Virus record (IMG/VR): IMGVR_UViG_2737471852_000002
Location: 1-51,736 of that record
Direction: 5' to 3' (one strand)
Origin: a virus
Taxonomy: Duplodnaviria; Heunggongvirae; Uroviricota; Caudoviricetes
Length of the DNA: 51,736 nt
Below, piece after piece: positions 1-51,736 of the stretch. The notes beneath the pieces are model-generated. The model saw only the letters and a list, made by a program, of their open reading frames with translations. It had not been told where the DNA came from and ran no database searches. Numbering within the stretch: the first letter of the stretch is position 1; every line of letters starts with the position of its first letter. The translations under genes were made by a program, and so were the position numbers.

Positions 1-789
1 TCAATATCTCTTATTAGGGTTTATTGAGTACTTTTTAAGCTTTGAAGCTACCCGACCAGCGTTACTGTTAGCATTGGTGACGTTGGTTTTTTCAGCTTCT
101 GTTAAGTCTGAATAATCCAGCTTCCAAGCCTTATTACATTTAATCTGAGCATCGAGAATATCATTTCTGATAGCTGGAGCGTAACCGGATACATCGCTAA
201 TATTCATTAATTCTTTGCACGATAGCATAGGCGCGTTATTGCGTTCAGTGGTCACGTTACCTGCATTCTTCTTACTGGTCACACCACCATCATTTGTGGT
301 AGCCGTTTTGCCAGTGGCTGCTGAAATATCAGTTTGCCCTACAATAACCTTAAAGTTGATTTCCTGAAAAGTTAGCTGGATTCTTAAGCCGTTTGAAATA
401 CCAACATCTTTAGAGGCTTTAAAACTAGTAATAATGGAATCGTCAATCTTAATCCCGTCTTTACAAATTACCGAAATAATCTGCTTCTGGTCACGCCAGT
501 TTTCAAGGGTGTCGATGAAGTTTTCTACTAATTGACCCTGACGAGTTAGTAATAAACTTCCTTCATAACCAACTACAACGACACCACTAATAGTGATTGT
601 TCTGGGTGCTCTTTGAACATTATCTGTGACGGTTTGCCCTGATTGCATGTTCTGTGTAGTTACCTGCATAGGACTATCAAATTCCATGTTTTCAGTTGCT
701 GATAAGGTTAAGAAGGCATCTACATTATCTCTTAAGTGGAAATAGATGCCATCTTTGCCACTGTAACGAATCTGATTAGAGTAAATCAT
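1..789 (-). CDS. phage tail-associated protein (possible distal tail protein) of the AT-rich module
   Basis: 262-aa ORF immediately downstream of the tape-measure-like gene on the same strand; AAGGAG 6 nt upstream of ATG at 789; no catalytic motif recognised. Confidence 0.4.
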
Positions 790-864
790 TAAATTCTCCT
801 TTGATTTCAAAGGCTTAGTGTATTTTAATCATTTTTAACCAAGCCTTTGATATATAAGTATTTT

Positions 865-904
865 CTCTGTTAAGCGTGAGCTACGTAAAAAATAATTTTT
901 GGTG
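865..904. repeat. 40-bp perfect direct repeat, copy 1 (second copy at 3138-3177)
   Basis: ctctgttaagcgtgagctacgtaaaaaataatttttggtg is identical at both positions; both copies are followed by ttcacgtag about 20 bp later. Confidence 0.85.
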
Positions 905-945
905 TGGGTATTAACTTTGCTTTATTCACGTAGAACACCGTTAAA

Positions 946-3123
946 TCAATCATCTTCTGGGAATGATGAACTTAATAGCGTAGCTTCTGCATATTGGTCG
1001 TAGATATTACTGCTAAAGGTCATAAAGCTGGTTTCATCTGGTTTAATGGCAACTTCACCACCAAGTGAAACTTTCACAGGCTCCTGAATACGTTTGCTCA
1101 AAGCACTAATTTCATCTCTCAGACTCTGAATATCTGCGCTGGTTAATGCTGAATCTTGCTTAATGTTGTTTAACTCTGGATGATTGAATCTTGCAATATT
1201 CATTGTGGCATTGTTAAACAATTCACCCATTGAACTAAAAATTTTATTCCATCCTTCGTTAATCATATTCGGTTTATTAGGGTCACCAGAATACACAGGA
1301 TTAAAGTCACTACCCACACCTACCCCAGATGGATGCATATTAGCGTTTTTGACTACTTCCTGATTCATAAAATCCAGTGCTTTCTTCAATGCATATAAAC
1401 CAAGAGTGACGCCTCTGATTTGTGGAATCATTGAAGCTAATGCTAACGCTGTTTCATAACCGTCATCAGCATAACCGATTGCAAGAGCACTACCTACACC
1501 ACCAGCTACACCTTTCAGTTTTCCACCACCTTTACCAGTAGCTACCTGACCAGCCACCTGATTAGCTCTTGTACCTAACGTTGTGATTGCTCTTGTCAGG
1601 TTCATAACCCCTGTAGTAGCACTGAATAGTGTCTTTGCAGATAACGCTATAGCAAGACCTTTGACAAAATTGATAAAACCATCACCGACTTCATCAAGTA
1701 GTTTTCGTTTAGTGTCATCAAGGCTGTAATAGAGCTGCTTAACCTGTAAAATCCAGCCTTCAATGTGATTGTTAAAGATACGGATGTCATCTACACCAGC
1801 TTTAAGCATGTCGATAAGTCCACCGATAGCATCACCAGCGATAGAAGAACTCATCCCCATTTCACTAAGCAGGTTACTCAGGCTGGATAAGAAGCCGTTT
1901 AGCTCATCCTGTGAACCTGAGAAGATTTTCACCATCGTGTCATCCCAGTTGTTTGCTAACTTACCTAAAGCTGTCTGGGTGCTCTTAGCGACTTCAGCCC
2001 AGCCACCCGCTTTATCAATCATCAAGCCCATCTGTTTAGCGACTTTAGGAAGAGTATCAGCGGAAAGAATCTTCCCGTCTTTCATCGCTTTATCAAGCTC
2101 TGTAGCAGTCATACCCAATGCTTCAGCGAACAGCTTAAATGCACCAGCCATACGGTCACCTAGCTGACCACGTAATTCCTCAGCCTGAATCTTGCCCTTA
2201 GAAGCCATCTGCTCAAAAGCTTTCAAAATGCCGTTTAGCTCGTCGTTAGAAAGCCCCATTAAGCGACTCATAGCCGTTGCATTACCAAATAGCTCCTGTG
2301 TCTGTTCCTGTGACATAGAACCCTGAGCACCTGCTGCAAACTTAGCGTAGCTTGATAGTCCTTCAGAGATATTAAGACCTGTCTTGTCTGCTAGATTTCG
2401 AATAAATACCTCAGCCTCAGAGGCTTTATCACCAAGTACAAACTTAGCGGCTCTCTGTGCGGAATCTCGTTTAAGACCTGCATTCATAATGGCCTTGTAA
2501 GCGTTAAGAGCACCCATCACAGAGTAAAATGCACCAGATAACTTAATTGCATTGCTTGCAAGATTATTAAATGCGTCGCTTGTATTACTAATGCTGGTGG
2601 ATGTATGACCTCTGGCTTTAGCAATTGCTTCTCGGACTGAAGAATTTAACTGAGCCAACTTCTCATTGAATTTTGAATTATCCATCTGACCAGCTTTAGC
2701 AGATAGCCCGTAAAACTGAGATTTGATGTATTTCTGCAAAATAGGGTCAAAGCCTTTTAGCTTGCTCATATTCGCTGAGTAAGCTGCTGTGATTGCTCTG
2801 TTTCCGCTAATTCGTGGCTGTCTTGGTTGTTTTGGAGGATTAACAGTGTCATTAAATCTGGTGGCAAACTGAAATGCTCTTGTGTTTCTTGCTCTCTGTT
2901 CAATCTTGTCAAAGGTCTTATTAAACTTCCTTTCAAGTTGCCCTAAAGAACTTGTCAGATTACTGTCAAGTTGCTTGGTATCGACCTTAAACGCTCTATT
3001 CAAATTACGTTCAATTCTTTGTGCTGACTGCAAAGCTGCCTTTTCAACTCTTTGCAAGCCCTTAATAACGCTCTCGCTGAAGCCTAGCTCAACGATAAAA
3101 CTATCAACTTTAAATTGTGCCAT
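946..3123 (-). CDS. tail tape measure-like protein (AT-rich module)
   Basis: 725-aa ORF, long helical and coiled-coil-like N-terminal half, glycine-rich hydrophobic segments (GKGGGKLKGVAGGVGSALAIGY), followed by a tail-protein-like gene; GAGGTG RBS before ATG at 3123. Confidence 0.55.
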   Translation of the reverse strand: MAQFKVDSFIVELGFSESVIKGLQRVEKAALQSAQRIERNLNRAFKVDTKQLDSNLTSSLGQLERKFNKTFDKIEQRARNTRAFQFATRFNDTVNPPKQPRQPRISGNRAITAAYSANMSKLKGFDPILQKYIKSQFYGLSAKAGQMDNSKFNEKLAQLNSSVREAIAKARGHTSTSISNTSDAFNNLASNAIKLSGAFYSVMGALNAYKAIMNAGLKRDSAQRAAKFVLGDKASEAEVFIRNLADKTGLNISEGLSSYAKFAAGAQGSMSQEQTQELFGNATAMSRLMGLSNDELNGILKAFEQMASKGKIQAEELRGQLGDRMAGAFKLFAEALGMTATELDKAMKDGKILSADTLPKVAKQMGLMIDKAGGWAEVAKSTQTALGKLANNWDDTMVKIFSGSQDELNGFLSSLSNLLSEMGMSSSIAGDAIGGLIDMLKAGVDDIRIFNNHIEGWILQVKQLYYSLDDTKRKLLDEVGDGFINFVKGLAIALSAKTLFSATTGVMNLTRAITTLGTRANQVAGQVATGKGGGKLKGVAGGVGSALAIGYADDGYETALALASMIPQIRGVTLGLYALKKALDFMNQEVVKNANMHPSGVGVGSDFNPVYSGDPNKPNMINEGWNKIFSSMGELFNNATMNIARFNHPELNNIKQDSALTSADIQSLRDEISALSKRIQEPVKVSLGGEVAIKPDETSFMTFSSNIYDQYAEATLLSSSFPEDD

Positions 3124-3137
3124 TGTTCATATTTCAC

Positions 3138-3177
3138 CTCTGTTAAGCGTGAGCTACGTAAAAAATAATTTTTGGTG
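3138..3177. repeat. 40-bp perfect direct repeat, copy 2
   Basis: identical to 865-904; lies 15 bp upstream of the tape-measure-like gene start. Confidence 0.85.
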
Positions 3178-3330
3178 GGTATATCTGTTCAGAAGATTTC
3201 ACGTAGCACATAGGATTCGATAGAAGACTATCTCATATACAAAAAAGGGAGAAACTACCGAATAATATCGATAATCTCTCCCCGTGTTATAGATTCGATA
3301 GAACCTATCTCATACACCCAACCAATTCTT

Positions 3331-3546
3331 TTAATGCATGACAAGATAATGTAGTTCCGTTTCACCTATGATTTGAGCATCAGAAGGAATACGGTCGATA
3401 CACCATTTTGGAATCTTGCGTGTTTTTGGTTTGCGTGAGGTGATAATTTGATGTTTGGTTTTAATTCTTAAGGCTGGCTTAGTTTGTAACTTTAAGTTTT
3501 CACAAACAGACTTAATAGTTTCATAGCGTTCTGTTAAATCAATCAT
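3331..3546 (-). CDS. hypothetical basic small protein
   Basis: 71-aa ORF, lysine/arginine-rich; no family recognised. Confidence 0.25.
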   Translation of the reverse strand: MIDLTERYETIKSVCENLKLQTKPALRIKTKHQIITSRKPKTRKIPKWCIDRIPSDAQIIGETELHYLVMH

Positions 3547-3569
3547 TAATCACCTCACATATTGCATAA

Positions 3570-4274
3570 TCAAACAGCCTTGCTAAATTCTCGTGGAACA
3601 CTCAGAAAATCATTGAAGCTGATAATCTGTGCCAACTCTTGACGGTACTCCTTAGCCAGCGCTTGATGGTCACTAATCAGCTTAGCCAGTCTTGATTTCA
3701 GTAAATTAATCTCATTTTCTCTTGCTTTCATCAGTTTCTCTTTGGCAATTTCTTCAAGCTCAGCTTGTGATTTATCAGCAACAATTAGAGACAGTCGATG
3801 TGGCGCTCTAATGGCTCTTTCTGTACGAACAACTCTTTGACCTTCTGGTAAATCTGCAATCACTTTACCAATCTCTACAGGGTCATACCCCCAACCGTCA
3901 CGGTCTAGTCGAGAGAAATAAGCATAAGGATTGGTTTGAAGCTCCATCAAAATAGCCATTTCGTCAATTTCGTCTTCAAGCTTGGACTGAATTTTCTCGT
4001 AAACACTTCTCATTGCTTCTTGAGAGTCTTTAATAGCTTGGAAATATCGGCGTTGTAGCTTCAACTTCAAATCAAGTTCACACCGTTCGTTCATAGAAAA
4101 ATCAATTTCAACTCTTGGAATCTCGAGTGGTTCTGGTGGAATATATGGACCTTTATTTACTTCGTGTGATTCCCGCCAAGCTCTATCAAAAGATTCACGC
4201 AAACTTAATTCGTGAATATCAAGTGCACTTGGTCGGCTTTCAATAATCATTTCATTTTCATCACGGATAGCCAT
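3570..4274 (-). CDS. hypothetical protein
   Basis: 234-aa ORF in the AT-rich module; charged and helical; no family recognised. Confidence 0.35.
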   Translation of the reverse strand: MAIRDENEMIIESRPSALDIHELSLRESFDRAWRESHEVNKGPYIPPEPLEIPRVEIDFSMNERCELDLKLKLQRRYFQAIKDSQEAMRSVYEKIQSKLEDEIDEMAILMELQTNPYAYFSRLDRDGWGYDPVEIGKVIADLPEGQRVVRTERAIRAPHRLSLIVADKSQAELEEIAKEKLMKARENEINLLKSRLAKLISDHQALAKEYRQELAQIISFNDFLSVPREFSKAV

Positions 4275-4762
4275 TAATACCTTTCCTCTTCTAAGATAAT
4301 TTATGTTTCAGTTTTTAAAAAGCACACCTGACATCCTCGAACTTAGAAGAGGCTTAAAAGGCGTTTGCCAAGTATGCTTTTTAAAAACTGAATAGCCCTA
4401 GATAATTTCTTATAAAGGGCCATTCATAAGGTGAAGAAATTAAAACATCTAAAGGATTCAAACGAATGAACAAAGACTTTTCGAGATGACCTCTCAGGTT
4501 GTATAAGAGGCCATGTAGCGAAAAGCATTGCACCTTTCAGAATGTTCGGTATAGAACATACCTCACCAACTCAGAATATCCATCCATCGGATTATTGAAA
4601 GAAATAAGAGAGAAATTCTCTCTATAATTAAAATTATGTCATGCTTAAGGTTATTTGTCAACAGCTTTTTAACAGATTGGTAACATTAATTCTTATTTAC
4701 CGTATTACCTACCCAGCAACCAACAAATAGCCCTAGCAACGTCCAAGCAATTATTAAACCCA

Positions 4763-5086
4763 TTAGTGAATCCTCACAGAATCCGTCACCAGAATATTGT
4801 CAGCGTACAGGATTGTCACAGCACCTTTCAAAAATTGCTCTGGGGAAATACTGTATTTATTCGTTTGCTCGATAACCAATCTTTTCATGCTGCTGTCTGC
4901 AATTGGTAGCATCATTCGAGGCTCGTTAAACTCCACCGACTGAATAAAGTCAGAGATGTTTTCTGCATTATCGGCCATCAGCTTTAACAGCCTGTCAAAA
5001 TCAATTGTCACACCTGCATCAGTGAAGCTTTGCACCATCATAGCGGTGTCGCTATCAACGAAAATCTGTAGCGGGAAGTTGTTCAT
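4763..5086 (-). CDS. hypothetical protein
   Basis: 107-aa ORF; no family recognised. Confidence 0.35.
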   Translation of the reverse strand: MNNFPLQIFVDSDTAMMVQSFTDAGVTIDFDRLLKLMADNAENISDFIQSVEFNEPRMMLPIADSSMKRLVIEQTNKYSISPEQFLKGAVTILYADNILVTDSVRIH

Positions 5087-5108
5087 TTCTTAAAATCTCC
5101 TTTTTACC

Positions 5109-5240
5109 AGACCTCCTCAATCGCTCTGTAACGAGCTAAACAGTCTTTTTCAGGGGTAGCCTGTACAGTGGTATTACCCACCCTAAAATAAGATAGTTTT
5201 TTGCGTTAGAATGCGATTGAGAGCGTCTGAGAAGCTGTTT
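5109..5240 (+). repeat. about 120-nt repeated element, copy B1 (paralogue at 6796-6905)
   Basis: shared 5' block agacctcYtcaatcgctctgtaacgagYtaaa and 3' block ttgYgtYagaatgcgRttgagRgcgtct; ctcaatcgc / gcgattgag can pair as a long-range stem. Confidence 0.5.
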
Positions 5241-5242
5241 TT

Positions 5243-5530
5243 CTAATTTCTCTTAAAGTCTCGGACTTGCATAAGATTTTTTGGTCTGGTATCGGCTCTG
5301 TTACCATTTCGATGGATAATTTGCTTATTGGATTGATAGCCATGATAAAGGAACCAGACAACATATTTCACATAGAATGTGTATCGACCTATATTAAATG
5401 TTTTGTTGCCGTAGTCGTCGGTATTTATCGTGACTGACCCCCCATCAGACCAGCACAGGGAATCACTGGATTCATCATAGATAAGGTGTTCTGCAAAATA
5501 TCTTCTAACATCTTCATGCCAAGGTTTCAT
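5243..5530 (-). CDS. HNH endonuclease (small HNH_3-type)
   Basis: 95-aa ORF with GYxxN...IHRNGNRADTRPKNL resembling the H-N-G ... DNR ... NL core of phage HNH nucleases; last gene of a 4-gene overlapping operon. Confidence 0.5.
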   Translation of the reverse strand: MKPWHEDVRRYFAEHLIYDESSDSLCWSDGGSVTINTDDYGNKTFNIGRYTFYVKYVVWFLYHGYQSNKQIIHRNGNRADTRPKNLMQVRDFKRN

Positions 5531-5742
5531 AAAACCTCCTCACCCCAATAACCTAATTCAATCTTATGACGTTCAAACCATTCCGGTTTAACTGCTGTTT
5601 TCAGTGTTTCATTTGGGCCAATGGCTTTAATGAAAATATCTTTTGAGTTATGGATGTCACCGAATCCGTTTCCTTTAATCAGGAGGTCGGAGATGTAGCG
5701 AATCATTTTATCTGTGTGGTATTCAAAGGTAACGCATAGCAT
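5527..5742 (-). CDS. hypothetical protein, translationally coupled to the HNH gene
   Basis: 71-aa ORF; its stop overlaps the HNH start by 4 nt. Confidence 0.35.
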   Translation of the reverse strand: MLCVTFEYHTDKMIRYISDLLIKGNGFGDIHNSKDIFIKAIGPNETLKTAVKPEWFERHKIELGYWGEEVL

Positions 5743-6020
5743 CAGACCTCCAGAGACAGTTTGCGAATCTTGATGCTCAATAGACGGGCAATATCAATTT
5801 TAAAGCTGTTAAGTGCCTTCAAAGTATCTAAAGCGTCCGTAGTAATTCGGATGTGCTTACGACCTTTAGAGACTGGATATTTAAGTAAATCCGACTCAGT
5901 GACTTCTTTAGCGATTGCAAGTTGCATAACAGTTTGATGAGGCAAGTTAGTCGCTCGTTTAATTCTGGTAAGCTCGTTAAAAGCTTCCTCTGAAATACGG
6001 GTTAATGTGTGTTTATTCAT
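5742..6020 (-). CDS. hypothetical protein (possible small DNA-binding protein)
   Basis: 92-aa ORF abutting both neighbours; basic and helical. Confidence 0.35.
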   Translation of the reverse strand: MNKHTLTRISEEAFNELTRIKRATNLPHQTVMQLAIAKEVTESDLLKYPVSKGRKHIRITTDALDTLKALNSFKIDIARLLSIKIRKLSLEV

Positions 6021-6021
6021 T

Positions 6022-6579
6022 TTAAAATTCCTCTGTAACTAAATACGGGTCAAACTCGAAATCTGGTTGCTCGTTTTCCATTGGCTCAATATTCCCAACG
6101 GCAACATGATGTTCAACAATACCAATTAGCTTTGCACACATTACAGCAAGCAATGCACAATATTTATCGCTTGGTAATTCATAACTAAGTCTGGTTGCTT
6201 GTCGCTGAAGATAATTTGTCACGGTAGCTGAGTTAATTTCATCAAGATTCTTTAGAATATAAAATAGCTTTCTGTTGTATTTTGGGTGACCTTCGCTTCT
6301 GCAAAATCCGATAATTACATCTTCAAACTTGCGTGATAATTGCTCGTAAGAATCAACGTTAGCCAAATAATTTTTGATGCTGTTCTGGGTGCTCTTTCTG
6401 GTTGACATATAACGACTCCTCGGTGTAATTGCCCGAATTACTTCGTCAATGCCTTTGCGTTCTGCTCTGGTGAACTTGGGTACTTCGTGGCTGGTGGGGT
6501 TGTTTGTGTAAGCGTAGGAGTTGTGCTTGTTGCGTTCTCTCGATGCCTGAAGCATCGCTCTAAATTCTCTGTCGTTCAT
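6022..6579 (-). CDS. hypothetical protein, first gene of the 4-gene operon
   Basis: 185-aa ORF; the 6022/6020 junction and tight packing indicate co-transcription. Confidence 0.4.
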   Translation of the reverse strand: MNDREFRAMLQASRERNKHNSYAYTNNPTSHEVPKFTRAERKGIDEVIRAITPRSRYMSTRKSTQNSIKNYLANVDSYEQLSRKFEDVIIGFCRSEGHPKYNRKLFYILKNLDEINSATVTNYLQRQATRLSYELPSDKYCALLAVMCAKLIGIVEHHVAVGNIEPMENEQPDFEFDPYLVTEEF

Positions 6580-6663
6580 TCATAAGCTAGTCCTTATAAT
6601 TGTTAATTCTCTGTTAACTTATATAGACAATACTAGCATTTTCAAAGACTAATGTCAAGCATT

Positions 6664-6696
6664 TTTTAACATTTCATTAACATCTGTGGTATAATG
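6664..6696 (+). promoter_or_regulatory. predicted sigma70 promoter with extended -10
   Basis: TTAACA, 18-bp spacer ending in TG, then TATAAT (tgtggtataatggg). Confidence 0.4.
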
Positions 6697-6795
6697 GGTT
6701 TATGGGGAGAGTAAAATATGAGGCGTGGCTATGAGGTTTATTCGATAAACCGAATCAACTATGAGAGTGGTCACATGGTTATTGCATTGCACACA

Positions 6796-6905
6796 GACCT
6801 CTTCAATCGCTCTGTAACGAGTTAAATGGCCTCTTCAGGTCAACTCATAAGGTCAGGTACTTTTTTGTGTCAGAATGCGGTTGAGGGCGTCTCACAAGGA
6901 AATTT
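6796..6905 (+). repeat. about 120-nt repeated element, copy B2
   Basis: paralogue of 5109-5240; the two changes within the candidate stem (gcggttgag vs gcgattgag) convert A-U pairs to G-U wobble pairs when read on the + strand. Confidence 0.5.
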
Positions 6906-6906
6906 A

Positions 6907-7083
6907 ATGGTAAATCTCCCTCCTGAACTGGGGTCACCTGATGTATGGGCTGGTGGAGGTATTGGACTTATTGCAGGTCTGCTACTTCGTTACGTCCTTG
7001 TCAGAGTGCTTGTTGTCTTTAAACTGTTCGGTCGTACATGGACGCTTGACCTTAAGGATAACGACCATACAGAACCCCGCTAA
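6907..7083 (+). CDS. possible small membrane protein
   Basis: 58-aa ORF with AAGGA RBS and a hydrophobic core (GGGIGLIAGLLLRYVLVRVLVVF), downstream of the promoter at 6664-6696 and element B2. Confidence 0.25.
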   Translation: MVNLPPELGSPDVWAGGGIGLIAGLLLRYVLVRVLVVFKLFGRTWTLDLKDNDHTEPR

Positions 7084-7200
7084 ACTCCCTTCAAAACCCC
7101 CTGTACGTGATGGTATAGGGGTATCTTTAGCATTTTGTGCTATCTATTAAAAAATAGCTTGACAGAACAGGAAAGCTGTATCTATCAAGCATTCACCTCT

Positions 7201-7385
7201 CTGACAGTAATTTCTAAAAGTTCTTATTTTTCAATAAGTTGTAATTAGCCATATATAGAGAACTGACAAGTCTCTTCACAGTTAACTCTGTAACCTTAAC
7301 AGTAACTTCTAAAAATACTTATTTTTCAATGAGTTGTAATCACCCAATATATAAGACTGTCCAGTACCTTCACAGATAACTTCAA
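7201..7385. repeat. imperfect tandem duplication of about 90 bp
   Basis: acagtaaYttctaaaaRtNcttatttttcaatRagttgtaat ... cttcacag occurs twice head to tail. Confidence 0.6.
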
Positions 7386-8472
7386 GCCTTCTTAGCTATC
7401 CACTAAGCGGGAGAAGAGCGACACCCAAGAAAGGGAAGCTCCCTTCTTAACCGACCTTCTTAACCAGCCCTTTACGTTATTCGTTCACAGTGTTGATAAG
7501 TGGTTTTGCCCTCTGTTTCTGTTATCATCGGGCTTACCTTATCAGGGCTTTGAAATGTCCCTGTAACTTCCCTCTTAACGGGAGAGAAAGAACATAGTGA
7601 CCCCAAGCGAAGCGCCCCTCTAAAAGATTTTTTAGCTATTTTGTTTAAAAACATATCAAACGATACATTTTATTGATTTAGGTCAAAGACAAAAGCATTG
7701 ACAAAATGGTATGATTGTTCACATAGCCCTCTCTTAACAGACTTTTTAAGAGCTTTTGAGAAGTTTGTTAAACAGACACTCTTTCTGGAGTGTTGTCTTT
7801 TACTTAAGAGGCTTGTTTAGGTAACTCTCAAGACATTTCTTAAGACTTCACTGTTAAGATAGAACCTACCTTCGGTTTCATGGTTCTCTTCCTCCCGTTA
7901 AACAGTTCTTCCTAGCAACTTCATAGTTCTCTGTCAAGTATCTTTGAAGATTCTATCAAAACCCTCTAAATCTGACCTGATATAGATGCTGTGAAGGCAT
8001 GTTCTCTAGGTCTGTGTAGCTCACTAAGCGAGAGAGGGGATATGGTGACCATAGGGGAACCCCTCCTACTTAAAAGAACTATTTGATATTATTGTGATGG
8101 TTGTTTAAGATGCAACTGTGCAGACACCTTAACGGTTTCTCTACACCCCTTATAGTCTGGCGAGGTAGGGTACGGCTAGGTAGGGTGTGGTTGGGTCTGG
8201 TATGGGTGGATTGTCGTAGCCACGTTAAAAATCGACTTGTAAAGGGACTCTTTCGGGAGTCCTTTTTAGTTTGTATAAAATCTGTACAGTAACTTTTCAG
8301 ATTCTGAAAATTTTTATAAAAAATAATCAGGCCTCTTCTAAGTCTCTTCAACCAAATCTTTCAAAAATATCACAAGACTATGTATACCTGCTAAGTACCC
8401 GTCACTACGCCTAAGTGGTCCCCTTTGCAAAAAAGCCAAATATCAGTCACATCCATGTAACTATTCAGTAAC

Positions 8473-9021
8473 TTATTTAGCAAGTCTGTAATAAGTTGCT
8501 CTAGAGATTCCTAACTCTTCCTGAATCTGCAACCTCGTTTTACCTTGTGAAATAAGCATCTTTACAGTCTCTGAAGAAGCTTTTACGGGTCTCCCCATGT
8601 GAACCCCTTCAGCTTTAGCACGTTCAATACCAGCCTTTCTACGTTCACTGATAAGGTCTTTTTCAAGGTCAGCTAAACCAGCCATCATAGTAAGCATTGC
8701 TCTACCGATTGGTGTTAATAAGTCGAAACCTTCACGCAAAGAAACAACTCTCACACCTTTAGACTGTAGTGACTCCACGTTAGAGAGCACATCAACGGTA
8801 TTACGCCCTAAACGGTCAATAGCTACCACAACTAACGTATCGTCACACCTTACATAGTTCATCATGTCTCTAAAACCATCTCTGCTGGTGGCCTTTGTAG
8901 TTCCTGAGACAGCCTCATCAATAAACCATTTATCGACCTTGTGAACCTTCTCTATCTGTAGTTTCTGGTTGTCTACAGTCTGGTCTTGTGTTGATACCCT
9001 GCAATAACCAATCACCGCCAT
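8473..9021 (-). CDS. small serine recombinase (resolvase/invertase family)
   Basis: 182 aa; N-terminal VIGYCRVSTQDQ with catalytic Ser context, C-terminal HTH (RLQIQEELGISRATYYRLAK). Confidence 0.85.
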   Translation of the reverse strand: MAVIGYCRVSTQDQTVDNQKLQIEKVHKVDKWFIDEAVSGTTKATSRDGFRDMMNYVRCDDTLVVVAIDRLGRNTVDVLSNVESLQSKGVRVVSLREGFDLLTPIGRAMLTMMAGLADLEKDLISERRKAGIERAKAEGVHMGRPVKASSETVKMLISQGKTRLQIQEELGISRATYYRLAK

Positions 9022-9032
9022 ACATCCCCCTT

Positions 9033-9160
9033 AGAAGTCTCAAAAGTTAGTCTCATAAGTTTAGCTGTCTCATAATCCAAAAACAACCTTTTGAGACTAC
9101 TTGAGGGTGCATTCTACCGTTACGTTGAAAGTGTCTCAAAAGGAAGTCCTTTTAAGACTG
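9033..9160. promoter_or_regulatory. cluster of direct and inverted GTCTCA(A/T)AAG motifs; candidate res/crossover site
   Basis: motif at about 9037, 9051, 9068, 9131 and inverted at about 9088 and 9149; 9133-9158 forms a 26-bp palindrome gtctcaaaag-gaagtc-cttttaagac; directly upstream of the recombinase gene. Confidence 0.4.
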
Positions 9161-9802
9161 GTTATGAAGGAGCTATGAGGTTGATTCCTAGAACTAACCG
9201 AATCAACTATAACCATCACCTCCTAATATTCACGTAGGAAATCGTTAAGGGTTTTATAGTTACACCATGTGACCAACTGCATGAATAGCGTTATATACTC
9301 CTGTATATAGCACTTTTCTAGGAGTCGAGAGAGGAACGACTAACACGATACAGTTTACCCTGAAAAGAGACTTCACAGATTCTCTATATATTTCAATAAG
9401 TTATGCTAAAAAGAGACTATACCGATACTGTATAGAATCTGTGTAAAACTGCTTAGATACTTGGGAAAATGCCTTTAAATTGCATAATCATAGGGGTTGG
9501 AACAAGCCCAACTACACCTGATAAAGCCTGTTATTAACAGGTCTCTTAGAAAACCGAATAGACTTCATTCAAGGGTCATTGAAGTCATAATCATTTCAGT
9601 AGAAAAACCAGGTCTCGATTTTAAATGCAAATAGCAATCATATTCAATAAGGCAAGACGATCAGGATCAGTGAAAATGTCATTTTTGGCGTAATTACCCT
9701 TACTTTATGCATGGCCTCAACAAAGACATCATCTTTCCGTTGCAGATCTTCGCCCTTTCAAATAACGTACTTTACAACTTTCCCGAACAAGGAGTTGTGC
9801 CC

Positions 9803-10099
9803 GTGTTGTATGTTATTTACGCTCAAGACAAAGCTGATAGCCTCGAAAAACGCCTTTCCGTTCGTCCGGCACATTTAGCACGTTTACAGTTACTGCATGA
9901 TGAAGGTCGTTTGTTGACAGCTGGTCCAATGCCAGCGGTAGACAGTAACGATCCAGGGGCTGCGGGATTTACTGGCTCAACCGTTATTGCTGAATTTGAA
10001 TCGCTGGAAGCAGCTCAGGCCTGGGCCGATGCTGACCCGTACGTAGCGGCAGGAGTCTATGAACACGTTTCAGTGAAACCATTTAAGAAAGTGTTCTAA
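9803..10099 (+). CDS. YciI-like (Dabb-fold) small protein
   Basis: about 99 aa from a GTG 8 nt after AAGGAG; [21 protein letters not shown] and C-terminal [17 protein letters not shown] resemble the YciI family; GC content host-like. Confidence 0.5.
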
Positions 10100-10217
10100 T
10101 TTATTAGAAATTTGCACTTAAATCAAAAAGTTACGGACAATTCAACCACCAATCAATAAATTAAAGGGCACATTAAAGTACACAATATTTGTGCCCTTCT
10201 CTGTTTCTTTCCCGTTA

Positions 10218-10766
10218 TCAGCTAGCTGGAAACTTTTTATACAGAGTTGAGAGCCCTACTCCATACGTTTTTGATACGCTTTGTCGTGATTCACCGGTTG
10301 CCATCCGCTCCCCCATTTCCCGCCATTGCTCATCCGTGAACTTAGGCCTGCGACCACCAACTCGCCCTTTTGCCCTGGCTACGGCCAGCCCTGCTAAGGT
10401 ACGTTCGCTATTAAGATCAGATTCATATTGTGCTGCGGAAAGGATGTTACGAAAGTTATAGCGGCCGCTGGCTGTTTTGAGATCCACGCCATCGGTAATA
10501 CTGCGGAAGTTGATACCCTTTTCCTGTAACTGCTGGAACATCAACAGCGCATGCAGAACGTTGCGGCCTATCCTGTCCAGCTTCCAGACCACCAGTTCAT
10601 CCCCCGGCTGCATAGTGGCGATCAGCCGTTTTAGAACCGGCCGATTCGATTTCCTCCCGCTGGCATGCTCTTCAAAAATTTTCTCACAACCCGCTGACTT
10701 GAGCGCCGTTAGTTGCAATTCAGTGTCCTGGTGGTTTGTTGATACTCGGGCATAACCGTAAATCAT
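10218..10766 (-). CDS. pin: Pin/Gin/Hin-family DNA invertase (serine recombinase)
   Basis: MIYGYARVSTNHQD N-terminus, resolvase catalytic domain and C-terminal HTH; AGGAGA RBS; immediately beside the invertible tail-fibre segment. Confidence 0.9.
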   Translation of the reverse strand: MIYGYARVSTNHQDTELQLTALKSAGCEKIFEEHASGRKSNRPVLKRLIATMQPGDELVVWKLDRIGRNVLHALLMFQQLQEKGINFRSITDGVDLKTASGRYNFRNILSAAQYESDLNSERTLAGLAVARAKGRVGGRRPKFTDEQWREMGERMATGESRQSVSKTYGVGLSTLYKKFPAS

Positions 10767-10825
10767 GGGATTTCTCCTGTTATGAAAACAGGAGAAACGG
10801 CGAAGCATCACCAGATTTTTGATGG

Positions 10826-10851
10826 TTATAAAAAAGGTTGGTTTGGGAGAA
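10826..10851. other. 26-bp invertase crossover site (hix/gix-like), left
   Basis: TTATAAAAAAGG-TT-GGTTTGGGAGAA; one half-site is the reverse complement of TTCTCCCAAACC, close to the gix/hix half-sites as I recall them. Confidence 0.7.
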
Positions 10852-11334
10852 GGTTCGGCATTACCCGTTGGCGTGCCTGTTCCGTGGCCTTCCGCCACTC
10901 CGCCAACAGGCTGGCTGAAATGCAACGGGGCGGCTTTTTCTGCTGAAGAATACCCGGAACTGGCAAAGGTTTACCCGACAAATAAATTGCCTGATTTACG
11001 CGGTGAGTTTATTCGTGGCTGGGATGATGGAAGAGGGATTGATACTAACCGTAGCTTGCTTTCGTCACAGGGAGATACCATTCGGAATATAACAGGCTTT
11101 ATAAATGAAGTTAAAGGCACCATTGATACAGCAACTTTCAGGTTACAGACTGGTACTGGTGCTTTTGCCTTAGCATCTCAAGCTACGCGAAATATCTATA
11201 ATAACCTAGGCACATATGAAACAAAAAATACCCCTTACACAGGATTCAGTTTTGATGCATCCAGGGTTGTACCAACAGCATCAGAGAATCGCCCTCGAAA
11301 CATTGCATTTAACTATATCGTGAGAGCAGCATAA
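10852..11334 (+). CDS. alternative tail-fibre C-terminal cassette, currently in the unexpressed orientation
   Basis: begins at the crossover with ...GLGEGSALPVGVPVPWP...GWLKCNGAAFS...YPELAKVYP...DLRGEFIRGWDDGRG, the classic variable C-terminal domain of Mu S / lambda Stf-type fibres; no start codon of its own. Confidence 0.7.
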   Translation, partial: GSALPVGVPVPWPSATPPTGWLKCNGAAFSAEEYPELAKVYPTNKLPDLRGEFIRGWDDGRGIDTNRSLLSSQGDTIRNITGFINEVKGTIDTATFRLQTGTGAFALASQATRNIYNNLGTYETKNTPYTGFSFDASRVVPTASENRPRNIAFNYIVRAA

Positions 11335-11939
11335 TGGATAAAGCAATATTAAATAGTGAGCTTATTGCTACAAAGTCGGGGGATATTACCGTTTATAACT
11401 ATGATAGTGAGACGCAGGAATATATTTCAGCTTCAACTGAATATCTTGCCATTGGTGTCGGTATTCCTGCATATTCCTGTTTAGATGCCCCTGGCACATA
11501 TAAGGTGGGTTATGCTATCTGTCGTTCTGCAAATTTTAACTCATGGGAATATGTGCCAGACCATCGCGGTGAAATCGTCTATAGCACCAAAACTGGAGAG
11601 TCAAAAGAAATCACAGCTCCGGGTGATTACCCTGAAAATACCACAACTATCGCCCCGTTAACACCATACGATAAATGGGATGGTGAGAAATGGGTGACCG
11701 ATACTGAGGCACAGCATAGCGCCGCAGTAGACACGGCAGAAGCACAGCGTCAGTCACTGATTGATGCTGCAATGGCTTCCATCAGTCTGATTCAGCTGAA
11801 ATTACAGGCCGGACGGAAGCTGATGCAGGCAGAAACAACCCGGCTTAACGCCGTGCTGGATTACATTGACGCGGTGACGGCAACAGATACCAGCACCGCG
11901 CCTGATATTATTTGGCCTGCTTTCCCTGAGACTGATTAA
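11334..11939 (+). CDS. tail fibre assembly protein (Tfa/U-type) paired with the alternative cassette
   Basis: 201 aa, ATG overlaps the cassette stop; C-terminal LQAGRKL ... LDYIDAV ... WPAFPE typical of Tfa proteins. Confidence 0.75.
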   Translation: MDKAILNSELIATKSGDITVYNYDSETQEYISASTEYLAIGVGIPAYSCLDAPGTYKVGYAICRSANFNSWEYVPDHRGEIVYSTKTGESKEITAPGDYPENTTTIAPLTPYDKWDGEKWVTDTEAQHSAAVDTAEAQRQSLIDAAMASISLIQLKLQAGRKLMQAETTRLNAVLDYIDAVTATDTSTAPDIIWPAFPETD

Positions 11940-12129
11940 CCTCAATCAATATTGGTTCCCCTTTCTCATTAATTGTTAGCTCCATGCCCTGAGGAATTTC
12001 TGTCATAGTAAAAAACCAGTTGTCCTCTGGTAATTCAATAGCCCCGGTCACATCATGAAGACCGGGGATTACTTCAGTCAAAGTAACTGGATTAAACAGG
12101 CGCACAATAAACCCTCCAGGAAAAAGCAT
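11908..12129 (-). CDS. possible small tail-fibre chaperone for the currently expressed fibre tip
   Basis: 73-86 aa ORF directly after the fibre stop inside the invertible segment; no family recognised. Confidence 0.3.
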   Translation of the reverse strand: MLFPGGFIVRLFNPVTLTEVIPGLHDVTGAIELPEDNWFFTMTEIPQGMELTINEKGEPILIEVNQSQGKQAK

Positions 12130-12883
12130 TTGATGATGGTCTGCCGTCGTACATCTGGCAGCGGGCATAAAAACCGGTATTTGTTACCTGATCATCCACG
12201 ATCATTGAAACGTGAACATTATTAGGTGTGCTCTCGTAATCTGTTCTTATTCTTTCCGCGATACTGATAAAACGTGAAAGTTTAGGCAGTGCAATTGGGT
12301 AAACGACTTTAGCCAGTCCATTATCATTAGACCCACCCGTTCCAAAGACTTCTATTGCACCATCTGACCAGCGAATCCATGCACCATTGGCATTAGCTCC
12401 TCGCTGAATGATATATCTGGCTTCTCCCAAACCAAGGTATGTGAGAATGTCAGCAATAGTATTTTTCCCAATAATGTCACGGCCAACAGAAGTTAAATCA
12501 GTCTGCGCTGCTGTATCATTTCCAGTGAAATATGGGAGTTTATTTGCACCTGTTGCGAGCCCAGCTAATGCCGACAGCGTGGCATCAAGCGCCTGGAAAT
12601 CTTTCCCGAAAGCGGTCCCCATTTTGGATATAAACCCGTTCAGGTCTCCATCATCAAGCACATCCAGCCCGCTTTTGTTGGCGGTGTACTGCGCCAACGC
12701 TGCCGCGATAAAGCTGGCTTGCCGAATAGCTTTGTTGACCTGTGCGCTGGATGCTTTACCTGCCGTAAACCCTGAAAGCAGAGCCGGAAGTGCTTCCCAG
12801 TCAGCTTGTGAGGTGACGTTAGCGTTCGGATCAAGCGCGAAAGGTTTAAAGTTGTTTATTGCCATTAGAGTATTGTCCCCCAT
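12092..12883 (-). CDS. tail fibre protein (constant N-terminal part fused to invertible C-terminal part)
   Basis: the reading frame crosses the right crossover site at ...TYLGLGE; Ala/Gly/Thr-rich fibre-like shaft; start codon uncertain (12883 or a downstream ATG). Confidence 0.7.
   Translation of the reverse strand: MGDNTLMAINNFKPFALDPNANVTSQADWEALPALLSGFTAGKASSAQVNKAIRQASFIAAALAQYTANKSGLDVLDDGDLNGFISKMGTAFGKDFQALDATLSALAGLATGANKLPYFTGNDTAAQTDLTSVGRDIIGKNTIADILTYLGLGEARYIIQRGANANGAWIRWSDGAIEVFGTGGSNDNGLAKVVYPIALPKLSRFISIAERIRTDYESTPNNVHVSMIVDDQVTNTGFYARCQMYDGRPSSNAFSWRVYCAPV
12422..12447. other. 26-bp invertase crossover site (hix/gix-like), right
   Basis: TTCTCCCAAACC-AA-GGTATGTGAGAA, inverted relative to 10826-10851 with complementary core dinucleotides (AA/TT). 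Confidence 0.7.
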
Positions 12884-13545
12884 GCTCCAACATCGAACCC
12901 GCCGATGTATTCGTTATCCATATCAAACCCAAAGAATTTAGAGCCTTCTGACGGTGTTTCTACCGAAGGCGTTTCAACATCACCGGCCCATACGCCAGCT
13001 GATTTAACGGTGAGATAGCCCTGTTTGATAGCGGCGATCAGTTCGAGAGACACATCAGAAATATCAGTTTCAGGGAAAACCCAGACCGAAATCGTCATGT
13101 CCTGGTTGTCGACGATCTGCATCCTCAGGCCTGAGCCTGCGGTAGCAGCGTCAAGGATGGGAGGCAGAGAGTCGTTCCGACCGTCCCAGTTGTTGATAGC
13201 GATTTTCGCTTTCAGAATGATGCGGTACGTCTCATCGCTTAGCGTCGTATAGCCAGAATCAGGATCATATGGCCCTTGCCAGATGCCCTGGTCATACCCA
13301 AGCCCGTCAGTGTCCCAGCTGAAATAAACTCCGCTAATTGGCTGGCTGACTATGCGACTGCGTCCGATCCACAGACCGAGGATGTCGAGCTGTACACCGA
13401 CAGCAGTATCGATATCGAAGGCTGTTATAAGCCCTGACATAGTGCTGGACACATCAATCAGCGGGCGGGTGCTCAGATCTATATGGTCAAAAAAGAGTGG
13501 CTTGGTAGCGTGGTAGTTAGTGATCAGTTCGGTGTATTTGCTCAT
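12865..13545 (-). CDS. baseplate/tail protein (Mu gp48-like position)
   Basis: 226-aa ORF between the baseplate J-like gene and the tail fibre gene. Confidence 0.55.
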   Translation of the reverse strand: MSKYTELITNYHATKPLFFDHIDLSTRPLIDVSSTMSGLITAFDIDTAVGVQLDILGLWIGRSRIVSQPISGVYFSWDTDGLGYDQGIWQGPYDPDSGYTTLSDETYRIILKAKIAINNWDGRNDSLPPILDAATAGSGLRMQIVDNQDMTISVWVFPETDISDVSLELIAAIKQGYLTVKSAGVWAGDVETPSVETPSEGSKFFGFDMDNEYIGGFDVGAWGTIL

Positions 13546-14741
13546 GAGGTCACCGTGATACTGATATTCGCGGTGCTACAGGACGCTGAAGCATCATAGG
13601 CAATATCAATGTTTGATGCCGATACGCTGCCAGACGACTTACCGATCAGCAGGTCGGTAATATCGTAATAGCGGGCATTCCCGCCGCTCACAACGCCGAG
13701 GTTTGCCGGGGAATAAATACGGCTCAGCAGAACGTCGTCGCCAATTGTTAGGCCATTTATATAATCGGCAACAGCCTGTTTAATCTGCTCGCCGATTTGA
13801 GAGGTATAGCCGGTAAAAACTTTCAGGGTAATGGCTACGAAAATTGGCACATCGGTAGAGCGCGAAAAACTGATGACGTGAGGATTACCATAAGTATCCG
13901 GCACTGTGACAGAAGTTTTACCGTAAGTTGCGGTTCCCTGCCCTTTATTCCCCCTGATGGTCTGGGCTATCTCGGTAACATCCCCTCCATCGACGATGGC
14001 GGAAATAGAGTGTGGCGGCAGCCCGTTGCTGTCGGTTGCCCCAGTGTCGTTCTCATATAGTTTGTGACGTGTCACGCCAGCAACATTAGCGATAGCACCG
14101 TCGACACCTTCAAACGGTGTGATCGATGGTAGCGCGACGCTTTGCCCCTGCCGAATGCGCAGCTCTGCGTCGGTTTCGGCTGGTGAACCGACAGTAGCCG
14201 CAACTGGATTGGTTACCGACACCCAACCTCGGGTCGGGGTGTTGATAGTGGTAATAGTCCCGGCCAGCGCCGCAACCGAACCGCTATTCGCACATGTGGC
14301 CGTCACCAGCACAGTACCATCAACGCCGATCGCCACACTCGCTGGAAAATTCCAGATAATGCCGTTTTTATCCCGTGCGGAGCCATTCGTGATAGTCGTG
14401 CCTGCCGTACCGGTTAACAGAAGGTCAGCAGTAGAGTTTGTCGCTACTTTTCGCGTGATCCCGTTAATTTTCACATTGTTGCTAAGCGCTGCGGCCTGCG
14501 CTGTCGTCGGTGAAAAAGAGTTGTAGATCTCGATAGCGGTATTGTTAGCGTCATGCACCGCAAGAGCCACCAGCGCGACCATTTGCCCATCTTTGCTGTC
14601 TGGTTCGAGGTAGGCATCACTACCGTAAATCTGCCTGAAATAGCTGGTCAGTGTATCAAGGATTGTCTGGTAATCAGGCGCACTAATCCCCTGGGCGGTT
14701 ACCGTTGCCGATAGCCCCAGCGTGTCGAGGTTCAAAGCCAT
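13542..14741 (-). CDS. baseplate J-like protein (Mu gp47-like)
   Basis: 399 aa, position and size in a Mu-type baseplate cluster; 4-nt start/stop overlaps with neighbours. Confidence 0.65.
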   Translation of the reverse strand: MALNLDTLGLSATVTAQGISAPDYQTILDTLTSYFRQIYGSDAYLEPDSKDGQMVALVALAVHDANNTAIEIYNSFSPTTAQAAALSNNVKINGITRKVATNSTADLLLTGTAGTTITNGSARDKNGIIWNFPASVAIGVDGTVLVTATCANSGSVAALAGTITTINTPTRGWVSVTNPVAATVGSPAETDAELRIRQGQSVALPSITPFEGVDGAIANVAGVTRHKLYENDTGATDSNGLPPHSISAIVDGGDVTEIAQTIRGNKGQGTATYGKTSVTVPDTYGNPHVISFSRSTDVPIFVAITLKVFTGYTSQIGEQIKQAVADYINGLTIGDDVLLSRIYSPANLGVVSGGNARYYDITDLLIGKSSGSVSASNIDIAYDASASCSTANISITVTS

Positions 14742-15095
14742 TTATGCCTCGCTTGTTACAGTCGTCTGGCCGTAGATTGTGTCAATGGAGGAAGTGAAGG
14801 TGACGCGACGGCTGGTGCCGTCATAATTGGTATCGAAGGAAAGAATCGACAGAACGCCCGGTGTATCCTGTATGCGTTCGCGTATAGCCAGGATGTAGAC
14901 ATCTGATCGCTGCTTCCCAAGCACTGACTGAACATACGGCGTGCCTTCCGTCAGATCGAGAAACCACTGACCGCGCCACAGCTCGAAACGGGTTTTTACG
15001 GCCTGGGCGACACATTCCGGACTGTCGATAAGGAAAGTATCGTCACCCTGGCCGAAAGTGTAATCGCCTTCAGTATCTTCGCGACGGTATCGCAT
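14742..15095 (-). CDS. baseplate protein (gpW / Mu gp46-like)
   Basis: 117-aa ORF immediately upstream of the J-like gene. Confidence 0.55.
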   Translation of the reverse strand: MRYRREDTEGDYTFGQGDDTFLIDSPECVAQAVKTRFELWRGQWFLDLTEGTPYVQSVLGKQRSDVYILAIRERIQDTPGVLSILSFDTNYDGTSRRVTFTSSIDTIYGQTTVTSEA

Positions 15096-15835
15096 TATTG
15101 CGGCCCTCCGGTAGTTCCCCCGCCAGTCTGTACTCCGCCATGTTTATGCGTGGCGACACTGATACCAGAAGCTGTTACGTCATTCGTTACCGTCACCGGC
15201 CCAAGCATCGTCGCAGTACCGCCGCTTTCTCCCATTCCCTGAGACAGGTTACCGTTAATCGTTACGTTGCCGTTCAGCGTGATAGTCGGGGATGTGATTG
15301 TCGTTCCACCCTCAGCCGTAGCCGTAAGCTTGCCCGGCGTTTTAACGGTGATGTTATGCCCTGCTGCGACCTCTACGAACGCCGAGCCATCATCGGTTCG
15401 CAGCTGCGCGGCGCTGGTACTGATACCGCTGATTTTCTGCGCTTGCGACTGCGGGCCAACGATGGCGAACGCATCAGATAAGTCATGCTGGCGCGGGTCG
15501 ACGGTCTCCTGAACGCCGCCGCTCTGCCACCAGAAATCGATGCAACGGTCGGCAAAGATCAGCAGGCACTCGTCGCCTTCTTTTACCGGAAAGGTCAGCG
15601 TGCAACCGCCGCCGCGCGGGAAGATAACCGGCACATCCACCAGCGGTTTTAATTCGGTGGAGCCATCGCCAACAATACCGCGAAGCGCTACCTCTACTGT
15701 GCAGGTAACAGTGTCAGGATCGAACGACTGAATGATGCCGGGCATCGCTACGCGCATCTGGGTAGACACCGAATCGACAATGGCCTGCGCGGTCTGCTGC
15801 TCACCGCCGATCTGTGATTGAGTTGGAATTGGCAT
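15095..15835 (-). CDS. baseplate spike/assembly protein (gpV / Mu gp45-like)
   Basis: 246 aa with Gly/Thr-rich C-terminal repeats (GGTTITSPTITLNGNVTINGN). Confidence 0.55.
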   Translation of the reverse strand: MPIPTQSQIGGEQQTAQAIVDSVSTQMRVAMPGIIQSFDPDTVTCTVEVALRGIVGDGSTELKPLVDVPVIFPRGGGCTLTFPVKEGDECLLIFADRCIDFWWQSGGVQETVDPRQHDLSDAFAIVGPQSQAQKISGISTSAAQLRTDDGSAFVEVAAGHNITVKTPGKLTATAEGGTTITSPTITLNGNVTINGNLSQGMGESGGTATMLGPVTVTNDVTASGISVATHKHGGVQTGGGTTGGPQ

Positions 15836-15845
15836 AAAACCCCCA

Positions 15846-15870
15846 TAAAAAAACCAGCCGAAGCTGGTTT
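15846..15870 (-). terminator. intrinsic terminator (stem ccagc/gctgg with flanking A and T runs)
   Basis: aaaaaaaccagccgaagctggttt; the U-run is strongest on the minus strand. Confidence 0.5.
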
Positions 15871-16057
15871 GGTATCAATTATCTCTTAGTAACTAAGCCA
15901 CATCAGTGTGAAGTAAGGCTTTTCCGCTGCAATGGCACACATTCACAAGGTGTATTAGGATATGTTTGCAACAAGTAAGCATTGAAAATCAATTTCAGCC
16001 ATGAAGCCGCCATAGAGTGGACCTGCACCATCGCATTATTGACTACAGGAGTAACAA

Positions 16058-16348
16058 ATGGGATTTAGATTTCGTAAAAGAATCCGGATTGCGCCCGGAC
16101 TCGCGATCAACATTAGTAAAAGCGGAGTAAGCACTTCAATTGGTGGTAAAGGTTCCACCATTAACATCGGAAAAAAAGGCGTAAAGATGACAAATGGCCT
16201 TCCCGGCACGGGGCTGTCGCATACCACTAACCTTTACTCTCCCGGGAAATCGACAGAAAAAAAACAACTTACTCATAAGCAAAAAATAATTAGAAACATC
16301 CTGTTCGTAATTATTGTGTTTATTATAATTAAAGCTCAATATTTTTGA
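16058..16348 (+). CDS. small membrane-anchored protein (moron), N-terminal domain resembling the family I recall as DUF4236
   Basis: 96 aa; MGFRFRKRIRIAPGLAINISKSGVSTSIGGKGSTINIGKKG then a C-terminal hydrophobic helix; AGGAG RBS; opposite strand to the tail genes. Confidence 0.45.
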   Translation: MGFRFRKRIRIAPGLAINISKSGVSTSIGGKGSTINIGKKGVKMTNGLPGTGLSHTTNLYSPGKSTEKKQLTHKQKIIRNILFVIIVFIIIKAQYF

Positions 16349-16354
16349 CGCATG

Positions 16355-16385
16355 CCCGCCTATCTGGCGGGCTATTTTACTTTTC
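16355..16385 (+). terminator. intrinsic terminator
   Basis: gcccgcc-tatct-ggcgggc followed by tattttacttttc. Confidence 0.6.
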
Positions 16386-16707
16386 GGCAGTCGTATGTTG
16401 CATACTGACGCGGCGAATCCATGCTGGCTTGCAGCCACTGAGCATTCAGGATTGCTTTACCATTACGGCCAATAAACTCCATTCCTACCCATCGCCCTGG
16501 TTGATTGGTCGCTAAGCGCCATTCAATTTTGACGTTGTTATAATCACCGTCATTTTTAAGAAATGTCACTTTTTGCGATTCAGGTTTAGCTCCGTTTACG
16601 CGAGCGAAACCATCATCAGCCCAATGGATTTTGAAATCACCACACTGAGAATCAGCAATAGCTTGGAAAGAAAATAATGCTGCAATGATAAAAATTACGA
16701 GTTTCAC
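16372..16707 (-). CDS. small secreted protein (moron) with signal peptide
   Basis: 111 aa from GTG at 16707 (GAGG RBS); KLVIFIIAALFSFQAIA then DSQCGDF...; inserted between baseplate hub and spike genes. Confidence 0.45.
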   Translation of the reverse strand: MKLVIFIIAALFSFQAIADSQCGDFKIHWADDGFARVNGAKPESQKVTFLKNDGDYNNVKIEWRLATNQPGRWVGMEFIGRNGKAILNAQWLQASMDSPRQYATYDCRKVK

Positions 16708-16717
16708 GTCCCGTACC

Positions 16718-17782
16718 TCAGTAGTTTGTTTTTTGCATAGCACCAGCATTAACTAAATCACGACTGCCACGCGCAAAACACATCAAATCCATGTACCACG
16801 CCTGACCTCTGGTGTCGCCAGTATAGTCGATAGCTTTGACGATATAAACGCCATCTGTCGCAATGCTGGCAGCCTGTGACGTTGTGCCGGTCAGTGCGCG
16901 GTTGCCGTTCTCTTCCGTTTCAGTGATACGACCGGGCGACTGTGCGATTTCGCTATTGCCGAGCGCGGCGCGGTACACCGAAGCCTGATCGAGCTGGATA
17001 AGACCATTAATGCGGATGTTTGGGTTTATCAGGCACCGCACGTTTACGCCGCCGCCCATTGTCTGTTGCGGCATACCGATCAGGCCAGTATTGGCATTCA
17101 ACACAATGGCTTCGTGAATATATTTATCCTCCGGCACCATCTGGACCTGACCATCCACCAGTTGCCATGTCGCTTTGCACTGCGCAGCAATATTATCCAT
17201 CACGTTGCGGCTGGATGAGTAAATCGCGCGGCCACGAGGAAACACGGTATCAGGAAAATCGCCGGTAATGCCCTGTGTCACGCCGAACGCGTTGAAATCC
17301 TGCATCGTCGCCCGGTGCAGATCCGCAACGGTATAGCCAGCGGCAAGCGTGGTGATGGTGGTCGCATAGAGGAACGCTTCGTGATCACCAATGGCCTGAA
17401 TCAACACCCAGGAATCCGTAATGTTGTCCTTCCCGGTGACGGTGAAGCGAATATCACCGTCAAAAATCAGGCCGTAGTTCTGACCGTTCACCTGCCCTAT
17501 CTGGTCTGGTGAAATCTCCCGGGACACACCAACCTGGCTCGCATCAACATCCGGCACTATACCGTCATACCCGGCAATGATGCGAATTTTGGCAAACTCC
17601 TGCCCAAGTATCTTGTTCGTGGTATCGGTCGAAAGGTTGTAAATTTTCACGTTCGCCACGCGTGGCCAGCGTGTGTCTGCCCACTCGATCTGGAACGTGA
17701 CCTTAAAGTCAGACAGGGAAACGCCCTGCCCGTTCTGGTCCAACAGTTGCAGCTCAAAATGGCGCATCCAGTTAAGAGACAT
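16718..17782 (-). CDS. baseplate hub protein (Mu gp44 / gpP-like)
   Basis: 354 aa at the hub position of the Mu-type tail cluster. Confidence 0.55.
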   Translation of the reverse strand: MSLNWMRHFELQLLDQNGQGVSLSDFKVTFQIEWADTRWPRVANVKIYNLSTDTTNKILGQEFAKIRIIAGYDGIVPDVDASQVGVSREISPDQIGQVNGQNYGLIFDGDIRFTVTGKDNITDSWVLIQAIGDHEAFLYATTITTLAAGYTVADLHRATMQDFNAFGVTQGITGDFPDTVFPRGRAIYSSSRNVMDNIAAQCKATWQLVDGQVQMVPEDKYIHEAIVLNANTGLIGMPQQTMGGGVNVRCLINPNIRINGLIQLDQASVYRAALGNSEIAQSPGRITETEENGNRALTGTTSQAASIATDGVYIVKAIDYTGDTRGQAWYMDLMCFARGSRDLVNAGAMQKTNY

Positions 17783-17784
17783 TT

Positions 17785-18090
17785 CTACTCCTGTACGAAA
17801 ATGAGGTGGCTGTATGTGCCGAGGTTGGTTTTGGTGGGCTCGTCTGGTGCGCCCTTATCGGTCGCCACCACCAGCGCGCCATCAATGCCAAGCTGTGGAT
17901 ATTGTCGTAATAGGTTCACGCCGGTCAGGAGAGGTACGCCAGAAAGAAGCGCAGCACCGCCGCTATCCATCACGTCCATAATCCAGCCAGCCGCATCACG
18001 CCAGATGATCCTGAGTGTATACGTGGTATTGCCCAGCAAAACGCGGAACTGCTGATTGTCAGGAGAAAGCGGTATTTCGTTAAACTGCAT
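17785..18090 (-). CDS. tail protein
   Basis: 101-aa ORF abutting neighbours in the tail cluster. Confidence 0.45.
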   Translation of the reverse strand: MQFNEIPLSPDNQQFRVLLGNTTYTLRIIWRDAAGWIMDVMDSGGAALLSGVPLLTGVNLLRQYPQLGIDGALVVATDKGAPDEPTKTNLGTYSHLIFVQE

Positions 18091-18091
18091 A

Positions 18092-18694
18092 TCATCCCCC
18101 GAATGCTGATGTAACGCTTCCGCCCAGCTGGCTCAGCAAGGATTCGTTTGGCGGTGTAGTGGATTTCATCCCGGAATTCTGCACCGCCGATGTGCTGACG
18201 CCATCCTGCATATCTGATTTATCTGCAACGCTAACGCTCTGCGTCTGCGACATGATCACTTCACGCAGGGTAAGCGTGCAGTTCAGCACGTTCTCGCTGG
18301 TTTTATCCGTTGTCACCTCGATGGCTCGCACCAGCATATTGCTGTAAACCCGCTTTCCGGTCACTACATCGAACGGCACCCGAGAGGACTGGAGATCCAG
18401 TAGTTGCTGATAGGTCTCTTTCGGGCTAAGTCCGGCGCTGAGGCCGATTGAAGATGTATCAATGAAGTCCAGCAACGAACCGCCACCAGCGAAGCCGCAT
18501 TCCATTGTGACTTCGCTGGGGCGCTTATACGCATGATCGGCGATGAAGCCCGAAGCGCTATTCGTTGTTGGCTTCTCCACCGGGTGCTCAGTAATTTCGA
18601 GCGCATCAGAATGCTTTTCGGAGACGACCACGCTGGGGATCAGCAGGCCAATTCGCCGGGATTGCTGGCGAAAAATCGCTGATAAAATATCCAT
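18092..18694 (-). CDS. tail protein (Mu gp43 / DNA-circulation-like position)
   Basis: 200-aa ORF directly downstream of the tape measure gene. Confidence 0.45.
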   Translation of the reverse strand: MDILSAIFRQQSRRIGLLIPSVVVSEKHSDALEITEHPVEKPTTNSASGFIADHAYKRPSEVTMECGFAGGGSLLDFIDTSSIGLSAGLSPKETYQQLLDLQSSRVPFDVVTGKRVYSNMLVRAIEVTTDKTSENVLNCTLTLREVIMSQTQSVSVADKSDMQDGVSTSAVQNSGMKSTTPPNESLLSQLGGSVTSAFGG

Positions 18695-20961
18695 TATCTC
18701 GGTCCTGCGGGGAGTTGCTGGGTTAACTGTGAATTCACGCCCTTTTGACGATCAACAGTCAAACGGGCAGCCTCGCGCGGATCGGAAACGCCGTGGATGT
18801 TAATATTCGTTTCCTGCTGAATCACCGGGGCGCTGGTGGGCATGTTGCTCATTACTTTCGGAATGTAGTTACGCGTTTCCTGCGGCATTAACCCCATGCC
18901 ATAGCGCTTAACATTCCCGATCCCCCAGTTATATGATGCCAGTGCTTTGCTAAGGTCTCCGCCGTTCTGCCGCAACAGCTGGCTGAGGTACTTAGCTGCG
19001 GCCTGAGCTGACTTTTGCGGGTCGAATACATCGTTTCCGCGAAGGCCCATGTCGCGCGCCGTACCATCCATAAACTGAAACAGACCTTTCGCGCCTGCGC
19101 CGGACATGGCGAACTGGTTACCACCTGACTCGGTTATCGCCACACTTTTCAATAGACCAGCTGGAAGTTGATAAAGCGACTCAAGTTTATTGAACATTGG
19201 CCCCATCCAGTCGAGCAATACTTTGCCCTGGGCTGTGGCCTGTGGACGTTTGACTGATTGCGCAAACTGGGAGGGGTCACCCGATATATTTGGAGAGATT
19301 TCAGCAGCTCCAACCGGGGAGAAAAATAAATTACCGATTTTGGCAATCCCGTCTGAGATTTTTTCAAGATAACCATTAGCAGCCTGCTGACGGTTTTTTA
19401 TTTCATCTCTTTCATGCGGGGCAATTTCATTACTACGAACATGCTGTTCCGCCCCGGGAATGTCAGGCTGAACATTATCGCCATAAACGACGCCATTGCT
19501 TTGCGCCTGACGAATAATCTTACCTGGGCCACCATGCAGCCAATCCATCCATGCGGGCCATTCTCTTACCTCGCTAACATCTTTTCGCCCAAGGTCGGTT
19601 TTGATGCCAACCGTAGCAAGAGCATCACCAATGTTCCTTTTGGTATAGTCCAAAGATGATTTAGCACTGGCTTTTATGTTTTCACGATCTGAAACCAGGT
19701 AACCAGCATACGCTCCCCATAATTTAAGCCATGGAGGTATCGGAAGACCGGATATTTTTGCGAATGCTCCCAATACTTTTGTTACCCATACCCCAGCGAT
19801 GAAAGTAGCCAAAATTTCCAGCGAGTTCTGCCATCCACCAACAGAATCTTTCAGCCCCAGAAGCTTATCGCGCAGCCAGAGAATTGCCTTTTTCGCCTTT
19901 TCTATTGCAGGCTCCCACTTGGACCAGTCAATCAGGCTTTTACCGCCTTCTTTCCACGTCTGATAATCGTCATAGAGTAATCCGATCGCCAGAATCAGCG
20001 TGGTGATAATTCCAATCGGGGATTTCAGGAACGCAGAATTAAGCAGACGCCATGCGACAAGTAGAGCACCGAATATTTTCAGCAGATTTTTACTGCCATC
20101 GTCAAGACGCTTCCACCAGTCGATGACAGAGCCAGCGCCCTGTATCAGCCGCCACGCCATTCTCGTGAATGCGTTCGCAAGCCAGATCACGCCTTTAATA
20201 ACTCTGGTCAGCGTCTCTTCAATCTTCGGGAAATTGTCGAGGATGCGCCGCCGCAGGCTGTCCAGCGAACCAGCCAGGCCACCAGCGAGGTTTGAGCCGA
20301 TCTTGTCCCGCATGATGCCGAACAGCGACGTAAGCCCGCGCATGGACGTCATGAATTTGTTGGACTGAACAGCCGCTTTATCAGCGTTGAACCCTGTCTT
20401 TTGCAGCATCGACTGGTAATCGGCGGTAAAGCCATTCATGCCGCGCCGCATCGCCATCAGCGTGTTTTCATCGATGCCAAGCATCTGCGCGTATTGTTTC
20501 GCGCGGTAATACGGCATGTTGTTGAGCTTTTGCCCAACGCCAGTAAAGATGGCCGCAGTATCACGCATCTTTCCGCTGGCATCGCGAGTCTGGACGCCCA
20601 GGCGGTTCAGGAAGCCTTCCGCGCCCGGATTGCTACGCATGAAACCGGCCAGCCCTTCGAGGGAGGACATAGCCGACTCGGCGCTGGCACCGGTTTGCGA
20701 TGCGGCGTATCCCAGCGCTTTGATGCCCTGGACACTGGCCCCCGTCCGCTGGGATGCCCAGTAAATTTTATCCAGACCGTTCGCGATCTGAGTGGTAAAT
20801 CCGACAATGCTCAGCGCTGCGCCTTCCACCACCGCGCCGACCTTCAGAACGTTAGCTGTAACGCCTTTCAGCACGGCTTCAAACTTATTAGCGCCAGCCT
20901 GATCGATATCGAATCCCAGCGAAACAAGGAAATCTTTAATCGTATCTGCGTTACCGCTCAT
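18694..20961 (-). CDS. tail tape measure protein with lytic transglycosylase (SLT) motif
   Basis: 755 aa; ...VAITESGGNQFAMSGAGAKGLFQFMDGTARDMGL... soluble lytic transglycosylase signature; hydrophobic segments; downstream of the chaperone/frameshift site. Confidence 0.85.
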   Translation of the reverse strand: MSGNADTIKDFLVSLGFDIDQAGANKFEAVLKGVTANVLKVGAVVEGAALSIVGFTTQIANGLDKIYWASQRTGASVQGIKALGYAASQTGASAESAMSSLEGLAGFMRSNPGAEGFLNRLGVQTRDASGKMRDTAAIFTGVGQKLNNMPYYRAKQYAQMLGIDENTLMAMRRGMNGFTADYQSMLQKTGFNADKAAVQSNKFMTSMRGLTSLFGIMRDKIGSNLAGGLAGSLDSLRRRILDNFPKIEETLTRVIKGVIWLANAFTRMAWRLIQGAGSVIDWWKRLDDGSKNLLKIFGALLVAWRLLNSAFLKSPIGIITTLILAIGLLYDDYQTWKEGGKSLIDWSKWEPAIEKAKKAILWLRDKLLGLKDSVGGWQNSLEILATFIAGVWVTKVLGAFAKISGLPIPPWLKLWGAYAGYLVSDRENIKASAKSSLDYTKRNIGDALATVGIKTDLGRKDVSEVREWPAWMDWLHGGPGKIIRQAQSNGVVYGDNVQPDIPGAEQHVRSNEIAPHERDEIKNRQQAANGYLEKISDGIAKIGNLFFSPVGAAEISPNISGDPSQFAQSVKRPQATAQGKVLLDWMGPMFNKLESLYQLPAGLLKSVAITESGGNQFAMSGAGAKGLFQFMDGTARDMGLRGNDVFDPQKSAQAAAKYLSQLLRQNGGDLSKALASYNWGIGNVKRYGMGLMPQETRNYIPKVMSNMPTSAPVIQQETNINIHGVSDPREAARLTVDRQKGVNSQLTQQLPAGPR

Positions 20962-21193
20962 TGGCCGCTCTCCATTTATCTACCCGGGCGTCGTTATCCT
21001 CGCGCATGTCGAGGTAGTCATTGAGAAGCGCGATGCGGCAAAGGTCTACCGCACCGCTGTTAAGGTCTTTCTGGTCAATATGGAAGGCAAGCGCCGGGCG
21101 AAGAATAAAATCTTCACCGCCCGGCAGGCTGTTGAAGGTTATTCCGCTAGCGGGGTGGGCGTCTCGCTGGTAGGGAGTCCTTGCAAAAAATTT
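20951..21193 (-). other. -1 programmed frameshift extension of the tail assembly chaperone (G/GT-type)
   Basis: slippery heptamer A_AAT_TTT at 21187-21193 in the correct zero frame; the -1 frame is then open for 77 codons and stops overlapping the tape measure ATG. Confidence 0.6.
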
Positions 21194-21564
21194 CCCAGAG
21201 AGTCGGCGACCACCCGCGCCACCAGTTGCAGCATGGTAAGCAGGTCGATATCGTCAAACGCCATTTCGCCATGCTGGCAGACCGGCACCCAGTCTTTCAT
21301 GTGCTCGCGTGAAACAACGGAAAGACAGGGGAACAGGATAGCGTCCACGTCGCCATCACTCAGATCGGACACAGCATTGGCAATCTTTGGCAGGATGGTA
21401 GCCATCGCGCCTTCGGTGTCTTTGCTGCTGATCTTCTCCTGAACGCTCCGGAAGTCCGAAACCATCCCGGCCAGAACCGGCAACAGCTTGCGGGACACCT
21501 TCAGCTGTTCGAAAACGCTGAGCTTTGCGGTGCGATATTTCACGCCTTTAATTTCGAATTCCAT
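21139..21564 (-). CDS. tail assembly chaperone
   Basis: 141 aa between tube and tape measure genes, carries the slippery site near its 3' end. Confidence 0.6.
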   Translation of the reverse strand: MEFEIKGVKYRTAKLSVFEQLKVSRKLLPVLAGMVSDFRSVQEKISSKDTEGAMATILPKIANAVSDLSDGDVDAILFPCLSVVSREHMKDWVPVCQHGEMAFDDIDLLTMLQLVARVVADSLGNFLQGLPTSETPTPLAE

Positions 21565-21567
21565 GCG

Positions 21568-22008
21568 TTAAAACTCCCCGAGAAGCTGGTCAATCTTGCC
21601 GCAGTCGAATACCCAGGCGACGGTTCCGCCCTCTTTAGCGTTATTGAAATCAGGCTGTTTCTGGAATGCACACGAACGCGCAGTAGAAATATCACCCGAT
21701 GCCGTGTTGCGAATGACGATCACGTTATTGCCCCAGGTGGCAGAGGACTGGCTTTGCGCGTTATACGCCAGAGACAGCTTTTTATTCACCGGGGAGGTTT
21801 TGAGTAGCGTCACCGTAATGGTGCCTGACTTATCGGCGTGCAGGCTGTGCATCACCTCGCCATCGGCACCGATGGTCATGGTGTTTTTGTTGCCGCCCAT
21901 GGTCTGGGTGATACCTTCCTCAGAGTTCGCAGAACCCTGACCAAGATCGATAACGCCGGTCGGCCCGGTGAGCGACGCGGTTACATCGAGAAAAGAATAA
22001 GTTGCCAT
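21568..22008 (-). CDS. tail tube protein
   Basis: 146 aa directly downstream of the sheath gene. Confidence 0.65.
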   Translation of the reverse strand: MATYSFLDVTASLTGPTGVIDLGQGSANSEEGITQTMGGNKNTMTIGADGEVMHSLHADKSGTITVTLLKTSPVNKKLSLAYNAQSQSSATWGNNVIVIRNTASGDISTARSCAFQKQPDFNNAKEGGTVAWVFDCGKIDQLLGEF

Positions 22009-22018
22009 TTATCGCTCC

Positions 22019-23179
22019 TTAGCGAACCACGTTGATCTGCACATCGGCATAATGAACTGCGCCAGCCAGCTTACAGGCCACCTGGATTAACGGTGCTTTG
22101 CGCGCTTCGCGGTCGGCCTGCGCCTGTTCGGACAGCGGTTGCGCATACACGTAATAGCCTTTGGTCAGCGTATCGCCGGAATTCAGCTGTCCGATAGGGC
22201 CACCATTCCACACGCCAGCAGCTACCAGACCGTTCGTGACGGACTGATCCATGGACTGTTCAACGTTGGAAAGCAGACGGGTCACACCGGCATCAGTCTG
22301 CGGAATTTTGGTGGTGCTGGTGTAAAGCAGGTTATAGAGGTTGGTCTGAACGTAGTTCTGCAACCAGTCGAGCCCGTGGCGCTCGTCGAAGAAGTCACCG
22401 TTCGCCATGACACCCTGTTGCAGGATCGCCGTGTCGTTGGCGTAGTACACGAACACGTTCGCATTCTTCGTATCCACCGCAGCCGCCTGGCCTACCGTCA
22501 ACGTTTCGTAGGTTACGCTTGGTTCCTGTTTGAACTTCAGGGTAATGGTGGTATTGCTGCCGTTGAAATTGACAGTAAACGCACGACCGAAAGCAGAAAC
22601 CGCTGCGTAAGGGCTGCTGGTGGAATACTGAATAAAGGTACGGGCATACTTGCCAGCCTTTAATTTCGACGCAACATCGGTCGTCGAAGTCGTGCTGATA
22701 ATCTCGGCGTCGGCAGAGGTCACACCAAAGATACGGCTAAGGCTGGACGCTTCAATAAGTTTGGCGACCTCAATCACGTCATCAACATCAAGCACATCGC
22801 CACCAGCGACAACATCATCAGCGACAACCAGCCCATACCAGTTGGTATATTGCAGGCAGGCATTAACGGCTTGCACGATAGTTTCAGTATCTCCACTCTC
22901 GGAAGAACTCAGCGTCTTCGCCCAGCGACCAACATAAACCTGTGTCGGCTTCGGTGACTGGCTGAAGAAAACCTGCGCTGCTTTATATTCCGGGCTGTCG
23001 ACACCGAAGTCTTCGCCAATGTCCTCAACGGACGCATAAAGGCGAACGCGCTCCTGCACCGGAATGACAGTGGAAGAACCGAGGATCAGCAGCGCGCCGA
23101 AGTTACGACCAGTAGCCGCTTTCGGCGAGATGATCACATCAACGTTTACAACGTTGGATACAGGTAAACCCTGCGTCAT
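22019..23179 (-). CDS. tail sheath protein
   Basis: 386 aa, myovirus gene order sheath-tube-chaperone-tape measure. Confidence 0.7.
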
Positions 23180-23182
23180 AGT

Positions 23183-23788
23183 TTATTCTCCAAAAAAGGT
23201 GACTGGCGCTTCCACCAGCGATTTGATGCCGTACTCGCGCACAACCTTCCGGCGCAGGCGCACCGTCATGTCGTAGCGGCGAACCCATTGCTGGTTGATA
23301 AGTTCGGGGAAAGGGGTCAGACCGGTATAGTCGCCAAGAGACAGCCCAAGCGCGTTCAGCTCAGCATTGTTTTGCGGGACAGATATGCCATCGCGAAAAC
23401 GGGACGCATAAGACATACCAGCCGGGCCATAGAACGACGCCATGCACTCGAACGTTTCATGTCGCCAGAGCTCAGCGCCCTCGTCGGTCTGATTGGTGAA
23501 TGCAGGACTGTTATCAATGGGCCATCCGGTAACGCCGAACGCGCACCAGTTCGTTTCAATGGGCAGCAGTGGCGGCTGATCTTTCTGCCAGCGCGGGCGA
23601 ACCATCCCAGCTGGCAAGCCGGAAACGTTGCGCATCCACTGGCTTAACAGCCTGTCTAGCGCTTCGTCATAATCCGGATCGCCGCTGGTGGGTGTCAGCC
23701 AGCCGCGCTCTGTGCTGGTGTTATTGCTCAACGGGAGTTCCCCCATCAAACGGCAACAGTTCGCAATGTGCCTGGACAAAGCCAGCAC
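23183..23788 (-). CDS. structural protein (tail completion / neck?)
   Basis: 201-aa ORF between head and sheath genes. Confidence 0.35.
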   Translation of the reverse strand: MLALSRHIANCCRLMGELPLSNNTSTERGWLTPTSGDPDYDEALDRLLSQWMRNVSGLPAGMVRPRWQKDQPPLLPIETNWCAFGVTGWPIDNSPAFTNQTDEGAELWRHETFECMASFYGPAGMSYASRFRDGISVPQNNAELNALGLSLGDYTGLTPFPELINQQWVRRYDMTVRLRRKVVREYGIKSLVEAPVTFFGE

Positions 23789-24110
23789 CGTAAGCTATAT
23801 ACGGGTCGACGAATGTCACGCGGTAATCACGGTTCTGATACGTCACGATATCGGCATCACGGCCAGTCTGCCCCTGCGTCAGCCGCTCAGTTGTCACAAT
23901 GAGAATCGCGCCACTGATAACCTGCCCGGACTGCATACGTCGGTTTTCGAGAGAGCGGTCAACGGTAACAACTCCGGCAAACTGCGTTTTAACTTCACTG
24001 TCGCTGCCGATCCCGTCATCGTCCACCGTTTGCACGCGACGCGTTACCCACAGGTTGAAGTCGCAAAAATCGGGGTCAAAAAGTACGTCCGTCACATCAA
24101 GATTCGGCAT
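23721..24110 (-). CDS. structural protein (head-tail joining?)
   Basis: 129-aa ORF, overlapping neighbours. Confidence 0.35.
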   Translation of the reverse strand: MPNLDVTDVLFDPDFCDFNLWVTRRVQTVDDDGIGSDSEVKTQFAGVVTVDRSLENRRMQSGQVISGAILIVTTERLTQGQTGRDADIVTYQNRDYRVTFVDPYIAYGAGFVQAHCELLPFDGGTPVEQ

Positions 24111-24651
24111 CTTTATCCCTCACAACGTGGGTAATGGCTCTGCGATATTGCCCGGTGTCAATTAATGGTTTCACCAGATCGGTTCCGGGGAGCTCGCCAG
24201 CAACACGCCGGGCAAGTTCCAGTGTTGCCCCCTTGCGCCCCCGACGAGCCCGGGCTTCAACAGTGCTGTCAGCAAGCGGCGTAAAGCCGGTAATAGTCAT
24301 GTAACGCCTGACGCCATTAGCGGCCAGCGTTCCGGCGCGGTTGAGCGATCTTTCCGCACCCGCCGCATTACCATCAAGCGCAGCCTGCGCCGCTGCTTTA
24401 AGCTGCGGCACTGTCTGTTCCTCTACCGATTTAACGCCGGGGATCAGGTGCGGGCGTGGGGGGATGTTTTGCGCTGGTGAGCCGTATTCGTTGACGTAAC
24501 CGATCCCGGCATTACCAAACGGAACATCCTCACGCTCGCTGTCTTCTTCCGGGATGCCCACCAGCACTTCTTTTTTACCGATGGATTTGAGCGCATCCAG
24601 AATGGCCTGAGCGTTATCCACCCTCGTTGTCACACCGCTTTTGAAACTCAT
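24097..24651 (-). CDS. structural protein (head-tail joining?)
   Basis: 184-aa ORF. Confidence 0.35.
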
Positions 24652-25091
24652 AGCTGGCGACCGCCCGCACCAAACATCGTGATCAGCTGATAAAATTCAG
24701 CGCCATATCGGGTGTTATTCCAGAAGCCTGCGTCAGGGTTTAGCGTCGCGCTGGTGTCATAGCTGACGCTTACCTTGTCAACGGACTTAGAGGACTGAAC
24801 ACCATTGGTTGAACCGCCCGGGCCGCCAACCAGCATCGCCCGGCTATCTGCCGCCCAAAGCGTCATGTAGTGCGCAACGAACAACTCGGCAAAATACGGA
24901 AACAACTTTTTGCCGGTGACCTTTTCGCTTAGCAGCACATCGGCCAGATTCAGACGAAACTCGATTTGCGCTTCGGGATATTTGGCAGGGTCAGCAAACT
25001 GCGGGAAGTCGCGGCGAAAATCACTTACTGTTGGCAGGCTTTGATTCTTTGGCATCTTTCGCCCCATTACCGCCAGTCTGGGCGGCAGCAA
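24648..25091 (-). CDS. structural protein
   Basis: 147-aa ORF; start uncertain. Confidence 0.35.
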
Positions 25092-25410
25092 TCTGCGCTT
25101 GCAGGCTGTCGTTCTGCTCTTGCAGCTTGAGCAGCGCTTCTTTCAGATCGGCAATCAGCTGATCTTTATCGACAATCTGCTTATCTTTGTCGGCAATCTG
25201 CGCTTGCAGGCTGTCGATAATGGGTTGCAGATCATCGGTGTCGCTAATCACGCTTTCGGAAAGCTCAGAGTGCGCCTGGGTGAACCAGTGAGACGCGACC
25301 TCTTCCGGTACGTTATGCCGCCCCCGGCCAAACTCCTGTTTTGACTGATCGCCGAGCGTCAGCGTAAACGGAGTGTGAACATGGATGGTAACCAGCTTTT
25401 CTTTCGCCAT
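25021..25410 (-). CDS. coiled-coil head-associated protein
   Basis: 129 aa with heptad-like repeats ([30 protein letters not shown]) mirrored by DNA repeats. Confidence 0.35.
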
Positions 25411-25451
25411 TTTCAGTTTCCTTCTGGCCCCTTTCGGGGCCGTTCTGGTTA

Positions 25452-26393
25452 TCAGATACCGTCCACGTAGGACAGGGTTTCTTTGTACACTGGCTCAACC
25501 GCACCGAGCTTGCCGTAGTAGGTCGCAATCTGGTACAGACCGCGATACTGGATAGGAACGCTCTGCAACGGCACCAGCGGATAGCGCACATATTTCTTGT
25601 CGTTGGTGTAGGCGACCATACGGTCTTTACCGCCAACCCCGCGCCCTTTCAGCCATTTAACCGCTTTGATTTCCAGCGGAACGCCGTTCTGGTGGAAAGC
25701 GATAGTGTTCACGGCCAGATAGGTCAGCAGTGACTGGTTACCCGCTTCGGAAACCTTACGGCTCGCCAGCAGTGAATACTGCTCTGGCGGAATGCGCAGA
25801 TCAGAAGGCACGACGGAATAACCGGATGCTGCCCAGGCATTCGACAGAATGCTGTTCACGCTATCGAGAATCTCGTCGTTGGTGGAGTTCGCCCAGGTCT
25901 TCGGCGCATTGTTCAGCGTCACACCGACAAGGTTTGCCAGCCCTTTCAGGCCGAGCGCATCATCGCCAATGTAAACCTGCTCGTCGTTGTCCATCTGCCA
26001 TTTGAGCTGCATCCCGTCGTACTTCTGGGTATCAATCGGGCGACCTACCTGCTGAGCTGCTGCCAGCTCTACAACGGTCCAGCCCAGTTCCATGCCCCAG
26101 AGGTTCAGCGGATTGCCGTCTTTGCCGATATCAACATTCACGCCAGCAATAGCAGTGGAGTCTTTGCCTACCCAGTTTTTACCGTTCGGATTTGCGCCAG
26201 TACCAGCAGCGCCAAAACTGGTGTTAGTCCAGCTGGAAATGTCATCTGCGATAGAAACGTCTTCACGCAGCTGAATATCGCGGGTCCAGGTGTAACCCAC
26301 CAGCGGCAGGTTCAGCGTCTGGTCGAGTCGCTCCAGCTCCCCGATGAGAAAGGCACCAGAGCTATCAACGGTTGCCTGATCAAAAGTAATCAT
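25452..26393 (-). CDS. major capsid protein (Mu gpT-like position)
   Basis: 313 aa, largest head ORF downstream of protease/scaffold genes. Confidence 0.6.
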   Translation of the reverse strand: MITFDQATVDSSGAFLIGELERLDQTLNLPLVGYTWTRDIQLREDVSIADDISSWTNTSFGAAGTGANPNGKNWVGKDSTAIAGVNVDIGKDGNPLNLWGMELGWTVVELAAAQQVGRPIDTQKYDGMQLKWQMDNDEQVYIGDDALGLKGLANLVGVTLNNAPKTWANSTNDEILDSVNSILSNAWAASGYSVVPSDLRIPPEQYSLLASRKVSEAGNQSLLTYLAVNTIAFHQNGVPLEIKAVKWLKGRGVGGKDRMVAYTNDKKYVRYPLVPLQSVPIQYRGLYQIATYYGKLGAVEPVYKETLSYVDGI

Positions 26394-26404
26394 TCGTCTG
26401 TTCC

Positions 26405-26908
26405 TTAAATCTTCCAGGAGATTTCTGCATTGCCGTTAGCGTCACCGGCCCCTGTGAATTCGGCGTTGGTCAGCGCCACGTTTTTGCCACTGACGGACGT
26501 GGACATGAAGCCGCCCAGCGGCACTTTGATGGATTCATCAGTGGAGACGACAACGTATACCGGGTCGCCTTTTTTGATGGTGCTGGCATCAAAATCAGAG
26601 CCGAGATTAACGGTCATGTAGCCACGCTTCATGGCGTCACCCGGGAAGTTCTTATCCGTCCCCACCTGGCGAACCATGTCTGGCTGCGATGTGGTCGGAT
26701 ACGGACGAACGTAGATCCCCTTCACCTTGTCGGCGGTGTCACCGTCCGCCAGCGGCACGAAAAAGCCGTCAGCGTCATATTTGCCAGCCAGACCATAGGC
26801 AGCGAAGGCGTTAGCGGATTTAAGGATCACCGGTTCGACGGTTAAGTCCTGCGGGCGAGAGATAGCCCCGGCAATGCCAACAGGCATCCGGTACAAATAT
26901 GCAGTCAT
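26405..26908 (-). CDS. head protein (scaffold/decoration?)
   Basis: 167-aa ORF immediately upstream of the capsid gene. Confidence 0.4.
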   Translation of the reverse strand: MTAYLYRMPVGIAGAISRPQDLTVEPVILKSANAFAAYGLAGKYDADGFFVPLADGDTADKVKGIYVRPYPTTSQPDMVRQVGTDKNFPGDAMKRGYMTVNLGSDFDASTIKKGDPVYVVVSTDESIKVPLGGFMSTSVSGKNVALTNAEFTGAGDANGNAEISWKI

Positions 26909-26912
26909 TGGA

Positions 26913-28145
26913 TTATCCTTTGCGGTTAGACCAGAAGTCGGCGTTTTGTTTGTTCAGGGAAGCGATGCTGGTCATGCCCATATTTGGACGTTGTGCATCG
27001 CCCGTGGTGCTGCGGGTGTTTCGCCCTTTGGCAATCTCAGACACGGCGTTAAACGCCATATCGACCGATTGCTTGGGCAATTTGCGGATATCTGCATCAC
27101 CGACAACCTGGCGAACCAGTGTTTTGTCAGCGGCGGACAGCACATCACGTTTGAACGCGGTCGGTTTCACCTTACGGCTCAGATCGATACCCGGAACGAT
27201 AACTTCGGCACGATAAGCAGCGTCACCGGTAATCGTGGTTTCCTCTTCGTCGTCCTCACCGTCGCCGGTAGGGTCTTTGTTATCTTTGCCGTCAGGCTTA
27301 TCGTCGTTATCGCCCGTTGCAGTACCTTCCAGCTTAGCCAGCAGGGCTTTGAGCAAGGTTTTGATATCGTCCTCGCCGTCGCCGGTTGGCTCTCCGCCCA
27401 TTTCCGGCTTTTTGTCCGGAAATGGTTGTTGCGGTGAAAGATTAATGTTGAGGTTAACGCCGCTCGGCAGATCCCCTTCATCGCCCGTTACCGCCGCTGG
27501 CGCAGAGTCCAGCAGTTCGTTCATGGTGTCAGCATCACCCGTTTTGATGGCCGTGCGCATGCGGGTCCACCAGCTTTTCTTTTGATTTGCCATTGTGTCT
27601 CTGTCTCCAATTGCACAACGATTTCCGGCTCTGCCTTTAGGGACAAGAGCCACATGGTTTCCGGTAATATCGACCTGCTCGGCTTTTCCGGGTTCGGTCT
27701 GCTCGTACTCAGCGTCATAGCCGCACGACACTTCGCGCAGACCATCTTCGATCAGCTGAATGGCGCTTTCGTCTTTGACGATAAGGTCAGCCAGCATCAA
27801 ATCAGACTGATCACCAGTCCCGCGCCGAACGTTCTGAAGATGCCCGACCGCAAGCTCTTTCCAGTTCTCGGGGTTGACCAGCCGCACATTCCCGTTTTCA
27901 TCTTCAGGATGCAGGATCGTGATGCTCATCCCTTCGAATGAGGCGAGCGTGGCCGGATGGAATACCTGATCAGGAGAGCGCGTTACGACTATCTCGCCGA
28001 GCTTGTCGGGTTTGAGGTTTGGCAGATCGGCAGCGCCGTAAAGCTGCTTACCCGTTCGACCTATCGGCACGTCTTTGCACAGTAGCGAGCCGTCAGCCAG
28101 CTGATAACGGGTTTCCCCCAGCCGGGTATTGAAAAAATATTTCAT
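26913..28145 (-). CDS. prohead protease/scaffold-like protein
   Basis: 410 aa with acidic Gly/Asp/Glu-rich low-complexity middle (GDGEDDEEETTITGD). Confidence 0.5.
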   Translation of the reverse strand: MKYFFNTRLGETRYQLADGSLLCKDVPIGRTGKQLYGAADLPNLKPDKLGEIVVTRSPDQVFHPATLASFEGMSITILHPEDENGNVRLVNPENWKELAVGHLQNVRRGTGDQSDLMLADLIVKDESAIQLIEDGLREVSCGYDAEYEQTEPGKAEQVDITGNHVALVPKGRAGNRCAIGDRDTMANQKKSWWTRMRTAIKTGDADTMNELLDSAPAAVTGDEGDLPSGVNLNINLSPQQPFPDKKPEMGGEPTGDGEDDIKTLLKALLAKLEGTATGDNDDKPDGKDNKDPTGDGEDDEEETTITGDAAYRAEVIVPGIDLSRKVKPTAFKRDVLSAADKTLVRQVVGDADIRKLPKQSVDMAFNAVSEIAKGRNTRSTTGDAQRPNMGMTSIASLNKQNADFWSNRKG

Positions 28146-28159
28146 GGTTTACCTGCGAT

Positions 28160-28933
28160 TCAGGCGAGATAAGAATGAGGGTTGGGGAAGACGATTTCTT
28201 TGTAACAGCGGCAGTTCGGGAGCTCGCCAGCGTGACCGGTCATGCCGTCAAGCGTTGGAGGTCGGCCCCATTCGACAAACTTCCCTTCCATCTCTCGATG
28301 AGAATGCCGGACGTCGCCATCTTCGGCTGTACGCCAGATATAACCATTCGAGCCGATTGACAGCGCACGCGCCTGATCCAGTGCACCGGTTGCGCGCCCA
28401 AGCTCAGTCCGGGCGATAAGGTTCGCTCGTGAGCGTGACACGTCACCGGAAGCAGCTATCTCTTTCGCGAATGGCTCAGCGCGGCCACCAGTTACTACAG
28501 CCTCGATGGCCTTGTTCTGAATGTCATACACCCGATCGGCGGCCTCAAGAGGCAGAGATTTGATGTACTTAATTTGCTCGGCGACGATGGATTTCATCAC
28601 CTGGCCTACCGGGGCGCGGTCGACCATGTTGCGTAGTTCTGCGCTGATGTTCCGACTGTGCTGACGCCACTGCTTTTCATTCTGGCGCGCAATGTCGGCG
28701 GTGAAGCTCTCAGCAACCTTAGTCGCCCAGGGGGTGATGATTTCGCTGTAGCGCTCCAGCGCATCCATTATTTCGGTGACGCTATCGTTTGAACCATCGT
28801 AGCGACCATTTACGATATCCCCGACCGCCCGCGCTATCTGCCGTAGGCTCGTTCGATATCGGATCTCCGCCTGGCGGCTCTGGCGGTTTGTCGCCAAGTT
28901 CGCCGATGCCTGGCGGCGCTTCGTCTTCGGCAT
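28160..28933 (-). CDS. head morphogenesis protein (Mu F-like)
   Basis: 257 aa downstream of portal; ORF overlaps the portal 3' end in another frame, so its start is uncertain. Confidence 0.55.
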   Translation of the reverse strand: MPKTKRRQASANLATNRQSRQAEIRYRTSLRQIARAVGDIVNGRYDGSNDSVTEIMDALERYSEIITPWATKVAESFTADIARQNEKQWRQHSRNISAELRNMVDRAPVGQVMKSIVAEQIKYIKSLPLEAADRVYDIQNKAIEAVVTGGRAEPFAKEIAASGDVSRSRANLIARTELGRATGALDQARALSIGSNGYIWRTAEDGDVRHSHREMEGKFVEWGRPPTLDGMTGHAGELPNCRCYKEIVFPNPHSYLA

Positions 28934-30251
28934 TCTCGATATCCTCGTCGGTAATGGATGCCCCGATGCCGGTGACGTCAGAGTTTTCGCGCAGGTCGGT
29001 CATCGCCGCCTTACGCGTCATCAATCCGTCGCCCAGCGCGGTACTGATCGCGTTGGTGGTGTTTACGGCCACCGTTGATCGGTCAACGTCTGACATTTGC
29101 CATAGCGGGTTAAACTCAAACGTGAAATCGTCCGGCAGCGGCTTTCCGAGTTCCGAGCGGTGCATAATGTCCAGTATCCGGCGCATCGGCAGCCGTAAGC
29201 GGCGCTCCTGCAATGAGCTCACCCGGTCGTAATAGTTGGCGAGGTCTGCATCACCAGTAGAGAAGCCTTTCGGGGATTGACCGAACAGGCGTACCAGCGG
29301 GATACCAACGGCACCGCTGATCTGCTCAGCAAACTGCGAAAGAATGTCATCCAGACCACTAAAGCTGTACTGGTGGGTTTCGAACTTATCCCGCGAGTCC
29401 ATGAGCGTCATACCTTCATTGCTCTGGAACTGGCGGATCAGGTCGATGTTCTTCAGCAACGCTTCGAACGCCGGGCCTCCAAGCGCGATAAGCTCGCGCA
29501 ACTTCTCCACGCTATAGGTACGCAGATGCGCTTTATAGACCAGCTGCGCCGCGCCGACAGTAGCGCTATCGAACGCAGTAAGCCGATCCCAGATACGCTC
29601 TACAACCGACATTCCCCATTCGTTTTCGGTCATCTTCTGCTGGAATGGCAGCGTGACGCCATCAAAGCGGATCAGGCGGCTGTGATGGATGCGCCAGGCC
29701 GGAATGCCCGTTGCGGTGGTCACCACGTCGTAAAACTCAGGCTTGCCGAGGTCCGGCCCCATCTCTTTAATGCGGCGTGTCAGCACCGGGTTAATCATCC
29801 AGCGGTCGAGCGGGAGAATGCCCTTAAACTTGCCCTCGCCAATGGTTTCGAGTCGCAGCGGGGTCATTGGTGCTTGCCCCTCGATCATGATGAAGCCGAC
29901 CGCGCCGCCGTAGAGGCGCGACCATTTCAGCACGTCGTTCAGCGCATCCCAGATCTGCAACTCATCCAGTTGCGCTTCGAGGGTGCCACGGTCTTTGGCG
30001 TCAATCTCCGAAGTGATGCGAATGCCCTTTCGGGTCATATCGTCCGGGATAGCGTCGACCGCTTCACCGATAACCCACGAACCGCGATATGACCATTCCA
30101 CCAGCATGCGGTTGCGGCTGGTGAAGTTCGCCCGGTAGGTCGATGCTGAATGCTGGTTAGGCGTCTGCATCCCAACGCGGGCGACGAAGTTCTCGTAGCC
30201 GTCAGCGGTGGCCTGTGCCGTTCGCTGAGAGGATTGCTTGTTTCGTGCCAT
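28782..30251 (-). CDS. portal protein
   Basis: 489 aa, immediately downstream of terminase large subunit (4-nt overlap). Confidence 0.7.
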   Translation of the reverse strand: MARNKQSSQRTAQATADGYENFVARVGMQTPNQHSASTYRANFTSRNRMLVEWSYRGSWVIGEAVDAIPDDMTRKGIRITSEIDAKDRGTLEAQLDELQIWDALNDVLKWSRLYGGAVGFIMIEGQAPMTPLRLETIGEGKFKGILPLDRWMINPVLTRRIKEMGPDLGKPEFYDVVTTATGIPAWRIHHSRLIRFDGVTLPFQQKMTENEWGMSVVERIWDRLTAFDSATVGAAQLVYKAHLRTYSVEKLRELIALGGPAFEALLKNIDLIRQFQSNEGMTLMDSRDKFETHQYSFSGLDDILSQFAEQISGAVGIPLVRLFGQSPKGFSTGDADLANYYDRVSSLQERRLRLPMRRILDIMHRSELGKPLPDDFTFEFNPLWQMSDVDRSTVAVNTTNAISTALGDGLMTRKAAMTDLRENSDVTGIGASITDEDIENAEDEAPPGIGELGDKPPEPPGGDPISNEPTADSAGGRGYRKWSLRWFKR

Positions 30252-31873
30252 CAGGCCTGTCTCCCTAGCAGCTCCCAGATGTTCAGGGCTGAATTCATTG
30301 GCGCGTAGCTGATCATCACCGAGTCGGCGAGGTTCGGCGACTTGGTGCCATCAGGCTGTTTATCAACAACGATTTTCCCCACGCCATTAATGGAGTAGGT
30401 CGGCTGCGACAGCTCAATGATGAGTTTGTCTTTGCTCGCCATGGCGCTGCTGATTGAGATGATTTCGTCCGGGTTGTAGGCCATGCCCTCAACCACGGCG
30501 CGATAGGTGTTCTGGAAAAGCTTGCGTAGCCACCACCAGCTCTGGGCCTTGGCGTTGGCGAAGAAGTCCTTGTTCAGGCGTGCGGCCTGTCCGTTGTCCC
30601 CGCGCACCGCTTCATCGTCCGGATCAAATACCGCGCCGCTACCACGAAACGGTGTGGCGAGTATTGACGGTCGGCGCGCTGCGTAACGCAGTTCGTTGAT
30701 GGCGCGCGCATCGCCGCGAACGCCAGCACCCAGGCCGTCCTCGTCGAAGCGAAACTCTTCGAGGTTGTCCTGTTCGCAAAAGCCGAAGACCTTCTCAACA
30801 GACTGGTAAATGTCGCTGCCAACGCCGGACCATTCACGCACGTTCTCCAGAAGGAAGCCGTGACGGGTCGAAAAGGCATTTTTGTCCCGGCCTTCGTCGG
30901 CGACGTCCATCGCGCCCAGTCGCTTGCCCGTTGGCTGAATACCAAGTTTGATATGCGCGTCGACGGCAGCCTGTACCCAGTCGGACGGGATCAGGACGCC
31001 TTCCGCAGATGCGCTGTAGTTCAGGTCAAGTTCCTGCGCCACCACCACCGGATTGTCGATTTTCTCGCACTCCCTGCGATACCACTCTTCATCCTTGCGC
31101 GGGTCATCTCGCCAGTGGAACGTGAATACTGGTATCTTTCCGCCGTGGCGCTTCTGCGCGAACGGGTTCGCCATGCCATTAACCGAGCTCAGGTCAATAC
31201 GGCAACGGGTGGTTTGCGACAGCGCCGCATCAATCAACAGAGGACGCTGGAGGAATGCAGCTTCATCCACCAGGTAGAGCGTGGTACGGTCACCACGTCC
31301 GATATTGTCGCCAGCCTCGCCTTTGATAACCGCGCCAGTATCTGGAAACTCAACGCGCATATACGGCGCATGCTTCTTCTCGTCCCACGAACCACGAAAC
31401 TCGATGGGCAGTGTTTCCACGAACTTTCGCGCCTTCCAGAACAGCGCCTTCGGGTCACCGGTGCTGTCGACGTATTCCTCTTTACGGGAGCCGAAACCGA
31501 TAACCATTTCTTTGTTGAAGAGACAAAGCGAGCAGGCCAGCCCGATCGCGGTCCAACTGAGCCCCATTTCGCGGCTCTTTTCGGTGATGCCGTTCTCCAG
31601 TCGTTCGCGCCGCTCCATGATCCAGTGAATCCACTCTTCCTGTTTCGGGAACAGCAGAAAAGGGATGGTGACCGGCAGGCCATAATCGATGTTACGCGGG
31701 TCAGTAGTCATACCCCAGTCGATGATGAACTGTGCCGGGTTGGTGCGATAAAACTGCTTTAGCGCTGGTAGCATTTCAGGGTTCTGGCGAATGCGCTGTA
31801 AGCGCTCCATCCGCCATTCAAAAACCATCTGGTAATCAGGGTTTCTGAAATCGAATTCAAACGGAAGAGGCAT
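30251..31873 (-). CDS. terminase large subunit
   Basis: about 540 aa from ATG at 31873; ATPase plus nuclease architecture; followed by portal. Confidence 0.8.
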
Positions 31874-31945
31874 AAACAATTCCAGGCATTGAGTTTTTGC
31901 GTAACAAAGTTGATATTGTTTATGTACCAATTACAGGAGGTTTTA

Positions 31946-32157
31946 TGACACCAGCAGTTAGCGCTAAGTTGTTGGAATTAACCAACGACCTTAACAACGA
32001 AGTAAAATTGTCTGCAATTTATGCTCTCGGCGAGAGTGCTTCAGCAACGCCAGCTCATGTAAATCGCTTACTTGATTTATCTTCGGATCTAAATCACAAC
32101 GTCAAAGTCGCTGCAATTAAAGCTCTTGGCCGTATTACTCGACCAAAACAAGCCTAG
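31946..32157 (+). CDS. 70-aa protein made of two HEAT/PBS-lyase-like repeats (moron)
   Basis: CAGGAGG RBS 5 nt before ATG; LLELTNDLNNEVKLSAIYALGE and LLDLSSDLNHNVKVAAIKALGR repeats; AT-rich, opposite strand between the terminase genes. Confidence 0.5.
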
Positions 32158-32182
32158 AATCCATAGCCGCAACATGCGGCTA

Positions 32183-32656
32183 TCACCCCATCATCTTGCG
32201 GTAAATCTCTGCGGCCTGATCTGCGGTGAGGTTGGTCGTCTCGGTCTTGATCGGGCCGCCATCCTTGCCAGTGCTTTCAACCTTCAGCTTATTGGTGTAA
32301 GCGTCGCCAACCTCTTTCGCGGCCTGTTCAATCAGCTGCGCCGTCAGGGAGAAGTTTTTCATCCCCTCGGTTTTGGTTGCCATGCGGTCAAGCACGCGGA
32401 GGCGATAGGATTTGTTCGCGATCGGAATGTCGCTGGTTTCGGTCAGGAACCGTTCGCGCGTAGCGTGGAACATCTCGATCCACTTTTTGGCGAGCGTCTT
32501 ACCGCTGGCCTTCGTGGGGTCGTGAGATTCAGCCTGCTGGCGGGTGATCTTGATCCCGAATTCTTTTTGGACAGCCTCAACCACCTGCGTCGGCGTGTCA
32601 TAGCACGCAAGCGACTGAATGATGAAGGCTTTCACATCAGGTTTTAATGCAGCCAT
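32183..32656 (-). CDS. putative terminase small subunit
   Basis: 157 aa upstream of the terminase large subunit with an N-terminal HTH-like segment. Confidence 0.4.
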   Translation of the reverse strand: MAALKPDVKAFIIQSLACYDTPTQVVEAVQKEFGIKITRQQAESHDPTKASGKTLAKKWIEMFHATRERFLTETSDIPIANKSYRLRVLDRMATKTEGMKNFSLTAQLIEQAAKEVGDAYTNKLKVESTGKDGGPIKTETTNLTADQAAEIYRKMMG

Positions 32657-32686
32657 AAATCACCATTCGTCTTATTCAGTCCAGTT

Positions 32687-33307
32687 TTAAGCCAGTCGCA
32701 GCATGCACGTCCCGCAAGCTCTGGCAATATCGAGATGAGCAACCTCCGCTGGCTGATTCGCCGCATCAATCATTTCCTGCACATCACGGCTCGCACCGTA
32801 ACGGCGAACCACGCCCACAAACTCTTCCACGTCATGGCCGCGCAGCTTCAGCTTTGGCTGCCCTTCCTGCGTGAACTTCGGCGCGCCAAATTCATCTGTC
32901 GCCTGGCAGATGTGATAAAGCTCGTGCTCTATCAGCGCGCAGAACTCCAGATCGGAACATTGCGAACAGTAATCGGCGGCCAGCGTGATGATGAACTGCG
33001 GCACCCTGCCGAACCATTCATACATCTGTTGCTCCATCCGCGCTTTCTGCCAGCCTCCAGCCCGCATTGCCACTTCTTCCGCCTGTCCCAGCACGGAACG
33101 CCCTTTTTTCTCGAAAGCGTTCGACGCCCAGAGAAAGCACAGATCCGCTTCAAGCAAATGCTGGTGGTCAGGGTTGTAGAGGTCACCCTCATCACTCAGG
33201 ATGTGCTGATTCAGCCACTGGCCAACGTCACTGGCGGGCATTATGCTGATGTAAGGCTTCGGGTCAGATGGCATCGTAAAATGCGCTGGTGGGTGTGGTC
33301 TGTTCAT
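32687..33307 (-). CDS. HExxH zinc-metallopeptidase-like protein (SprT/Wss1-like?)
   Basis: 206 aa; IEHELYHI motif plus cysteine clusters (CSQCSDLEFC, ACGTCM). Confidence 0.45.
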   Translation of the reverse strand: MNRPHPPAHFTMPSDPKPYISIMPASDVGQWLNQHILSDEGDLYNPDHQHLLEADLCFLWASNAFEKKGRSVLGQAEEVAMRAGGWQKARMEQQMYEWFGRVPQFIITLAADYCSQCSDLEFCALIEHELYHICQATDEFGAPKFTQEGQPKLKLRGHDVEEFVGVVRRYGASRDVQEMIDAANQPAEVAHLDIARACGTCMLRLA

Positions 33308-33361
33308 GAATAATTCCAGTGCTCCATTATCGAAGCCCCTCAGTGAAGGGCTTCTGTAATG

Positions 33362-33547
33362 TCAGTCCCGGACGAACGTAACCTTTGTGGTTATCATTCG
33401 CCGCACAAGGCGCGTCGCTTCGCGTTGCATTTCATCAATTACTTTTGGTGTCAGCGGCTGACGCGCATATTTGCGCTCAATCTCTGCAAAAATCCCGTTC
33501 AGCGCCTCGCTGTCTGGTGGGATAACTTCAACGTTTAATCGTGCCAT
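33362..33547 (-). CDS. hypothetical small protein
   Basis: 61 aa from ATG at 33547 with AGGA RBS. Confidence 0.35.
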   Translation of the reverse strand: MARLNVEVIPPDSEALNGIFAEIERKYARQPLTPKVIDEMQREATRLVRRMITTKVTFVRD

Positions 33548-33806
33548 CGGTTTGTCCTGCCCTGTTGTTCTCGAAAGTCCTGATATCAGCCTTATCCCTG
33601 TTGCACTGCGCCAGCGCTGACAGCAACGTGACATTCAGGTTAAGACTTGCTCCCCACGTAAACGGGTCGGGTAAATCTGGCTGGGGTGTTTCAGCCGTCA
33701 GGCTGGCTGGTAACGGAACTACCGGAACCGGCACGAAGACCGTTCGCGTATTCGTGCAGCCGCTTAACTGCGCCAGCAGGCACAACACGAACAGCACAAT
33801 CATCAT
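33528..33806 (-). CDS. Rz1: o-spanin (Rz1-like lipoprotein), overlapping Rz in another frame
   Basis: signal peptide MMIVLFVLCLLAQLSGC with lipobox, then proline-rich VPVPVVPLP...PQPDLPDP; starts inside Rz and extends beyond it. Confidence 0.5.
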   Translation of the reverse strand: MMIVLFVLCLLAQLSGCTNTRTVFVPVPVVPLPASLTAETPQPDLPDPFTWGASLNLNVTLLSALAQCNRDKADIRTFENNRAGQTDGTIKR

Positions 33807-34083
33807 CCGCAACAGCAGCCTTGATATCGTTCTCGGTTCTCTGTGACTCCAGTGCGATCTGCTGCCTGGCATATTGATTTGTCTCCAGAATGATGTTCGT
33901 TATTGCTACGGTGCGCAGGACATTCGCGGTGATGGTCTCAAAGGAATCAGCGCGCTGTTCTGCATCGTCAGCGCGCCGCTGTTCCTCCAGAAACTTTCCA
34001 TGGTAATGATTCGCTGACCAGACAAGACCACCAGCAATACAAGCAATAAACGTTAAAATGAGCGCCCAATAACTCATCTTCAT
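33691..34083 (-). CDS. Rz: i-spanin (Rz-like)
   Basis: 130 aa, N-terminal TM helix then charged coiled coil; ATGA overlap with endolysin stop. Confidence 0.65.
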   Translation of the reverse strand: MKMSYWALILTFIACIAGGLVWSANHYHGKFLEEQRRADDAEQRADSFETITANVLRTVAITNIILETNQYARQQIALESQRTENDIKAAVADDDCAVRVVPAGAVKRLHEYANGLRAGSGSSVTSQPDG

Positions 34084-34694
34084 ACCAGCAGCGCCGCCCG
34101 CGCCTTGTTGTATCGGACCTTACGATCCTCAATACCGTTCAGACCGCCGTTAATGATGCGAGTAACACGATTAATATCGGCACCGTAGATCATGCAGCCT
34201 TTAGAGGTGTAGAACCATGCAGCTGAGCGCGCAGCCTGTAGTTCCTGTTCCAGTTGTTCAGGTGAAGTCACCAAATCTAACTTCAGAGCAGCCCCGCAGG
34301 TGCGATAATTGTCGAGGCCAGTGATTTGAATTAACCCTCTGCCGCGATATTTCCAGCCGTCGCCGGGCGCTTTGTTACCCAGGCGGTTGCTATACACCAG
34401 ATTGGCGATAGCATCCTGGCGGGCTGCGTGTTCGGTTGTTCTGCCAAGCGCATCAGCCTGCTGCTGTGTGATCCTCTTTCCGAAGGTCGCCACCAGCGCA
34501 GATGGTGTGTAGTTCAAATTTTCAACTACAGCGCTAAAGCCGCCTGACTCATGACCTACCTGAGCGATGAACATGGCCTGATCCGCGGGTGCTGTAATGC
34601 CGAATTCTTTCATCGCTGCATCTACTGGTTGAAACCAGCGCACAGCCAGTCCGGCGCTGATACCAGCCGCCTTTTGAAATAATTGTTGGTTCAT
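34080..34694 (-). CDS. endolysin, glycoside hydrolase family 19-like (chitinase-type lysozyme)
   Basis: 204 aa; FIAQVGHESGGF ... KYRGRGLIQITG motifs. Confidence 0.8.
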   Translation of the reverse strand: MNQQLFQKAAGISAGLAVRWFQPVDAAMKEFGITAPADQAMFIAQVGHESGGFSAVVENLNYTPSALVATFGKRITQQQADALGRTTEHAARQDAIANLVYSNRLGNKAPGDGWKYRGRGLIQITGLDNYRTCGAALKLDLVTSPEQLEQELQAARSAAWFYTSKGCMIYGADINRVTRIINGGLNGIEDRKVRYNKARAALLV

Positions 34695-34975
34695 TAGTGC
34701 CTCAGATGATCAACCAGGCGTGCAACGTTGCCTCTGACGGCCACCAGCACGGAAAGAAAAATAGTATTCGCCACGATAATGGGCCATGAGGAATGGGGAT
34801 AAATCCCACAGAGATAGGCCAACGGAACAGCACTGTATGTAACAGTAATCAGCCAGGCTAAACGTGAAACCCAAGGACGATGCCGCGAATCACCACGACG
34901 ATAAAACATCAGAGTAATAACAACACAAGCACATAACAGCGCGTTTATAGTTGCTGTCGGGTCATTTAGCTCCAC
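34694..34975 (-). CDS. membrane protein of the lysis cassette (antiholin or second holin)
   Basis: 93 aa with about 3 hydrophobic helices between holin and endolysin. Confidence 0.45.
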   Translation of the reverse strand: MELNDPTATINALLCACVVITLMFYRRGDSRHRPWVSRLAWLITVTYSAVPLAYLCGIYPHSSWPIIVANTIFLSVLVAVRGNVARLVDHLRH

Positions 34976-35348
34976 CTGAACCTCCCCGGCGCGTTATGAG
35001 CGCCACCAGCGACCCGATATCCTGATTATTCAGGAACGTCAGGATCTTAACGGCTAAAGCAGATACGATTACGGCACCAATGGCATCCAGAGGTTTATCA
35101 CTGTATCCGGTCAAGCTTGCCAGCTTGGAGCCAACCAACCCAGAGCAAAGGATCCCGGCAATATACGACACGATAAAATATGCCAGTCGGCGCGATGCGC
35201 TCAGATCCGCTGCTGTTGCTATGTAGAATACAGCCCCTGCAAATGCGCCAAATACAACGCCGTAATCAGTTCCGGTCAGCAGTCCATAAACACTGGCACC
35301 CGTCAGGGCACCACCAGCCAGCCCAGTACCGGAAATTGGATCGGACAT
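34962..35348 (-). CDS. holin
   Basis: 128 aa with Gly/Ala-rich TM helices and charged C-terminus; first gene of the lysis cassette. Confidence 0.6.
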   Translation of the reverse strand: MSDPISGTGLAGGALTGASVYGLLTGTDYGVVFGAFAGAVFYIATAADLSASRRLAYFIVSYIAGILCSGLVGSKLASLTGYSDKPLDAIGAVIVSALAVKILTFLNNQDIGSLVALITRRGGSGGAK

Positions 35349-35460
35349 TTAGCCCCCTCTTAATTGCTGTGAGTCCTCTCAGGTATGAGGGGAAATAGGC
35401 TCAGGCTTCACGGGTTGGATTTATCAACAAAGCACGTAGCGGATGATTACCGTGAGCCGG

Positions 35461-35490
35461 AAATAAAAAAGCCCCAGCGGGTGCCGGGGC
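35461..35490 (-). terminator. intrinsic terminator (minus strand) between the late-region moron and the holin
   Basis: gccccagcgggtgccggggc hairpin with an adjacent A-run on + (U-run on the minus-strand RNA). Confidence 0.5.
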
Positions 35491-35582
35491 GAGTTATAGA
35501 TAAGTGCATGCTCTAGCAGCAAATCACTGTATTTGATATCGTTAAATCGCCAAAAATAACCCTATCAAACATGGAGAATTAT

Positions 35583-35735
35583 ATGAGTGAATCAAACAAA
35601 CCATCTGGAGAAAATAAGCCTCAACCCGCACCACAGCCTAAACCGGCTCCACAGCCAGCCGAAAGAAATCTGAGGACAGGTTATACCTTTGTTGCCGATT
35701 CTGCTGAAAACATCAGAAAAAAAGGTAAGTAAGTA
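35583..35735 (+). CDS. possible 49-aa proline-rich small protein
   Basis: GGAG RBS; MSESNKPSGENKPQPAPQPKPAPQPAERNL...; its 3' end converges on the 35713-36282 gene; may be spurious. Confidence 0.2.
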
Positions 35736-36282
35736 CTGAGATTACAAGTGCACAAACAGGGGTGAGGATTGTAGCGATCCTTACCCTTTCTAGTTCTCGG
35801 CCTATTCTGGCATTCTCTTTTTTACTCATTTCAGCCATTCTGGTTAAATCCGCAAGCCGGTAGCGCCGCAAGACGTTCAATGTTGAACGCTTTCCTGAAA
35901 ATCCTTTCGACTCAAAACCAGTGTAATCATCTTCAGTAAACCCTTTATAGCCATCATGGTAAAGCGCATAGGGTGTCGATGACACGAGAGCTCGTGACCT
36001 TACAACGAGGACGCAGCGAACAAGATAAGCCGCACACATTGCCCAGTAGACTAAAAAAACAGACATTCCAGCGGTGAGGTAATCAAAACCTGTACGTTGC
36101 GTTAATAACAAAAATGACGAGCCCACGCCAGCAATGAGTATACTCAATAACTTCTGGCCATTTTCTTTGTTTAGTGCGTTGGACTGGTGAATTTCGCGTA
36201 TACAATCCTCGCCCTGCTTCTCCAGAAAAGCAACGAGTTCGTCGTCCGCATCCAAAAAGTAATCATCGGGTAGATTATTCAT
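35713..36282 (-). CDS. membrane protein of unknown function at the Q-to-lysis moron position
   Basis: 189 aa, two central hydrophobic helices plus a C-terminal TM (ILTPVCALVISVLTYLFF); lies between the tR'-like terminator and the holin. Confidence 0.5.
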   Translation of the reverse strand: MNNLPDDYFLDADDELVAFLEKQGEDCIREIHQSNALNKENGQKLLSILIAGVGSSFLLLTQRTGFDYLTAGMSVFLVYWAMCAAYLVRCVLVVRSRALVSSTPYALYHDGYKGFTEDDYTGFESKGFSGKRSTLNVLRRYRLADLTRMAEMSKKENARIGRELERVRIATILTPVCALVISVLTYLFF

Positions 36283-36370
36283 TCCCCAACCTCACATCCT
36301 GTAATGCATCAATTTTACCTGAATGTCTCGAACCTTGGTATTGCTGTCTCCAGAAACGCAAAAAACCCCA

Positions 36371-36398
36371 CGGTGTTATCCGCAGGGCTTGAAACGAA
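36371..36398 (-). terminator. tR'-like intrinsic terminator about 50 nt downstream of the predicted late promoter
   Basis: on the minus strand ccctgcgg-ataaca-ccgtgggg followed by UUUUUU. Confidence 0.55.
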
Positions 36399-36431
36399 GG
36401 CATTAACCCATCGTTGGGACAAAATTAACAC

Positions 36432-36459
36432 AGATTCGGGAAAAGTAAATAGCCCAAGA
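36432..36459 (-). promoter_or_regulatory. pR'-like late promoter (Q-modified transcription start region)
   Basis: minus-strand TTTACT, 16-bp spacer, TAATTT, immediately downstream of the Q gene and upstream of the tR'-like terminator. Confidence 0.4.
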
Positions 36460-36486
36460 CAAAATCATAGGCTATCGCTATAGGCG

Positions 36487-37269
36487 TTACCGCGTTATCT
36501 GCTTAAGCTGTTTTTCGGCCCAGGACTCTTCGATATCAAATTTCGTGATCAGCAGGTCGTAGAATGGCTTAACAGACTTTTTCCAGGTGTCCAGGCTAAT
36601 GGCGTCAGTAATCTGGCATACAGCAGCATAGGCTTCAGTCGACGGAAGTCGTTCATACCCACGCCCTCCGCAGCGCTTACAGTCAGCCAGAACAGGAACG
36701 CCCTGTTTCTCAGTAAGAGCCTGGTTCACTGCCTTGCCGCGCCCATGGCAATCACTGCAAGAAGCACTAACCACACCAGAGCCATTACACTTTTTGCATA
36801 GCACTTTGATGGATTCTTTGACCTTCACCATCCCGGACACGGTCATTTTCCCTTCTGGCTTACGGAATTTATTGGTAAACACGTCAGCCTCAATGAAGCC
36901 CTGACCGTCACAACAATCGCACTGCTTCACGCTGGCAGCGCTGCGGGAATAGTCCTCAAAAGCGAAGGTGGCCAACTGGTGCATCACCTGAGGTTTAACC
37001 GCGGCACCGAGCTTACGCAGTGCGGCAACCTTGTCGCATTTTGTCATCGCGTACTCAGCCAGCAGACCGATCGCCCGATCCCGGTCGTTATTGCTTATGC
37101 CCATCTTGCCGAGGAAGGCGCTGTAACCCATTGCGGCGCGTTCCTGCGTCATGCCCATGGCAGCCATTATGTCGGTACCGGTCAGTGAATCGGAGGCGGT
37201 AGCGCGCGGAGAATCGCTAATCAGTGTGGATTTAGCGAAGTGGTATTTCACTGTGTTTTCAAGGTTCAT
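36487..37269 (-). CDS. late-gene antiterminator Q-like protein
   Basis: 260 aa with Cys-rich zinc-binding region (CDCCDGQGF...CKKCNGSG...CSDCHGRG...CKRCGGRG); position between nin/rusA region and lysis genes. Confidence 0.75.
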   Translation of the reverse strand: MNLENTVKYHFAKSTLISDSPRATASDSLTGTDIMAAMGMTQERAAMGYSAFLGKMGISNNDRDRAIGLLAEYAMTKCDKVAALRKLGAAVKPQVMHQLATFAFEDYSRSAASVKQCDCCDGQGFIEADVFTNKFRKPEGKMTVSGMVKVKESIKVLCKKCNGSGVVSASCSDCHGRGKAVNQALTEKQGVPVLADCKRCGGRGYERLPSTEAYAAVCQITDAISLDTWKKSVKPFYDLLITKFDIEESWAEKQLKQITR

Positions 37270-37402
37270 AGCGCTTCTCCAGCATAAGTTTTCACGTAAT
37301 TCTTCAGTATCCGGTAGTCCGTTAGCACAGAGCCGGGAAAGTGGTATAAGCGAAGCCGCTGCCAGCGAACGCGGAGGTGATCGGAAAAACAGGATTCAAA
37401 TG

Positions 37403-37765
37403 TCATACGGCCTCCAGCCCGGTGATTGTCAGTTCCAGCTTTCCACCTTTGGTAACGGGCATCTTCACAACGCGATAATCAACGACCTGAGCATCGTCCA
37501 GCCAGAAACCTGCTTTGGTGAGTGCGTCAAAAGCGGCCTTTTGCAGATTATCCAGGTCACGGCGACGGCGATCCGGCATGTGGCACTCAATGCGGATTTT
37601 CACAGGCATAGCCAGACCGATATCCAGCATTGCGTTTTTAATGATTCGGGCGACGTTATCGCGGTATGCCTGCCCTTCTGCGCTGATGTGCGTGCGCCCG
37701 CGATTATGGCGGTAGTAGCGGTTATTGCTCGGCGGACAGGGCAATGTGATGTTGTAAGTATTCAC
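37403..37765 (-). CDS. rusA: RusA-type Holliday junction resolvase
   Basis: [37 protein letters not shown]...[22 protein letters not shown] closely resembles E. coli RusA as I recall it; GTG start in GTGA overlap with the upstream gene. Confidence 0.85.
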
Positions 37766-38052
37766 GCCTTGATTACCCCCTCTTTCAGCCAGATAACCTG
37801 CGTTCTCGCCATACCTTCCAGCGCGCATTCTTTAGCATACTCAGCATCGACAAAATGTGTACGGCGGTCGATCTCGTCGTGACAGGCAGAGCATGCAATG
37901 GTGGCAATCAGATCAGGCGGTTTGATTCCGGTGCCACATAACCCGGCCAGGCGAATGTGCGCCAGTACAGACGTTTCCGGGTTACCGTTGCAGACGCCGG
38001 GAATTCGAACCTGACAATCACGACCACGAGCCTCTTTGCGTAAATTTGCCAT
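37762..38052 (-). CDS. nin-region Cys-rich protein (YbcO / DUF1364-like)
   Basis: [34 protein letters not shown]...[11 protein letters not shown]; conserved neighbour of rusA in lambdoid prophages. Confidence 0.65.
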
Positions 38053-38054
38053 GC

Positions 38055-38264
38055 TCACCCCCACGCCTTGCTTTGCCATACCCGGCTCGGGCGAGGCGCG
38101 TTGTCGCCTTCCGGCAATTGCGCGCTGACGGTCCAGGTGATGTTGTCGCGATTCAGGCTGCGCTCTGTCTTTACACCGCGCGCCCGGTATTTCTCCACCA
38201 GCTCGTCGGCCTGTTCGGTGGTGCATTCGTGATGGTGGAACCAGGAAAATTTCATCGCCATCAC
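38055..38264 (-). CDS. hypothetical nin-region protein
   Basis: 69-aa ORF filling the gap between neighbouring genes. Confidence 0.35.
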   Translation of the reverse strand: MMAMKFSWFHHHECTTEQADELVEKYRARGVKTERSLNRDNITWTVSAQLPEGDNAPRPSRVWQSKAWG

Positions 38265-38857
38265 CCCGCAAAGCTCATCAGCTGGGCGGCGGCGTTTTCT
38301 GCCTCTTCACAACTGCGAAATGATCGGGAGAGTATCCATCGCCACAGAACATCGAGCGCGGCTTTGTACAGCTGCTGGAACTCAGTTTCATCCATATTTG
38401 CGAATGAGATACTGCGGGGATGTTTGCGGAGGGTGCCGTCAGGCAGCTGAATGGCGTCGTAATGGCCGGACTCAATAGTGACCCATGCACGATATGCATC
38501 GAATGACTTACAGGCGCAGATGCTACCAGTACGCTTATCGGCAATGCGGTCAAGGTATTGCTCAGCCGCATCCAGCAGTGCGCCTTCGTTACCACCATAG
38601 GAAGCCAGGAATTTAGCATAGCCGGTAACCAGCTTGCGTTCATTGGAGGAGATAGCGCCGCCAGTTGGTTCCCAGTATTCAAAACCAAGATTCAGCAGAG
38701 CGAAAAAGCGGCGGTGAAACGCAGGATTGCGTACCTGTTTAAAGTCGGCCTCCAGCACGGCACCGAGCTTAATTTTTGATTGCAGTAATTCGCTGGTCTC
38801 CGGCGTGGCCGGGATCAGAATTCCTGAAGATTGCTTTATTAGTTGTAAGTGCGCCAT
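38261..38857 (-). CDS. nin-region protein (YbcN / DUF1367-like)
   Basis: 198 aa; family resemblance from memory only. Confidence 0.5.
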   Translation of the reverse strand: MAHLQLIKQSSGILIPATPETSELLQSKIKLGAVLEADFKQVRNPAFHRRFFALLNLGFEYWEPTGGAISSNERKLVTGYAKFLASYGGNEGALLDAAEQYLDRIADKRTGSICACKSFDAYRAWVTIESGHYDAIQLPDGTLRKHPRSISFANMDETEFQQLYKAALDVLWRWILSRSFRSCEEAENAAAQLMSFAG

Positions 38858-38998
38858 GATGTTCTTCTTGGCGCAGATGGTCGTCAGTTTCTCAGGCTGA
38901 CAGGGATATTATGGCTTGGCATACAGGCAAAAGCAATTTAACGCCGACAAAAAAAGCCTCCGAAGAGGCTTGTATGTTATTGATTATATTGTGACATG

Positions 38999-39337
38999 TC
39001 ACACGACTAACTTCACATCATGCCAGCCACGCGTAACCCAGCATTGCGAATCACCGGCGCATGGACACGACTTAACTGGCGGCACATCACCGCATTTACC
39101 GCAGCGGTTCGCACTGATTGACTTAATGCGACCACGAACTCGGGCATCATCCTGACGGATCAGTAACGCGATGTACTCGCTCATTTCATACGGCGCTCGC
39201 CCCGGACGGCGTGATGCACAATTGCGCTCCAGCATATCCATTTCCTGCGTATCAAGTATGAGCTCAAATTTACGCCCACCAGCAGCGGCTTGCCGGGCGC
39301 GCTGGGCAGCTTTGCGTTCTGCTGCGGTCTTAGCCAT
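38999..39337 (-). CDS. hypothetical protein with C-terminal Cys cluster
   Basis: 112 aa; CGKCGDVPPVKSCPCAGDSQCW zinc-ribbon-like. Confidence 0.35.
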   Translation of the reverse strand: MAKTAAERKAAQRARQAAAGGRKFELILDTQEMDMLERNCASRRPGRAPYEMSEYIALLIRQDDARVRGRIKSISANRCGKCGDVPPVKSCPCAGDSQCWVTRGWHDVKLVV

Positions 39338-39614
39338 TATCCGCCCCTTTTGGCTTGTGGATTCGAATAGTCATACCGCTTTCAGTGGTGATCACAATAG
39401 CTTCCCCTGGCTGGATATCCCCAAGGCGAAACGCATCGTAAAAGGAATCCAAAGCCAGCGACTTCTCATCCTTACGATTCAACCACCGCCAGCCTTTGCG
39501 AAGTGCTATGCCGAAAATCCATTGCCCTGCCTTGTAAGCCATAAAAAACCAGATGAGCACCACCTGAAAGAAGACAATCCAGTCAATAATCGTATATTTC
39601 GCGAAAGCGCCCAT
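39330..39614 (-). CDS. small membrane protein
   Basis: about 95 aa from ATG at 39614 (ATGA overlap with upstream stop); N-terminal TM (IIDWIVFFQVVLIWFFMAY). Confidence 0.4.
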   Translation of the reverse strand: MGAFAKYTIIDWIVFFQVVLIWFFMAYKAGQWIFGIALRKGWRWLNRKDEKSLALDSFYDAFRLGDIQPGEAIVITTESGMTIRIHKPKGADNG

Positions 39615-40375
39615 CACTTCACCTCCTGCGGCAGTTCTCCGGTGGCAGTAATCTGCATGACAATATCCCGGTGTTTGTTCAGCTCCCGCAGCGCGGCGCA
39701 GACACGCTCCCACTTCTGAACATGACTTTTCGCCCGACGCAGTTCACGGTTTGCCATATGCAGCGAAGGCAAAATGAGGTCATTCGCTTGCTTTTCGGTA
39801 AACGATGGCAACGACTGCACAATGTCCGCCACAGTTTCTGTTTTAATTTCTTCCTGTATTGTCGCTTCCTGTACTGGTAACGCAACACATGCTGGCTGAG
39901 GAAAGGCTTTACCATCATTTTCCGTTACCAAGGCAGCTTTCGGCTCTGCTGGTAAATTATCTCCCGGAATGCAGTAACGAAATTTACCGTTCTGATTAAC
40001 GCGAATCAGACGACCTTTGCTGATTGCCATTGCCAGCGTTGAAGCCACTTTTCGGGATGTTGTACCAGACAACGTAGCCAGTTCTTCCGCCGTTTGTGGT
40101 CCGCGCTGTTCAATCGTCGCGGTTAAATCGCACTCCGAAATTTTCGCGACTGTTGACGTGGTGGTCTCTTCCGGCAGTTCTTCCTGCGCTGGCTGTTCCT
40201 GCTGAACGTTGTTATCAGCCACACGCCAGGTGTACGCGCTTTTATCAACGAAACCAGCCTTTTTCAGTTCCCATAGTTCGTTCAGCACTTCTTCACGACT
40301 GATATCAAGTCGCGCAGCAAGTTCTATGGATGTGGCTTTTCCCATTGCTTTCAGTGCGTCAAAAACAGTCTCCAT
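39614..40375 (-). CDS. winged-helix DNA-binding protein (DUF1627-like)
   Basis: about 254 aa from ATG at 40375 (GGGAGA RBS); N-terminal HTH-like region then Glu/Gln-rich linker. Confidence 0.45.
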
Positions 40376-40397
40376 TAAATTTTTCTCCCGGTAAAAA

Positions 40398-40625
40398 TTA
40401 CTTCGCAATTCCTGGCTGGACGACATTCGGACGCCAGCTCTCCCAGTTAAAATTCACCCAGCGGCCACCGTTCATGGTCATGCGTTCCAACACCCGCTTG
40501 CCTAAAAGAGTGCTCATCGCTGCGAGATGATTTTCCCCAGTACTGCAGCGGATATCCTGAAATTTGCAGCCAGAATGCTGGCCGATGAAGCTAATAACGG
40601 CTTGTTTGCCATAGTTCTTTTTCAT
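40398..40625 (-). CDS. hypothetical small protein
   Basis: 75-aa ORF overlapping the helicase-loader stop. Confidence 0.35.
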
Positions 40626-41473
40626 GACCTGTTCTCCCGATAGCTATCCCAGGTAAACGAAATCGTGCAGCCGCCACCGTCGTTCATGCGGTCGATGACG
40701 CGCTCGCCGATAAACTGCGTCAACTCATTCTTTGGCAGGTTGCTGATCAGGATCGTCGGCTTAAGCTTTTCGTAACGGGTGTTGATGATTTCGAACATAA
40801 TCAGTTTTTCGGCATCGCTGCCGAACTGAACGCCAACCTCATCAACTATCAGCAGGTCTGGCCTGGTGAATTGGCGTATCACATCATCCTCGGTGCGCGT
40901 TGCTGTTTTTGACCAGGTCGATTTAAACTCCCGGGCAATTTTCAGTGCCGTCGTGAAAATGACTGAGCTTTGGTGCTGCTCAATCACATGACGGGCAATT
41001 GCCAGCGCAAGGTGGTTTTTACCAGTACCAGGCTTGCCGCACATAACCAACCCACCTCCCTGCTGAAGGCGATCCGTCCATTTCGAGGCGTATGCCTGGC
41101 AGACTCGCAATGCGCGCTCAGAATCCTTCCCAACCGGCTTGTAGCTGTCCAGAGTACATGTGGAAAAGCGCTCTGGTATTTCCAACTGGCAAAGCAGCCT
41201 TTCGACAGTTTGCTGGCGAACTCGCTTATCCCAGCGAGCCTTCTCATCCTTCAGAAATTTCAGTTCGTCTTCCAGACAGCCTGGGCAGCGTGTCGGCGGT
41301 GATGGCAGATTTATGATGCTGTTAGTCAGGATCCGCTTGCGCTGTTCATACTCGCCATGCTTTTCGCAACAGACACGCTCGATAACCAGTTCGCAATTCG
41401 GGATGTCTTCCGGTGGCTTGCTCAGTTGGTCAAGTATCCGCTCAATGGCAGTTATTTTTTCTTCCAGATCCAT
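40622..41473 (-). CDS. DnaC-like helicase loader (replication protein, functional analogue of lambda P)
   Basis: Walker A GKPGTGKNHLALAIA, Walker B LLIVDEVG; N-terminal Cys pairs; immediately downstream of the O-like gene. Confidence 0.8.
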   Translation of the reverse strand: MDLEEKITAIERILDQLSKPPEDIPNCELVIERVCCEKHGEYEQRKRILTNSIINLPSPPTRCPGCLEDELKFLKDEKARWDKRVRQQTVERLLCQLEIPERFSTCTLDSYKPVGKDSERALRVCQAYASKWTDRLQQGGGLVMCGKPGTGKNHLALAIARHVIEQHQSSVIFTTALKIAREFKSTWSKTATRTEDDVIRQFTRPDLLIVDEVGVQFGSDAEKLIMFEIINTRYEKLKPTILISNLPKNELTQFIGERVIDRMNDGGGCTISFTWDSYRENRS

Positions 41474-41475
41474 GC

Positions 41476-42330
41476 TCAGTCCCTCGCCCATGATGGGATT
41501 TCAGTCTGCCCGTAGTCCTTCCCTGCGAAATTTTCGGCAACTCGCGTCTGTTGGCGTGGTTGAGGCTTGGAACCCTTTGGCTCAAACAAGCCTTGCCAGC
41601 CATTGGCGATGCTCTGATTAATAATTTCGTCAGGGGTGTAGCCGTTCAGCCTGCAGCGGTCGAGCAACTTGATAGCTTGCGTCACGGTCTGCTGAGACTT
41701 GATCGGCTTTTTCAGGTCACGACGGTATGCCACCCATGACGACCAGATTTCTGCAGAAAGCCAGTCAGGCAACTTAACAGCTGACGCATCGAACGAAACC
41801 GCCCGGGGGGATTTAGGGGGGTTATTAATATTGTCTTTATTGTCTTTTGTATGTTTGTCTTTTGTGTTTACCTGATTCGGGTAATAGGCGTTACCTGATT
41901 CGGGTAAACTTTTCTTACCTGATTCGGGTAAATTTACCTCTTTCGGGTAAACATTATTTTTCTTACCTGATTCGGGTAATGTTTCCCATTCGCTGACCAC
42001 ATTATTAATACCGATATTCCGCCCGCTCTGAATAAAAATCCCACGCTTTACCAGAACACTTTTTGCAGCTGAGCACTTATGCGGGAGAATGCCGGTCAGC
42101 TCCGAGATCTGCTCGTTACTGACCCAGTCAGATTTCTTATTGAAGCCGTATGTTTTGCGCATGACGGCCATGAACACCAAAAGCTGATGCTGCGACAAAC
42201 CTGCATGCATGACAGCCTCAAGGAGCTCATTGGCGATACGCGTATAACCATCGTCGAGATCTGCCACGCGCAGCTCCTGTAGTGCCACGACAGGCACAGG
42301 GAAATTGATTACTTCGGCAGTATTTGCCAT
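41476..42330 (-). CDS. O: replication initiator O-like protein
   Basis: N-terminus ...VADLDDGYTRIANELLEA...RKTYGFNK... resembles lambda O; iterons embedded in the gene. Confidence 0.8.
   Translation of the reverse strand: MANTAEVINFPVPVVALQELRVADLDDGYTRIANELLEAVMHAGLSQHQLLVFMAVMRKTYGFNKKSDWVSNEQISELTGILPHKCSAAKSVLVKRGIFIQSGRNIGINNVVSEWETLPESGKKNNVYPKEVNLPESGKKSLPESGNAYYPNQVNTKDKHTKDNKDNINNPPKSPRAVSFDASAVKLPDWLSAEIWSSWVAYRRDLKKPIKSQQTVTQAIKLLDRCRLNGYTPDEIINQSIANGWQGLFEPKGSKPQPRQQTRVAENFAGKDYGQTEIPSWARD
41868..41979. repeat. replication origin iterons (5 copies of a 17-bp repeat) inside the O-like gene
   Basis: four exact copies of TTACCTGATTCGGGTAA plus one degenerate copy, flanked at 41821-41867 by an AT-rich tract, as in ori-lambda. 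Confidence 0.8.
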
Positions 42331-42415
42331 AATTACTCCTGTGAATTTGTTCAGTTAATTCGCGTAGAAAGCCGTTAGTGTTCCCGCACTGCGGCTTTCG
42401 CCCTTCTGTTTCCAC

Positions 42416-42637
42416 TCATGCTTCAAAATCACCTTTCTCTCCCGGCCTGTTAGAAATCAGGATGGCCAGCAGTAGCGACATGTTCGGCAGCAGACTTTCC
42501 CGCCAGCGACTCACCGTCGACTTATTCACTCCGGCCACTTTGGCGATATTCGTGGTTCCCAGTTCAGCTATCTGGCTGTGTAACCAGCTTTCTATCCTGC
42601 GAGCCTCCACTTTGTTGCGTGTCGTTGAACTCTCCAT
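42416..42637 (-). CDS. cII: CII-like transcriptional activator
   Basis: 73 aa; ...ARRIESWLHSQIAELGTTNIAKVAGVNKSTVSRWRESLLPNMSLLLAIL... parallels lambda CII. Confidence 0.65.
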   Translation of the reverse strand: MESSTTRNKVEARRIESWLHSQIAELGTTNIAKVAGVNKSTVSRWRESLLPNMSLLLAILISNRPGEKGDFEA

Positions 42638-42716
42638 TTGTGATACTTCCTCTGGTGGTGTTTGGAATGGCTGAATTACTCAGTCAGAACCCGCTGACTG
42701 CTCAATTCAGCTTTGT

Positions 42717-42908
42717 TTAATCAGGATTTCTGTTATGTGGGAAAGGCTTGATCTCCTCAGCCTTAATTTTTCCATCAGGCAGGGTGTTAACGAAAATCTT
42801 CCGCCCTACCCGGATAGCTTTACTAATTGCGGTCTGGTGAACGCCGATGGCATCAGCAGCTCTTGCCTGTCCAACTTCGTCAACGTATTCAGCTAAAGAA
42901 ATTTTCAT
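42717..42908 (-). CDS. cro: Cro repressor (lambda-Cro-like)
   Basis: 63 aa from ATG at 42908 (AGGAG RBS); GVHQTAISKAIRVGRKIFVNTLPDGKIKAEEIKPFPHN closely parallels lambda Cro. Confidence 0.8.
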   Translation of the reverse strand: MKISLAEYVDEVGQARAADAIGVHQTAISKAIRVGRKIFVNTLPDGKIKAEEIKPFPHNRNPD

Positions 42909-42939
42909 GTGGTTAGCTCCTATCAACTCACGAGTAAAC

Positions 42940-42979
42940 AATACCACAAGTATTAAACATTGCAATACCGCTAGTATTT
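42940..42979. promoter_or_regulatory. OR-like operators between cro and cI
   Basis: 15-bp palindromes AATACcacaaGTATT and AATACcgctaGTATT about 24 bp apart in the cro-cI intergenic region. Confidence 0.55.
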
Positions 42980-43012
42980 TTAAAATAAGAACATTGGTAT
43001 TACTATTTGAAA

Positions 43013-43723
43013 ATGGAAAAGAAAAAGACACTGACATCGGCTCAGATCGCTGACGCAGAAAGGCTGAAAGCCCTCTATGAAGCCAAGAAAAAAGAGCTTG
43101 GGATAACACAGCAATCAATAGCTGACATGCTAGACATATCTCAGGGGGGCGTTGGGCATTACTTGAATGGCAGGAATGCCCTTAATGCTGCCGTGGCTGC
43201 TGTTTTTGCCAGAGCCCTCCAGGTGGATGTCTCTGATTTTAGCCCCAGCCTTGCGAAAGAAATATCTGCAATGAGTGCTTCCGCTACATCGAATGCCAAG
43301 TATGCAGGCCAGTACACCCCAGGCATTAAATACCCTGTATTAAGCAAGATTCAGGCTGGGCATTGGTCGGAAGCGTGCGAGCCGTATGCACTTAAAGATA
43401 TCGATCTATGGCTAGAATCAGACGCTCACATCCAGGGGGATGCGTTCTGGTTGTTGGTCGAGGGGGAATCCATGACTGCCCCGGTCGGGCTCAGCATACC
43501 AGAGGGTACCTACGTTTTGTTTGATACCGGCCGAGAGCCAGTAAATGGCAGCCTTGTGATCGCAAAGCTATCCGAATCAAACGAAGCGACATTCAAAAAG
43601 CTGATTATTGATGGGGGCCAGAAGTACCTGAAGGGCTTAAACCCTCAATGGCCATTGGTTCCCATCAACGGAAACTGTCGAATCATTGGTGTGGCAGTAG
43701 AAACTAAGTTAAGGCTTGTGTGA
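43013..43723 (+). CDS. cI: CI-type repressor with S24 (LexA-like) autocleavage domain
   Basis: N-terminal HTH (QQSIADMLDISQGGVGHYLNG), C-terminal ...LVEGESMTAP...GSLVIAKL...ATFKKL...; divergent from cro. Confidence 0.85.
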   Translation: MEKKKTLTSAQIADAERLKALYEAKKKELGITQQSIADMLDISQGGVGHYLNGRNALNAAVAAVFARALQVDVSDFSPSLAKEISAMSASATSNAKYAGQYTPGIKYPVLSKIQAGHWSEACEPYALKDIDLWLESDAHIQGDAFWLLVEGESMTAPVGLSIPEGTYVLFDTGREPVNGSLVIAKLSESNEATFKKLIIDGGQKYLKGLNPQWPLVPINGNCRIIGVAVETKLRLV

Positions 43724-43836
43724 TCGGCAGCATGCCGCAGACGTACAGGAAGCATGGGTAGCCACTTACGTTCGTTTTATCCTTGATAAAATGAATTACA
43801 ACGTATTAAAAAATATTGAATTTTGGAGATAAACAA

Positions 43837-44103
43837 TTGACTGAACGAAACCCGTCACTTACCCCTCAGCACATGACTGCGACCTCAACCATTTTGACTC
43901 CTGGAAAGGATGAGGTTGTAATTACGTTTTACTCTCATGAATTTACTTATCTTTTACCAGAAAACGTTCAACCGCAAACTGGCATTCAGGTTAAAGTAGA
44001 TCTGAGGCCTGAGATTGGTATTTCACTTACAACAGACCAAGCAATTGCGCTTACGAAGGCTCTTAAAACCAATTTGGAAGCGAATGGACTTTGGAAACAG
44101 TAA
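43837..44103 (+). CDS. hypothetical protein, first gene of the cassette downstream of cI (rexA/rexB position)
   Basis: about 88 aa; start ambiguous (TTG at 43816 or 43837, GGAG RBS); no family recognised. Confidence 0.35.
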   Translation: MTERNPSLTPQHMTATSTILTPGKDEVVITFYSHEFTYLLPENVQPQTGIQVKVDLRPEIGISLTTDQAIALTKALKTNLEANGLWKQ

Positions 44104-44159
44104 ATCCTGGTTCGGATAATACAACTGTTACGCCTTCAAGTGGTAAGGCGGGATTTGTT

Positions 44160-44639
44160 ATGCCGGGAATTATGGTTAGCGCAGCATTAGCCGCGTCGAT
44201 GGCGCCTTCCTATGGAAGCGTACCTCAGTACCAAATTGCTTTTGAAGATGCTAGTCTTACCAGTAGACCATATGACAAATTTACCAGTCTGCCGCTGGAT
44301 AAAGAGACCGAATCACATGGAAGCAGTGTAAACTTGGAGGCCGATGTGAGCTCAGCAAGCAGAGAGGAGATCGACGCAAAACTGGCCTTGACAAAGGCTG
44401 AGATTGAACTATCTCAGGCTCATAACTTTTCGTCAATTGAAAAGCTATTGATTGAAGTTAAAGGAGAAATAGCGTCTTTACGGGGAGAGCTGTCTGGTAA
44501 TAAAGATGCTGTCTCTGGGCAAATAGACGGGCTAAAAACATCTATTTCAACGATGCAATGGATGGTGGGGACTGTTCTTGCCATGATGGGTATTGCTGTC
44601 GCTATTTTAGCCATTCCCGGAATCAATAAACTCCTGTGA
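44160..44639 (+). CDS. bitopic membrane protein with central coiled coil, second gene of the cassette downstream of cI
   Basis: about 159 aa from ATG at 44160 (ORF opens at 44091); N-terminal hydrophobic segment, coiled coil, C-terminal TM (MQWMVGTVLAMMGIAVAILAIPGI); overlaps the upstream gene. Confidence 0.4.
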   Translation: MPGIMVSAALAASMAPSYGSVPQYQIAFEDASLTSRPYDKFTSLPLDKETESHGSSVNLEADVSSASREEIDAKLALTKAEIELSQAHNFSSIEKLLIEVKGEIASLRGELSGNKDAVSGQIDGLKTSISTMQWMVGTVLAMMGIAVAILAIPGINKLL

Positions 44640-44647
44640 TCACCCAA

Positions 44648-44670
44648 CCCGGCCACCGCGCCGGGTTTTT
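44648..44670 (+). terminator. intrinsic terminator ending the cI / downstream-cassette transcription unit
   Basis: cccggc-caccgc-gccggg followed by TTTTT. Confidence 0.7.
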
Positions 44671-44742
44671 ACTGCCCTACTCTTCCCGCAACATCAGCAC
44701 ATCCAGTGCCAGCTCCACAGCCAGATCGACCTGGTCTTCCTG

Positions 44743-44880
44743 TCACAACACCTGAATCATCTCTATCAGCGCCTCTCTTGAGGGCTCGTGCTTCTCAACC
44801 AGCAGCTGCATAACCGCTATCCCGATAACCTGCGCTATCTGCGGGTGCATTTCTGCGAAAAACTCATCCTCATTTGACAT
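44743..44880 (-). CDS. possible 45-aa small protein between the terminator and OL
   Basis: AAAGGGG RBS 8 nt before ATG at 44880; MSNEDEFFAEMHPQIAQVIGIAVMQLLVEKHEPSREALIEMIQVL; below the ORF-track cutoff. Confidence 0.3.
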   Translation of the reverse strand: MSNEDEFFAEMHPQIAQVIGIAVMQLLVEKHEPSREALIEMIQVL

Positions 44881-44951
44881 GCCAACACCCCTTTATGATG
44901 TTTTTTTGAGCATAACAGCACTTTTTACAAAAATAAATTAACTTTAAAATC

Positions 44952-45020
44952 ATACCTTTAGTATTTTTATTAAATATCATAATACTGGCGGTATTGATAT
45001 AAAATAATACCCGGAGTATT
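44952..45020. promoter_or_regulatory. OL-like operators / pL region
   Basis: AATACtggcgGTATT, AATACccggaGTATT and ATACctttaGTAT share the AATAC-N5-GTATT design of the sites between cro and cI. Confidence 0.55.
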
Positions 45021-45132
45021 ATCACCTCATCCAAACAACGCACACAAATGCGCAGATGGCCCAAAACTCCGCTGGCCGGCGATAAGGCGATAAGGGTGAA
45101 ACGTCCTCAGGATGTAAAGGATGGATTGATTT

Positions 45133-45252
45133 ATGGCAGACAACTACTCGTTAGCGACTTTGGTTTCTACAGCAGCTATAGCGGTTGCAATAACCAATCT
45201 GGTATGGACTGTGATGATGCAGATCACCATCCACAAACTCAAAGACAGATAA
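45133..45252 (+). CDS. possible 39-aa hydrophobic peptide, first ORF of the early-left operon
   Basis: AAGGATGG RBS; MADNYSLATLVSTAAIAVAITNLVWTVMMQITIHKLKDR has a single TM helix; the alternative overlapping 70-aa ORF 45048-45260 lacks an RBS. Confidence 0.3.
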   Translation: MADNYSLATLVSTAAIAVAITNLVWTVMMQITIHKLKDR

Positions 45253-45474
45253 CCACTTGAGAGTGGCAATACTAAAGCTGATTTGACTCGGTTTTGGTAT
45301 TCAAAACAATACTTAAACGCGCAGTAGGTTTGAAACGTTCCGCCAGCTTGGCGACAAGGGCAAAGCACAGAAGTGAGCTTCGCGGTGGTGAATTGCAGAG
45401 TTAAAGCGCTCAACCGTGAAGATCAGCGCCGCAGCAACACCAGCGAAGTTCACTCAGAAAAACTGGAGTACATC

Positions 45475-45681
45475 ATGGTTCATCAGCACTACGGTACACA
45501 GACAGTAAACCGCGGCGCAGTTCAGCCGGGGATGCTTGTAAAACACAAAGACTCAACCTGGACCGCATCTGCTAACGCACGCGGTCGCCTGTATCTTCAC
45601 CGTGGCATCGAACGTACCTACACCAAAGATTTGCTGGTTGAGGTTTATCTAAACGGTTTAGGACATGGCCTTAGCCATTAA
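45475..45681 (+). CDS. hypothetical early protein (Kil-like position)
   Basis: 68 aa from ATG at 45475 with GGAG RBS; upstream of recE. Confidence 0.4.
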   Translation: MVHQHYGTQTVNRGAVQPGMLVKHKDSTWTASANARGRLYLHRGIERTYTKDLLVEVYLNGLGHGLSH

Positions 45682-45691
45682 CGGAGTGAGT

Positions 45692-45853
45692 TATGCAGGA
45701 GAAAAAATGCGCGTACTGCCGCAAGCCGATCAAGCAAGGGAAGGAAGTTAAAAACGAACTGCTCTTTATCCACGGCACGCAGTTGAAACGCGAGCAACGT
45801 GATTACTGTTCAGTACGTTGCGCTTCGTTCGACCAGATGGCCCACGAAGCATA
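45692..45853 (+). CDS. small zinc-ribbon protein (YdaE-like position)
   Basis: 53 aa, GGAG RBS; CAYC...CSVRC cysteine pairs. Confidence 0.45.
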
Positions 45854-45992
45854 ACGAAAACCCCGCGCAAGGCGGGATTCACGTCCGGTGCCACCGACCA
45901 AAGTTACACCGGAATTTATACCAAACCAAAAAACATCCAATGGGCGCTATCTCTGGCACGGGGATTCTAACACTCAAAAAAGAGGATCTCAC

Positions 45993-48902
45993 ATGGAATT
46001 TTTCCATCTGATAAAAGCCAGTCAGAAGTCTGGCAAGAAAGATGCAGTGATTTGGTTCACTGCGAAAAGTGTAGCGCGCGCCAATCTCCAACTCGATGTG
46101 GCACTGGAAGAAGCCGGAATTGAAGAAACTGGCCGCGGTAAAGATTATGCCAAACCAATCCGCACCGATTTCCCGGTATATGACGACCTGCCGGAAGAAG
46201 GCGCAGTGGATTACACCTGGTGCGAACGCTACGAACTGCAGAACGATGACCGCACCTGGCTGCCAAAAGTCACAGCTGAAAACTCTGACGAGAAAACGGC
46301 TCAGACCGTTGATAGTCACATAACTACTGAGTCAACGCTGCCAGAAACCGCTGGCATCACGCTGGACGAACACGACGACGACTCAACCCTCTACCCGGTA
46401 GTGCAGATGCCGTTTCGTAAGCAACTGCTTTCCCAGTTCACCGCCGACGAACTGCGCCACCACGTAACCCGCGAAGAGTACGAAGCTATCGGCGCGCTGG
46501 AGATGGACACTGATAACAGTTACGTCCAGAACTTGCTGTTAGCTGCTGAGAACTGCCCGGAAGTGAAGGGTTACGACACCAAAGACCTGTGGCGCTACAC
46601 CGATGCCATTCGCAAAGTGTTCAGCCAGGACAAGCGTCACGAACTCGCGCTGGTACTCCGTTTCACCAGAATGTGGGCGGCGACTGATTACATTGACCGT
46701 GGCATCCTGGCGCGTGAATGGGCTGCCGGTAATCACATCAGTAGTGTTCAGCGTACTGATTCCGGAACCAATGCCAACGGCGGTTACGTCACTGACCGTG
46801 GACCTGATACATACCATACCCTTGACACTCTCGATTTAGAGATTGCATGTGCCCTTCTGCCTATGGACTTCAACCACTTCGAGATCCCGGGCAGCATTCT
46901 TCGTCGCGCTAAAGAAATCGTGACCAAAAAAGAAGAACCGTGGAAATCATGGAGCAGCATTCTGCGCAATCAACCCGGCGTTCTTGGCGTTAACCGCACA
47001 GCTATTTTTAACCTGATACGTATCGCGCCGGAAAATATTCATCTAACTCCTGTCGCTCACCTGGAGTTTGTTAACCGGACCATGACTGCTGCGTTTAATG
47101 CTGCTGTTGAGTTATTGCCATTGCATGAAGCTGAGCCCGCAACACAGGAAATTCCCCAACCTGAAAGTAAGGAGTCTCCACGCAAACCCTTCTGCACTCA
47201 CGAAGAGAACCTGCAACGCGTACGTGAAGAAGAAGCACGCCGCCGCGCAGAGGAAGCGACAGCACAACCACATAAAGCCGAACAAGAACTGGTTAAAAAT
47301 GTCGGCAACGGAATATTCGATGTTACGGCTTTACTGCAGAACTCAGCAACTCATGGCACGAAACAGGCTACGGAAACCACCAGCAATGTGCAGGTTCAAG
47401 AAACTGTCAGTGATGAAAAAAATGTTGGTAATGAAATGCAGTCAGGCGAAAGCAGTCTGGAAACTGGTGAAGAGTCACATCCCGGCCAGCAGGCCGATGT
47501 AAACCAAAATACGGAATCTGTCGCTCAAAATAGCGATTCTGTAAACCAGACTGAACCAGTTTTGGCACACGTCGAGCCAGAGGCGCAATCTGACGAACAA
47601 GCTGTTTTTTACCCCGATTACTTCGAGCCTGGGCGCTATGAAGGTCTGCCGAACGAGGTTTACCACGCTGCCAACGGAATCAGTTCCACCCAGGTAAAAG
47701 ATGCGCGCGTTTCGCTGATGTACTTCAATGCGCGCCACGTTGAGAAAACCATCGTCAAAGAGCGCTCCTCAGTGCTGGACATGGGAAACCTGGTACATGC
47801 GCTGGCGTTGCAGCCAGAACAGCTCGATGAAGAATTTAGCGTTGAACCCGTAATTCCGGAAGGTGCATTTACCACCACGGCAACGATCCGCGCGTTTATT
47901 GATGAGTACAACGCCAGCCTGCCAGCGCAACTGAGCGCAGACGATATCAAAGCTTTGCTGGATGAATACAACGCCACCCTGCCAGCGCTGGTGCCGCTGG
48001 GCGCTAGCCTGGATGAAACGGCGCAGAACTATATGGCGCTGCCAGCTGAATTCCAACGTATCGATGCAGATCAGAAGAAGACAGCAACAGCAATGAAGGC
48101 GTGCATCAAAGAGTACAACGCCACCCTGCCAGCGCAGATTAAAACCAGCGGCAGCCGCGACGCACTACTCGAACAACTTGCGATTATCAATCCTGACCTG
48201 GTCGCGCAGGAAGCTCAGAAGCTGCAACCGCTGAAAGTCTCTGGCACGAAGGCCGATCTGATTCAGGCCGTGAAGGCAGTCAAACCAGATGCAGTGTTCG
48301 CCGACGAGCTGCTCGATGCTTGGCGCAACAACCCGGAAGGGAAAGTGCTGGTTACCCACCAGCAACTTGCCACCGCGCAGGCAATTCAGTCAGCACTGCT
48401 CTCGCACCCGACCGCAGGCATGCTGCTAACCCACCCGAGCCGCGCCGTTGAGGTGAGCTACTTTGGCTTTGACGAGGAGACGGGACTGGAAGTTCGTGTG
48501 CGCCCTGACCTTGAGATCGACCTAGACGGCGTGCGTATCGGTGCTGACCTGAAAACCATCAGCATGTGGAATGTTAAGCAGGAAAGCCTGCGCGCCAGGC
48601 TACACCGGGAAATTATTGAACGTGATTATCACCTGAGCGCGGCTATGTACTGCGAAACCGCAGCGCTGGATCAGTTCTTCTGGATTTTCGTCAACAAAGA
48701 CGAGAACTACCACTGGATCGCCATCATCGAGGCATCCGCTGAACTACTGGAGCTGGGTATGCTCGAGTACCGCAAAGCGATGCGCAATATCGCAACCGGA
48801 TTCGACACAGGTGAATGGCCAGCGCCAATCACTGCTGACTACACCGACGAACTGAACGACTTCGACCTGCGCCGCCTTGAAGCGCTGCGTACTCAGGCAT
48901 AA
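45993..48902 (+). CDS. recE: RecE-like exonuclease VIII
   Basis: N-terminal and central regions parallel Rac RecE as I recall it (VIWFTAKSV..., FTRMWAATDYIDRGILAREWAAGNHISSVQRTDSGTNANGG); C-terminal nuclease domain; AAGAGGA RBS before ATG at 45993. Confidence 0.8.
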   Translation: MEFFHLIKASQKSGKKDAVIWFTAKSVARANLQLDVALEEAGIEETGRGKDYAKPIRTDFPVYDDLPEEGAVDYTWCERYELQNDDRTWLPKVTAENSDEKTAQTVDSHITTESTLPETAGITLDEHDDDSTLYPVVQMPFRKQLLSQFTADELRHHVTREEYEAIGALEMDTDNSYVQNLLLAAENCPEVKGYDTKDLWRYTDAIRKVFSQDKRHELALVLRFTRMWAATDYIDRGILAREWAAGNHISSVQRTDSGTNANGGYVTDRGPDTYHTLDTLDLEIACALLPMDFNHFEIPGSILRRAKEIVTKKEEPWKSWSSILRNQPGVLGVNRTAIFNLIRIAPENIHLTPVAHLEFVNRTMTAAFNAAVELLPLHEAEPATQEIPQPESKESPRKPFCTHEENLQRVREEEARRRAEEATAQPHKAEQELVKNVGNGIFDVTALLQNSATHGTKQATETTSNVQVQETVSDEKNVGNEMQSGESSLETGEESHPGQQADVNQNTESVAQNSDSVNQTEPVLAHVEPEAQSDEQAVFYPDYFEPGRYEGLPNEVYHAANGISSTQVKDARVSLMYFNARHVEKTIVKERSSVLDMGNLVHALALQPEQLDEEFSVEPVIPEGAFTTTATIRAFIDEYNASLPAQLSADDIKALLDEYNATLPALVPLGASLDETAQNYMALPAEFQRIDADQKKTATAMKACIKEYNATLPAQIKTSGSRDALLEQLAIINPDLVAQEAQKLQPLKVSGTKADLIQAVKAVKPDAVFADELLDAWRNNPEGKVLVTHQQLATAQAIQSALLSHPTAGMLLTHPSRAVEVSYFGFDEETGLEVRVRPDLEIDLDGVRIGADLKTISMWNVKQESLRARLHREIIERDYHLSAAMYCETAALDQFFWIFVNKDENYHWIAIIEASAELLELGMLEYRKAMRNIATGFDTGEWPAPITADYTDELNDFDLRRLEALRTQA
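47904..48135 (+). repeat. three near-identical 25-bp intragenic repeats in recE
   Basis: gaNtacaacgccaNcctgccagcgc at about 47904, 47964 and 48111, each encoding EYNA(S/T)LPA. Confidence 0.7.
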
Positions 48903-48907
48903 GGGGA

Positions 48908-50026
48908 ATGATGATGGAAAACACGAATATCGTAACCGCTGAACAGCAGACTCCAAACACGATCTCAGCCAGCAATGCCATTTTCAACGTGCAGGCTTTA
49001 ACCCAGCTTCAGTCTGTCGCCGGGTTGATGGCACAGGCAGCCGTAACGGTGCCTGAGCACCTCCGCGGCAATCCGGCAGACTGCATGGCCATCATCATGC
49101 AGGCGATGCAGTGGGGTATGAACCCTTACGCCGTGGCGCAAAAGACGCACCTGGTTAACGGTGTCCTGGGATACGAAGCGCAACTGGTTAATGCGGTGAT
49201 CTCCAGCTCAAACGCCATCGTTGGCCGCTTTCACTATGAGTACGAGGGCGACTGGTCGAAATGTGCCAGCAGCCGCGAGATAACCGTTAAAAAGCCTGCG
49301 AAAGGTGGCGGGACGTACGACAAGAAAGAAATGGTACGCGGTTGGGAAAGTGCTGATGAACAAGGACTGTCGGTACGGGTAGGTGCCGTTATTCGCGGTG
49401 AAAGTGATATCACCTGGGGAGAGCCTGTTTTCCTCTCCAGCGTAATCACACGTAATTCTCCACTTTGGGTATCAAACCCGAAACAGCAGATCGCTTATCT
49501 GGCACTCAAATACTGGGCGCGCCTGTATTGCCCTGCAGTTGTTCTTGGTGTGTACACCCCTGATGAGATTGAACAGCGCACAGAAAAAGAGATCAACCCA
49601 ACGCCGCAACGCGTTAGCCTGGCTGATATCTCAGGTGACACCGTCACAACCACGCAAAGCGCACAGGAATCGTCGGTAAATGTCGACTCTCTTGCCGATG
49701 ATTTCCGCGAACGCATCGAATCTGCTCAGGACGTGGATAGCGCCAAATCGCTGCGTGCCGACATTGAAACGGCGAAAGCTACGCTGGGATCCGCACTATT
49801 CACCGAGCTGAAAAACAAAGCCGTAAAGCGTTATTACCTAGTGGATGCACGCAACAAGGTTGAGGAGGCTATTAAATCCCTGCCCCAGCCCGACGAGCCG
49901 CATGCAGCCGAACGGTTCGCTGAAGCCGAGCGCATGCTTGCATCTTCAAAGCGTCACTTAGGCGATGAACTGCACGATCAATTCAGCATCACCCTGGCGG
50001 ATATGAAACCGGAATACGTGGCCTGA
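48908..50026 (+). CDS. single-strand annealing protein of the RecT/Red-beta superfamily
   Basis: 372 aa immediately downstream of recE; ...NPADCMAIIMQAMQWGMNPYAVAQKTHLVNGVLGYEAQL... parallels the Red-beta/RecT core. Confidence 0.65.
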   Translation: MMMENTNIVTAEQQTPNTISASNAIFNVQALTQLQSVAGLMAQAAVTVPEHLRGNPADCMAIIMQAMQWGMNPYAVAQKTHLVNGVLGYEAQLVNAVISSSNAIVGRFHYEYEGDWSKCASSREITVKKPAKGGGTYDKKEMVRGWESADEQGLSVRVGAVIRGESDITWGEPVFLSSVITRNSPLWVSNPKQQIAYLALKYWARLYCPAVVLGVYTPDEIEQRTEKEINPTPQRVSLADISGDTVTTTQSAQESSVNVDSLADDFRERIESAQDVDSAKSLRADIETAKATLGSALFTELKNKAVKRYYLVDARNKVEEAIKSLPQPDEPHAAERFAEAERMLASSKRHLGDELHDQFSITLADMKPEYVA

Positions 50027-50064
50027 CGAGACCGGGAGGGGTAACCCTCCCTCAAGGAGATTAT

Positions 50065-50307
50065 ATGCGACTGATCAATCGAGGAAGTAAGCAATCACCT
50101 TTAGCTCGCCAAGCATGCGACATCGCGCTGGCAGCTCACTTGCAAACATATGGCGACTATGGGCGAAGCAAGATGAAAGAGACTTATACGGTGAAGGTTG
50201 AAGGCGTGAAAGTCTGGGTGGAGGTGGTGAACCGAAAGGCGAGCTACGTGGCCACAGCGATGACCGGCATGCGCCGTCTCCGCTCCCTGCCCGGGCAGGT
50301 TGGTTGA
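50065..50307 (+). CDS. hypothetical protein
   Basis: 80 aa with strong AAGGAG RBS; between the annealing-protein gene and the excisionase-like gene. Confidence 0.45.
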   Translation: MRLINRGSKQSPLARQACDIALAAHLQTYGDYGRSKMKETYTVKVEGVKVWVEVVNRKASYVATAMTGMRRLRSLPGQVG

Positions 50308-50348
50308 TAAAGATTTTGAATGGCCCGAACGGGCAACTGGAGAGAGCT

Positions 50349-50546
50349 ATGGATGATATTTTGGTAACGTCAGACCTGACCAGTCGCTACAAAATTTCAC
50401 GCAAAACCCTTTGGTCATGGCAAAGTGCAGACACAATGCCTCGGGGCTTCGTATGCCCGTTCCCACCCCCTGACTGGCCCGGCAACCCTAACCGCTGGCG
50501 CTCTGAGTCAATCAAAGAGTGGGAGGATAAAAAGAAGATAAATTAA
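50349..50546 (+). CDS. xis: excisionase / AlpA-like small DNA-binding protein
   Basis: about 65 aa from ATG at 50349 (GGAGAG RBS); [15 protein letters not shown]...PRGF; adjacent and convergent to the integrase. Confidence 0.55.
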
Positions 50547-51736
50547 CTGAAGGGCTCTCCGATGATCTCTTCAAGATGGCTCTGCCAAACGCGGAGCCAG
50601 TGTTTCTGATCATCGATATAGTCATGAAGGTTGTAATGCGCCATAACCCCCACCATCTGATGCCCGAGCAGCTTTTCAATTACGTGCGGCGGGCAACCTA
50701 ACTCAGAGAGATTTGTGGCTATCGTCCGCCTCATATCATGAAGCGACCACTCTGCCATACCTGTTCCATTCCAAATAGAACGGGCGTAATTGGATGCCAC
50801 AGGTGAATGAACGGGCGAATCTTTGATCCCGCCATCAATTTTACGTTGTGAAGTCACCAGGTGATTGGTGTTTATTTTCTTGAGGTGATTTCTGACCAGG
50901 TTAACGGCGGCGTCTGAGAGTCCCCTTCTAATATGTACCCGAGTTTTATAACTGCCCGCAGGCACGACCCACTCATTATCATCCAATCGAAACCATGATC
51001 TCTCACTAAGTCGAATCTCAGCCGTACGGCATCCGGTAAGCATAATAAATTTCACCAGGAAAACGGACTCTATCGACATATGGCTTTTCAACCACTGATA
51101 GATTTTGCGCAGATCGTCATCGTCCATCCTGCGAGTTCTCTTTTTAGGCTTTTGCCCGACATCAGATGGCAGTAATCCCTCGAGTGGGTTTGAGGCGATC
51201 ACACTTCTGTTAACGCAGAACCTAAACGCCCGTTTGCACAGCGAAAGCATGTAATGAGCCATCACCCTGCTTTCTATAGAATCGAAGACGTTGATCCAGT
51301 GCATTTTCGCTGTGTTATCGACTTTGACATTCTTCATCGGTTCGGCGATATGTTTCTCAAACACCTGGCGATAGTAATCGACTTTAACTAGCCCGTTAGC
51401 GATACAGTGCCTTTCAATCCAGTAATTGAACGCTTCGGCAACGGACATCGCTTCCTGTCGGGTCTGCTTATCCAGCTTCACCTGCTCTCGCGGATCCAGT
51501 CCCTCAGTTAACCAGTTTCTGAATTGTTGGCGACGCTCTCTTGCCTGGGTGATACTCATTGCAGGATAATCACCAACATTGAGTTTTACCGCTTTACCGG
51601 CCCAGCGATACCGATAGAAAAATGATATTTTTCCGGCCTGGCTGATTCTGGCGTTGAGCCCGTGCGAATCAGAAATAATCTCGATATCATCTCTTTTCTT
51701 GCCGAGCGCCTTCCTGAGCTTTGTGTCGGTGATCAT
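50543..51736 (-). CDS. int: tyrosine integrase (P4-type, with N-terminal arm-binding domain)
   Basis: 397 aa; N-terminal [10 protein letters not shown]...[10 protein letters not shown]; C-terminal catalytic region with HDMRRT and [18 protein letters not shown]; ATG is at the window edge. Confidence 0.9.

Follow-up and report, generated by a model that had tools for sequence, protein, structure and literature searches.

The recombinase gene and its product

The window, that is, the whole stretch of 51,736 nucleotides that was analysed, contains on its minus strand (8473-9021) a gene for a small serine recombinase of 182 aa. The product has the N-terminal catalytic serine domain (Pfam PF00239, Resolvase, E 1.7e-41), the C-terminal helix-turn-helix (PF02796, HTH_7, E 1.7e-6, residues 143-179) and the length of this class. 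Its Y-C-R8-V-S10-T and D-R-L-G-R segments align with those of Gin and gamma-delta. Each of the 26 homologues examined retains R8-V-S10-T and DRLGR, and conservation among homologues also extends to the recognition-helix region, IS(K/R)AT(Y/F)YRL. The domains and catalytic residues agree with the initial annotation, in which the gene was called a resolvase-type serine recombinase from the letters of the window. We consider the protein probably catalytically competent, as one part of the res-module explanation given below.

The distance to the Gin invertase (E 6e-23) is about the same as that to the gamma-delta/Tn3 resolvase (E 2e-20). Gin is the top solved-structure match, and the PHROGs label for the family is 'DNA invertase'. 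For Sin, the E value was 9e-15 against the full-length Sin-family chain 2r0q and about 2e-8 against Sin catalytic domains. The closest plasmid-borne relatives are 46-51% identical and include a gene of a gonococcal conjugative plasmid annotated 'Res'. In Tn3-type resolvases, the residues of the inter-dimer 'R interface' are R2, R32, K54 and E56 (PMC9943657). The aligned positions here are A2, K31, Y and R; R2, K54 and E56 are not conserved, and therefore any synaptic complex must use other contacts. A separate invertase-like recombinase gene is located at 10218-10925 in the neighbouring prophage.

The half-site array upstream of the gene

Across the 51.7-kb window, 11 matches to GTCTCAWAAG with at most one mismatch were found against 5.3 expected. 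Six of these are packed into 122 bp (9037-9158), for which about 0.013 matches are expected at the whole-window rate. Four are on the plus strand (9037, 9050, 9067 and 9133) and two on the minus strand (9088 and 9149), the same four direct and two inverted motifs that were noticed at first reading. Site I (9133-9158), the putative crossover site, is the 26-bp palindrome noticed at the same time. It has a 12-2-12 form, GTCTCAAAAGGA-AG-TCCTTTTAAGAC, with 12-nt arms that are complementary at 11 of 12 positions and a non-palindromic central 2 bp. Site II (9067-9097) has the inverted half-sites GTCTCATAATCC and ACCTTTTGAGAC, with 31 bp between their outer ends. Site III (9037-9059) has the half-sites GTCTCAAAAG and GTCTCATAAG in direct orientation with a 13-bp register, and lies 15 bp from the recombinase start codon. 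The centre-to-centre distances are 34 bp (II-III) and 63.5 bp (I-II).

A consensus scan predicts a sigma-70 promoter of the recombinase gene on the minus strand at 9111-9139 (10 of 12 matches). Its -35, TTGAGA, falls within site I and its -10 is TAGAAT; a -10-like element, (G/C/A)AGAAT, is retained in several lineages.

Site I overlapping the -35, and sites II and III lying in the 5' leader, would also be seen if the array were an operator only, where the protein mainly represses its own promoter and perhaps a divergent transcript, and recombination occurs elsewhere or has been lost. The initial annotation had itself foreseen that the repeats might be ordinary promoter or operator elements. 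We consider an operator-only array unlikely. The catalytic residues are strictly retained over 63-100% identity, and six sites with invariant lengths and a one-turn change between sites I and II exceed what repression needs. Site I has an asymmetric centre in every case, a trait relevant solely to strand exchange, and a matching site is absent from a helper-type phage genome and, one predicted prophage region apart, from IMG/VR.

Conservation of the geometry

Homologues of 63-69% identity from at least 13 genera of Enterobacterales share the res geometry upstream of the gene. The layout was found in Rahnella, Klebsiella, Leclercia, Mixta, Erwinia, Mangrovibacter, Kosakonia, Serratia, Buttiauxella, Enterobacter, Lonsdalea, Biostraticola and others. 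When the geometry was scored on 16 aligned upstream regions from many genera, site I was 26 bp, site II 31 bp, site III 23 bp and the gap between sites II and III 7 bp in all 16. The gap between sites I and II is 34-35 bp, with the exception of Lonsdalea, where it is 23 bp, one helical turn shorter; the geometry is thus fixed as in res-type systems, this turn being the sole change. Column identity between 8 lineages is 86% in the half-sites, 50% between the half-sites and 22% in the 45 nt upstream. The first reading had compared the array with a multi-subsite res region, and this is borne out: the number, orientation, length and spacing of the half-sites are constant in distant homologues while the intervening DNA has diverged, and the predicted promoter also overlaps site I. 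That the array is a real, evolutionarily conserved six-site res-type array in the style of plasmids and transposons is therefore a well-supported reading of the sequences.

In 58 metagenome loci, site I was located by a pattern search, at distances of 134-146 nt upstream of the start codon (ATG); the search missed 11 others, in 9 of which site I was found by eye. The centre of site I is CT, AG, TC or CC, and a palindromic pair was never seen in the aligned and metagenome loci. Among E. coli-type elements the main recurrent difference in site I is the central dinucleotide, CT or AG. This flip might be a footprint of recombination, but after a simple inversion the centre would read the same with respect to the left flank; it more likely originated when the loop between the two inverted arms flipped.

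The form of site I and the protein matches also have to be weighed for a Hin/Gin-type invertase, which would flip a promoter-bearing segment such as the ~1.1 kb between 8274-8300 and 9360-9386, or part of the ORF-poor region. The hix and gix sites are 26 bp, 12-2-12, with an asymmetric centre, and site I is like them; the best PHROG and the top structure match (Gin) point the same way, and imperfect inverted repeats at 8274-8300 and 9360-9386 flank the recombinase gene. However, these repeats carry no GTCTCA half-sites, and site I with the full res occurs exactly once per complete element. No second crossover site was found in the part of the element inside the window or in the relatives L001, L002 and L044. 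Gene order and orientation are the same in all 9 genomic loci and in every metagenomic locus that includes this region, with no inverted variant among them, and adjacent accessory sites in a fixed geometry are a trait of resolvases. Inversion is thus quite improbable in our view.

The two hairpin copies and the 2.4-kb interval

In the initial annotation, direct repeats of ~45 bp were described on both sides of a 2.4-kb unit containing the recombinase gene. The repeats are real and in direct orientation, but they are not 45 contiguous bases. Copy 1 (6728-6762) and copy 2 (9172-9210) each consist of two blocks, one of 16 nt (15/16 identical) and one of 15 nt (15/15), which are 4 nt apart in the former and 8 nt apart in the latter. 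Each copy represents a small hairpin (GTTKATTC...GAATCAAC), an insertion of ~30 bp. The hairpin of copy 1 (6733-6762, plus strand) is flanked by duplicated CTATGAG. Copy 2 (plus strand) has CTATGA/AACTAT repeats at its flanks and a loop of variable length, which in other elements can be as short as 5 nt or exceed 60 nt. Copy 1 is present in the window and L007, missing in L001, L003, L004, L005, L006 and L008, and left as a remnant in L002, while copy 2 is missing in L001.

It had been proposed that recombination between the two copies would release the 2.4-kb unit as a circle. For this it can be said that the copies are directly oriented and match at 30 of 31 positions, far beyond chance. Against it, the copies come and go independently: among the 22 relatives that could be scored at both positions, both copies are present in 3, copy 2 only in 10, copy 1 only in 1 and neither in 8, and L008 has the same hairpin at a third insertion position. 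Neither hairpin copy contains recombinase half-sites, and elements with neither copy (for example L001 and the circular contig L044) retain an intact recombinase and res. Among the relatives compared, no deletion or inversion of the 2.4-kb interval was seen; genomes without the 6.7-9.2 kb unit had been suggested as a check, and no relative lacks the interval. We therefore give this proposal almost no credence and read the hairpin copies as optional small insertions, not as ends of an excisable unit. The unit that excises is probably the whole ~11-kb island, which would use a large serine recombinase at another site.

The island, its ends and a circular contig

The part of the island inside the window is 1-9581; another ~1.5 kb at its left, which includes the large serine recombinase, lies beyond the window. 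In L001, the island is 11,046 bp long. Its ends were set by comparing an empty site (L032) with the attL of L001 and the attR of the window. The right end (9544-9581) consists of an arm specific to the large recombinase (9544-9568) and a 13-bp core, TCAAGGGTCATTG (9569-9581), which overlaps the tonB start codon; insertion here may alter TonB-dependent uptake and phage sensitivity. From right to left, the island contains the res/recombinase module, the ORF-poor region and p185-p92-p71-HNH-p107-p234-p71b, followed by a tape measure gene (946-3123) and the gene of a Dit-like protein (1-810) at its left in the window. About 410 bp separate the res module from the right end. A conserved right-end module (9215-9543), located between res and the attachment site, closes with the palindrome CCTGTTATTAACAGG and is kept in elements at four different chromosomal sites. 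In the circular contig this right-end module lies between res and the large-recombinase gene.

Islands were found integrated at tonB/yciI, wrbA/ymdF, mdtG and lafU. The metagenome contig L044, of the wrbA type, closes on itself with attP rebuilt; it could represent a tandem chromosomal array instead of free circles. The exact attP junction of the tonB type is absent from the metagenome loci searched. About 10% of complete E. coli genomes match at least part of the 3.6-kb recombinase region, and about 1% match most of it. No virion-derived sequence of the island was found, and the one place where IMG/VR has the island is a predicted prophage region. When 6000-10200 was compared with phage records by megablast, the sole match was to the phi80-type att beside yciI; with plasmids, the only matches were to tonB-yciI DNA in misfiled chromosomal records. 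Our literature search did not find a described satellite or island of this type.

The location of the module bears on another explanation, namely that it is left over from a Tn3-family cointegrate resolution system, or is a plasmid multimer-resolution system that was captured, and that it now serves no function in the island. A res-like site beside a resolvase-like gene, with plasmid-borne relatives at 46-51% identity, is what this would produce. The island, however, has neither a transposase nor terminal inverted repeats, and the module is found at the same position, with an intact gene and intact sites, in many islands of several types across genera. This maintenance of position and integrity argues for selection in the island context, and we regard a functionless remnant as very improbable.

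The ORF-poor region and the similarity to Ounavirinae

A consensus scan found a back-to-back pair of strong promoter-like sequences at 6630-6695, TTGACA-17-TAGTAT leftward into p185 and TTAACA-18-TGgTATAAT rightward into the ORF-poor region; this stretch is nearly invariant in 9 elements. Inside the 'ORF-poor' region, a gene on the plus strand (6907-7083) encodes a conserved hydrophobic protein of 58 aa, which is annotated in relatives and was found by tblastn with 76-100% identity in most E. coli-type loci having this region. Further to the right (8155-8269, plus strand) there is a GGTNN pentamer-repeat element with GGGTGGATTGTCGTAGCCACGTTAAAAATCGAC, followed by a terminator hairpin (8241-8269). 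In 92 phage records, the noncoding DNA downstream of DNA ligase includes a stretch with 75-88% identity to the GGTNN element; those of the records that could be identified belong to Ounavirinae (Felixounavirus, Mooglevirus). The Dit-like protein (~72% identity) and the tape measure (30-33% identity) are likewise similar to Ounavirinae proteins, and they are the only structural genes recognised in the island.

No replication gene was recognised in the island by the Pfam and PHROGs scans. For p185, p92, p71, p107, p234 and p71b there was no Pfam match at the curated threshold (p234 has two sub-threshold matches only), none in PHROGs and no counterpart in the phage wV8; p185 and p234 had no match in NCBIfam either. 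Rfam gave nothing in the whole window at the gathering threshold or in 6500-9650 at E<=1, and no tRNA or tmRNA genes were found. The island is small and has its own integrase, without a full set of virion and replication genes, as is the case for satellites, and it appears to resemble a satellite of Felix O1-type (Ounavirinae) virulent phages. The putative helper wV8 has a genome of 88.5 kb, which is 8.0 times the 11.05 kb of the island. A recombinase acting on helper DNA was also considered. This model was dropped because no res-like site was found in wV8, nor in IMG/VR apart from the prophage region mentioned above.

Proposed mechanism

From the sequences compared here, the explanation that we consider probable is that the recombinase and its three subsites form an autoregulated accessory-site resolvase/res module of a satellite-like island. 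Recombinase dimers would bind the three adjacent subsites upstream of their own gene, which together would make up a res-type site of 122 bp, with a putative crossover at the central dinucleotide of site I. A recombinase bound to site I would cover the -35 of its own promoter and thereby regulate its own gene. As each element has one res, recombination would need two element copies arranged head to tail, and the likely reaction is an accessory-site-dependent resolution of multimers, tandem copies or concatemers into monomers. Integration and excision of the island would be left to the separate large serine recombinase. About 8 island copies would fill a helper-sized genome; we therefore propose that DNA which has been replicated, or packaged as a concatemer, would be cut to single units by the module before integration.

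A broader possibility is that a widespread family of Ounavirinae satellites exists in Enterobacterales, with this island as its first member, and that the res module turns concatemers of ~8 copies or replicative multimers into single circles ready for integration. We put this forward tentatively, and on present evidence it is rather doubtful. To our knowledge, a concatemer-to-circle step by a dedicated resolvase is not known in any satellite, and we know of no report that PLE, PICMI, P4 or PICI satellites require a resolvase. In any case, the module marks a set of small Enterobacterales islands, some with Felix O1-type tail genes and the noncoding element. If they are satellites, parasitism of the PLE/PICMI type would extend to E. 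coli and its relatives and to phages used in typing and therapy.

Comparison with known systems

The integrase of PLE is a large serine recombinase, and we know of no resolvase in PLE. Like PLE and PICMI, the present island is small (~11 kb), brings its own integrase and shows homology to a group of virulent phages; its recognisable genes are few, and it includes a noncoding region of large size. It differs in its tape-measure and Dit-like tail genes and its resolvase/res module. As in PICMI, its length is ~1/8 of that of the putative helper's genome; the PICMI elements, which are satellites of virulent phages, undergo packaging as 8-mers, and the paper describing them mentions no resolvase or serine recombinase (PMC10803314).

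The comparison with P1 Cre/loxP is a functional analogy only: both are site-specific systems on phage-related elements. After entry, DNA that is redundant or multimeric is circularised or reduced to monomers by Cre, which also resolves dimers. Cre belongs to the tyrosine recombinases, however, and acts at a simple site of 34 bp that lacks accessory sites. If the above proposal is true, the resolution of ~8-copy concatemers would be its serine-recombinase counterpart.

Crossover sites of 26 bp whose centre is asymmetric typically belong to invertases and not to Tn3-type resolvases. With Hin, Gin, Cin and Pin, the module shares such a site, composed of two 12-bp arms and an asymmetric 2-bp core, and also a similar protein size and a comparable sequence identity. 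Inversion requires two inverted sites and an enhancer bound by Fis, and the invertases lack accessory sites next to the crossover site, whereas here we found one site per element with accessory sites and no inverted variants.

A comparison with Tn3/gamma-delta res sites, suggested from the start, gave agreement in the three-site layout and the spacing, but not in the lengths, the direction of site III or the centre of site I. Both have a small serine recombinase (~183 aa) with three dimer-type subsites upstream, ~120 bp in total, with the crossover site farthest from the gene and overlapping the promoter. With one site per element, both would act only on duplicated copies. The centre spacings in Tn3/gamma-delta are ~34.5 bp (II-III) and ~53 bp (I-II), so that the ~34 bp found here for II-III is alike and I-II deviates by roughly one turn of the helix. 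The core of the half-site, TGTCT, is similar to their consensus, TGTCYNNTA. The Tn3/gamma-delta subsites are all inverted, of 28/34/25 bp, with a palindromic AT centre in site I; here they are 26/31/23 bp, site III is direct and the centre is asymmetric (CT, AG, TC or CC). Residues R2, K54 and E56 are missing, there is no Tn3-type transposase, and the host is an integrative island. Tn3 res itself is 114 bp with three dimer sites (PMC9943657).

The Sin and beta systems of Gram-positive plasmids have an accessory site of directly repeated half-sites as well, and their role, plasmid multimer resolution, is likened to the one proposed here. In Sin, a gap of 30-35 bp beside site I, as is also present here, holds HU/IHF (PMC9943657); reading the I-II gap revealed no obvious IHF-like consensus. 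Sin uses two dimer sites and a host bending protein in place of three recombinase sites, the direct-repeat site is the second in Sin and beta and the third here, and the protein similarity to Sin is low. Our res layout fits a new variant between the Tn3 and Sin layouts. It mixes traits of three classes, i.e. an invertase-like 26-bp asymmetric crossover site, a Tn3-like three-site phasing and a Sin-like direct-repeat accessory site. Since the residues for contact between dimers in Tn3 are lacking as well, the way in which accessory sites confer selectivity for resolution can be tested anew on this layout.

Layout and conservation of the res-type array

With at most one mismatch allowed, the motif GTCTCAWAAG has 11 matches in the window, and six of them fall within 9037-9158, upstream of the gene for the 182-aa serine recombinase (8473-9021, minus strand). 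Four of these half-sites point one way and two the opposite way. Site I (9133-9158) reads GTCTCAAAAGGA-AG-TCCTTTTAAGAC, that is, two 12-nt arms around a 2-bp centre. Site II (9067-9097) is an inverted half-site pair, 31 bp across, and site III (9037-9059) consists of two half-sites in direct register, with 15 bp between the end of the site and the start codon at 9021. In a consensus scan, the predicted recombinase promoter has its -35 box (TTGAGA) inside site I and its -10 box (TAGAAT) at 9116-9111.

Nine E. coli-type islands share a nearly invariant 150 bp upstream of the recombinase gene, including islands in which identity of the gene drops to 74-80%. A scan with one genome per species recovered homologues at 63-69% identity from many Enterobacterales genera, and nearly all of these are preceded by the same six half-sites in the same orientations. 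Three sites and one gap have fixed lengths in the aligned upstream regions: 26 bp for site I, 31 bp for site II, 7 bp between sites II and III, and 23 bp for site III. Sites I and II are separated by 34-35 bp; Lonsdalea is the exception, its 23-bp gap being shorter by one helical turn. Column identity between eight lineages is 86% in the half-sites, 50% between them and 22% in the 45 nt that precede site I. Eighty further metagenome loci gave a concordant picture: site I was located by pattern search in 58 of them, 134-146 nt ahead of the ATG, and inspection found it in 9 of the 11 that the search had missed. The central dinucleotide of site I is CT, AG or TC (CC in Lonsdalea), and never a palindromic pair. 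An operator would not need the conserved phasing, the invariant subsite lengths and the always-asymmetric centre, and on these grounds we consider the array to be a recombination site; conservation of this kind shows an array that is presumably functional. The multi-subsite res region proposed in the initial annotation is supported, and it is extended by a geometry kept across Enterobacterales genera.

What chiefly and repeatedly differs in site I among E. coli-type elements is the centre, which is either AG or its reverse complement CT; some elements also differ at a few positions in the arms. The switch lies at window 9145-9146 and at the equivalent position in related loci (L001-L008, L037-L073), in sites that are otherwise near-identical; it may have arisen by a loop flip between the inverted arms. 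In some lineages site I as a whole looks reversed with respect to sites II and III. The observations suggest that the site I centre is free to take either polarity relative to the accessory sites. In a Pantoea dispersa locus (L020, upstream of 10001) site III alone is left, with unrelated sequence in place of sites I and II; this is a natural variant without a complete res.

The recombinase carries Resolvase and HTH_7 domains and aligns over its full length, with similar scores, to both Gin invertase and gamma-delta/Tn3 resolvase, with Arg8, Ser10 and the DRLGR motif all in place. All homologues examined keep the catalytic residues and the conserved recognition-helix region. The nearest plasmid-borne relatives are 46-51% identical and include a gonococcal conjugative-plasmid gene annotated "Res". 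An invertase would be expected to act on two inverted sites. Site I and the array each occur exactly once per complete element, as seen in the window part, L001, L002 and the circular contig L044, and the gene order and orientation around the array are identical in every genomic or metagenomic locus that includes the region, so that the invertase layout is ruled out. A single array per element fits a system that would be active only on a head-to-tail duplicated element.

The repeats flanking the 2.4-kb unit

The initial annotation also described ~45-bp direct repeats at 6728-6772 and 9171-9215 as sites for excision of the 2.4-kb unit between them. Its motif array is real; each of these repeats is a small hairpin made of a 16-nt and a 15-nt block, with 4 nt between them in one copy and 8 nt in the other. 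At copy 1 (6733-6762), 30 bp are inserted between duplicated CTATGAG; the insertion is missing from six of the eight compared islands. Copy 2 (9172-9210) is absent in L001, and elsewhere its loop can be as short as 5 nt or longer than 60 nt. The same hairpin occupies a third position in L008 (~4770-4800), between the GGT-repeat element and its terminator. Among 22 relatives scorable at both positions, three have both copies, ten have copy 2 only, one has copy 1 only and eight have neither. Genomes lacking the 6.7-9.2 kb unit were looked for, and none of the relatives compared is without it. Since the copies vary independently and the 2.4 kb is never missing, the repeats are rejected as recombination sites and the excision model is refuted.

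The ~30-bp hairpin (GAGGTTTATTC..TAAACCGAATCAACTAT) has three insertion places in related islands, always in the same orientation and with duplicated CTAT(GA) flanks. Its loop tolerates nested insertions (AGGGGTTGG..CAAGCCCAACTA), and the nested unit stands alone at window 9497-9518. In its behaviour the hairpin resembles a miniature mobile or slippage-generated element.

Location and gene content of the island

The island boundaries were obtained from a three-way comparison of the empty site (L032), the attL of L001 and the attR of the window. The attachment core is 13 bp, TCAAGGGTCATTG (window 9569-9581; L001 12476-12488), and the island of L001 is 11,046 bp long. Window 9569-10100 corresponds to the tonB-yciI intergenic DNA and yciI of E. 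coli (98-99% identity to E. coli records), while the DNA left of 9569 is the conserved island. The tonB start codon falls within the core; the tonB reading frame is unbroken by integration, with its native promoter region displaced by 11 kb. The change may affect both iron uptake via TonB and the susceptibility of the host to TonB-dependent phages and colicins. Directly right of yciI are a phi80-type attachment sequence (10081-10200) and a second element (10218-11939), with its own small serine recombinase (10218-10925, minus strand) beside ORFs that resemble tail-fibre genes by appearance; this looks like the invertase module of a separate prophage.

Matches to at least part of a 3.6-kb query (6000-9600) were found in 550 of 5,426 complete E. 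coli genomes, 55 of them covering at least 80% of it. Full annotated copies lie in the tonB/yciI interval of O103:H2 strain 129 (L001) and the wrbA/ymdF interval of strain M19 (L002); further copies interrupt mdtG or adjoin lafU. A metagenome contig (L044, ERZ506742 NODE-633; 11,233 bp, 55-bp terminal overlap) connects the two ends of a wrbA-type island, the left one carrying the large recombinase gene, across a ~7-bp overlap. Its junction is a rebuilt attP, flanked by the large recombinase gene and, ~360 bp away, by res. Since the contig closes on itself with an attP, the island occurs either as a circle or as a tandem array.

The gene order starts with a large serine recombinase, a Dit-like "baseplate" protein and the tape measure, continues with several unknowns, an HNH endonuclease and three more unknowns, and ends, after an ORF-poor ~1.9 kb, with the 182-aa recombinase. 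The Dit-like protein is ~72% identical over its full length to the protein that Felix O1-type phages encode directly after the tape measure gene (gp075 in wV8), and the best full-length matches of the island tape measure are from Ounavirinae (30-33% identity). At window 8155-8236 about ten GGTNN pentamers run in succession, followed by a conserved 33-mer, GGGTGGATTGTCGTAGCCACGTTAAAAATCGAC, and a terminator (to 8269). This element, also present in L009 (2995-3082) and L010 (~3001-3074), matches noncoding DNA downstream of DNA ligase at 75-88% identity in 92 phage records, of which the identifiable ones are Ounavirinae, and it recurs in wV8 as several arrays at 59.3-60.9 kb (L012), near the DR_4 repeats of that record. 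One possibility is a small RNA whose GGU repeats act as a protein sponge; others are a replication or a packaging signal taken over from the helper. A search of phage records with window 6000-10200 gave no record with the remainder of the island, and neither the recombinase nor a res-like site was found in the wV8 genome.

The ORF-poor region also has three or four hairpin units (7395-7460, 7560-7625, 8015-8080, 9300-9345) of the type (C)ACTAAGCG(G/A)GAGA...GGGG..CCCC, loosely like the wV8 leader hairpins (AACGGGGAGGG..CCTTCCCCACTAAG) repeated upstream of early genes at 8.1-13.6 kb, and two tandem promoter-like repeats of 95 bp (7204-7381). A predicted strong promoter (6666-6695) is followed by a highly conserved leader of ~200 nt and the gene for a conserved 58-aa hydrophobic protein (6907-7083, plus strand), which could be a toxin, a holin-like or an exclusion protein.

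The res/recombinase module is also found in other small islands of different content (L024 11149-15099; L031 15122-16141). An island in Klebsiella encodes a major capsid protein together with a tyrosine integrase. The Buttiauxella example, also with a tyrosine integrase and with an HNH endonuclease, encodes proteins with SIR2-like, Beta-protein and M78-peptidase(/HTH) domains, possibly defence cargo.

Proposed role and comparison with known systems

PICMI, a satellite of a virulent phage, is packaged as an 8-mer concatemer (PMC10803314). The size ratio of wV8 to the island is 88.5 kb / 11.05 kb = 8.0, and our literature search found no publication describing these islands. On this basis our working model is monomerisation: the resolvase would reduce replicated, tandem or concatemer-delivered island copies to monomers. 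The island context may be more novel than the res module itself.

In geometry the island res is like that of Tn3, with centre distances of 34 bp (II-III) and 63.5 bp (I-II) compared with about 34.5 and 53 bp in Tn3. The Tn3 res has 114 bp and three dimer sites (PMC9943657). On the other hand, the island subsite lengths differ, the centre of site I is asymmetric, and the island recombinase has other residues in place of R2, K54 and E56, which make inter-dimer contacts in Tn3. Site III is a direct repeat, like Sin site II. Due to these differences in subsite lengths, site III, centre and contact residues, we file the array and its recombinase as a putative res-type resolution module of a new layout, outside the Tn3 and Sin subfamilies.

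Follow-up and report, generated by a model that had tools for sequence, protein, structure and literature searches.

Positions 10098-51736 of the 51,736-nucleotide stretch of DNA analysed here (the window), together with about 170-200 bp past the window end, very probably form a single temperate E. coli prophage, about 41.8 kb long and apparently intact, a lambdoid, SEN34 (Brunovirus)-like myovirus carrying the phi80 integration module and inserted in the phi80 attB. Its gene content, homologies and host junction were read directly from the sequence, and all gene classes listed in an earlier note on this DNA, which had proposed a single mosaic temperate prophage, were found where and in the order that it had claimed.

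Lying between yciI and kch, the prophage occupies the phi80 attB at the yciI 3′ end, and one junction lies within the window:

9803-10099, plus strand: host gene yciI (100% amino acid identity to E. coli YciI)
10081-10097: prophage-host junction core of the attR type (B-O-P′), ATTTAAGAAAGTGTTCT, identical to the phi80 attP core

This 17-bp core, ATTTAAGAAAGTGTTCT, is also identical to the empty attB of strain VL46 and overlaps the yciI stop codon; the DNA to its right is the phi80 P′ arm. The final codons and stop codon of yciI come from the att core and the phage arm, the stop codon being TAA in the window versus TGA at the empty site. In E. coli GPEC60-12-649, a related prophage has its genes in the order kch, int ... 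pin, yciI, and the second, int-proximal junction (attL) apparently falls some 170 bp past the window end. The earlier placement of the att site outside the window is thus right for the int-side junction and wrong for the other, whose core lies inside. Likewise, the statement that the window ends at the integrase start codon agrees with the PGAP call in a relative but not with the phi80 record, where the start lies 15 nt further upstream.

Adjoining the window end are the integration, recombination and left-operon genes:

50543-51736, minus strand: Int (Pfam Arm-DNA-bind_3 and Phage_integrase domains)
50349-50546, plus strand: Xis (Pfam)
50065-50307, plus strand: DUF4060 protein (Pfam)
48914-50026, plus strand: RecT (Pfam)
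45993-48902, plus strand: RecE (Pfam)
45693-45854, plus strand: YdaE (Pfam)
45475-45681, plus strand: Kil (PHROG)

The int-xis(-DUF4060) segment is 99.4% identical in nucleotides to phi80, Int and RecT are 100% identical in amino acids to mEp237 proteins, and Int is transcribed away from its own att site in phi80 fashion, unlike in lambda. The siphoviruses phi80 and mEp237, recorded as lambdoid phages, share with the prophage the attP core and P′ arm, int-xis-DUF4060 and the bacterial site at the yciI 3′ end.

The remainder of the lambda-like half comprises immunity, replication, late control and lysis:

43013-43723, plus strand: CI (Pfam HTH_3 and Peptidase_S24 domains)
42940-42954, 42964-42978 and a degenerate third near 42994-43008: OR operators (operator motif)
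44951-44965, 44981-44995 and 45006-45020: OL operators (operator motif)
42717-42908, minus strand: Cro (Pfam)
42670-42711: hairpin with an 18-bp stem between CII and Cro (repeat search)
42416-42637, minus strand: CII (Pfam)
41476-42330, minus strand: O initiator (Pfam)
41868-41983, inside O: five iterons, TTACCTGATTCGGGTAA (repeat search)
40622-41491, minus strand: DnaC/IstB-type helicase loader (Pfam, PHROG)
38999-39337, minus strand: regulator (Pfam, PHROG)
Within 38999-42330, minus strand: DUF4752, DUF1627 and a 75-aa ORF (Pfam, PHROG)
38261-38857, minus strand: DUF1367 (Pfam)
38055-38261, minus strand: 68-aa ORF
37762-38052, minus strand: YbcO/DUF1364 (Pfam)
37403-37765, minus strand: RusA (Pfam)
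37266-37406, minus strand: YlcG (Pfam)
36487-37269, minus strand: Q antiterminator (Pfam; 37% identical to lambda Q)
36357-36449, minus strand: pR′-tR′ unit (alignment with lambda, terminator scan, fold)
36449-36444, minus strand: pR′ -35, TTTACT
36427-36422, minus strand: pR′ -10, TAATTT
36390-36363, minus strand: tR′-like terminator hairpin, then a T run (terminator scan)
34962-35348 and 34694-34975, minus strand: two holin-family genes (Pfam Phage_holin_8, Phage_holin_3_7)
34080-34694, minus strand: GH19 endolysin (Pfam Glyco_hydro_19)
33691-34083, minus strand: Rz
33528-33872, minus strand: Rz1/LysC, overlapping Rz (Pfam LysC)

The lambda-like backbone of integration, recombination, immunity, replication, Q and lysis described in the earlier note is borne out by these Pfam families and by the 37-48% identity of CI, Cro, CII, O and Q, in conserved order, to their lambda counterparts (44-48% for CI, Cro and CII). 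The operator motif was found at 5 sites, compared to 0.22 expected, an AT-rich tract adjoins the O iterons, which lie within O as in lambda, and the genes of 36487-38857 map full-length onto a relative. In alignment with lambda pR′, the initial transcribed region is nearly identical, with CAACGATGGGTTAAT and the sigma-pause region identical; as in lambda, a short terminated RNA is predicted to follow (about 60 nt; tR′ fold -23.9 kcal/mol, z = -2.95). Morons also occupy the rex-like and Q-downstream positions known from lambda. Unlike lambda, the window has no recognised lambda head or tail genes, and neither a Pfam scan nor a tblastn-type comparison recognised homologues of an N-like antiterminator, cIII or gam; it carries RecET in place of Red, a DnaC-type loader in place of P, and a contractile tail.

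By analogy with known families, regulation and induction would proceed as follows. In the lysogen, CI would occupy the 15-bp operators (AATACC-N3-RGTATT) at OR and OL, and would cleave itself, stimulated by RecA, via its S24 domain. Cleavage would release pR, for cro-cII-O-loader-nin-Q, and pL, for kil-recET-xis; O would bind its own five internal iterons and then recruit the DnaC-type loader. Q would modify RNA polymerase at the lambda-like pR′, allowing it to pass tR′ and the terminator of the adjacent moron into a single long late operon, with lysis, terminase, head, contractile tail, baseplate and fibre genes in that order.

The virion genes of this operon bear out the contractile-tail morphogenesis block ending in an invertase-switched fibre that had been claimed:

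30251-31873, minus strand: large terminase TerL (phrog_2, terminase large subunit)
28782-30251, minus strand: portal (Phage_portal_3, 2.8e-105; PDB portals of Pam3 and E217)
28160-28768, minus strand: Mu-F-domain head morphogenesis protein (Pfam Phage_Mu_F)
26913-28145, minus strand: putative scaffold (Pfam DUF2213)
26405-26908, minus strand: cement/decoration protein (Pfam Phage_cement)
25452-26393, minus strand: major capsid protein (Pfam PF09950)
23183-25410, minus strand: neck/connector genes (tail terminator, head protein, Neck1-type completion protein, DUF4054 and STY1053-family protein; Pfam, PHROG)
22019-23179, minus strand: contractile sheath (Pfam DUF3383)
21568-22008, minus strand: tail tube (Pfam KPP10_Orf10)
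21139-21564, minus strand: tail assembly chaperone (Pfam Phage_TAC_15)
18694-20961, minus strand: tape-measure protein with lytic transglycosylase domain (Pfam SLT)
18092-18694, minus strand: Dit-like protein (Pfam Dit_like)
17785-18090, minus strand: Pam3-gp18-type plug (Pfam Pam3_gp18)
16718-17782, minus strand: baseplate hub (Pfam E217_GP41)
15095-15835, minus strand: gpV-type spike (Pfam, PHROG)
14742-15095, minus strand: gp25-like sheath initiator (Pfam, PHROG)
13542-14741, minus strand: Baseplate_J (Pfam, PHROG)
12865-13545, minus strand: DUF2612 (Pfam, PHROG)

The capsid protein matches the solved Pam3 (8hdt) and XM1 (7kmx) structures, the sheath matches those of XM1 gp6 and Pam3, and the neck/connector genes as well as each baseplate wedge and spike gene (12865-15835) map full-length onto relatives. 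The "protease" part of the protease/scaffold label once given to the DUF2213 gene goes beyond the documented role of DUF2213, which is that of a putative scaffold, as for Pa193 gp24 (PMC11456595).

The description of this block as Mu-like holds for functional gene order but not for protein families, which in Pfam differ from those of Mu for most core parts. A genuine hybrid of lambda and Mu, whose morphogenesis and tail genes descend from the Mu lineage as in SfV, P27 or ST64B, would account for the collinearity with the Mu late genes of both the head (terS-TerL-portal-F-scaffold-capsid) and the tail (sheath-tube-chaperone-TMP-hub-spike-gp25-J-I-S-U-U′-S′-invertase), the Mu-F domain, and the identities of Baseplate_J to Mu gp47 (27%) and of Pin to Gin (52%). 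However, a Pfam scan of the Mu proteins returned Portal_Mu, Mu-like_Pro, Mu-like_gpT, Phage_sheath_1, Tail_tube, GpP-like and Phage_Mu_Gp48, where the portal, protease/scaffold, capsid, sheath, tube, hub and gp48 counterparts in the window are Phage_portal_3, DUF2213, PF09950, DUF3383, KPP10_Orf10, E217_GP41 and DUF2612. None of these seven has a tblastn match in Mu, the sole matches being Pin/Gin (52%), Baseplate_J (27%), TerL (29%) and Rz/Rz1, and no structural gene is similar to those of SfV, the classical lambda/Mu-tail hybrid. Moreover, the gene order is common to SEN34, Pam3, XM1 and E217, whose proteins are homologous, and Gin-family fibre switches are known also in P2-like prophages and beside the phi80 attP. 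Different Pfam families, missing tblastn matches and homology to the SEN34 group largely refute a Mu-lineage origin, which we regard as very improbable; judged by its protein sequences, the virion module is of the already described SEN34/Omnitron/Pam3/XM1/E217 type, not of the Mu type.

SEN34 (genus Brunovirus; "temperate 26" lambda cluster) forms plaques, can be induced with mitomycin and has myovirus morphology, with a tail that is contractile and a lambda-like regulatory region (PMC5261728). It resembles the window element in its early part (int, recombination, cI/cro/cII, O, nin, Q, lysis) and in its late part (TerL, DUF1073 portal, MuF, DUF2213, capsid, DUF3383 sheath, baseplate, fibre), with a head region 88% identical in DNA. 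It differs in its integrase (34% amino acid identity), in having exo/bet/gam instead of RecET and P instead of the DnaC-type loader, in its small terminase and lysis genes, in an O-acetyltransferase moron, and in having neither an invertible fibre segment nor Pin. As DNA similarity is limited to 38% of the late-region query, a shared genus is not established. From TerL to the fibre N-terminus, every structural gene is 49-98% identical in amino acids to SEN34 and 92-100% to Omnitron (CP115737), which reaches 95.7% DNA identity across 83% of the late region. Omnitron and the yciI-kch prophages of GPEC60-12-649, WEM25, LR-33, CH468 and AR_0119 are kin of the window element, alike from Pin to the metallopeptidase (92-100% in amino acids, 95.7-97% in DNA) and unlike in their fibre tips. 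The GPEC60 prophage further shares the insertion site, Int, RecT, Q, moron and lysis genes, with the immunity/replication region 38876-45316 swapped for HicAB, YdaT-type and P-type genes, whereas the lysis and integration genes of Omnitron are others.

The entire element has no match among the isolated phages of the collection, the top early-region match, mEp237, covering 47%. That the halves match different database phages, and that GC content is higher in the head genes (0.55-0.58) than at the ends (0.46-0.50), could point to two adjacent elements, a lambdoid remnant beside an unrelated myovirus tail/head cluster or tailocin. Such a pairing is most improbable: the relatives show one pair of phi80-type ends, the late genes all share a strand and follow Q/pR′, no second integrase is present, and SEN34 packages the equivalent joined architecture as one genome. 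At least 80% of the late module is carried by 16 complete E. coli genomes, in at least five of which both halves are contiguous.

Cargo genes had been proposed to cluster at the joints between the two architectures. This is correct for 32-33.6 kb, a real module joint at which Omnitron similarity stops (33307), but not for 35.3-36.4 kb, which sits within the lambda-like part with Q/tR′ on one side and a holin on the other; more cargo lies in the baseplate cluster (16058-16707) and downstream of cI (43816-44639):

32183-32656, minus strand: DUF2280 protein in the small-terminase position (Pfam, PHROG)
32687-33307, minus strand: putative phage metallopeptidase (Pfam, PHROG)
33362-33547, minus strand: 61-aa ORF
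35471-36282: moron between Q/tR′ and holin (PHROG, terminator scan)
35713-36282, minus strand: its 189-aa membrane-type protein (phrog_11870/phrog_14506 pair for the moron)
35583-35732, plus strand: its convergent 49-aa Pro/Gln-rich ORF
35490-35471, minus strand: its strong terminator (terminator scan)
43816-44103 and 44091-44639, plus strand: two ORFs in the rexAB position after cI (PHROGs without assigned function)
16058-16707: two-gene moron within the baseplate cluster (Pfam, PHROG)
16058-16348, plus strand: its DUF4236 protein (Pfam DUF4236)
16372-16707, minus strand: its 111-aa protein with a signal-peptide-like N-terminus

The genes of the Q/tR′-holin moron match phrog_11870 and phrog_14506, and the baseplate-cluster moron phrog_3443, all of unassigned function in PHROG. 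Neither the Q/tR′-holin moron nor the post-cI ORFs had a PADLOC match, and protein comparison did not find DUF4236 in Omnitron or SEN34.

At the yciI end, the predicted invertase-switched fibre is present, with a Pin invertase and inverted crossover sites:

10218-10766, minus strand: Pin-type serine DNA invertase (Pfam Resolvase and HTH_7 domains)
10838-10852: invertase-proximal crossover site, inverted copy (15/15 inverted repeat with 12421-12435)
10853-11334, plus strand: silent alternative fibre C-terminus Sv′ with tail-collar domain (Pfam Collar)
11334-11939, plus strand: U′, complete 201-aa fibre assembly chaperone for Sv′ (Caudo_TAP, 3.6e-30)
11908-12105, minus strand: 65-aa stub of the chaperone for the currently expressed tip (phrog_5400, Tfa alignment)
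12092-12865, minus strand: tail fibre in the present orientation, constant part plus gp53-like tip (PHROG tail fibre, alignment)

Exactly two copies of the 14-bp crossover motif TTCTCCCAAACCAA occur in the window (0.03 expected by chance), inverted, at 10838-10851 and 12422-12435, the site at 12421-12435 lying within the tail fibre gene. Computed inversion joins Sv′ in frame to the constant fibre part, and this fused form is the annotated tail fibre in E. coli ECONIH5, whose related prophage shows the opposite arrangement. By analogy with known invertase families, Pin, beside the att site, would invert the 1.57-kb segment, so that the constant N-terminus would be joined either to the present gp53-like tip or to the tail-collar tip with its full-length chaperone, changing the receptor-binding tip. 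The layout (Sc-Sv-U / U′-Sv′ / invertase) and the in-frame exchange of fibre C-termini are those of the Mu G segment and the Gin/Cin/Pin/Hin family, as are the inverted crossover sites with the TTCTCCCAAACC half-site; the segment is shorter than in Mu (about 3 kb), U is cut down to 65 aa, and the remaining virion genes belong to other families than those of Mu. Pin is 100% identical to phi80 PinL across PinL's 172 aa and 52% to Mu Gin, whereas the phi80 DNA beyond pinL is annotated as tail-collar gene fragments where the window has a whole invertible fibre module.

A gene-by-gene check for inactivating frameshifts, proposed in the earlier note, found none in 47 of 48 comparable genes, which map from start codon to stop codon onto the related E. 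coli prophage; the exception is the 65-aa chaperone stub. We consider it unlikely that the prophage is defective (cryptic) and no longer makes infectious particles. The stub, which serves the expressed fibre orientation, would fit such decay, as it matches just positions 1-66 of the 145-position phrog_5400 and aligns with the N-terminal part of Tfa proteins of 139-146 aa; yet strain 210205630 has the short form at 100% identity, the best of 175 E. coli genomes match its cassette at 96-99.8% nucleotide identity, and the alternative orientation has a complete tip and chaperone pair. Between the small- and large-terminase genes, immediate neighbours in relatives, lies a 308-bp insert (31874-32181, defined against the relative), but this insert recurs beside intact TerL in other genera. 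The unrecognised N, cIII and gam and the position of attL outside the window also fit a defective element, as does the frameshifted invertase of the ECONIH5 relative, showing that decay does happen in this prophage family. Against this, 12420-31873 (19,454 bp) aligns with the GPEC60 prophage with zero gaps, and the viable phages phi80 and mEp237 have counterparts of Int, Xis, RecT and Pin at 98-100% identity, in favour of an intact prophage.

Finally, the terminase insert carries a rare yet conserved antisense mini-HEAT gene:

31945-32157, plus strand: antisense 70-aa two-HEAT-repeat gene, on the 308-bp insert

The insert is absent from the GPEC60-12-649 prophage, and the gene is present in 5 of 5426 E. 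coli genomes and in no phage record of the phage collection. By splitting the terminase genes, the insert could reduce TerL expression. A large protein search returned seven protein clusters, and the gene occupies the equal position in Salmonella and Yersinia at 61-62% amino acid identity, with a pN of 0.26-0.32 compared to a pS of 0.71-0.86.

The chromosomal setting of the window is the E. coli tonB-yciI-kch region, in which yciI (9803–10099) encodes a protein 100% identical to E. coli YciI; from approximately 10100 to the window end, the GC content is 0.46–0.58 and the ORFs form long co-oriented blocks. By comparing three sequences, namely the window, phi80 attP and the unoccupied site in E. 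coli strain VL46, we found a 17-bp core, ATTTAAGAAAGTGTTCT, common to all of them (10081–10097 in the window). To the left of this core lies yciI, and the sequence to its right is identical to the phi80 P' arm, on into pinL; the kch-side attB sequence in VL46 reads GAATAGAGATTCAATATTT. Upon integration, the TGA stop codon that yciI has at the empty site is exchanged for a phage-borne TAA (10097–10099) spanning the core and the phage arm, with no alteration of the YciI protein. Because both the core and the P' arm are seen in the window, the prophage start at 10100 proposed in an earlier note is accurate and one att junction is contained in the window; the placement of the attachment site and one prophage end outside it holds for the int-side junction only.

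The window ends at the int ATG used by PGAP in a relative, in line with the integrase start codon named in that note. The phi80 int gene reads away from attP, with the attP core ~170 bp upstream of the int start, and a related prophage in E. coli strain GPEC60-12-649 is laid out as kch, then int through to pin, then yciI. Judged from these sequences, the int-side junction is expected just outside the window, so that one junction is present at 10081–10097 and a second is predicted beyond the window end. The int-xis block is 99.4% identical to phi80 at the nucleotide level, which identifies Xis. The prophage shows that the phi80 att-int-xis-pin module moves between phage types.

The functional gene order of the late block is Mu's order, and to this extent its earlier description as a Mu-like morphogenesis module stands. 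The protein families, however, point elsewhere. Pfam assigned the following along the block:

Start of late block: PhageMetallopep; DUF2280 in the small-terminase position
Head: Phage_portal_3, Phage_Mu_F, DUF2213, cement protein, capsid PF09950, DUF4054, tail terminator
Tail: sheath DUF3383, tube KPP10_Orf10, tail chaperone, tape measure protein (TMP) with SLT domain
Baseplate: Dit-like, Pam3-gp18 plug, E217-gp41 hub, gpV spike, Baseplate_J, DUF2612
End of late block: fibre, Caudo_TAP, Resolvase

TerL was assigned through PHROG only, and the gp25-like initiator through PHROG together with a relative's annotation. When Mu's own proteins were scanned with the same Pfam library, they fell into Portal_Mu, Mu-like_Pro, Mu-like_gpT, Phage_sheath_1, Tail_tube, GpP/GPD and Phage_Mu_Gp48, and the only families common to Mu and the window were Phage_Mu_F (PF04233) and Baseplate_J (PF04865), which are widespread beyond Mu and therefore not diagnostic of a Mu-like module. 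Portal, protease/scaffold and capsid belong to PF06074, PF10123 and PF10124 in Mu, but to PF06381, PF09979 and PF09950 in the window, and sheath, tube, hub and wedge are Phage_sheath_1, PF10618, GpP/GPD and Gp48 in Mu, as against DUF3383, KPP10_Orf10, E217_GP41 and DUF2612 here; none of these seven window proteins (scaffold standing for the second) had a tblastn match in Mu. Across all window proteins, tblastn against Mu returned only the invertase (52%), Baseplate_J (27%), TerL (29%) and Rz/Rz1. As to Mu's replicative transposition genes (MuA and MuB), Pfam showed no transposase among the ORFs scanned from 10100–51736, and the prophage integrates site-specifically by a tyrosine integrase.

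SfV is the textbook hybrid of a lambda-like phage with a Mu tail, and membership of this type was also considered. All window proteins searched against SfV by tblastn matched only Rz/Rz1, Q, RusA and CI; no SfV structural gene was matched by any of them, and SfV-type membership was rejected on this ground. Against Salmonella phage SEN34, in contrast, matches of 49–98% were obtained for all structural genes, TerL through the fibre N-terminus, so that the window holds the homologous TerL-portal (DUF1073)-MuF-DUF2213-PF09950-DUF3383-baseplate block joined to a lambdoid early region, as in SEN34-like phages. For Citrobacter phage Omnitron, tblastn gave 92–100% for the conserved structural genes, with lower values for TMP and the fibre tips, which vary, and DNA identity was 95.7% over 83% of the late region. 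The nearest solved structures for capsid, sheath and portal come from cyanophage Pam3, Vibrio phage XM1 and Pseudomonas phage E217. The Mu gene order is common to simple-baseplate myoviruses, and the window's proteins are of the SEN34, Pam3, XM1 and E217 lineage. The DUF2213 protein had no match in a PDB sequence search; in phage Pa193 the family is represented by a putative scaffold, for which no protease activity is documented (PMC11456595).

According to its description (PMC5261728), SEN34 can be induced with mitomycin and forms plaques; it is a myovirus by morphology, its regulation and replication region is lambda-like, and it was placed in a newly defined lambda cluster. SEN34 has since become the type of the genus Brunovirus. 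Head sizes near 55–58 nm have been reported for SEN34-like phages. Genera are by ICTV convention delimited at ~70% nucleotide identity over the whole genome. As megablast similarity to SEN34 covered only 38% of the late-region query, at 88%, and SEN34 was absent among the early-region matches listed, the prophage appears to be of the same kind as SEN34 but probably not of the same genus. The main value of these comparisons is correct annotation: the element belongs with the SEN34/Omnitron-type lambdoid myoviruses rather than with Mu-like or SfV-like hybrids, and the label 'Mu-like' should become 'SEN34/Omnitron-type, with a Pam3/XM1/E217-like virion'.

The lambda-like control, replication and lysis backbone described in the earlier note was borne out by Pfam families, by amino acid identities to lambda (CI 44%, Cro 47%, CII 48%, O 38%, Q 37%) and by regulatory sites. 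The Pfam assignments are:

Integration and recombination: Int, DUF4060, RecT, RecE (Exonuc_VIII and PDDEXK domain)
Immunity: CI (HTH_3 and Peptidase_S24), Cro, Phage_CII
Replication and nin region: O (Phage_rep_O), IstB/DnaC-type loader, DUF1627, DUF4752, DUF1367, YbcO, RusA, Q
Lysis: two holin families, GH19 endolysin, Rz1-like LysC overlapping Rz

The window contains five copies of the 15-bp palindrome AATACY-N3-RGTATT (0.22 copies expected by chance), with two sites at OR between cro and cI, where a third is present in degenerate form, and three at OL downstream of the cI operon. The region is thus organised as in lambdoid immunity: CI and Cro diverge around an operator of several sites, pL has a further set of operators, and CII follows Cro. 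Within the O gene, five copies of the iteron TTACCTGATTCGGGTAA (41868–41983) adjoin an AT-rich tract and are followed by a helicase-loader gene, the arrangement of a lambdoid origin, although the loader is of the IstB/DnaC type and not lambda P. A counterpart of lambda pR' lies downstream of Q: its -35, its -10 and the 20 bases at the start of the transcript can be aligned with those of lambda, and CAACGATGGGTTAAT is identical in both; this promoter was found by alignment to lambda and had been missed by a promoter consensus scan, its -35 being non-consensus. It is followed by a terminator with an 11-bp stem and a T run, for a predicted RNA of ~60 nt, and we infer that Q would act at pR', with a short terminated transcript preceding the late operon. 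Pfam, PHROG and tblastn gave no homologue of N, a protein too divergent for its absence to be proven; neither cIII nor gam homologues were recognised in the prophage, and nut sites were not found. Between cro and cII, at 42670–42711, in the place of nutR/tR1 in lambda, lies a hairpin with an 18-bp stem and a 6-nt loop, without a T run, which may be a nut-like, a put-like or a processing site.

The extents of similarity to other phages locate the joints of this mosaic. Omnitron-like sequence extends from the pin region as far as 33307 and no further; similarity to mEp237 and phi80, phages sharing the integration module, covers 35392–38876 and 45316–51736, together with att and pin as far as the crossover site (10852). 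These extents indicate that the real module joints are at ~33.3 kb and ~10.85 kb. Clusters of unassigned cargo had been placed at the joints at both 32–33.6 kb and 35.3–36.4 kb. This is correct for the former, which holds a HEAT-repeat gene, a metallopeptidase and a 61-aa ORF at or near the joint, but not for the latter, which comprises a 189-aa membrane-type protein, a convergent 49-aa ORF and its own terminator, and which is the classical moron slot between tR' and holin, within the lambda-like part. This architecture is met again, at the same site, in complete E. coli genomes, and also in isolated phages. The current understanding of phage mosaicism is unchanged by these findings.

We also asked how much of the prophage is full-length. 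Positions 12420–31873 align with the GPEC60-12-649 prophage over 19,454 bp without a gap, and of 48 prophage CDS annotated by PGAP in shared regions and mapped onto the window, 47 are full-length, with a start codon (one at the tail chaperone frameshift site) and a stop codon; the sole exception is a 65-aa fibre chaperone. With these two results, the check for inactivating frameshifts or deletions, which the earlier note named as able to refute its reading, is essentially negative. Two points qualify this: the second att junction lies out of view beyond the window end, and an insert of 308 bp sets the DUF2280 gene apart from terL. Defect by frameshifts was rejected on the CDS mapping; a tandem of two elements was also considered and rejected. 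From its sequence, the prophage is a real one with correctly drawn limits, and it probably functions; it looks inducible, and it carries a predicted host-range switch as well as several lysogen-side cargo genes lacking predicted roles.

The host-range switch lies beside the left junction. Pin (10218–10766) is 100% identical to phi80 PinL and 52% identical to Gin, and TTCTCCCAAACCAA occurs exactly twice, inverted, at 10838–10851 and at 12422–12435, the latter within the fibre gene. The module reads Sc-Sv-U / U'-Sv' / pin, where Sc is the constant fibre part, Sv and U the expressed tip and chaperone, and Sv' and U' their silent counterparts; as in Gin/Cin/Pin/Hin systems, a serine invertase adjoins a segment with inverted sites that carries opposed fibre C-termini and chaperones. 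When Sc is joined to Sv' across the core, the reading frame stays open (...TYLGLGEGSALPVG...) and leads into a tail-collar domain. The flipped arrangement was found in a different genome, in the related prophage of E. coli ECONIH5, where the fused Sc-Sv' form followed by a 200-aa chaperone is annotated and the gp53-like tip is silent. This prophage lies near torT (L012, 5729–6291), with its invertase annotated as frameshifted and its fibre segment oppositely oriented; its switch looks as if frozen by decay.

The chaperone ORF in the expressed orientation (11908–12105, minus strand) corresponds to the N-terminal 45% only of the ~140-aa (139–146-aa) chaperones found behind tips of this sort in relatives and is without the conserved C-terminal half of these homologues; it is the sole gene in the prophage that looks truncated. 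From the crossover site onward, the expressed Sv and small-ORF cassette is 96–99.8% identical in the best of 175 E. coli genomes; in strain 210205630, where the 65-aa ORF is 100% identical, the cassette sits in a P2-like prophage. Likeness to phi80 extends from the att core through pinL (window 10078–10852, phi80 sequence L003 4835–5609) and ends at the invertase crossover site. As similarity stops at this site, and the phi80 DNA beyond it is annotated as tail-collar gene fragments, the phi80 pinL region has the look of a degenerate version of the invertible fibre module that is complete here, and pinL and the fragments beside phi80 attP may be the remnant of such a cassette.

Among the cargo, one gene stood out. 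A 70-aa protein of two HEAT repeats is encoded at 31945–32157 (plus strand), antisense, with AGGAGG ahead of it, on a discrete 308-bp insert (31874–32181) that falls exactly between the small- and large-terminase genes, so that the DUF2280 gene and terL, immediate neighbours in relatives, are here set apart. Of 5426 complete E. coli genomes only 5 carry the HEAT-repeat gene, and none of the phage records searched has it; the protein has no PHROG family, and a search of 5.8 billion proteins returned about seven clusters. In E. coli, Salmonella and Yersinia alike it keeps its antisense position next to a TerL of one kind, with small terminases of three kinds (DUF2280, a 573-nt 'terminase small subunit' and Terminase_2), and the Salmonella and Yersinia copies are 61–62% identical to the window's at the amino acid level. 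Synonymous sites are saturated, pN is 0.26–0.32 and dN/dS is 0.05–0.19 where computable, a pattern indicating that the gene is under strong purifying selection. We consider it likely a real, selected gene. It could be an accessory factor of SEN34-type phages that has so far gone undescribed, for example a protein made in the lysogen to act on DNA packaging or to keep out competing phages or satellites; this seems to us rather unlikely, and a packaging or exclusion role in particular is speculative.

The other cargo genes have PHROGs of unknown function or none, and none is convincing in PADLOC. Run on ten cargo candidates, PADLOC gave a HEAT-ARM fragment at E = 9e-5 and a CARF/Csa3-like wHTH at E of at least 2e-4 for the DUF1627 protein; all matches were marginal and were not accepted as defence systems. 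For the metallopeptidase, the phrog_513 label 'transposase' was discounted in view of the Pfam family PhageMetallopep. Following cI, where lambda has rexAB, 43816–44639 (plus strand) holds an ORF of 95 aa and another of 182 aa, the latter with a hydrophobic C-terminus; a 45-aa ORF (44745–44881, minus strand), between these and OL, shares a hairpin at 44648–44672, and none of the three matched the defence databases. A two-gene moron at 16058–16707, between hub and spike, interrupts the baseplate cluster; one of its genes, on the opposite strand, encodes a DUF4236 protein that neither Omnitron nor SEN34 has, and the other a 111-aa protein whose N-terminus resembles a signal peptide. Two in-frame tandem repeats were also seen: an 18-bp unit (2.2 copies) encoding PQPAPQPKPAPQP in the 49-aa antisense ORF (35583–35732, plus strand) of the Q-holin moron, and a 21-bp unit (2.6 copies) at 25147–25201 in a STY1053-family head-region gene. 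Scans of the whole window found no tRNA and, at gathering thresholds, no Rfam family.

Window positions 1–9500, between tonB and yciI, hold a separate low-GC (0.38–0.41) phage-like remnant, in which no capsid genes were seen:

1–810: Dit-like baseplate protein
946–3123: TMP_3 tape measure
5243–5530: HNH protein
8473–9021: small resolvase-type recombinase
Further: several ORFs without assignment

In VL46, this 1–9500 island is bounded by a large serine recombinase adjoining tonB.

Follow-up and report, generated by a model that had tools for sequence, protein, structure and literature searches.

A predicted Pin/Gin-type tail-fibre switch that pairs a divergent gp53-like tip with a 65-residue partner protein in an E. 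coli prophage

Organization of the fibre locus

The window analyzed here comprises the whole 51,736 nucleotides (51.7 kb) of a viral DNA record (IMGVR_UViG_2737471852_000002). Judged by its gene content, with integrase, a RecE/RecT-like pair, repressor, replication, head, tail, and lysis genes, it looks like an apparently complete myovirus prophage of E. coli that adjoins yciI, with the putative fibre switch at its left end (Table 1). Its structural genes share 97% identity with their counterparts in sister prophages. The fibre gene lies behind the baseplate genes and closes the tail operon from which it is presumably transcribed. Its start is most likely the ATG at 12865, yielding 257 aa, rather than the upstream ATG at 12883, since the former overlaps the upstream stop codon (TAATG) and is the annotated start in a sister prophage; a public assembly also calls the gene from 12865, with a 257-aa product. 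Up to the crossover site, the fibre is 99% identical to that of strain GPEC60.

Table 1 Features of the invertible fibre locus (window coordinates)
Feature	Position	Strand	Remarks
Serine DNA invertase, Gin/Cin/Pin/Hin (Din) family, 182 aa	10218-10766	-	Resolvase PF00239, E 3.6e-39; HTH_7
Invertase-proximal 26-bp crossover site	10826-10851		Exact arm 10838-10852, core TT 10838-10839
Silent alternative C-terminus, 160-aa collar-type tip (PVPWPS...GWLKCNG...)	10852-11334	+	Collar PF07484, E 3.6e-15
Silent standard Tfa, TfaE-like, 201 aa	11334-11939	+	Caudo_TAP PF02413, E 6.6e-31
Small partner gene ("mini-Tfa"), 65 aa, GTG start	11908-12105	-	Homologous only to N-terminal part of short Tfa
Fibre C-terminus now in frame, predicted 109-aa divergent gp53-like/pyocin-foot lectin domain	12092-12421	-	
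Fibre-proximal 26-bp crossover site	12422-12447		Inside LGLGE codons; exact arm 12421-12435, core AA 12434-12435
Constant N-terminal part of tail fibre, 148 aa to ...LGLGE	12436-12865	-	phrog_11303 tail fiber protein, E 9e-82
Baseplate wedge (DUF2612/Phage_Wedge1) and baseplate J genes	12865-14741	-	

A repeat search of the 51.7-kb window identified an inverted pair of 15 nt with 100% complementarity. Within the window, the 15-mer TTGGTTTGGGAGAAG has exactly two copies, one on each strand, against a chance expectation of 0.08 matches even with two mismatches allowed. These repeats are part of two inverted 26-bp sites, TTATAAAAAAGG-TT-GGTTTGGGAGAA on the invertase side and TTCTCCCAAACC-AA-GGTATGTGAGAA on the fibre side, which share a half-site and a complementary 2-bp core in the manner of Din-type sites; their identity is limited to the inner half-site and core, and the outer half-sites are unlike. 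The repeat arm is that of the e14 P segment, TTGGTTTGGGAGAAGG (as given in PMC12529663). Between the exact arms lies an invertible segment of 1,598 bp (10838-12435) beside the Gin-like invertase gene, in agreement with the initial annotation, which had described two inverted 26-bp sites flanking a ~1.6-kb segment next to an invertase. The last 14 nt of the constant fibre part (12422-12435) fall within the repeat arm of this segment. As also proposed there, the fibre frame runs through the right site, at ...LTYLGLGE, and continues into a 109-aa C-terminus.

The invertase combines a Resolvase domain with a C-terminal HTH (PF02796) at a length within the ~180-190 aa of the Din family. It matches phrog_125 DNA invertase (E 6.5e-75) and aligns with Gin (3uj3) over its full length (E 1.4e-56), keeping the catalytic Ser9 and all residues that are invariant among five compared recombinases. 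The protein is 100% identical to that of a sister prophage in strain GPEC60, 55% identical to PinE, and 54% identical to the invertase of a P2-like prophage; it belongs to a diverged lineage that is 54-56% identical to PinE and P2-type invertases. A search for inverted repeats around a second recombinase gene (8473-9021) yielded nothing convincing.

In-silico inversion of 10838-12435 joins the silent collar tip to the fibre in frame, resulting in an intact 308-aa fibre with Tfa directly after it. Both orientations thus hold intact genes, a fibre of 257 or 308 aa, each followed by its own partner gene, and the crossover lies within the fibre coding sequence, exchanging C-termini and partner in frame as in Din-type systems. 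The silent tip matches phrog_523 tail collar fiber protein (E 5e-75) and has a possible start codon of its own upstream of the site (ORF 10819-11334), while the silent Tfa matches phrog_105 (E 1.7e-95) and is 89% identical to K-12 TfaE (tblastn). Together with their Collar and Caudo_TAP domains, this bears out the claim that the silent orientation carries a canonical tip and a normal 201-aa Tfa. Stops or frameshifts, suggested at the outset as signs of decay, are absent from the silent tip and Tfa, and the inverted fibre is intact. With a Din-family invertase, paired sites, and a crossover in the fibre gene all present, the proposed assignment to Gin/Pin-type tail-fibre switches holds.

The in-frame tip and its small partner

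The in-frame tip gave zero matches in Pfam or NCBIfam at E<=0.01 and zero among PDB sequences at E<=1, and it lies below the gathering score of Pfam Gp53-like_C (PF21882). It matches phrog_2557, PHROGs being the only source of matches for both the tip and the small ORF. Relatives that are 31-38% identical to the tip do match Gp53-like_C. DIBBI_027 reaches 25.7 bits at a cut-off of 24.9, and P0226 and P0230 match at E ~8e-4, under the cut-off. Profile comparison (hhalign) of the tip family with StfP-type tips of e14 gave 66% probability (E 5.5e-5), and the sole, marginal match of the tip-family profile against PDB was the R2 pyocin fibre (E 0.05). Among 50,697 phage records, a tblastn search with the tip retrieved only three, which represent two different phages, S164 and Xanthomonas phage DIBBI. 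BLASTP similarity between the gp53-like tip of GPEC60 and the window tip was not significant. The predicted structure, modelled as a monomer, is a foot-domain jellyroll at the C-terminal fibre end, and its whole list of structural neighbours matches AP22 gp53 and the R1/R2 pyocin foot (4mtm, 6cl6, 6cu2, 6cxb). As modelled, the in-frame tip is therefore a divergent lectin-type tip of known fold (gp53/R-pyocin class), unannotated until now, which probably binds surface polysaccharide.

These data modify the initial view of the C-terminus. Its ~110 residues had been described as unlike the usual fibre tips, which is true of the tip itself with respect to Pfam and NCBIfam, but not of distant relatives, which reach Gp53-like_C. 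The structure prediction put forward as a check returned the known gp53/pyocin-foot jellyroll. Nor can the expressed tip be called non-canonical: because e14 already pairs an in-frame Gp53-like_C tip (StfP) with the collar-type StfE, the arrangement is a known one and no exception. Two such tips could reasonably be expected to recognize two very different receptors, as first proposed. Judging from characterized relatives of both classes, either kind of tip may well bind sugars of lipopolysaccharide.

The ORF behind the tip is open back to 12168, which would give 86 aa; the start is most likely the GTG at 12105 (65 aa), since annotated and distant homologs use the same start. The gene sits directly downstream of the fibre gene, overlapping its stop by 14 nt, and its own end meets that of the convergent Tfa gene in a 32-nt overlap. 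Its product matches phrog_5400 at positions 1-66 of 145 only, a family that the N-termini of GPEC60 Tfa (E 1.9e-11) and K-12 TfaP (E 3.3e-4) match as well. BLASTP likewise connects it to the N-terminus of a Caudo_TAP protein (E 4e-11) and to GPEC60 Tfa (E 5e-6), whereas similarity to the small ORF of AR_0119 was not significant. The protein thus shows the N-terminal homology of the Tfa family and its place directly downstream of a fibre, and lacks the conserved C-terminal region: Caudo_TAP (PF02413) gave no match even at E<=1. Pfam and NCBIfam yielded no match at E<=0.01, and PDB sequences one weak match at chance level. The in-frame tip is hence followed by a small ORF and not by a standard Tfa, as initially noted. 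The structure model of the partner is of moderate confidence (pLDDT 73.6) and a search for structural neighbors found none, so that we infer its role. In Tfa-type chaperones, the variable N-terminal domain is described as binding the fibre and the conserved C-terminal helices as forming the trimerizing, or assembly, part (PMC9608196). From its sequence, the small partner would be the equivalent of the N-terminal, fibre-binding domain of a TfaP-type protein, minus the conserved helical region at the C-terminus, and may bind the foot either as a cap that is retained or as a minimal chaperone.

Cassette exchange and operation of the switch

From one crossover site to the other, the entire cassette shares 99.8% identity with its counterpart in a P2-like prophage of strain 210205630 and 97% with the versions in EC43 and 82.0311, which lie in opposite orientations; the P2-like prophages of the latter two have the same accessions for Tfa, small protein, and recombinase. 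Similarity to the P2-like prophages ends at the crossover sites. The cassette is carried by 115 E. coli genomes, and annotation suggests that, in a sample of 40 of them, it is in frame in ~13 and silent in ~20. Sister prophages with an identical invertase hold other cassettes, five in total (the window plus four sisters). A colinear arrangement of this cassette behind this invertase was found in none of 5,426 complete E. coli genomes (no place with >=80% query coverage), and genome comparison therefore yields no case of inversion for this invertase lineage. We tentatively entertain a broader reading, which is possible but doubtful as a whole: partners of 57-65 residues would be a distinct, widespread minimal class that supports or caps gp53-like tips without C-terminal helices, and whole cassettes of tip and partner would pass from one phage to another, unrelated one (P2-like, e14-like, YfdL-type, and others), the exchange falling exactly on the LGLGE-coding sites, by invertase or short-homology (RecT-type) recombination.

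The best explanation of the locus as a whole, and in our judgment a likely one, is an intact Pin/Gin-type host-range switch that swaps tip and partner in a complete-looking E. coli prophage. The fibre gene, at the end of the baseplate block, would be transcribed with the baseplate genes, and the constant first 148 residues would form baseplate attachment and shaft, ending in the LGLGE encoded by the crossover site. In this strain, the serine invertase would synapse both inverted sites and flip the 1,598 bp between them, in a reaction that would require host Fis by analogy with Gin and Hin. A flip would exchange the C-terminal receptor-binding domain together with the partner gene that follows. 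The present orientation would yield the 257-aa fibre with a trimeric lectin-like jellyroll foot and then the 65-aa protein, the other one the 308-aa fibre with a collar-type tip and the 201-aa standard assembly protein. Experimentally, PinE, PinQ, and PinR invert the e14 P segment (PMC12529663), and fibre inversions of a P2-like prophage phase-vary in EPEC E2348/69 (PMC4272514).

A frozen switch, in which the diverged invertase or a missing enhancer blocks inversion and only the lectin-tip fibre is made, appears unlikely. Helix E of the invertase has diverged from that of Gin and PinE, and a scan for the Fis-bound recombinational enhancer, which Din-type systems carry in the 5' part of the invertase gene, with a degenerate, weak Fis motif located a pair ~47-48 bp apart at ~+104/+151 in pinE and the P2-like gene, whereas the window invertase gene has no equivalent, only one pair at +67/+117. 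The catalytic and DNA-binding domains are nevertheless full length with the invariant residues intact, the perfect 15-nt repeats are identical to active e14 sites, and other Din invertases work in trans, PinQ and PinR inverting e14 (PMC12529663). Decay is seen in some sisters, one with a cassette split by IS3 and one with a frameshifted invertase, as opposed to the silent tip and Tfa of the window, free of stops and frameshifts. The exact fibre protein is found in only two public assemblies, in the same orientation as far as each extends, as a frozen switch would predict; one of them ends inside the invertible segment and both possibly stem from the same strain. We regard as very improbable that the locus mainly serves the host, inversion making or silencing a protein of fibre origin that keeps other phages from adsorbing, as described for e14 with PinQ and StfE2 (PMC12529663). 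The repeat and gene layout equal to e14 and the possible own start of the silent tip would allow this, yet its genes for head, tail, lysis, replication, and integrase make this prophage, unlike e14, seem complete, and a host-range role in the virion is the simpler reading.

The 65-aa ORF could also be the functionless stump of a truncated assembly protein, the tip folding by itself or using a Tfa in trans. Its match to less than half of phrog_5400, its end at that of the convergent Tfa gene, the failure to find a structural neighbor, and the absence of the small ORF from one related locus (L019) are compatible with such a remnant. We nonetheless consider this improbable, as the partner is present at 12 of 13 full-length related loci in other Enterobacterales genera and remains 57-65 aa long across related loci, directly after or overlapping the tip stop in seven genera (Mixta, Erwinia, Kalamiella, Lelliottia, Pantoea, Xenorhabdus, and Intestinirhabdus) and in phage S164. 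In the latter, the partner is more conserved (64% identity) than the accompanying tip (35%). Its dN/dS of 0.04-0.26, at synonymous divergence reaching saturation, argues against a stump, and purifying selection acts on the tip as well as on the partner.

Comparison with known systems

The switch itself is nothing new in principle. In ~2% of complete E. coli genomes, members of the tip family and their partner go under the label "hypothetical protein"; both also occur in several further genera of Enterobacterales, among them Xenorhabdus, in which tailocin loci are known to invert. Their annotation can now be updated to a predicted gp53-like lectin receptor-binding domain and its cognate mini-partner. 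Because it lacks the region currently held essential, the partner offers a simple test of what the Tfa family needs. The sharp end of similarity at the sites and five cassettes behind one invertase make the LGLGE site look like a natural plug-in point, relevant to the retargeting of phages and tailocins.

The closest parallel is the e14 P segment (StfP/TfaP versus StfE/TfaE), which has an identical inverted repeat of 15-16 nt, an adjacent invertase, a fibre after the baseplate genes, one collar-type tip accompanied by a TfaE-like protein of ~200 aa (89% identity in the window), and one gp53-like tip, in frame in the K-12 reference genome as in the window. The window differs in its invertase, only 55% identical to PinE, in a gp53-like tip of a divergent subfamily missed by Pfam and NCBIfam, and in a 65-aa partner without the conserved Caudo_TAP C-terminal region, whereas TfaP has 137 aa and includes it. 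Moreover, e14 is a cryptic remnant with a DUF2313 wedge, the window prophage complete-looking with a DUF2612 wedge. P2-like E. coli prophages share the entire cassette between the sites (97-99.8% identity); they carry a P2 H-type shaft of ~350-400 aa instead of the short 148-aa shaft, their invertase shares just 54% identity with that of the window, and the tail module is a different one.

The predicted tip has the fold of AP22 gp53 and the R1 and R2 pyocin foot (Gp53-like_C) and, like them, sits at the distal C-terminal end of a fibre of the myovirus type, but identity is 16-20%, and the window tip itself has no Pfam match. Domains of this class assemble as trimers and bind sugars with their distal loops. 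The chaperone of R-pyocins is a full-length Tfa-type protein, whereas the window partner has only 65 aa. Use of a chaperone by R-pyocin fibres has been reported (PMC13280938). With TfaMu, Pam3 gp25, and e14 TfaP, the small protein has in common the slot directly after the fibre gene and an alignment to the TfaP-type N-terminal region, and it differs from them in having no conserved C-terminal helical region. The Mu G segment (Gin; S/U versus S'/U'), the P1 C segment, and p15B Min likewise employ a serine invertase (Gin, E 1.4e-56). In these switches, as in the window, the crossover lies within the fibre gene and the alternative C-termini each have a downstream partner gene. Both alternatives of Mu use standard Tfa proteins, whereas one alternative in the window is a predicted lectin-foot tip with a mini-partner.

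The invertible fibre segment and its two forms

The serine recombinase encoded next to the tail fibre aligns over its full length with Gin (3uj3, E 1.4e-56) and has kept the catalytic serine. The 15-mer bounding the adjacent segment, TTGGTTTGGGAGAAG, is present in two exact copies in the 51.7-kb window, one per strand, against a chance expectation of 0.08 matches when two mismatches are allowed. Within the 26-bp sites, the inner half-site and the 2-bp core (TT / AA) are common to both and the outer half-sites are unlike. Recombinase domains, Gin alignment and repeats thus agree with the layout proposed in the initial annotation, an invertase gene beside a segment with two inverted sites.

The minus-strand fibre gene passes through the right-hand site at ...LTYLGLGE, the read-through having been correctly recognized at ...LGLGE. 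Because it overlaps the wedge-gene stop (TAATG) and agrees with both the annotation of one sister prophage (same lineage, at yciI) and the public-assembly call, the ATG at 12865 is the likely start, giving a product of 257 aa instead of 263 aa. Inversion of 10838-12435 in silico yields an intact 308-aa fibre with a collar-type tip, immediately followed by a 201-aa tail fibre assembly protein (Tfa). A Phage Tail Collar domain is recognized in this tip (E 3.6e-15) and Caudo_TAP in the Tfa (E 6.6e-31), which is 89% identical to K-12 TfaE, so that the silent orientation indeed holds the canonical tip and a standard Tfa.

Positions of features of the fibre switch and its prophage
Feature	Position	Strand	Remarks
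Serine recombinase, 182 aa	10218-10766	minus	Resolvase and HTH_7 domains; phrog_125 DNA-invertase family
15-nt inverted repeat, perfectly complementary	10838-10852 and 12421-12435		bounds the 1,598-bp segment
Early region	40622-51736		O-like and DnaC/IstB-like replication genes
CI-like S24 repressor	43007-43723		
RecE-like exonuclease (1,004 aa) and RecT (372 aa)	45888-50026		
Tyrosine integrase	50543-51736		right end

The prophage extends from about 10.2 kb to at least 51.7 kb and, judged by its genes (integrase, RecE/RecT-like pair, CI-like repressor, replication genes and a full structural module), looks complete. A different phage-like element has left a remnant at positions 1-9700. It includes a tape measure protein (946-3123) and shares about 90% identity with stretches of a few E. 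coli genomes whose annotations read tape measure, baseplate, transposase, recombinase and HNH endonuclease; other strains have tonB and yciA immediately upstream of yciI in its place. A second serine recombinase of 182 aa (8473-9021, minus strand; Resolvase and HTH_7; phrog_125 DNA invertase, E 2.6e-58) sits between this remnant and yciI, where long ORFs are scarce (7000-9700). It shares only 32% identity with the fibre invertase, and a search for inverted repeats around it returned none that were convincing.

Fold class of the in-frame tip

No match to the presently joined 109-aa tip was found in Pfam, NCBIfam or PDB sequences, and HMMER, run exhaustively against 1.84 billion representative proteins, placed its relatives in 40 clusters only. 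Structure prediction, proposed as a check in the initial annotation, was carried out with AlphaFold2 on an alignment of 44 relatives; the resulting model is all-beta and confident (pLDDT 89.5, pTM 0.80). Foldseek supports a pyocin-foot fold class (E 5e-5 to 4e-4, probability 1.00, TM 0.62-0.64), with the same list of neighbours as in the published account of the pyocin “foot”, a discoidin-like lectin jellyroll whose distal loops are proposed to bind LPS sugars (PMC6363177). Tip relatives 31-38% identical to that of the window reach the Pfam family Gp53-like_C, among them Xanthomonas phage DIBBI_027 (25.7 bits; cut-off 24.9) and, below the cut-off, two metagenomic fibres (E about 8e-4), and profile-profile comparison aligned the tip family with StfP-type tips of the E. 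coli K-12 prophage e14 over 70 columns (66% probability, E 5.5e-5). On the strength of structure prediction and distant relatives, the in-frame tip is therefore a divergent member of a known fibre-tip class, a hitherto unannotated gp53-like subfamily of modest interest. The observations of the initial annotation were confirmed and its reading as a Pin-type switch stands, but the claim that this tip bears no resemblance to the usual ones is contradicted by its fold neighbours, its Gp53-like_C relatives and the StfP-profile match.

In phage DIBBI (L007) the distant relative stands as a protein of its own, the 185-aa product of gene 027, encoded right behind the baseplate genes. The tip family is also carried by Xenorhabdus genomes (L015-L021), and sister strains of Xenorhabdus reportedly differ by inversions of tailocin fibre loci (PMC13280938).

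The small partner protein

A small ORF rather than a standard Tfa follows the in-frame tip, as initially described. It is open from 12168, and homologues and annotations begin at the position of GTG 12105, yielding 65 aa. Searches with the protein gave nothing in NCBIfam, nothing in Pfam at E<=0.01 and no convincing match among PDB sequences, and in phrog_5400 it matches positions 1-66 of 145 and no others. The N-termini of a 139-aa Tfa following the gp53-like tip of a sister prophage (E 1.9e-11) and of K-12 TfaP (E 3.3e-4) match this family as well. BLASTP pairs the small partner with the first 56 residues of a bona fide Caudo_TAP protein (E 4e-11) and, less strongly, with the sister 139-aa Tfa (E 5e-6); unlike Tfa family members, it lacks their conserved C-terminal part. 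In Tfa-type chaperones, a variable N-terminal domain binds the fibre, whereas trimerization and assembly proceed via conserved C-terminal helices (PMC9608196).

A tip-profile scan of 185,579 species genomes identified 14 loci, 13 of them full-length, in Mixta, Kalamiella, Erwinia, Lelliottia, Pantoea, Xenorhabdus and Intestinirhabdus. A homologue of the small partner (57-61 aa) begins overlapping or just after the tip stop in 12 of the 13, and likewise at the tip stop codon in Peduovirus phage S164 of the phage collection, whose small protein is 64% identical to that of the window and whose tip only 35%. Pairwise dN/dS is 0.04-0.26 in the small gene and 0.04-0.23 in the tip. Both are thus under purifying selection, and the small gene is accordingly no recent stump. 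This conserved mini-partner without the supposedly essential region of Tfa proteins is the least ordinary component of the locus, and of modest interest.

In sister prophage AR_0119 (L026, 3792-4801), the ORF after a gp53-like tip has 77 aa and no sequence relationship to the 65-aa one; short partners beside gp53-like tips may hence have arisen more than once. A 244-aa protein of a metagenome contig (P0159) comprises a full Tfa-type protein, with an N-terminus resembling the 65-aa protein, that continues in frame, across the junction ...VGLRE, into a member of the window-tip family, an arrangement pointing either to a read-through fusion or to a locus with three or more crossover sites.

Cassette exchange, function and relation to e14

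Of 5,426 complete E. coli genomes, 115 contain the tip and small-protein part of the cassette; to judge from annotation, a sample of 40 has some 13 copies in frame and some 20 silent. In strain 210205630, a P2-like prophage carries the whole cassette at 99.8% identity, the match covering exactly 10838-12435, core to core, whereas outside the sites the elements are unrelated, with a P2 H-type fibre of >460 aa in place of the 148-aa shaft and an invertase only 54% identical. Other shafts joined to the tip after ...LGLGE are YfdL-like (210 aa), 203, 226 and 245 aa long, or P2 H-like (398 aa). Conversely, prophages at yciI of other strains, to which the window prophage is 97.3% identical across 23 kb, hold four other cassettes, three behind the identical invertase WP_000639140.1 and that of CH468 behind a variant with a different accession: a recognized gp53-like tip with the 139-aa Tfa (GPEC60, L002), glycine-rich tips with an inserted IS3 element (PEC422, L023), another pair (CH468, L025) and two gp53-like tips, one with the 77-aa ORF (AR_0119). 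This distribution points to an exchange of entire cassettes at the crossover sites. The swapping of tip cassettes between unrelated prophages at LGLGE-coding sites, of modest interest in itself, may proceed via the invertases or short-homology recombination; the window prophage encodes a RecE/RecT-like pair, and such enzymes are described as mediating relaxed recombination between prophages (PMC3945230). A related prophage of strain 873.10 (L024), located elsewhere in the chromosome near torT, has a frameshifted recombinase and a fibre truncated at its C-terminus.

The cassette lies in opposite orientations in the P2-like prophages of EC43 and 82.0311, with the lectin tip fused to the fibre in the former, the collar tip in the latter, and identical accessions for Tfa, small protein and recombinase. 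Fibre inversions of a P2-like prophage coexist in EPEC cultures (PMC4272514). The exact combination of cassette and invertase was present in none of the 5,426 genomes, and the exact fibre protein was retrieved from GCA_000819225.1 and one Logan assembly only, in the same orientation as far as both extend. The Logan contig (L028, SRR2239626) stops about 40 nt past the small ORF, inside the segment and off the crossover site, which could be an assembly break at a mixed-orientation region.

As the prophage looks complete, a host-range switch for virions is the simplest reading: a lysogen population would release virions with either lectin-foot or collar-tip fibres. A frozen switch, for which the diverged lineage of the invertase would speak, appears unlikely; neither stops nor frameshifts, which the initial annotation had named as signs of decay, occur in the genes of either orientation. 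A crude scan for the Fis enhancer, with a weak and degenerate motif, gave a pair about 47-48 bp apart near +104/+151 in pinE and in the P2-like invertase gene, and in the window gene only a pair at +67/+117. By analogy with e14 StfE2, a host-defence role (PMC12529663) is possible. The two tips may plausibly address two very different receptors, as initially proposed, the lectin foot, by analogy, probably binding surface polysaccharide. Collar-type tips of Mu-like and P2-like fibres recognize LPS too.

By its sequence, the locus belongs to the known Pin/e14-type tail-fibre inversion switches. The P segment of e14 follows the same logic, with two tips on opposite strands beside an invertase gene, and its repeat, TTGGTTTGGGAGAAGG, is that of the window; inversion at this repeat by PinE, PinQ and PinR has been shown experimentally (PMC12529663). 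The tip of StfP belongs to Gp53-like_C (E 8.4e-16), with TfaP next in line; the opposite strand encodes the collar-type tip of StfE with TfaE, adjoining pinE. Since the K-12 reference genome likewise has the gp53-like tip in frame, the pairing of a collar tip with a gp53-like tip, the latter joined to the fibre, is the arrangement already known from e14.

Follow-up and report, generated by a model that had tools for sequence, protein, structure and literature searches.

A fixed gene for a predicted exported protein and a hypervariable cargo slot between the baseplate hub and spike genes of an enterobacterial contractile-tailed prophage

The window, meaning the whole stretch of viral DNA analysed here (51,736 nucleotides), contains two convergent genes in the interval 15836–16717 between the genes for the baseplate hub and the central spike. 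One, on the plus strand, encodes a DUF4236 protein; the other, on the minus strand and here called sec, encodes a predicted exported protein. Comparison across related tail clusters shows sec to be a long-established accessory gene, fixed in the tail operon, rather than mobile cargo, and the space from its stop codon to the spike terminator to be a hypervariable slot in which the DUF4236 gene is one alternative cargo. The locus is a well-bounded case of a known phenomenon, the moron or defence hotspot of a temperate phage. The explanation that we favour on balance is a two-layer accessory locus at the hub/spike junction of a Q-regulated myophage tail operon; its architecture and evolutionary history are well supported, and we infer the functions of both proteins. 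The features concerned are as follows.

15095..15835, minus strand: central spike gene, the downstream backbone flank (Pfam spike N-terminal domain, E 8.9e-42; GpV Apex motif)
15851..15870, minus strand: backbone intrinsic terminator on the tail strand (AAACCAGC-TTCG-GCTGGTTT, then TTTTATGGGGG)
15871..16057, plus strand: cargo-specific non-coding spacer 5′ of the DUF4236 gene, presumed to hold its promoter (sigma-70-like sites only 7–8/12)
16058..16348, plus strand: DUF4236 cargo gene, 96 aa, with domain, linker and C-terminal membrane helix (PF14020, E 1.8e-20)
16354..16372, plus strand: cargo-borne intrinsic terminator of the DUF4236 gene (GCCCGCC-TATCT-GGCGGGC, then TATTTTACTT)
16372..16707, minus strand: sec, tail-operon accessory gene for a predicted exported protein of 111 aa (signal peptide, 8-stranded β-barrel model, two invariant Cys)
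16718..17782, minus strand: baseplate hub gene, the upstream backbone flank (PHROG 196 'baseplate hub', E 4e-82; weak Pfam E217_GP41 match)
36487..37269, minus strand: Q-type late antiterminator (Pfam PF03589 Antiterm, E 2.2e-45)

The orientation of sec is that of the hub gene, and the DUF4236 gene runs antisense to the tail operon. The G+C content is 0.39 in the DUF4236 gene, 0.43 in sec and 0.41 in the upstream spacer, versus 0.53 in the hub and 0.58 in the spike gene. Both inserted genes are under purifying selection (dN 0.12–0.6, dS saturated). The prophage, of E. coli type, combines lambdoid late control, with a Q antiterminator, a holin (34962–35348) and a GH19 endolysin (34080–34694), with an E217/Mu-type contractile tail, the tape measure of which (18694–20961) has an SLT transglycosylase domain.

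The fixed position of sec emerges from a species survey, in which one genome per species was scanned with a hub alignment, giving 67–68 non-redundant Enterobacterales loci with hub identities of 44–97%. In ∼53 of the 65 loci having both flanks (∼80%), the distance from the hub stop codon to a sec homologue is −85 to +19 nt. Whatever the cargo, sec comes right after the hub gene and touches or overlaps the stop codon of the latter, down to ∼50% hub identity; in eight loci (L015, L047, L051, L052, L054, L056, L058, and L073) no other gene stands between hub and spike. Distant homologues chosen by sequence alone, from Pantoea (47% identity) and an E. coli lineage (58%), keep the same post-hub synteny. 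Beside the six most diverged hubs sec is absent and the hub–spike gap measures 15–61 nt; only at this distance does sec display the presence/absence pattern of a moron. The preliminary description of this DNA had set its moron proposal against the case of both ORFs being conserved as structural or assembly components of related tail clusters. Of the two, sec is widely conserved, yet exported and absent from the most distant relatives, and the DUF4236 gene is variable.

The space between sec and the spike gene holds 111 ORFs in 61 clusters across 68 loci, most of the clusters lacking any annotation. Cargo matches comprise a YafO toxin, PD-Lambda-1 (E 2.8e-82), PDC-S42 (E 1.7e-36), Mrr_cat nucleases, a T5orf172 protein, and several envelope proteins. 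The PD-Lambda-1 homologue, containing a T5orf172 domain, is found in Pantoea dispersa and Dryocola (L025, 2830–4059, and L043), and the PDC-S42 candidate system occupies the slot of Pantoea ananatis (L022). The DUF4236 gene accompanies sec in only 2 of the ∼53 sec-bearing loci of the species survey.

Within E. coli the exchange of cargo can be followed at the level of DNA. A Megablast search of complete genomes found the hub/spike backbone in 53, the whole interval matched in 22, and the DUF4236 cassette (15871–16371) in 19. The cassette is present as a single copy in each of these 19 of 5426 genomes and is 98–99.8% identical even where the flanks are about 93% identical, as expected of a unit swapped between diverged backbones. 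In near-identical E. coli prophages the same slot holds a Phd/Doc pair (RefSeq), a 116-aa antisense gene, or a 53-aa ORF, and sec is kept directly after the hub in all of them. The cassette boundaries fall in the stem of the left hairpin (∼15858) and in the last four sec codons (∼16387), where the C-terminus encoded by the window is CRKVK versus CVKVK in the others. E. coli E89 (NZ_CP121157.1) carries two related prophages, at ∼2.837 Mb (L003) and ∼3.286 Mb, whose slots differ in content: one holds the 116-aa antisense gene, the other the DUF4236 cassette.

In the moron concept (Juhala/Hendrix 2000), the added gene is usually described as bringing its own terminator. The DUF4236 cassette has three of the marks of a moron, namely patchy presence (19/53), deviating G+C and a terminator of its own at 16354–16372. 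The preliminary description had assigned moron identity to both genes; this is supported for the DUF4236 gene, which is low in G+C, antisense, and placed in a variable slot with its own terminator, and not for sec, which is fixed after the hub. Likewise, the alignment of related tail clusters that it had called for to confirm the insertion reveals a variable insertion in the case of the DUF4236 gene and a conserved post-hub gene in the case of sec.

Temperate phages have variable hotspots, as in P2 and P4. The slot resembles the defence hotspots of such phages in its fixed boundaries, its swappable toxin-antitoxin and defence cargo, and a cassette more conserved than the backbone around it. 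It differs from the usual hotspot in its site amid the baseplate genes, at the hub/spike junction, and in being closed by a backbone terminator that already exists in cargo-less relatives.

Two terminators are associated with the slot. On the plus strand, the hairpin at 16354–16372 has seven G-C pairs followed by TATTTTACTT and overlaps the stop codon of sec. In L003, another antisense cargo has a terminator of its own, unlike this one, in the corresponding place. On the minus strand, the hairpin at 15870–15851 has eight pairs followed by TTTTATGG, and the T-run abuts the Shine-Dalgarno sequence and ATG of the spike gene. Hairpins had been proposed at 15846–15870 and 16355–16385, which is approximately where they were found, and both had been taken to flank an insertion. 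That is correct for the right one, which is cassette-specific, but the left one belongs to the backbone and is present without cargo.

A local terminator scan returned 5 sites versus 3.5 ± 1.9 in shuffles, which is not above chance; the significance of the left terminator comes from its conservation across loci. A strict scan found a hairpin with a T-run no more than 90 nt from the spike start in 53 of 68 loci (background 0.12 per kb), and a looser pattern finds a spike-proximal hairpin in at least 55 distinct sequences. The typical form, AACCCGC-loop-GCGGGTT with a T-run behind it, comes immediately before the start of the spike gene. Compensatory stem variants include ACCCGC/GCGGGT, ACCTGC/GCAGGT, AGCCGC/GCGGCT, and CCCACC/GGTGGG, and the window has ACCAGC/GCTGGT. 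The hairpin is present in a locus without cargo (L073) and in loci with neither cargo nor sec (L066, L067, and L070). Judged by this conservation, the left terminator at 15851–15870 is a backbone element and was not brought by the insertion. Its retention within a baseplate operon extends across Enterobacterales, with equivalent sites in L002–L077, even where no genes are inserted.

The holin, the GH19 endolysin and all structural genes lie downstream of Q on the same strand. Since the phage encodes a Q antiterminator, the left terminator probably insulates the tail genes from transcription of the cargo. It is not indispensable, because several relatives have sec packed directly against the spike gene with no terminator. 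In cargo-less phages the element might serve as an attenuator or mark the 3′ end of an mRNA.

The cargo of the window belongs to the DUF4236 family, as the preliminary description had suggested for the N-terminal domain of the plus-strand 96-aa protein. The Pfam score is 73.6 bits versus a gathering cut-off of 27, with residues 3–55 covering profile positions 1–54 of 55. The C-terminal transmembrane helix noted at the same time is also borne out, the hydrophobic stretch IIRNILFVIIVFIIIKAQYF being modelled as a helix (residues 73–95) by AlphaFold2. The rest of the model is a six-strand β-meander. Family members, ∼95–108 aa long, begin with a conserved domain of 55 residues, which a variable linker joins to a hydrophobic helix at the C-terminus. 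Residues 1–76 contain 15 K/R versus 1 D/E, and Vibrio variants have an SH3_3 domain beyond the membrane helix, in keeping with an N-in/C-out topology. Taken together, the basic charge, the membrane helix, the family layout and the Vibrio SH3_3 domain point to a tail-anchored inner-membrane protein with its basic β-meander domain in the cytoplasm. The open β-meander of the model aligns best to porin-like sheets, and the fold is non-diagnostic. The protein has no NCBIfam match and no PADLOC match at E 0.1, and a Pfam scan at E 0.01 returns DUF4236 alone, with neither gp15 nor YebO. There is essentially no literature on DUF4236, with one passing mention in the literature searched.

Upstream of the DUF4236 gene, a promoter scan of the plus strand (15836–16057) found no sigma-70 site of 9/12 or better, the best reaching 7–8/12. 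The spacer 15871–16057 lacks conservation when set against the Serratia and Klebsiella cassettes, whose spacers have in common with it no more than the AGGAG Shine-Dalgarno sequence and the adjoining TTGACTAC. This 187-nt spacer also holds a 42-aa minus-strand ORF (15903–16031). A search for a minus-strand small RNA ending at the 15851–15870 terminator turned up nothing convincing. Rfam matches to isrK and the Trp leader (22–23 bits, far below threshold) fall on the terminator hairpin, probably reflect the hairpin only, and were rejected.

Other members of the DUF4236 family also occur beside tail genes. The genomic context of ten members was looked up; seven lie inside phage tail clusters and three elsewhere. 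In the hub/spike slot, where the gene is always antisense, it is found in Klebsiella (two), Hafnia and E. coli, and the survey adds Serratia (L018), so that the slot accommodates six diverged alleles (52–85% identity), all antisense. Three further alleles are in unrelated siphophage tail clusters, each at a different position: the Pseudomonas syringae allele has K and I as its neighbours, the Leclercia one falls between the tape measure and M, and that of a metagenomic phage (L094) separates the tail chaperone gene from the tape measure gene. This recurrent placement beside tail-tip genes suggests, by analogy, a role of DUF4236 proteins in blocking other phages, and recurrence in unrelated tail clusters suggests a DNA-entry block like that of HK97 gp15. 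Morons generally favour tail regions, so the location of DUF4236 genes may instead be a landing-site bias and not a clue to function.

HK97 gp15 is a small inner-membrane protein encoded by a tail-operon moron between the chaperone and tape measure genes; it brings about superinfection exclusion (Cumby et al. 2012) by blocking genome entry, in a manner dependent on the incoming phage's tail region (reviewed in PMC3594210). The DUF4236 protein resembles it in being a small, predicted single-pass membrane protein encoded by a tail-operon add-on of deviating G+C, and the L094 allele is in the exact gp15 position. The DUF4236 protein differs in having no sequence relationship to gp15, which is YebO-related, in its C-terminal anchor and in its 55-residue β-meander domain; moreover, its gene in the window is antisense to the tail operon. 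A block to genome entry in the manner of gp15, with no claim of homology, is the most likely function by this analogy, against which count the lack of a convincing promoter, the lack of a PADLOC match and the non-diagnostic fold.

The sec gene starts with GTG, and the same start is annotated by RefSeq in a 97.6% identical E. coli prophage. GAGG lies 8 nt and the hub stop codon 10 nt upstream of the start. The signal peptide and Cys content of the minus-strand 111-aa protein, both noticed in the preliminary description, are upheld by the family alignment. The N-terminus, MKLVIFIIAALFSFQAIA followed by DSQC, reads in the alignment as an n-h-c signal peptide with an AxA cleavage site; homologues keep the hydrophobic core, and A18 at −1 is nearly invariant (AIA/D). 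C22 and C107 are invariant across 44 homologues. The model is an 8-stranded up-and-down barrel (pLDDT 85). The family comprises 89 clusters at 90% identity, with 66 representatives among 1.8 billion proteins, and its named members are all from Enterobacterales. It corresponds to PHROG 3443, whose function label is unknown; sec matches nothing in Pfam (E 0.01), NCBIfam, or PADLOC (E 0.1).

Variants of sec include two lipoproteins, P0211 and P0227, with the lipoboxes LSGC and LVSC, in which the barrel is fused to an N-terminal lipoprotein domain of ∼170 aa (L014, 5099–5989; L024, 5075–5941). In L017 (5068–6207), L031, and L068, the place after the hub is taken by a related lipoprotein that lacks the barrel. 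Unrelated exported proteins replace sec after the hub in L017, phage yong1, and Burkholderia phage BgManors32. In BgManors32 (L087, 3993–4451), with a hub identity of only 31%, an antisense gene for an exported protein lies between hub and spike, so it seems that far outside Enterobacterales, too, this junction attracts insertions.

Avidins are among the best fold matches of the sec model, and the motif (E/C)FIxRNGKxxLxxxWL is common to sec and strands 5–7 of chicken avidin (residues 66–100). The profile match, followed with hmmsearch and hhalign, is marginal and local (hhalign 47%; single-chain avidins at E ∼0.3), spanning 35 columns (FIxRNGKxxL...WL) and leaving the N-terminal half unaligned, and membership of the avidin family was not accepted. 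Members of the sec family do not conserve the Trp that aligns with avidin W97, leaving biotin binding unsupported. A partner of sec was also sought through co-divergence with non-adjacent tail proteins and none was accepted: sec divergence correlates best with that of the neighbouring hub (rho 0.55) and tracks the hub only, which is what simple linkage would predict.

The fixation of sec beside the hub and spike genes suggests a periplasmic factor acting on homologous tails or on their target, an analogy-based assignment in which we have low confidence. T4 Spackle and T5 Llp are exported phage proteins that neutralise the tail lysozyme or mask receptors. Cor belongs to the same class (PMC3594210). 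Like these, sec is predicted to be exported and is encoded beside the tail-tip genes with which it would co-evolve. Unlike them, it is modelled as a soluble barrel, is a lipoprotein only in some variants, and is co-transcribed with the late tail genes; the likeness is drawn without any sequence or fold relationship.

As the comparison of loci shows, sec, whose product is a predicted disulfide-bonded barrel, was an early acquisition that became fixed immediately behind the hub gene, co-transcribed with the late tail genes, and toxin-antitoxin pairs, known defence genes and envelope proteins substitute for one another in the slot. In the mechanism that we propose, Q-modified polymerase would read through the backbone terminator during lytic growth; in the lysogen, unmodified polymerase coming from cargo promoters would stop there, before the spike gene. 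Cargo could thereby be expressed without switching on the tail genes, which would make the junction a safe landing pad. The DUF4236 protein would be made by the prophage and would block the entry of incoming phage genomes at the cytoplasmic membrane, as HK97 gp15 does. The sec protein may be a periplasmic binder that neutralises the envelope-crossing part of homologous tails or masks their target.

Other explanations concern the history of the two genes and their products. That both were inserted as a unit, a single terminator-bounded moron expressed from the prophage as conversion or exclusion cargo, would account for the low G+C of both and for the hairpins flanking the pair; moreover, hub and spike are directly adjacent in the most distant relatives, so both genes must once have been additions. 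We nevertheless consider it very unlikely. The sec gene stays put whatever the cargo, stands alone in eight loci, is co-oriented with the hub and begins 10 nt past the hub stop codon; the homology break is at its last four codons and not at the hub; the left terminator is a backbone element occurring without cargo; and with the DUF4236 gene next to sec in so few of the sec-bearing loci, the pair does not move together. It is extremely unlikely that one or both genes encode virion or tail-assembly components, even though they sit among the baseplate genes and sec, transcribed together with the hub gene, is widely conserved. Only a minority of loci have the DUF4236 gene, and its orientation is antisense. 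Besides its cleavable signal peptide, the sec protein has a pair of Cys of the kind typical of periplasmic proteins, and some of its variants are lipoproteins; it is also missing from relatives whose baseplate genes are otherwise complete. The structure paper on phage E217 places hub gp41 and tip gp43 in the virion and makes no mention of gp42. Because it is predicted to be exported and is missing from the most distant relatives, sec cannot be a structural tail component.

Two further alternatives assign other functions. The DUF4236 protein might be an abortive-infection or toxin-like effector, rather than an entry blocker, whose basic β-meander oligomerises at the inner membrane on a phage cue and collapses the membrane potential. 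The toxin-antitoxin and defence genes found in the same slot elsewhere, the small size and membrane anchor of the protein, and the porin-like alignments of its open meander are in keeping with such an effector. The cassette contains no partner antitoxin gene, however, PADLOC gives no match, and the position of the gene, next to those for the tail tip and the tape measure in unrelated phages, better fits the pattern of entry exclusion (PMC3594210); we regard this alternative as unlikely. It is distinctly unlikely that sec is a periplasmic PliC/MliC- or Ivy-like inhibitor of the SLT domain of the phage's own tape measure, protecting the wall of infected or lysogenic cells from homologous tails: sec has no Pfam MliC match at E 0.01, avidin-type barrels score higher, and Klebsiella L078 has sec beside a tape-measure gene with no SLT hit on record.

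A more far-reaching reading joins these elements. DUF4236 would be a widespread superinfection-exclusion family directed against contractile and non-contractile tails alike, the sec barrel would represent a new class of periplasmic anti-tail protein, and the spike terminator would be a built-in insulator making the junction a landing pad for defence genes. As a whole we hold this reading to be doubtful. What is modestly new is the conserved intra-operon terminator closing the slot and the recurrent association of DUF4236 genes with tail-tip genes. The sharply bounded defence and accessory hotspot lies in the baseplate genes of a common enterobacterial prophage group and can be mined for new defence genes. 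If the proposed functions are true, they would be the first for DUF4236, a Pfam family with essentially no literature, and the first for the Enterobacterales-restricted secreted family PHROG 3443; and a terminator serving as an insulator would provide a simple design rule for constitutive cargo inside a late operon.

Follow-up and report, generated by a model that had tools for sequence, protein, structure and literature searches.

Why should a prophage carry, between its two terminase genes and on the strand opposite to them, a short AT-rich reading frame that most of its relatives package without? We analyzed this question for positions 31874–32182 of the window, i.e., the whole 51,736-nucleotide stretch of phage DNA presented above, whose genomic setting is that of a SEN34-like, lambdoid-regulated enterobacterial myovirus prophage. 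An initial annotation had placed here, antisense between the terminase genes, a 70-aa protein built from two HEAT/PBS-lyase-type repeats, and the placement is as described: the HEAT ORF lies on the plus strand, and terL and the DUF2280 gene on the minus strand (Table 1). The cassette is thus reversed within the late, Q-antiterminated operon, in which a Q-type antiterminator (36487–37269, Pfam Antiterm) and the lysis genes are found upstream. We regard it as near-certain that 31874–32182 is a real, selected, protein-coding moron that encodes a two-repeat HEAT module. It should be noted that this kind of element is ordinary, and that the protein is already automatically annotated as "HEAT repeat domain-containing protein".

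Table 1. Features of the cassette and of the adjoining terminase genes, in window coordinates.
Feature	Position	Strand	Remarks
terL, 540 aa	30251–31873	−	ATG at 31873–31871; PHROG 2 terminase large subunit, E = 2.4e-31
AT-rich cassette (moron), 309 bp	31874–32182		from terL start to terS stop; exact indel compared to relatives
−35-like hexamer TTGAGT	31889–31894	+	motif kept in subfamily 1 cassettes
−10-like hexamer GATATT	31912–31917	+	same comparative basis as the −35-like hexamer
Shine-Dalgarno AGGAGG	31935–31940	+	4 nt (TTTT) before the ATG; read directly
CDS, 70-aa two-repeat HEAT protein	31945–32157	+	ATG at 31945; stop TAG at 32155–32157; MTPAVSAKLL...RPKQA
HEAT repeat 1	31951–32049	+	residues 3–35; helices A1, B1; invariant AIYALGE
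HEAT repeat 2	32050–32148	+	residues 36–68; helices A2, B2; conserved AAIKALGR, then basic tail
9-bp GC-rich hairpin ATAGCCGCA-ACA-TGCGGCTAT	32163–32183		5 nt past the stop codon
terS-position gene, 157 aa	32183–32656	−	Pfam DUF2280, E = 9e-50; convergent with the HEAT gene

The terL gene, annotated as "TerL protein" by RefSeq, diverges from the HEAT gene, with the two start codons 71 bp apart. The label "small terminase" given earlier to the gene on the other side is one that we infer: the gene occupies the terS position, and the DUF2280 protein shares a C-terminal tail with annotated TerS. The last 35–39 residues (32183–32300, minus strand; ending ...YRKMMG) have 54–64% identity with the C-terminal ends of small-terminase proteins that are otherwise unrelated and occur with the same terL type (loci L004, L029, and L033–L036), and a tail of this type is retained also in a Yersinia Terminase_2 protein; it looks like a conserved TerL-docking tail carried on swappable N-terminal domains. 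The late-operon gene that immediately precedes terS encodes a putative phage metallopeptidase (PF18894; 32687–33307, minus strand) and is found in HEAT-plus as well as in HEAT-minus relatives. Elsewhere in the window, the tail region, otherwise on the minus strand, contains a plus-strand ORF with a YCII domain (9707–10099), which may be another moron, and plus-strand tail-collar and tail-fibre-assembly genes (10819–11939), which may be an alternative or invertible tail-fibre segment.

The clearest evidence that the segment is an insertion comes from Citrobacter phage Omnitron, in which both flanks are 98.5% identical to those of the window and the 309 bp are absent. The Omnitron junction reads ...GGCAT-GA-TCACCCC..., i.e., 2 nt separate the terS stop from the terL start. 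The virion modules of the two phages are collinear with 95–97% identity; the alignment breaks exactly at 31873/32182, and no indel other than the cassette was found in the 13.5-kb virion block compared with this HEAT-less phage. The limits proposed in the initial annotation, 31874 and 32182, coincide exactly with this indel. The terS/terL junction is likewise 2 nt in SEN34 and in vB_EcoM-606R2. Among 5426 complete E. coli genomes, 349 contain terL of the window type and only five contain the HEAT cassette, and the empty junction, with flanks 97–98.7% identical, was found in at least 24 E. coli prophages; a tblastn search of 50,697 GenBank phage records returned zero copies of the HEAT gene. 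Presence or absence in related prophages, which had been proposed as a check, is polymorphic.

Morons are defined as extra DNA of deviant GC content, with a promoter and a terminator of its own that permit expression from a repressed prophage (PMC3594210; Juhala/Hendrix). In the window, 309 bp stand between genes that are separated by a 2-nt spacer in relatives, and the composition deviates from that of the neighbours, with a GC content of 0.39–0.44 in the cassette versus 0.55–0.60 on either flank, in agreement with the AT-richness remarked on earlier. The cassette ends have neither a target-site duplication nor terminal inverted repeats, and a transposon-like origin was rejected for lack of both.

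The reading frame is well defined. A mechanical ORF list gives the HEAT ORF an earlier start, a TTG at 31897, for a length of 86 aa, and the RefSeq start models disagree, with 86 aa from the TTG in WP_136769304 (L011, 20024–20284) versus 70 aa from the ATG in WP_032214630 (L012, 3443–3655); the 86-aa model would start inside the promoter region. The start that is kept in all homologues is the ATG with its Shine-Dalgarno sequence. The near-perfect ribosome-binding site claimed for the gene is indeed an AGGAGG, spaced by 4 nt rather than 5, and (A)GGAG(G) is conserved in the subfamily 1 cassettes examined. We collected 16 distinct homologous sequences of 68–72 aa, with identity to the window protein down to 36%, from Enterobacter, Escherichia, Salmonella, Yersinia, and Citrobacter, all of them in prophage regions of Enterobacteriaceae or in viral contigs. 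Among distant members, synonymous sites are saturated (pS 0.72–0.87) and pN is 0.26–0.32, and dN/dS of close pairs is 0.15–0.36; as judged from these substitution patterns, the HEAT ORF is under purifying selection. The initial annotation had made its reading depend on conservation of the frame among homologous regions, and the frame is conserved down to 36% identity in the face of saturated synonymous change. Scans of the protein against PHROGs, PADLOC, and NCBIfam gave nothing informative, only generic HEAT-ARM similarity, and literature searches on the RefSeq protein accessions and on HEAT repeats as phage anti-defence factors yielded no relevant paper.

The fold assignment proposed from the sequence holds on three counts: Pfam matches above the cut-offs, predicted helices, and matches to the artificial αRep proteins. 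HEAT_2 scores 35.1 bits compared to a cut-off of 27.7 (E = 1.7e-8) and HEAT 31.0 compared to 23.5 (E = 2.1e-7); HEAT_PBS alone, at 15.6, is below its cut-off of 20.9. AlphaFold2, i.e., the structure prediction that had been suggested, gives four helices (residues 3–12, 18–29, 36–45, and 51–65) with a mean pLDDT of 92, and the family profile matches αReps with E-values down to 2e-25, 4jw2_A being among the top structural matches. The repeats are tandem, as stated earlier, with a period of 33 residues and not of about 30; identity between the halves is 45% in the window protein and 42–61% in four homologues compared. Tandem units of helix A, turn, and helix B, each of about 30–35 residues, are thus present, and the usual solenoid of at least three repeats is not: there are two repeats only, at a length that is constant over 16 homologues. 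The protein is a size outlier of a very common fold, still within that fold. For example, an exhaustive profile search found 15,259 relatives, and 149 of the best-scoring 150 span 492–3007 residues; this representative search, dominated by long multi-repeat HEAT proteins, gave no functional information, and BFVD contained no close viral structure. By reading, the sequence has no signal peptide and no membrane segment. A DOHH-type metal site with His-Glu motifs was also rejected by reading, as the His is not conserved and the register differs. It should be noted that the residue after the conserved Asp (residues 16 and 49; nucleotides 31990–31992 and 32089–32091) co-varies between the repeats, being L/L in the window, F/F in Yersinia, and G/G in Salmonella. 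The two halves are only 54–62% identical as DNA, which makes recent gene conversion unlikely, and the co-variation may reflect a pseudo-symmetric contact.

What a module of this size can do is suggested by protein engineering. The two-module αRep bA3-2 consists of an N-cap and one repeat, has a Tm of 84.6 °C, and binds with a Kd of 3.7 nM; 4jw2_A is its crystallised 73-residue form, and the variable, binding positions of the αRep library are 18, 19, 22, 23, 26, and 30 (PMC3754942). These positions align with N18, E19, L22, S23, Y26, and E30 in repeat 1 and with H51, N52, V55, A56, K59, and R63 in repeat 2. Across the HEAT family, E30 and R63 are invariant, and Y26 and K59 nearly so. Such conservation would fit a conserved binding face, to be read against the background that residues of the ALGE/ALGK type are common in generic repeats too. 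As far as the model goes, the HEAT module corresponds in structure to the smallest αRep binders that have been made. Of the earlier phrase "minimal protein-binding module", "module" therefore stands, and binding is plausible, given the bA3-2 precedent and the conserved Y26, E30, K59, and R63.

We then considered how such a gene might be expressed. A motif TTGnnn-17 nt-(C/G)A(T/A)ATT is present in nine of nine distinct subfamily 1 cassettes, 24–30 nt from the ATG, with a spacer whose sequence is not conserved; the intergenic 70–75 bp of the nine alleles are only about 50% identical overall, and the motif arises in 0.6–1.2% of shuffles of each sequence. The window copy matches 8 of 12 consensus positions, below the threshold of a strict promoter scan, which for this reason returned nothing. 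By this comparison of alleles, the cassette carries a candidate σ70-type promoter motif that is conserved across them. At the other end of the gene, the hairpin has a dG of −13.3 kcal/mol (z −5.3), and its final base is within the terS stop codon; most other alleles have a hairpin of differing sequence at the same place. The window hairpin has no U-tract on either strand, nor do the hairpins of any allele, because the terS stop codon and tail come immediately, and it is therefore not a canonical intrinsic terminator. No Rfam family was found in the region. In one locus (L035, 4274–4485), about 210 bp of additional AT-rich non-coding DNA extend from the HEAT stop to terS, and no hairpin directly follows the stop. 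The window also contains a perfect 10-nt inverted repeat (CATAAACAAT / ATTGTTTATG, at 31871–31880 and 31915–31924), which in the late, minus-strand mRNA would draw the terL AUG together with the preceding 7 nt into a stem, the predicted accessibility there being low (0.17). This repeat is found only in the window-type allele (the window and L010); it is absent from other alleles, and a conserved stem occluding the terL AUG was rejected, since it is not kept across them.

In every locus with neighbours examined, the HEAT gene is antisense beside a terminase gene, and the homologues fall into two subfamilies. Subfamily 1, the window type, includes the Yersinia and Salmonella versions and is always antisense between terS and terL; the position is unchanged even where terS is of a different family (Terminase_2, Yersinia). 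Subfamily 2, with proteins 36–44% identical to that of the window, comes from Citrobacter and Enterobacter prophages, and its gene lies antisense directly upstream of a Terminase_2 terS, with start codons 29 bp apart, which places it after the lysis genes and before terS. Genes of subfamily 1 and of subfamily 2 alike are directed away from the neighbouring terminase gene. Several subfamily 2 loci have, upstream of the HEAT start, a decayed relic of about 70 bp of the 5' end of a Terminase_2 terS that has lost its start codon (L045 at 3860–3920; L016/L050, L044, and L040), and the HEAT gene there lies upstream of a different, intact terS. The relic may be kept as the carrier of the HEAT promoter; no clear promoter motif was found in it. 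In L045, a second reversed ORF (3392–3829, plus strand; 145 aa, without a Pfam match) is located between the HEAT gene and terS and could form a two-gene moron together with it.

Among close relatives, the cassette tracks terL, with two loci showing that alleles are swapped: L033, in which terL is 85–90% identical to that of the window and the cassette just 51–62%, and L029, in which terL is about 89% identical, the cassette 95–99% identical, and terS different. HEAT alleles and empty sites, as far as these comparisons reach, assort independently of the terL and terS modules; thus, the junction behaves as a mosaic module boundary that holds one of several old HEAT alleles or nothing. A site-specific mobile cassette was rejected, the pattern being read as mosaic recombination at a module boundary.

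Taking these observations together, we lean slightly towards the view that the cassette as a whole is a lysogen-expressed HEAT-module moron, which may block superinfecting phages in the manner of the tail assembly blocker Tab or act on another cytoplasmic target. Because the gene opposes the late operon and has its own predicted promoter, it would be transcribed from the repressed prophage. During the lytic cycle, Q-modified polymerase would transcribe through the cassette; in lambdoid phages, late transcription past a Q-type antiterminator is expected to read through hairpin-like structures. The protein would be a small stoichiometric binder acting via the helix-B face (Y26/E30 and K59/R63), and, made by the lysogen, it would attach to a protein that the superinfecting phage needs for virion assembly or packaging and inactivate it, or it would bind another cytoplasmic target. 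Expression in lysogeny and action as a small stoichiometric binder are probable, to judge from orientation, promoter, and fold. The more specific role, in which the protein binds a late or assembly protein of superinfecting phages and so excludes them or defends against them, is drawn by analogy with Tab and other late-operon morons; it is put forward tentatively, as the likeliest single role, though with a probability well below even. It is reasonable to consider the gene a candidate for a small factor in prophage defence or exclusion; among the PADLOC defence models the protein matches none beyond generic HEAT similarity. The modest promoter match, the hairpin without a U-tract, and the scarcity of the gene in E. 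coli genomes and phage records also count against this reading. The cassette is tiny, and clean isogenic empty-site relatives exist (Omnitron and many E. coli prophages), which makes the hypothesis cheap to test.

A somewhat unlikely alternative, and the one that survives best, is that the binder has a host target, for example a physiological regulator or a protein that senses for defence, and serves lysogenic conversion or counter-defence, to the benefit of the lysogen or of the phage upon induction or infection. The cassette architecture and the binder-like fold fit this explanation equally well. A cytoplasmic target is expected, as the protein has neither signal peptide nor membrane segment, and at one fixed place between conserved genes both divergent alleles and empty sites occur, a pattern that is known from anti-defence loci also. 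However, the neighbours are terL, terS, and the metallopeptidase gene, with no adjacent Aca-type HTH regulator; no similarity to described anti-defence proteins was found in PHROG, PADLOC, or the literature; and orientation against the late operon together with a modest σ70 promoter would fit constant expression in the lysogen more readily than a quick burst early on.

Regulation of packaging is quite improbable. Under this explanation, the protein would bind its own TerS or TerL, or the cassette would tune terminase stoichiometry in cis, through uncoupling of terL translation from terS, convergent transcription, and the hairpin on the late mRNA. Both subfamilies do lie 29–75 bp from a terminase start codon and point away from it, the insertion removes the 2-nt terS/terL coupling of empty-site phages, and the inverted repeat of the window allele can pair the terL AUG region in late mRNA. 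Yet a gene with a late function should lie on the late strand, the AUG-occluding stem is missing in other alleles, and the strong constraint at the protein level disfavours a purely cis role. Moreover, the partners vary (terS of the DUF2280 or Terminase_2 type, terL of the window type or Terminase_6N), HEAT alleles are independent of the terS and terL types, and most relatives package without the cassette. Finally, the explanation that there is no functional protein gene, the ORF having arisen by chance in AT-rich spacer DNA or the active product being an RNA (antisense or non-coding), agrees with the shortness of the ORF and the lack of a significant PHROG match, but is very improbable and largely refuted by a frame and length kept in 16 homologues to 36% identity, saturated synonymous sites with pN of about 0.27, the significant Pfam match, a pLDDT of 92, the conserved AGGAGG, and the absence of an Rfam match.

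The preferred reading, a lysogen-expressed HEAT-module moron, can be compared with several known systems. With respect to the αReps and the PBS-lyase-type (EZ) HEAT-like repeats (HEAT_2, HEAT_PBS; MTH187, YibA, CpcE/F, DOHH), the distinction is that the HEAT protein is natural and has two repeats only, without specialised caps and with a period of 33 residues instead of 31; its natural relatives are nearly all long multi-repeat solenoids. The HEAT protein has no lyase or hydroxylase context. Like the classical lambdoid morons (HK97 gene 15, lambda bor and lom, P22 pid), the cassette is inserted between genes that are adjacent in relatives, deviates in GC content, and has its own (here predicted) promoter and a 3' hairpin. 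Unlike them, it has a hairpin without a U-tract, and its product is a soluble helical-repeat protein, whereas bor, lom, and gp15 are envelope or membrane proteins. Lambda bor lies in reverse orientation between the lysis genes and terS, and the subfamily 2 HEAT gene has the same position and orientation.

In architecture, the closest known system is Tab of Pseudomonas phage JBD26, an 83-aa protein encoded antisense between terS and terL, on the minus strand; it has its own promoter, is expressed constitutively from the prophage, and keeps invading phages from assembling their tails (Patel et al. 2024, PMC10884400). An anti-Tab gene directly after terS, in late orientation, neutralises Tab in the prophage's own lytic cycle; Tab counts as a moron, related phages lack it, and anti-Tab is present wherever it occurs (PMC10884400). 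The initial annotation had recorded neither this analogue in position nor the second subfamily upstream of terS, nor that the segment is a moron cassette with a presence/absence polymorphism. There are important differences. Tab has no Pfam domain and no sequence or profile similarity to the HEAT protein (hhalign probability 0.2%), and JBD26 is a Mu-like siphovirus with a different TerL; homology to Tab or anti-Tab, and of the window TerL to JBD26 TerL, was rejected by sequence and profile comparison. The HEAT cassette has no equivalent of anti-Tab: no conserved ORF was found on the late strand of nine cassettes, and an antidote ORF on that strand was rejected. The virion module is the same, with at least 95% identity, in HEAT-plus and HEAT-minus phages, and this, together with the lack of an anti-Tab-like ORF, leaves self-immunity without explanation and counts against a Tab-like action. 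Expression and defence have been shown for Tab and are proposals for the HEAT gene. Since there is neither homology nor a partner ORF on the late strand, the statement that the cassette is a Tab system is not supported.

A broader proposal, which we consider unlikely, is that the mini-HEAT family is a natural αRep-like, Tab-type defence of Enterobacteriaceae prophages, constitutive in lysogens, binding a virion-assembly or packaging protein of superinfecting phages via the conserved helix-B face, and without a linked antidote, and that terminase junctions are a recurrent docking site for reversed defence morons in unrelated phage lineages. If the Tab-like reading were true, a second, unrelated small-protein family would guard lysogens from the same terS/terL junction, which would suggest that prophage defences by blocking of assembly extend beyond the one case known in Pseudomonas. 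Nature would then have shown, moreover, that a specific binder needs no more than two HEAT repeats, which is relevant to the engineering of αRep-type scaffolds; if it were false, the cassette would simply be another uncharacterised prophage accessory gene. The points of likeness are nonetheless several: both genes encode small proteins (83 aa in Tab, 70 aa here) on the strand opposite to the late operon, between terS and terL; both point away from terL, with start codons about 30 bp apart in JBD26 and 71 bp apart in the window; both have a promoter of their own, predicted in the case of the HEAT gene; and both are absent from related phages. By this analogy, it is a reasonable hypothesis that the HEAT protein works like Tab.
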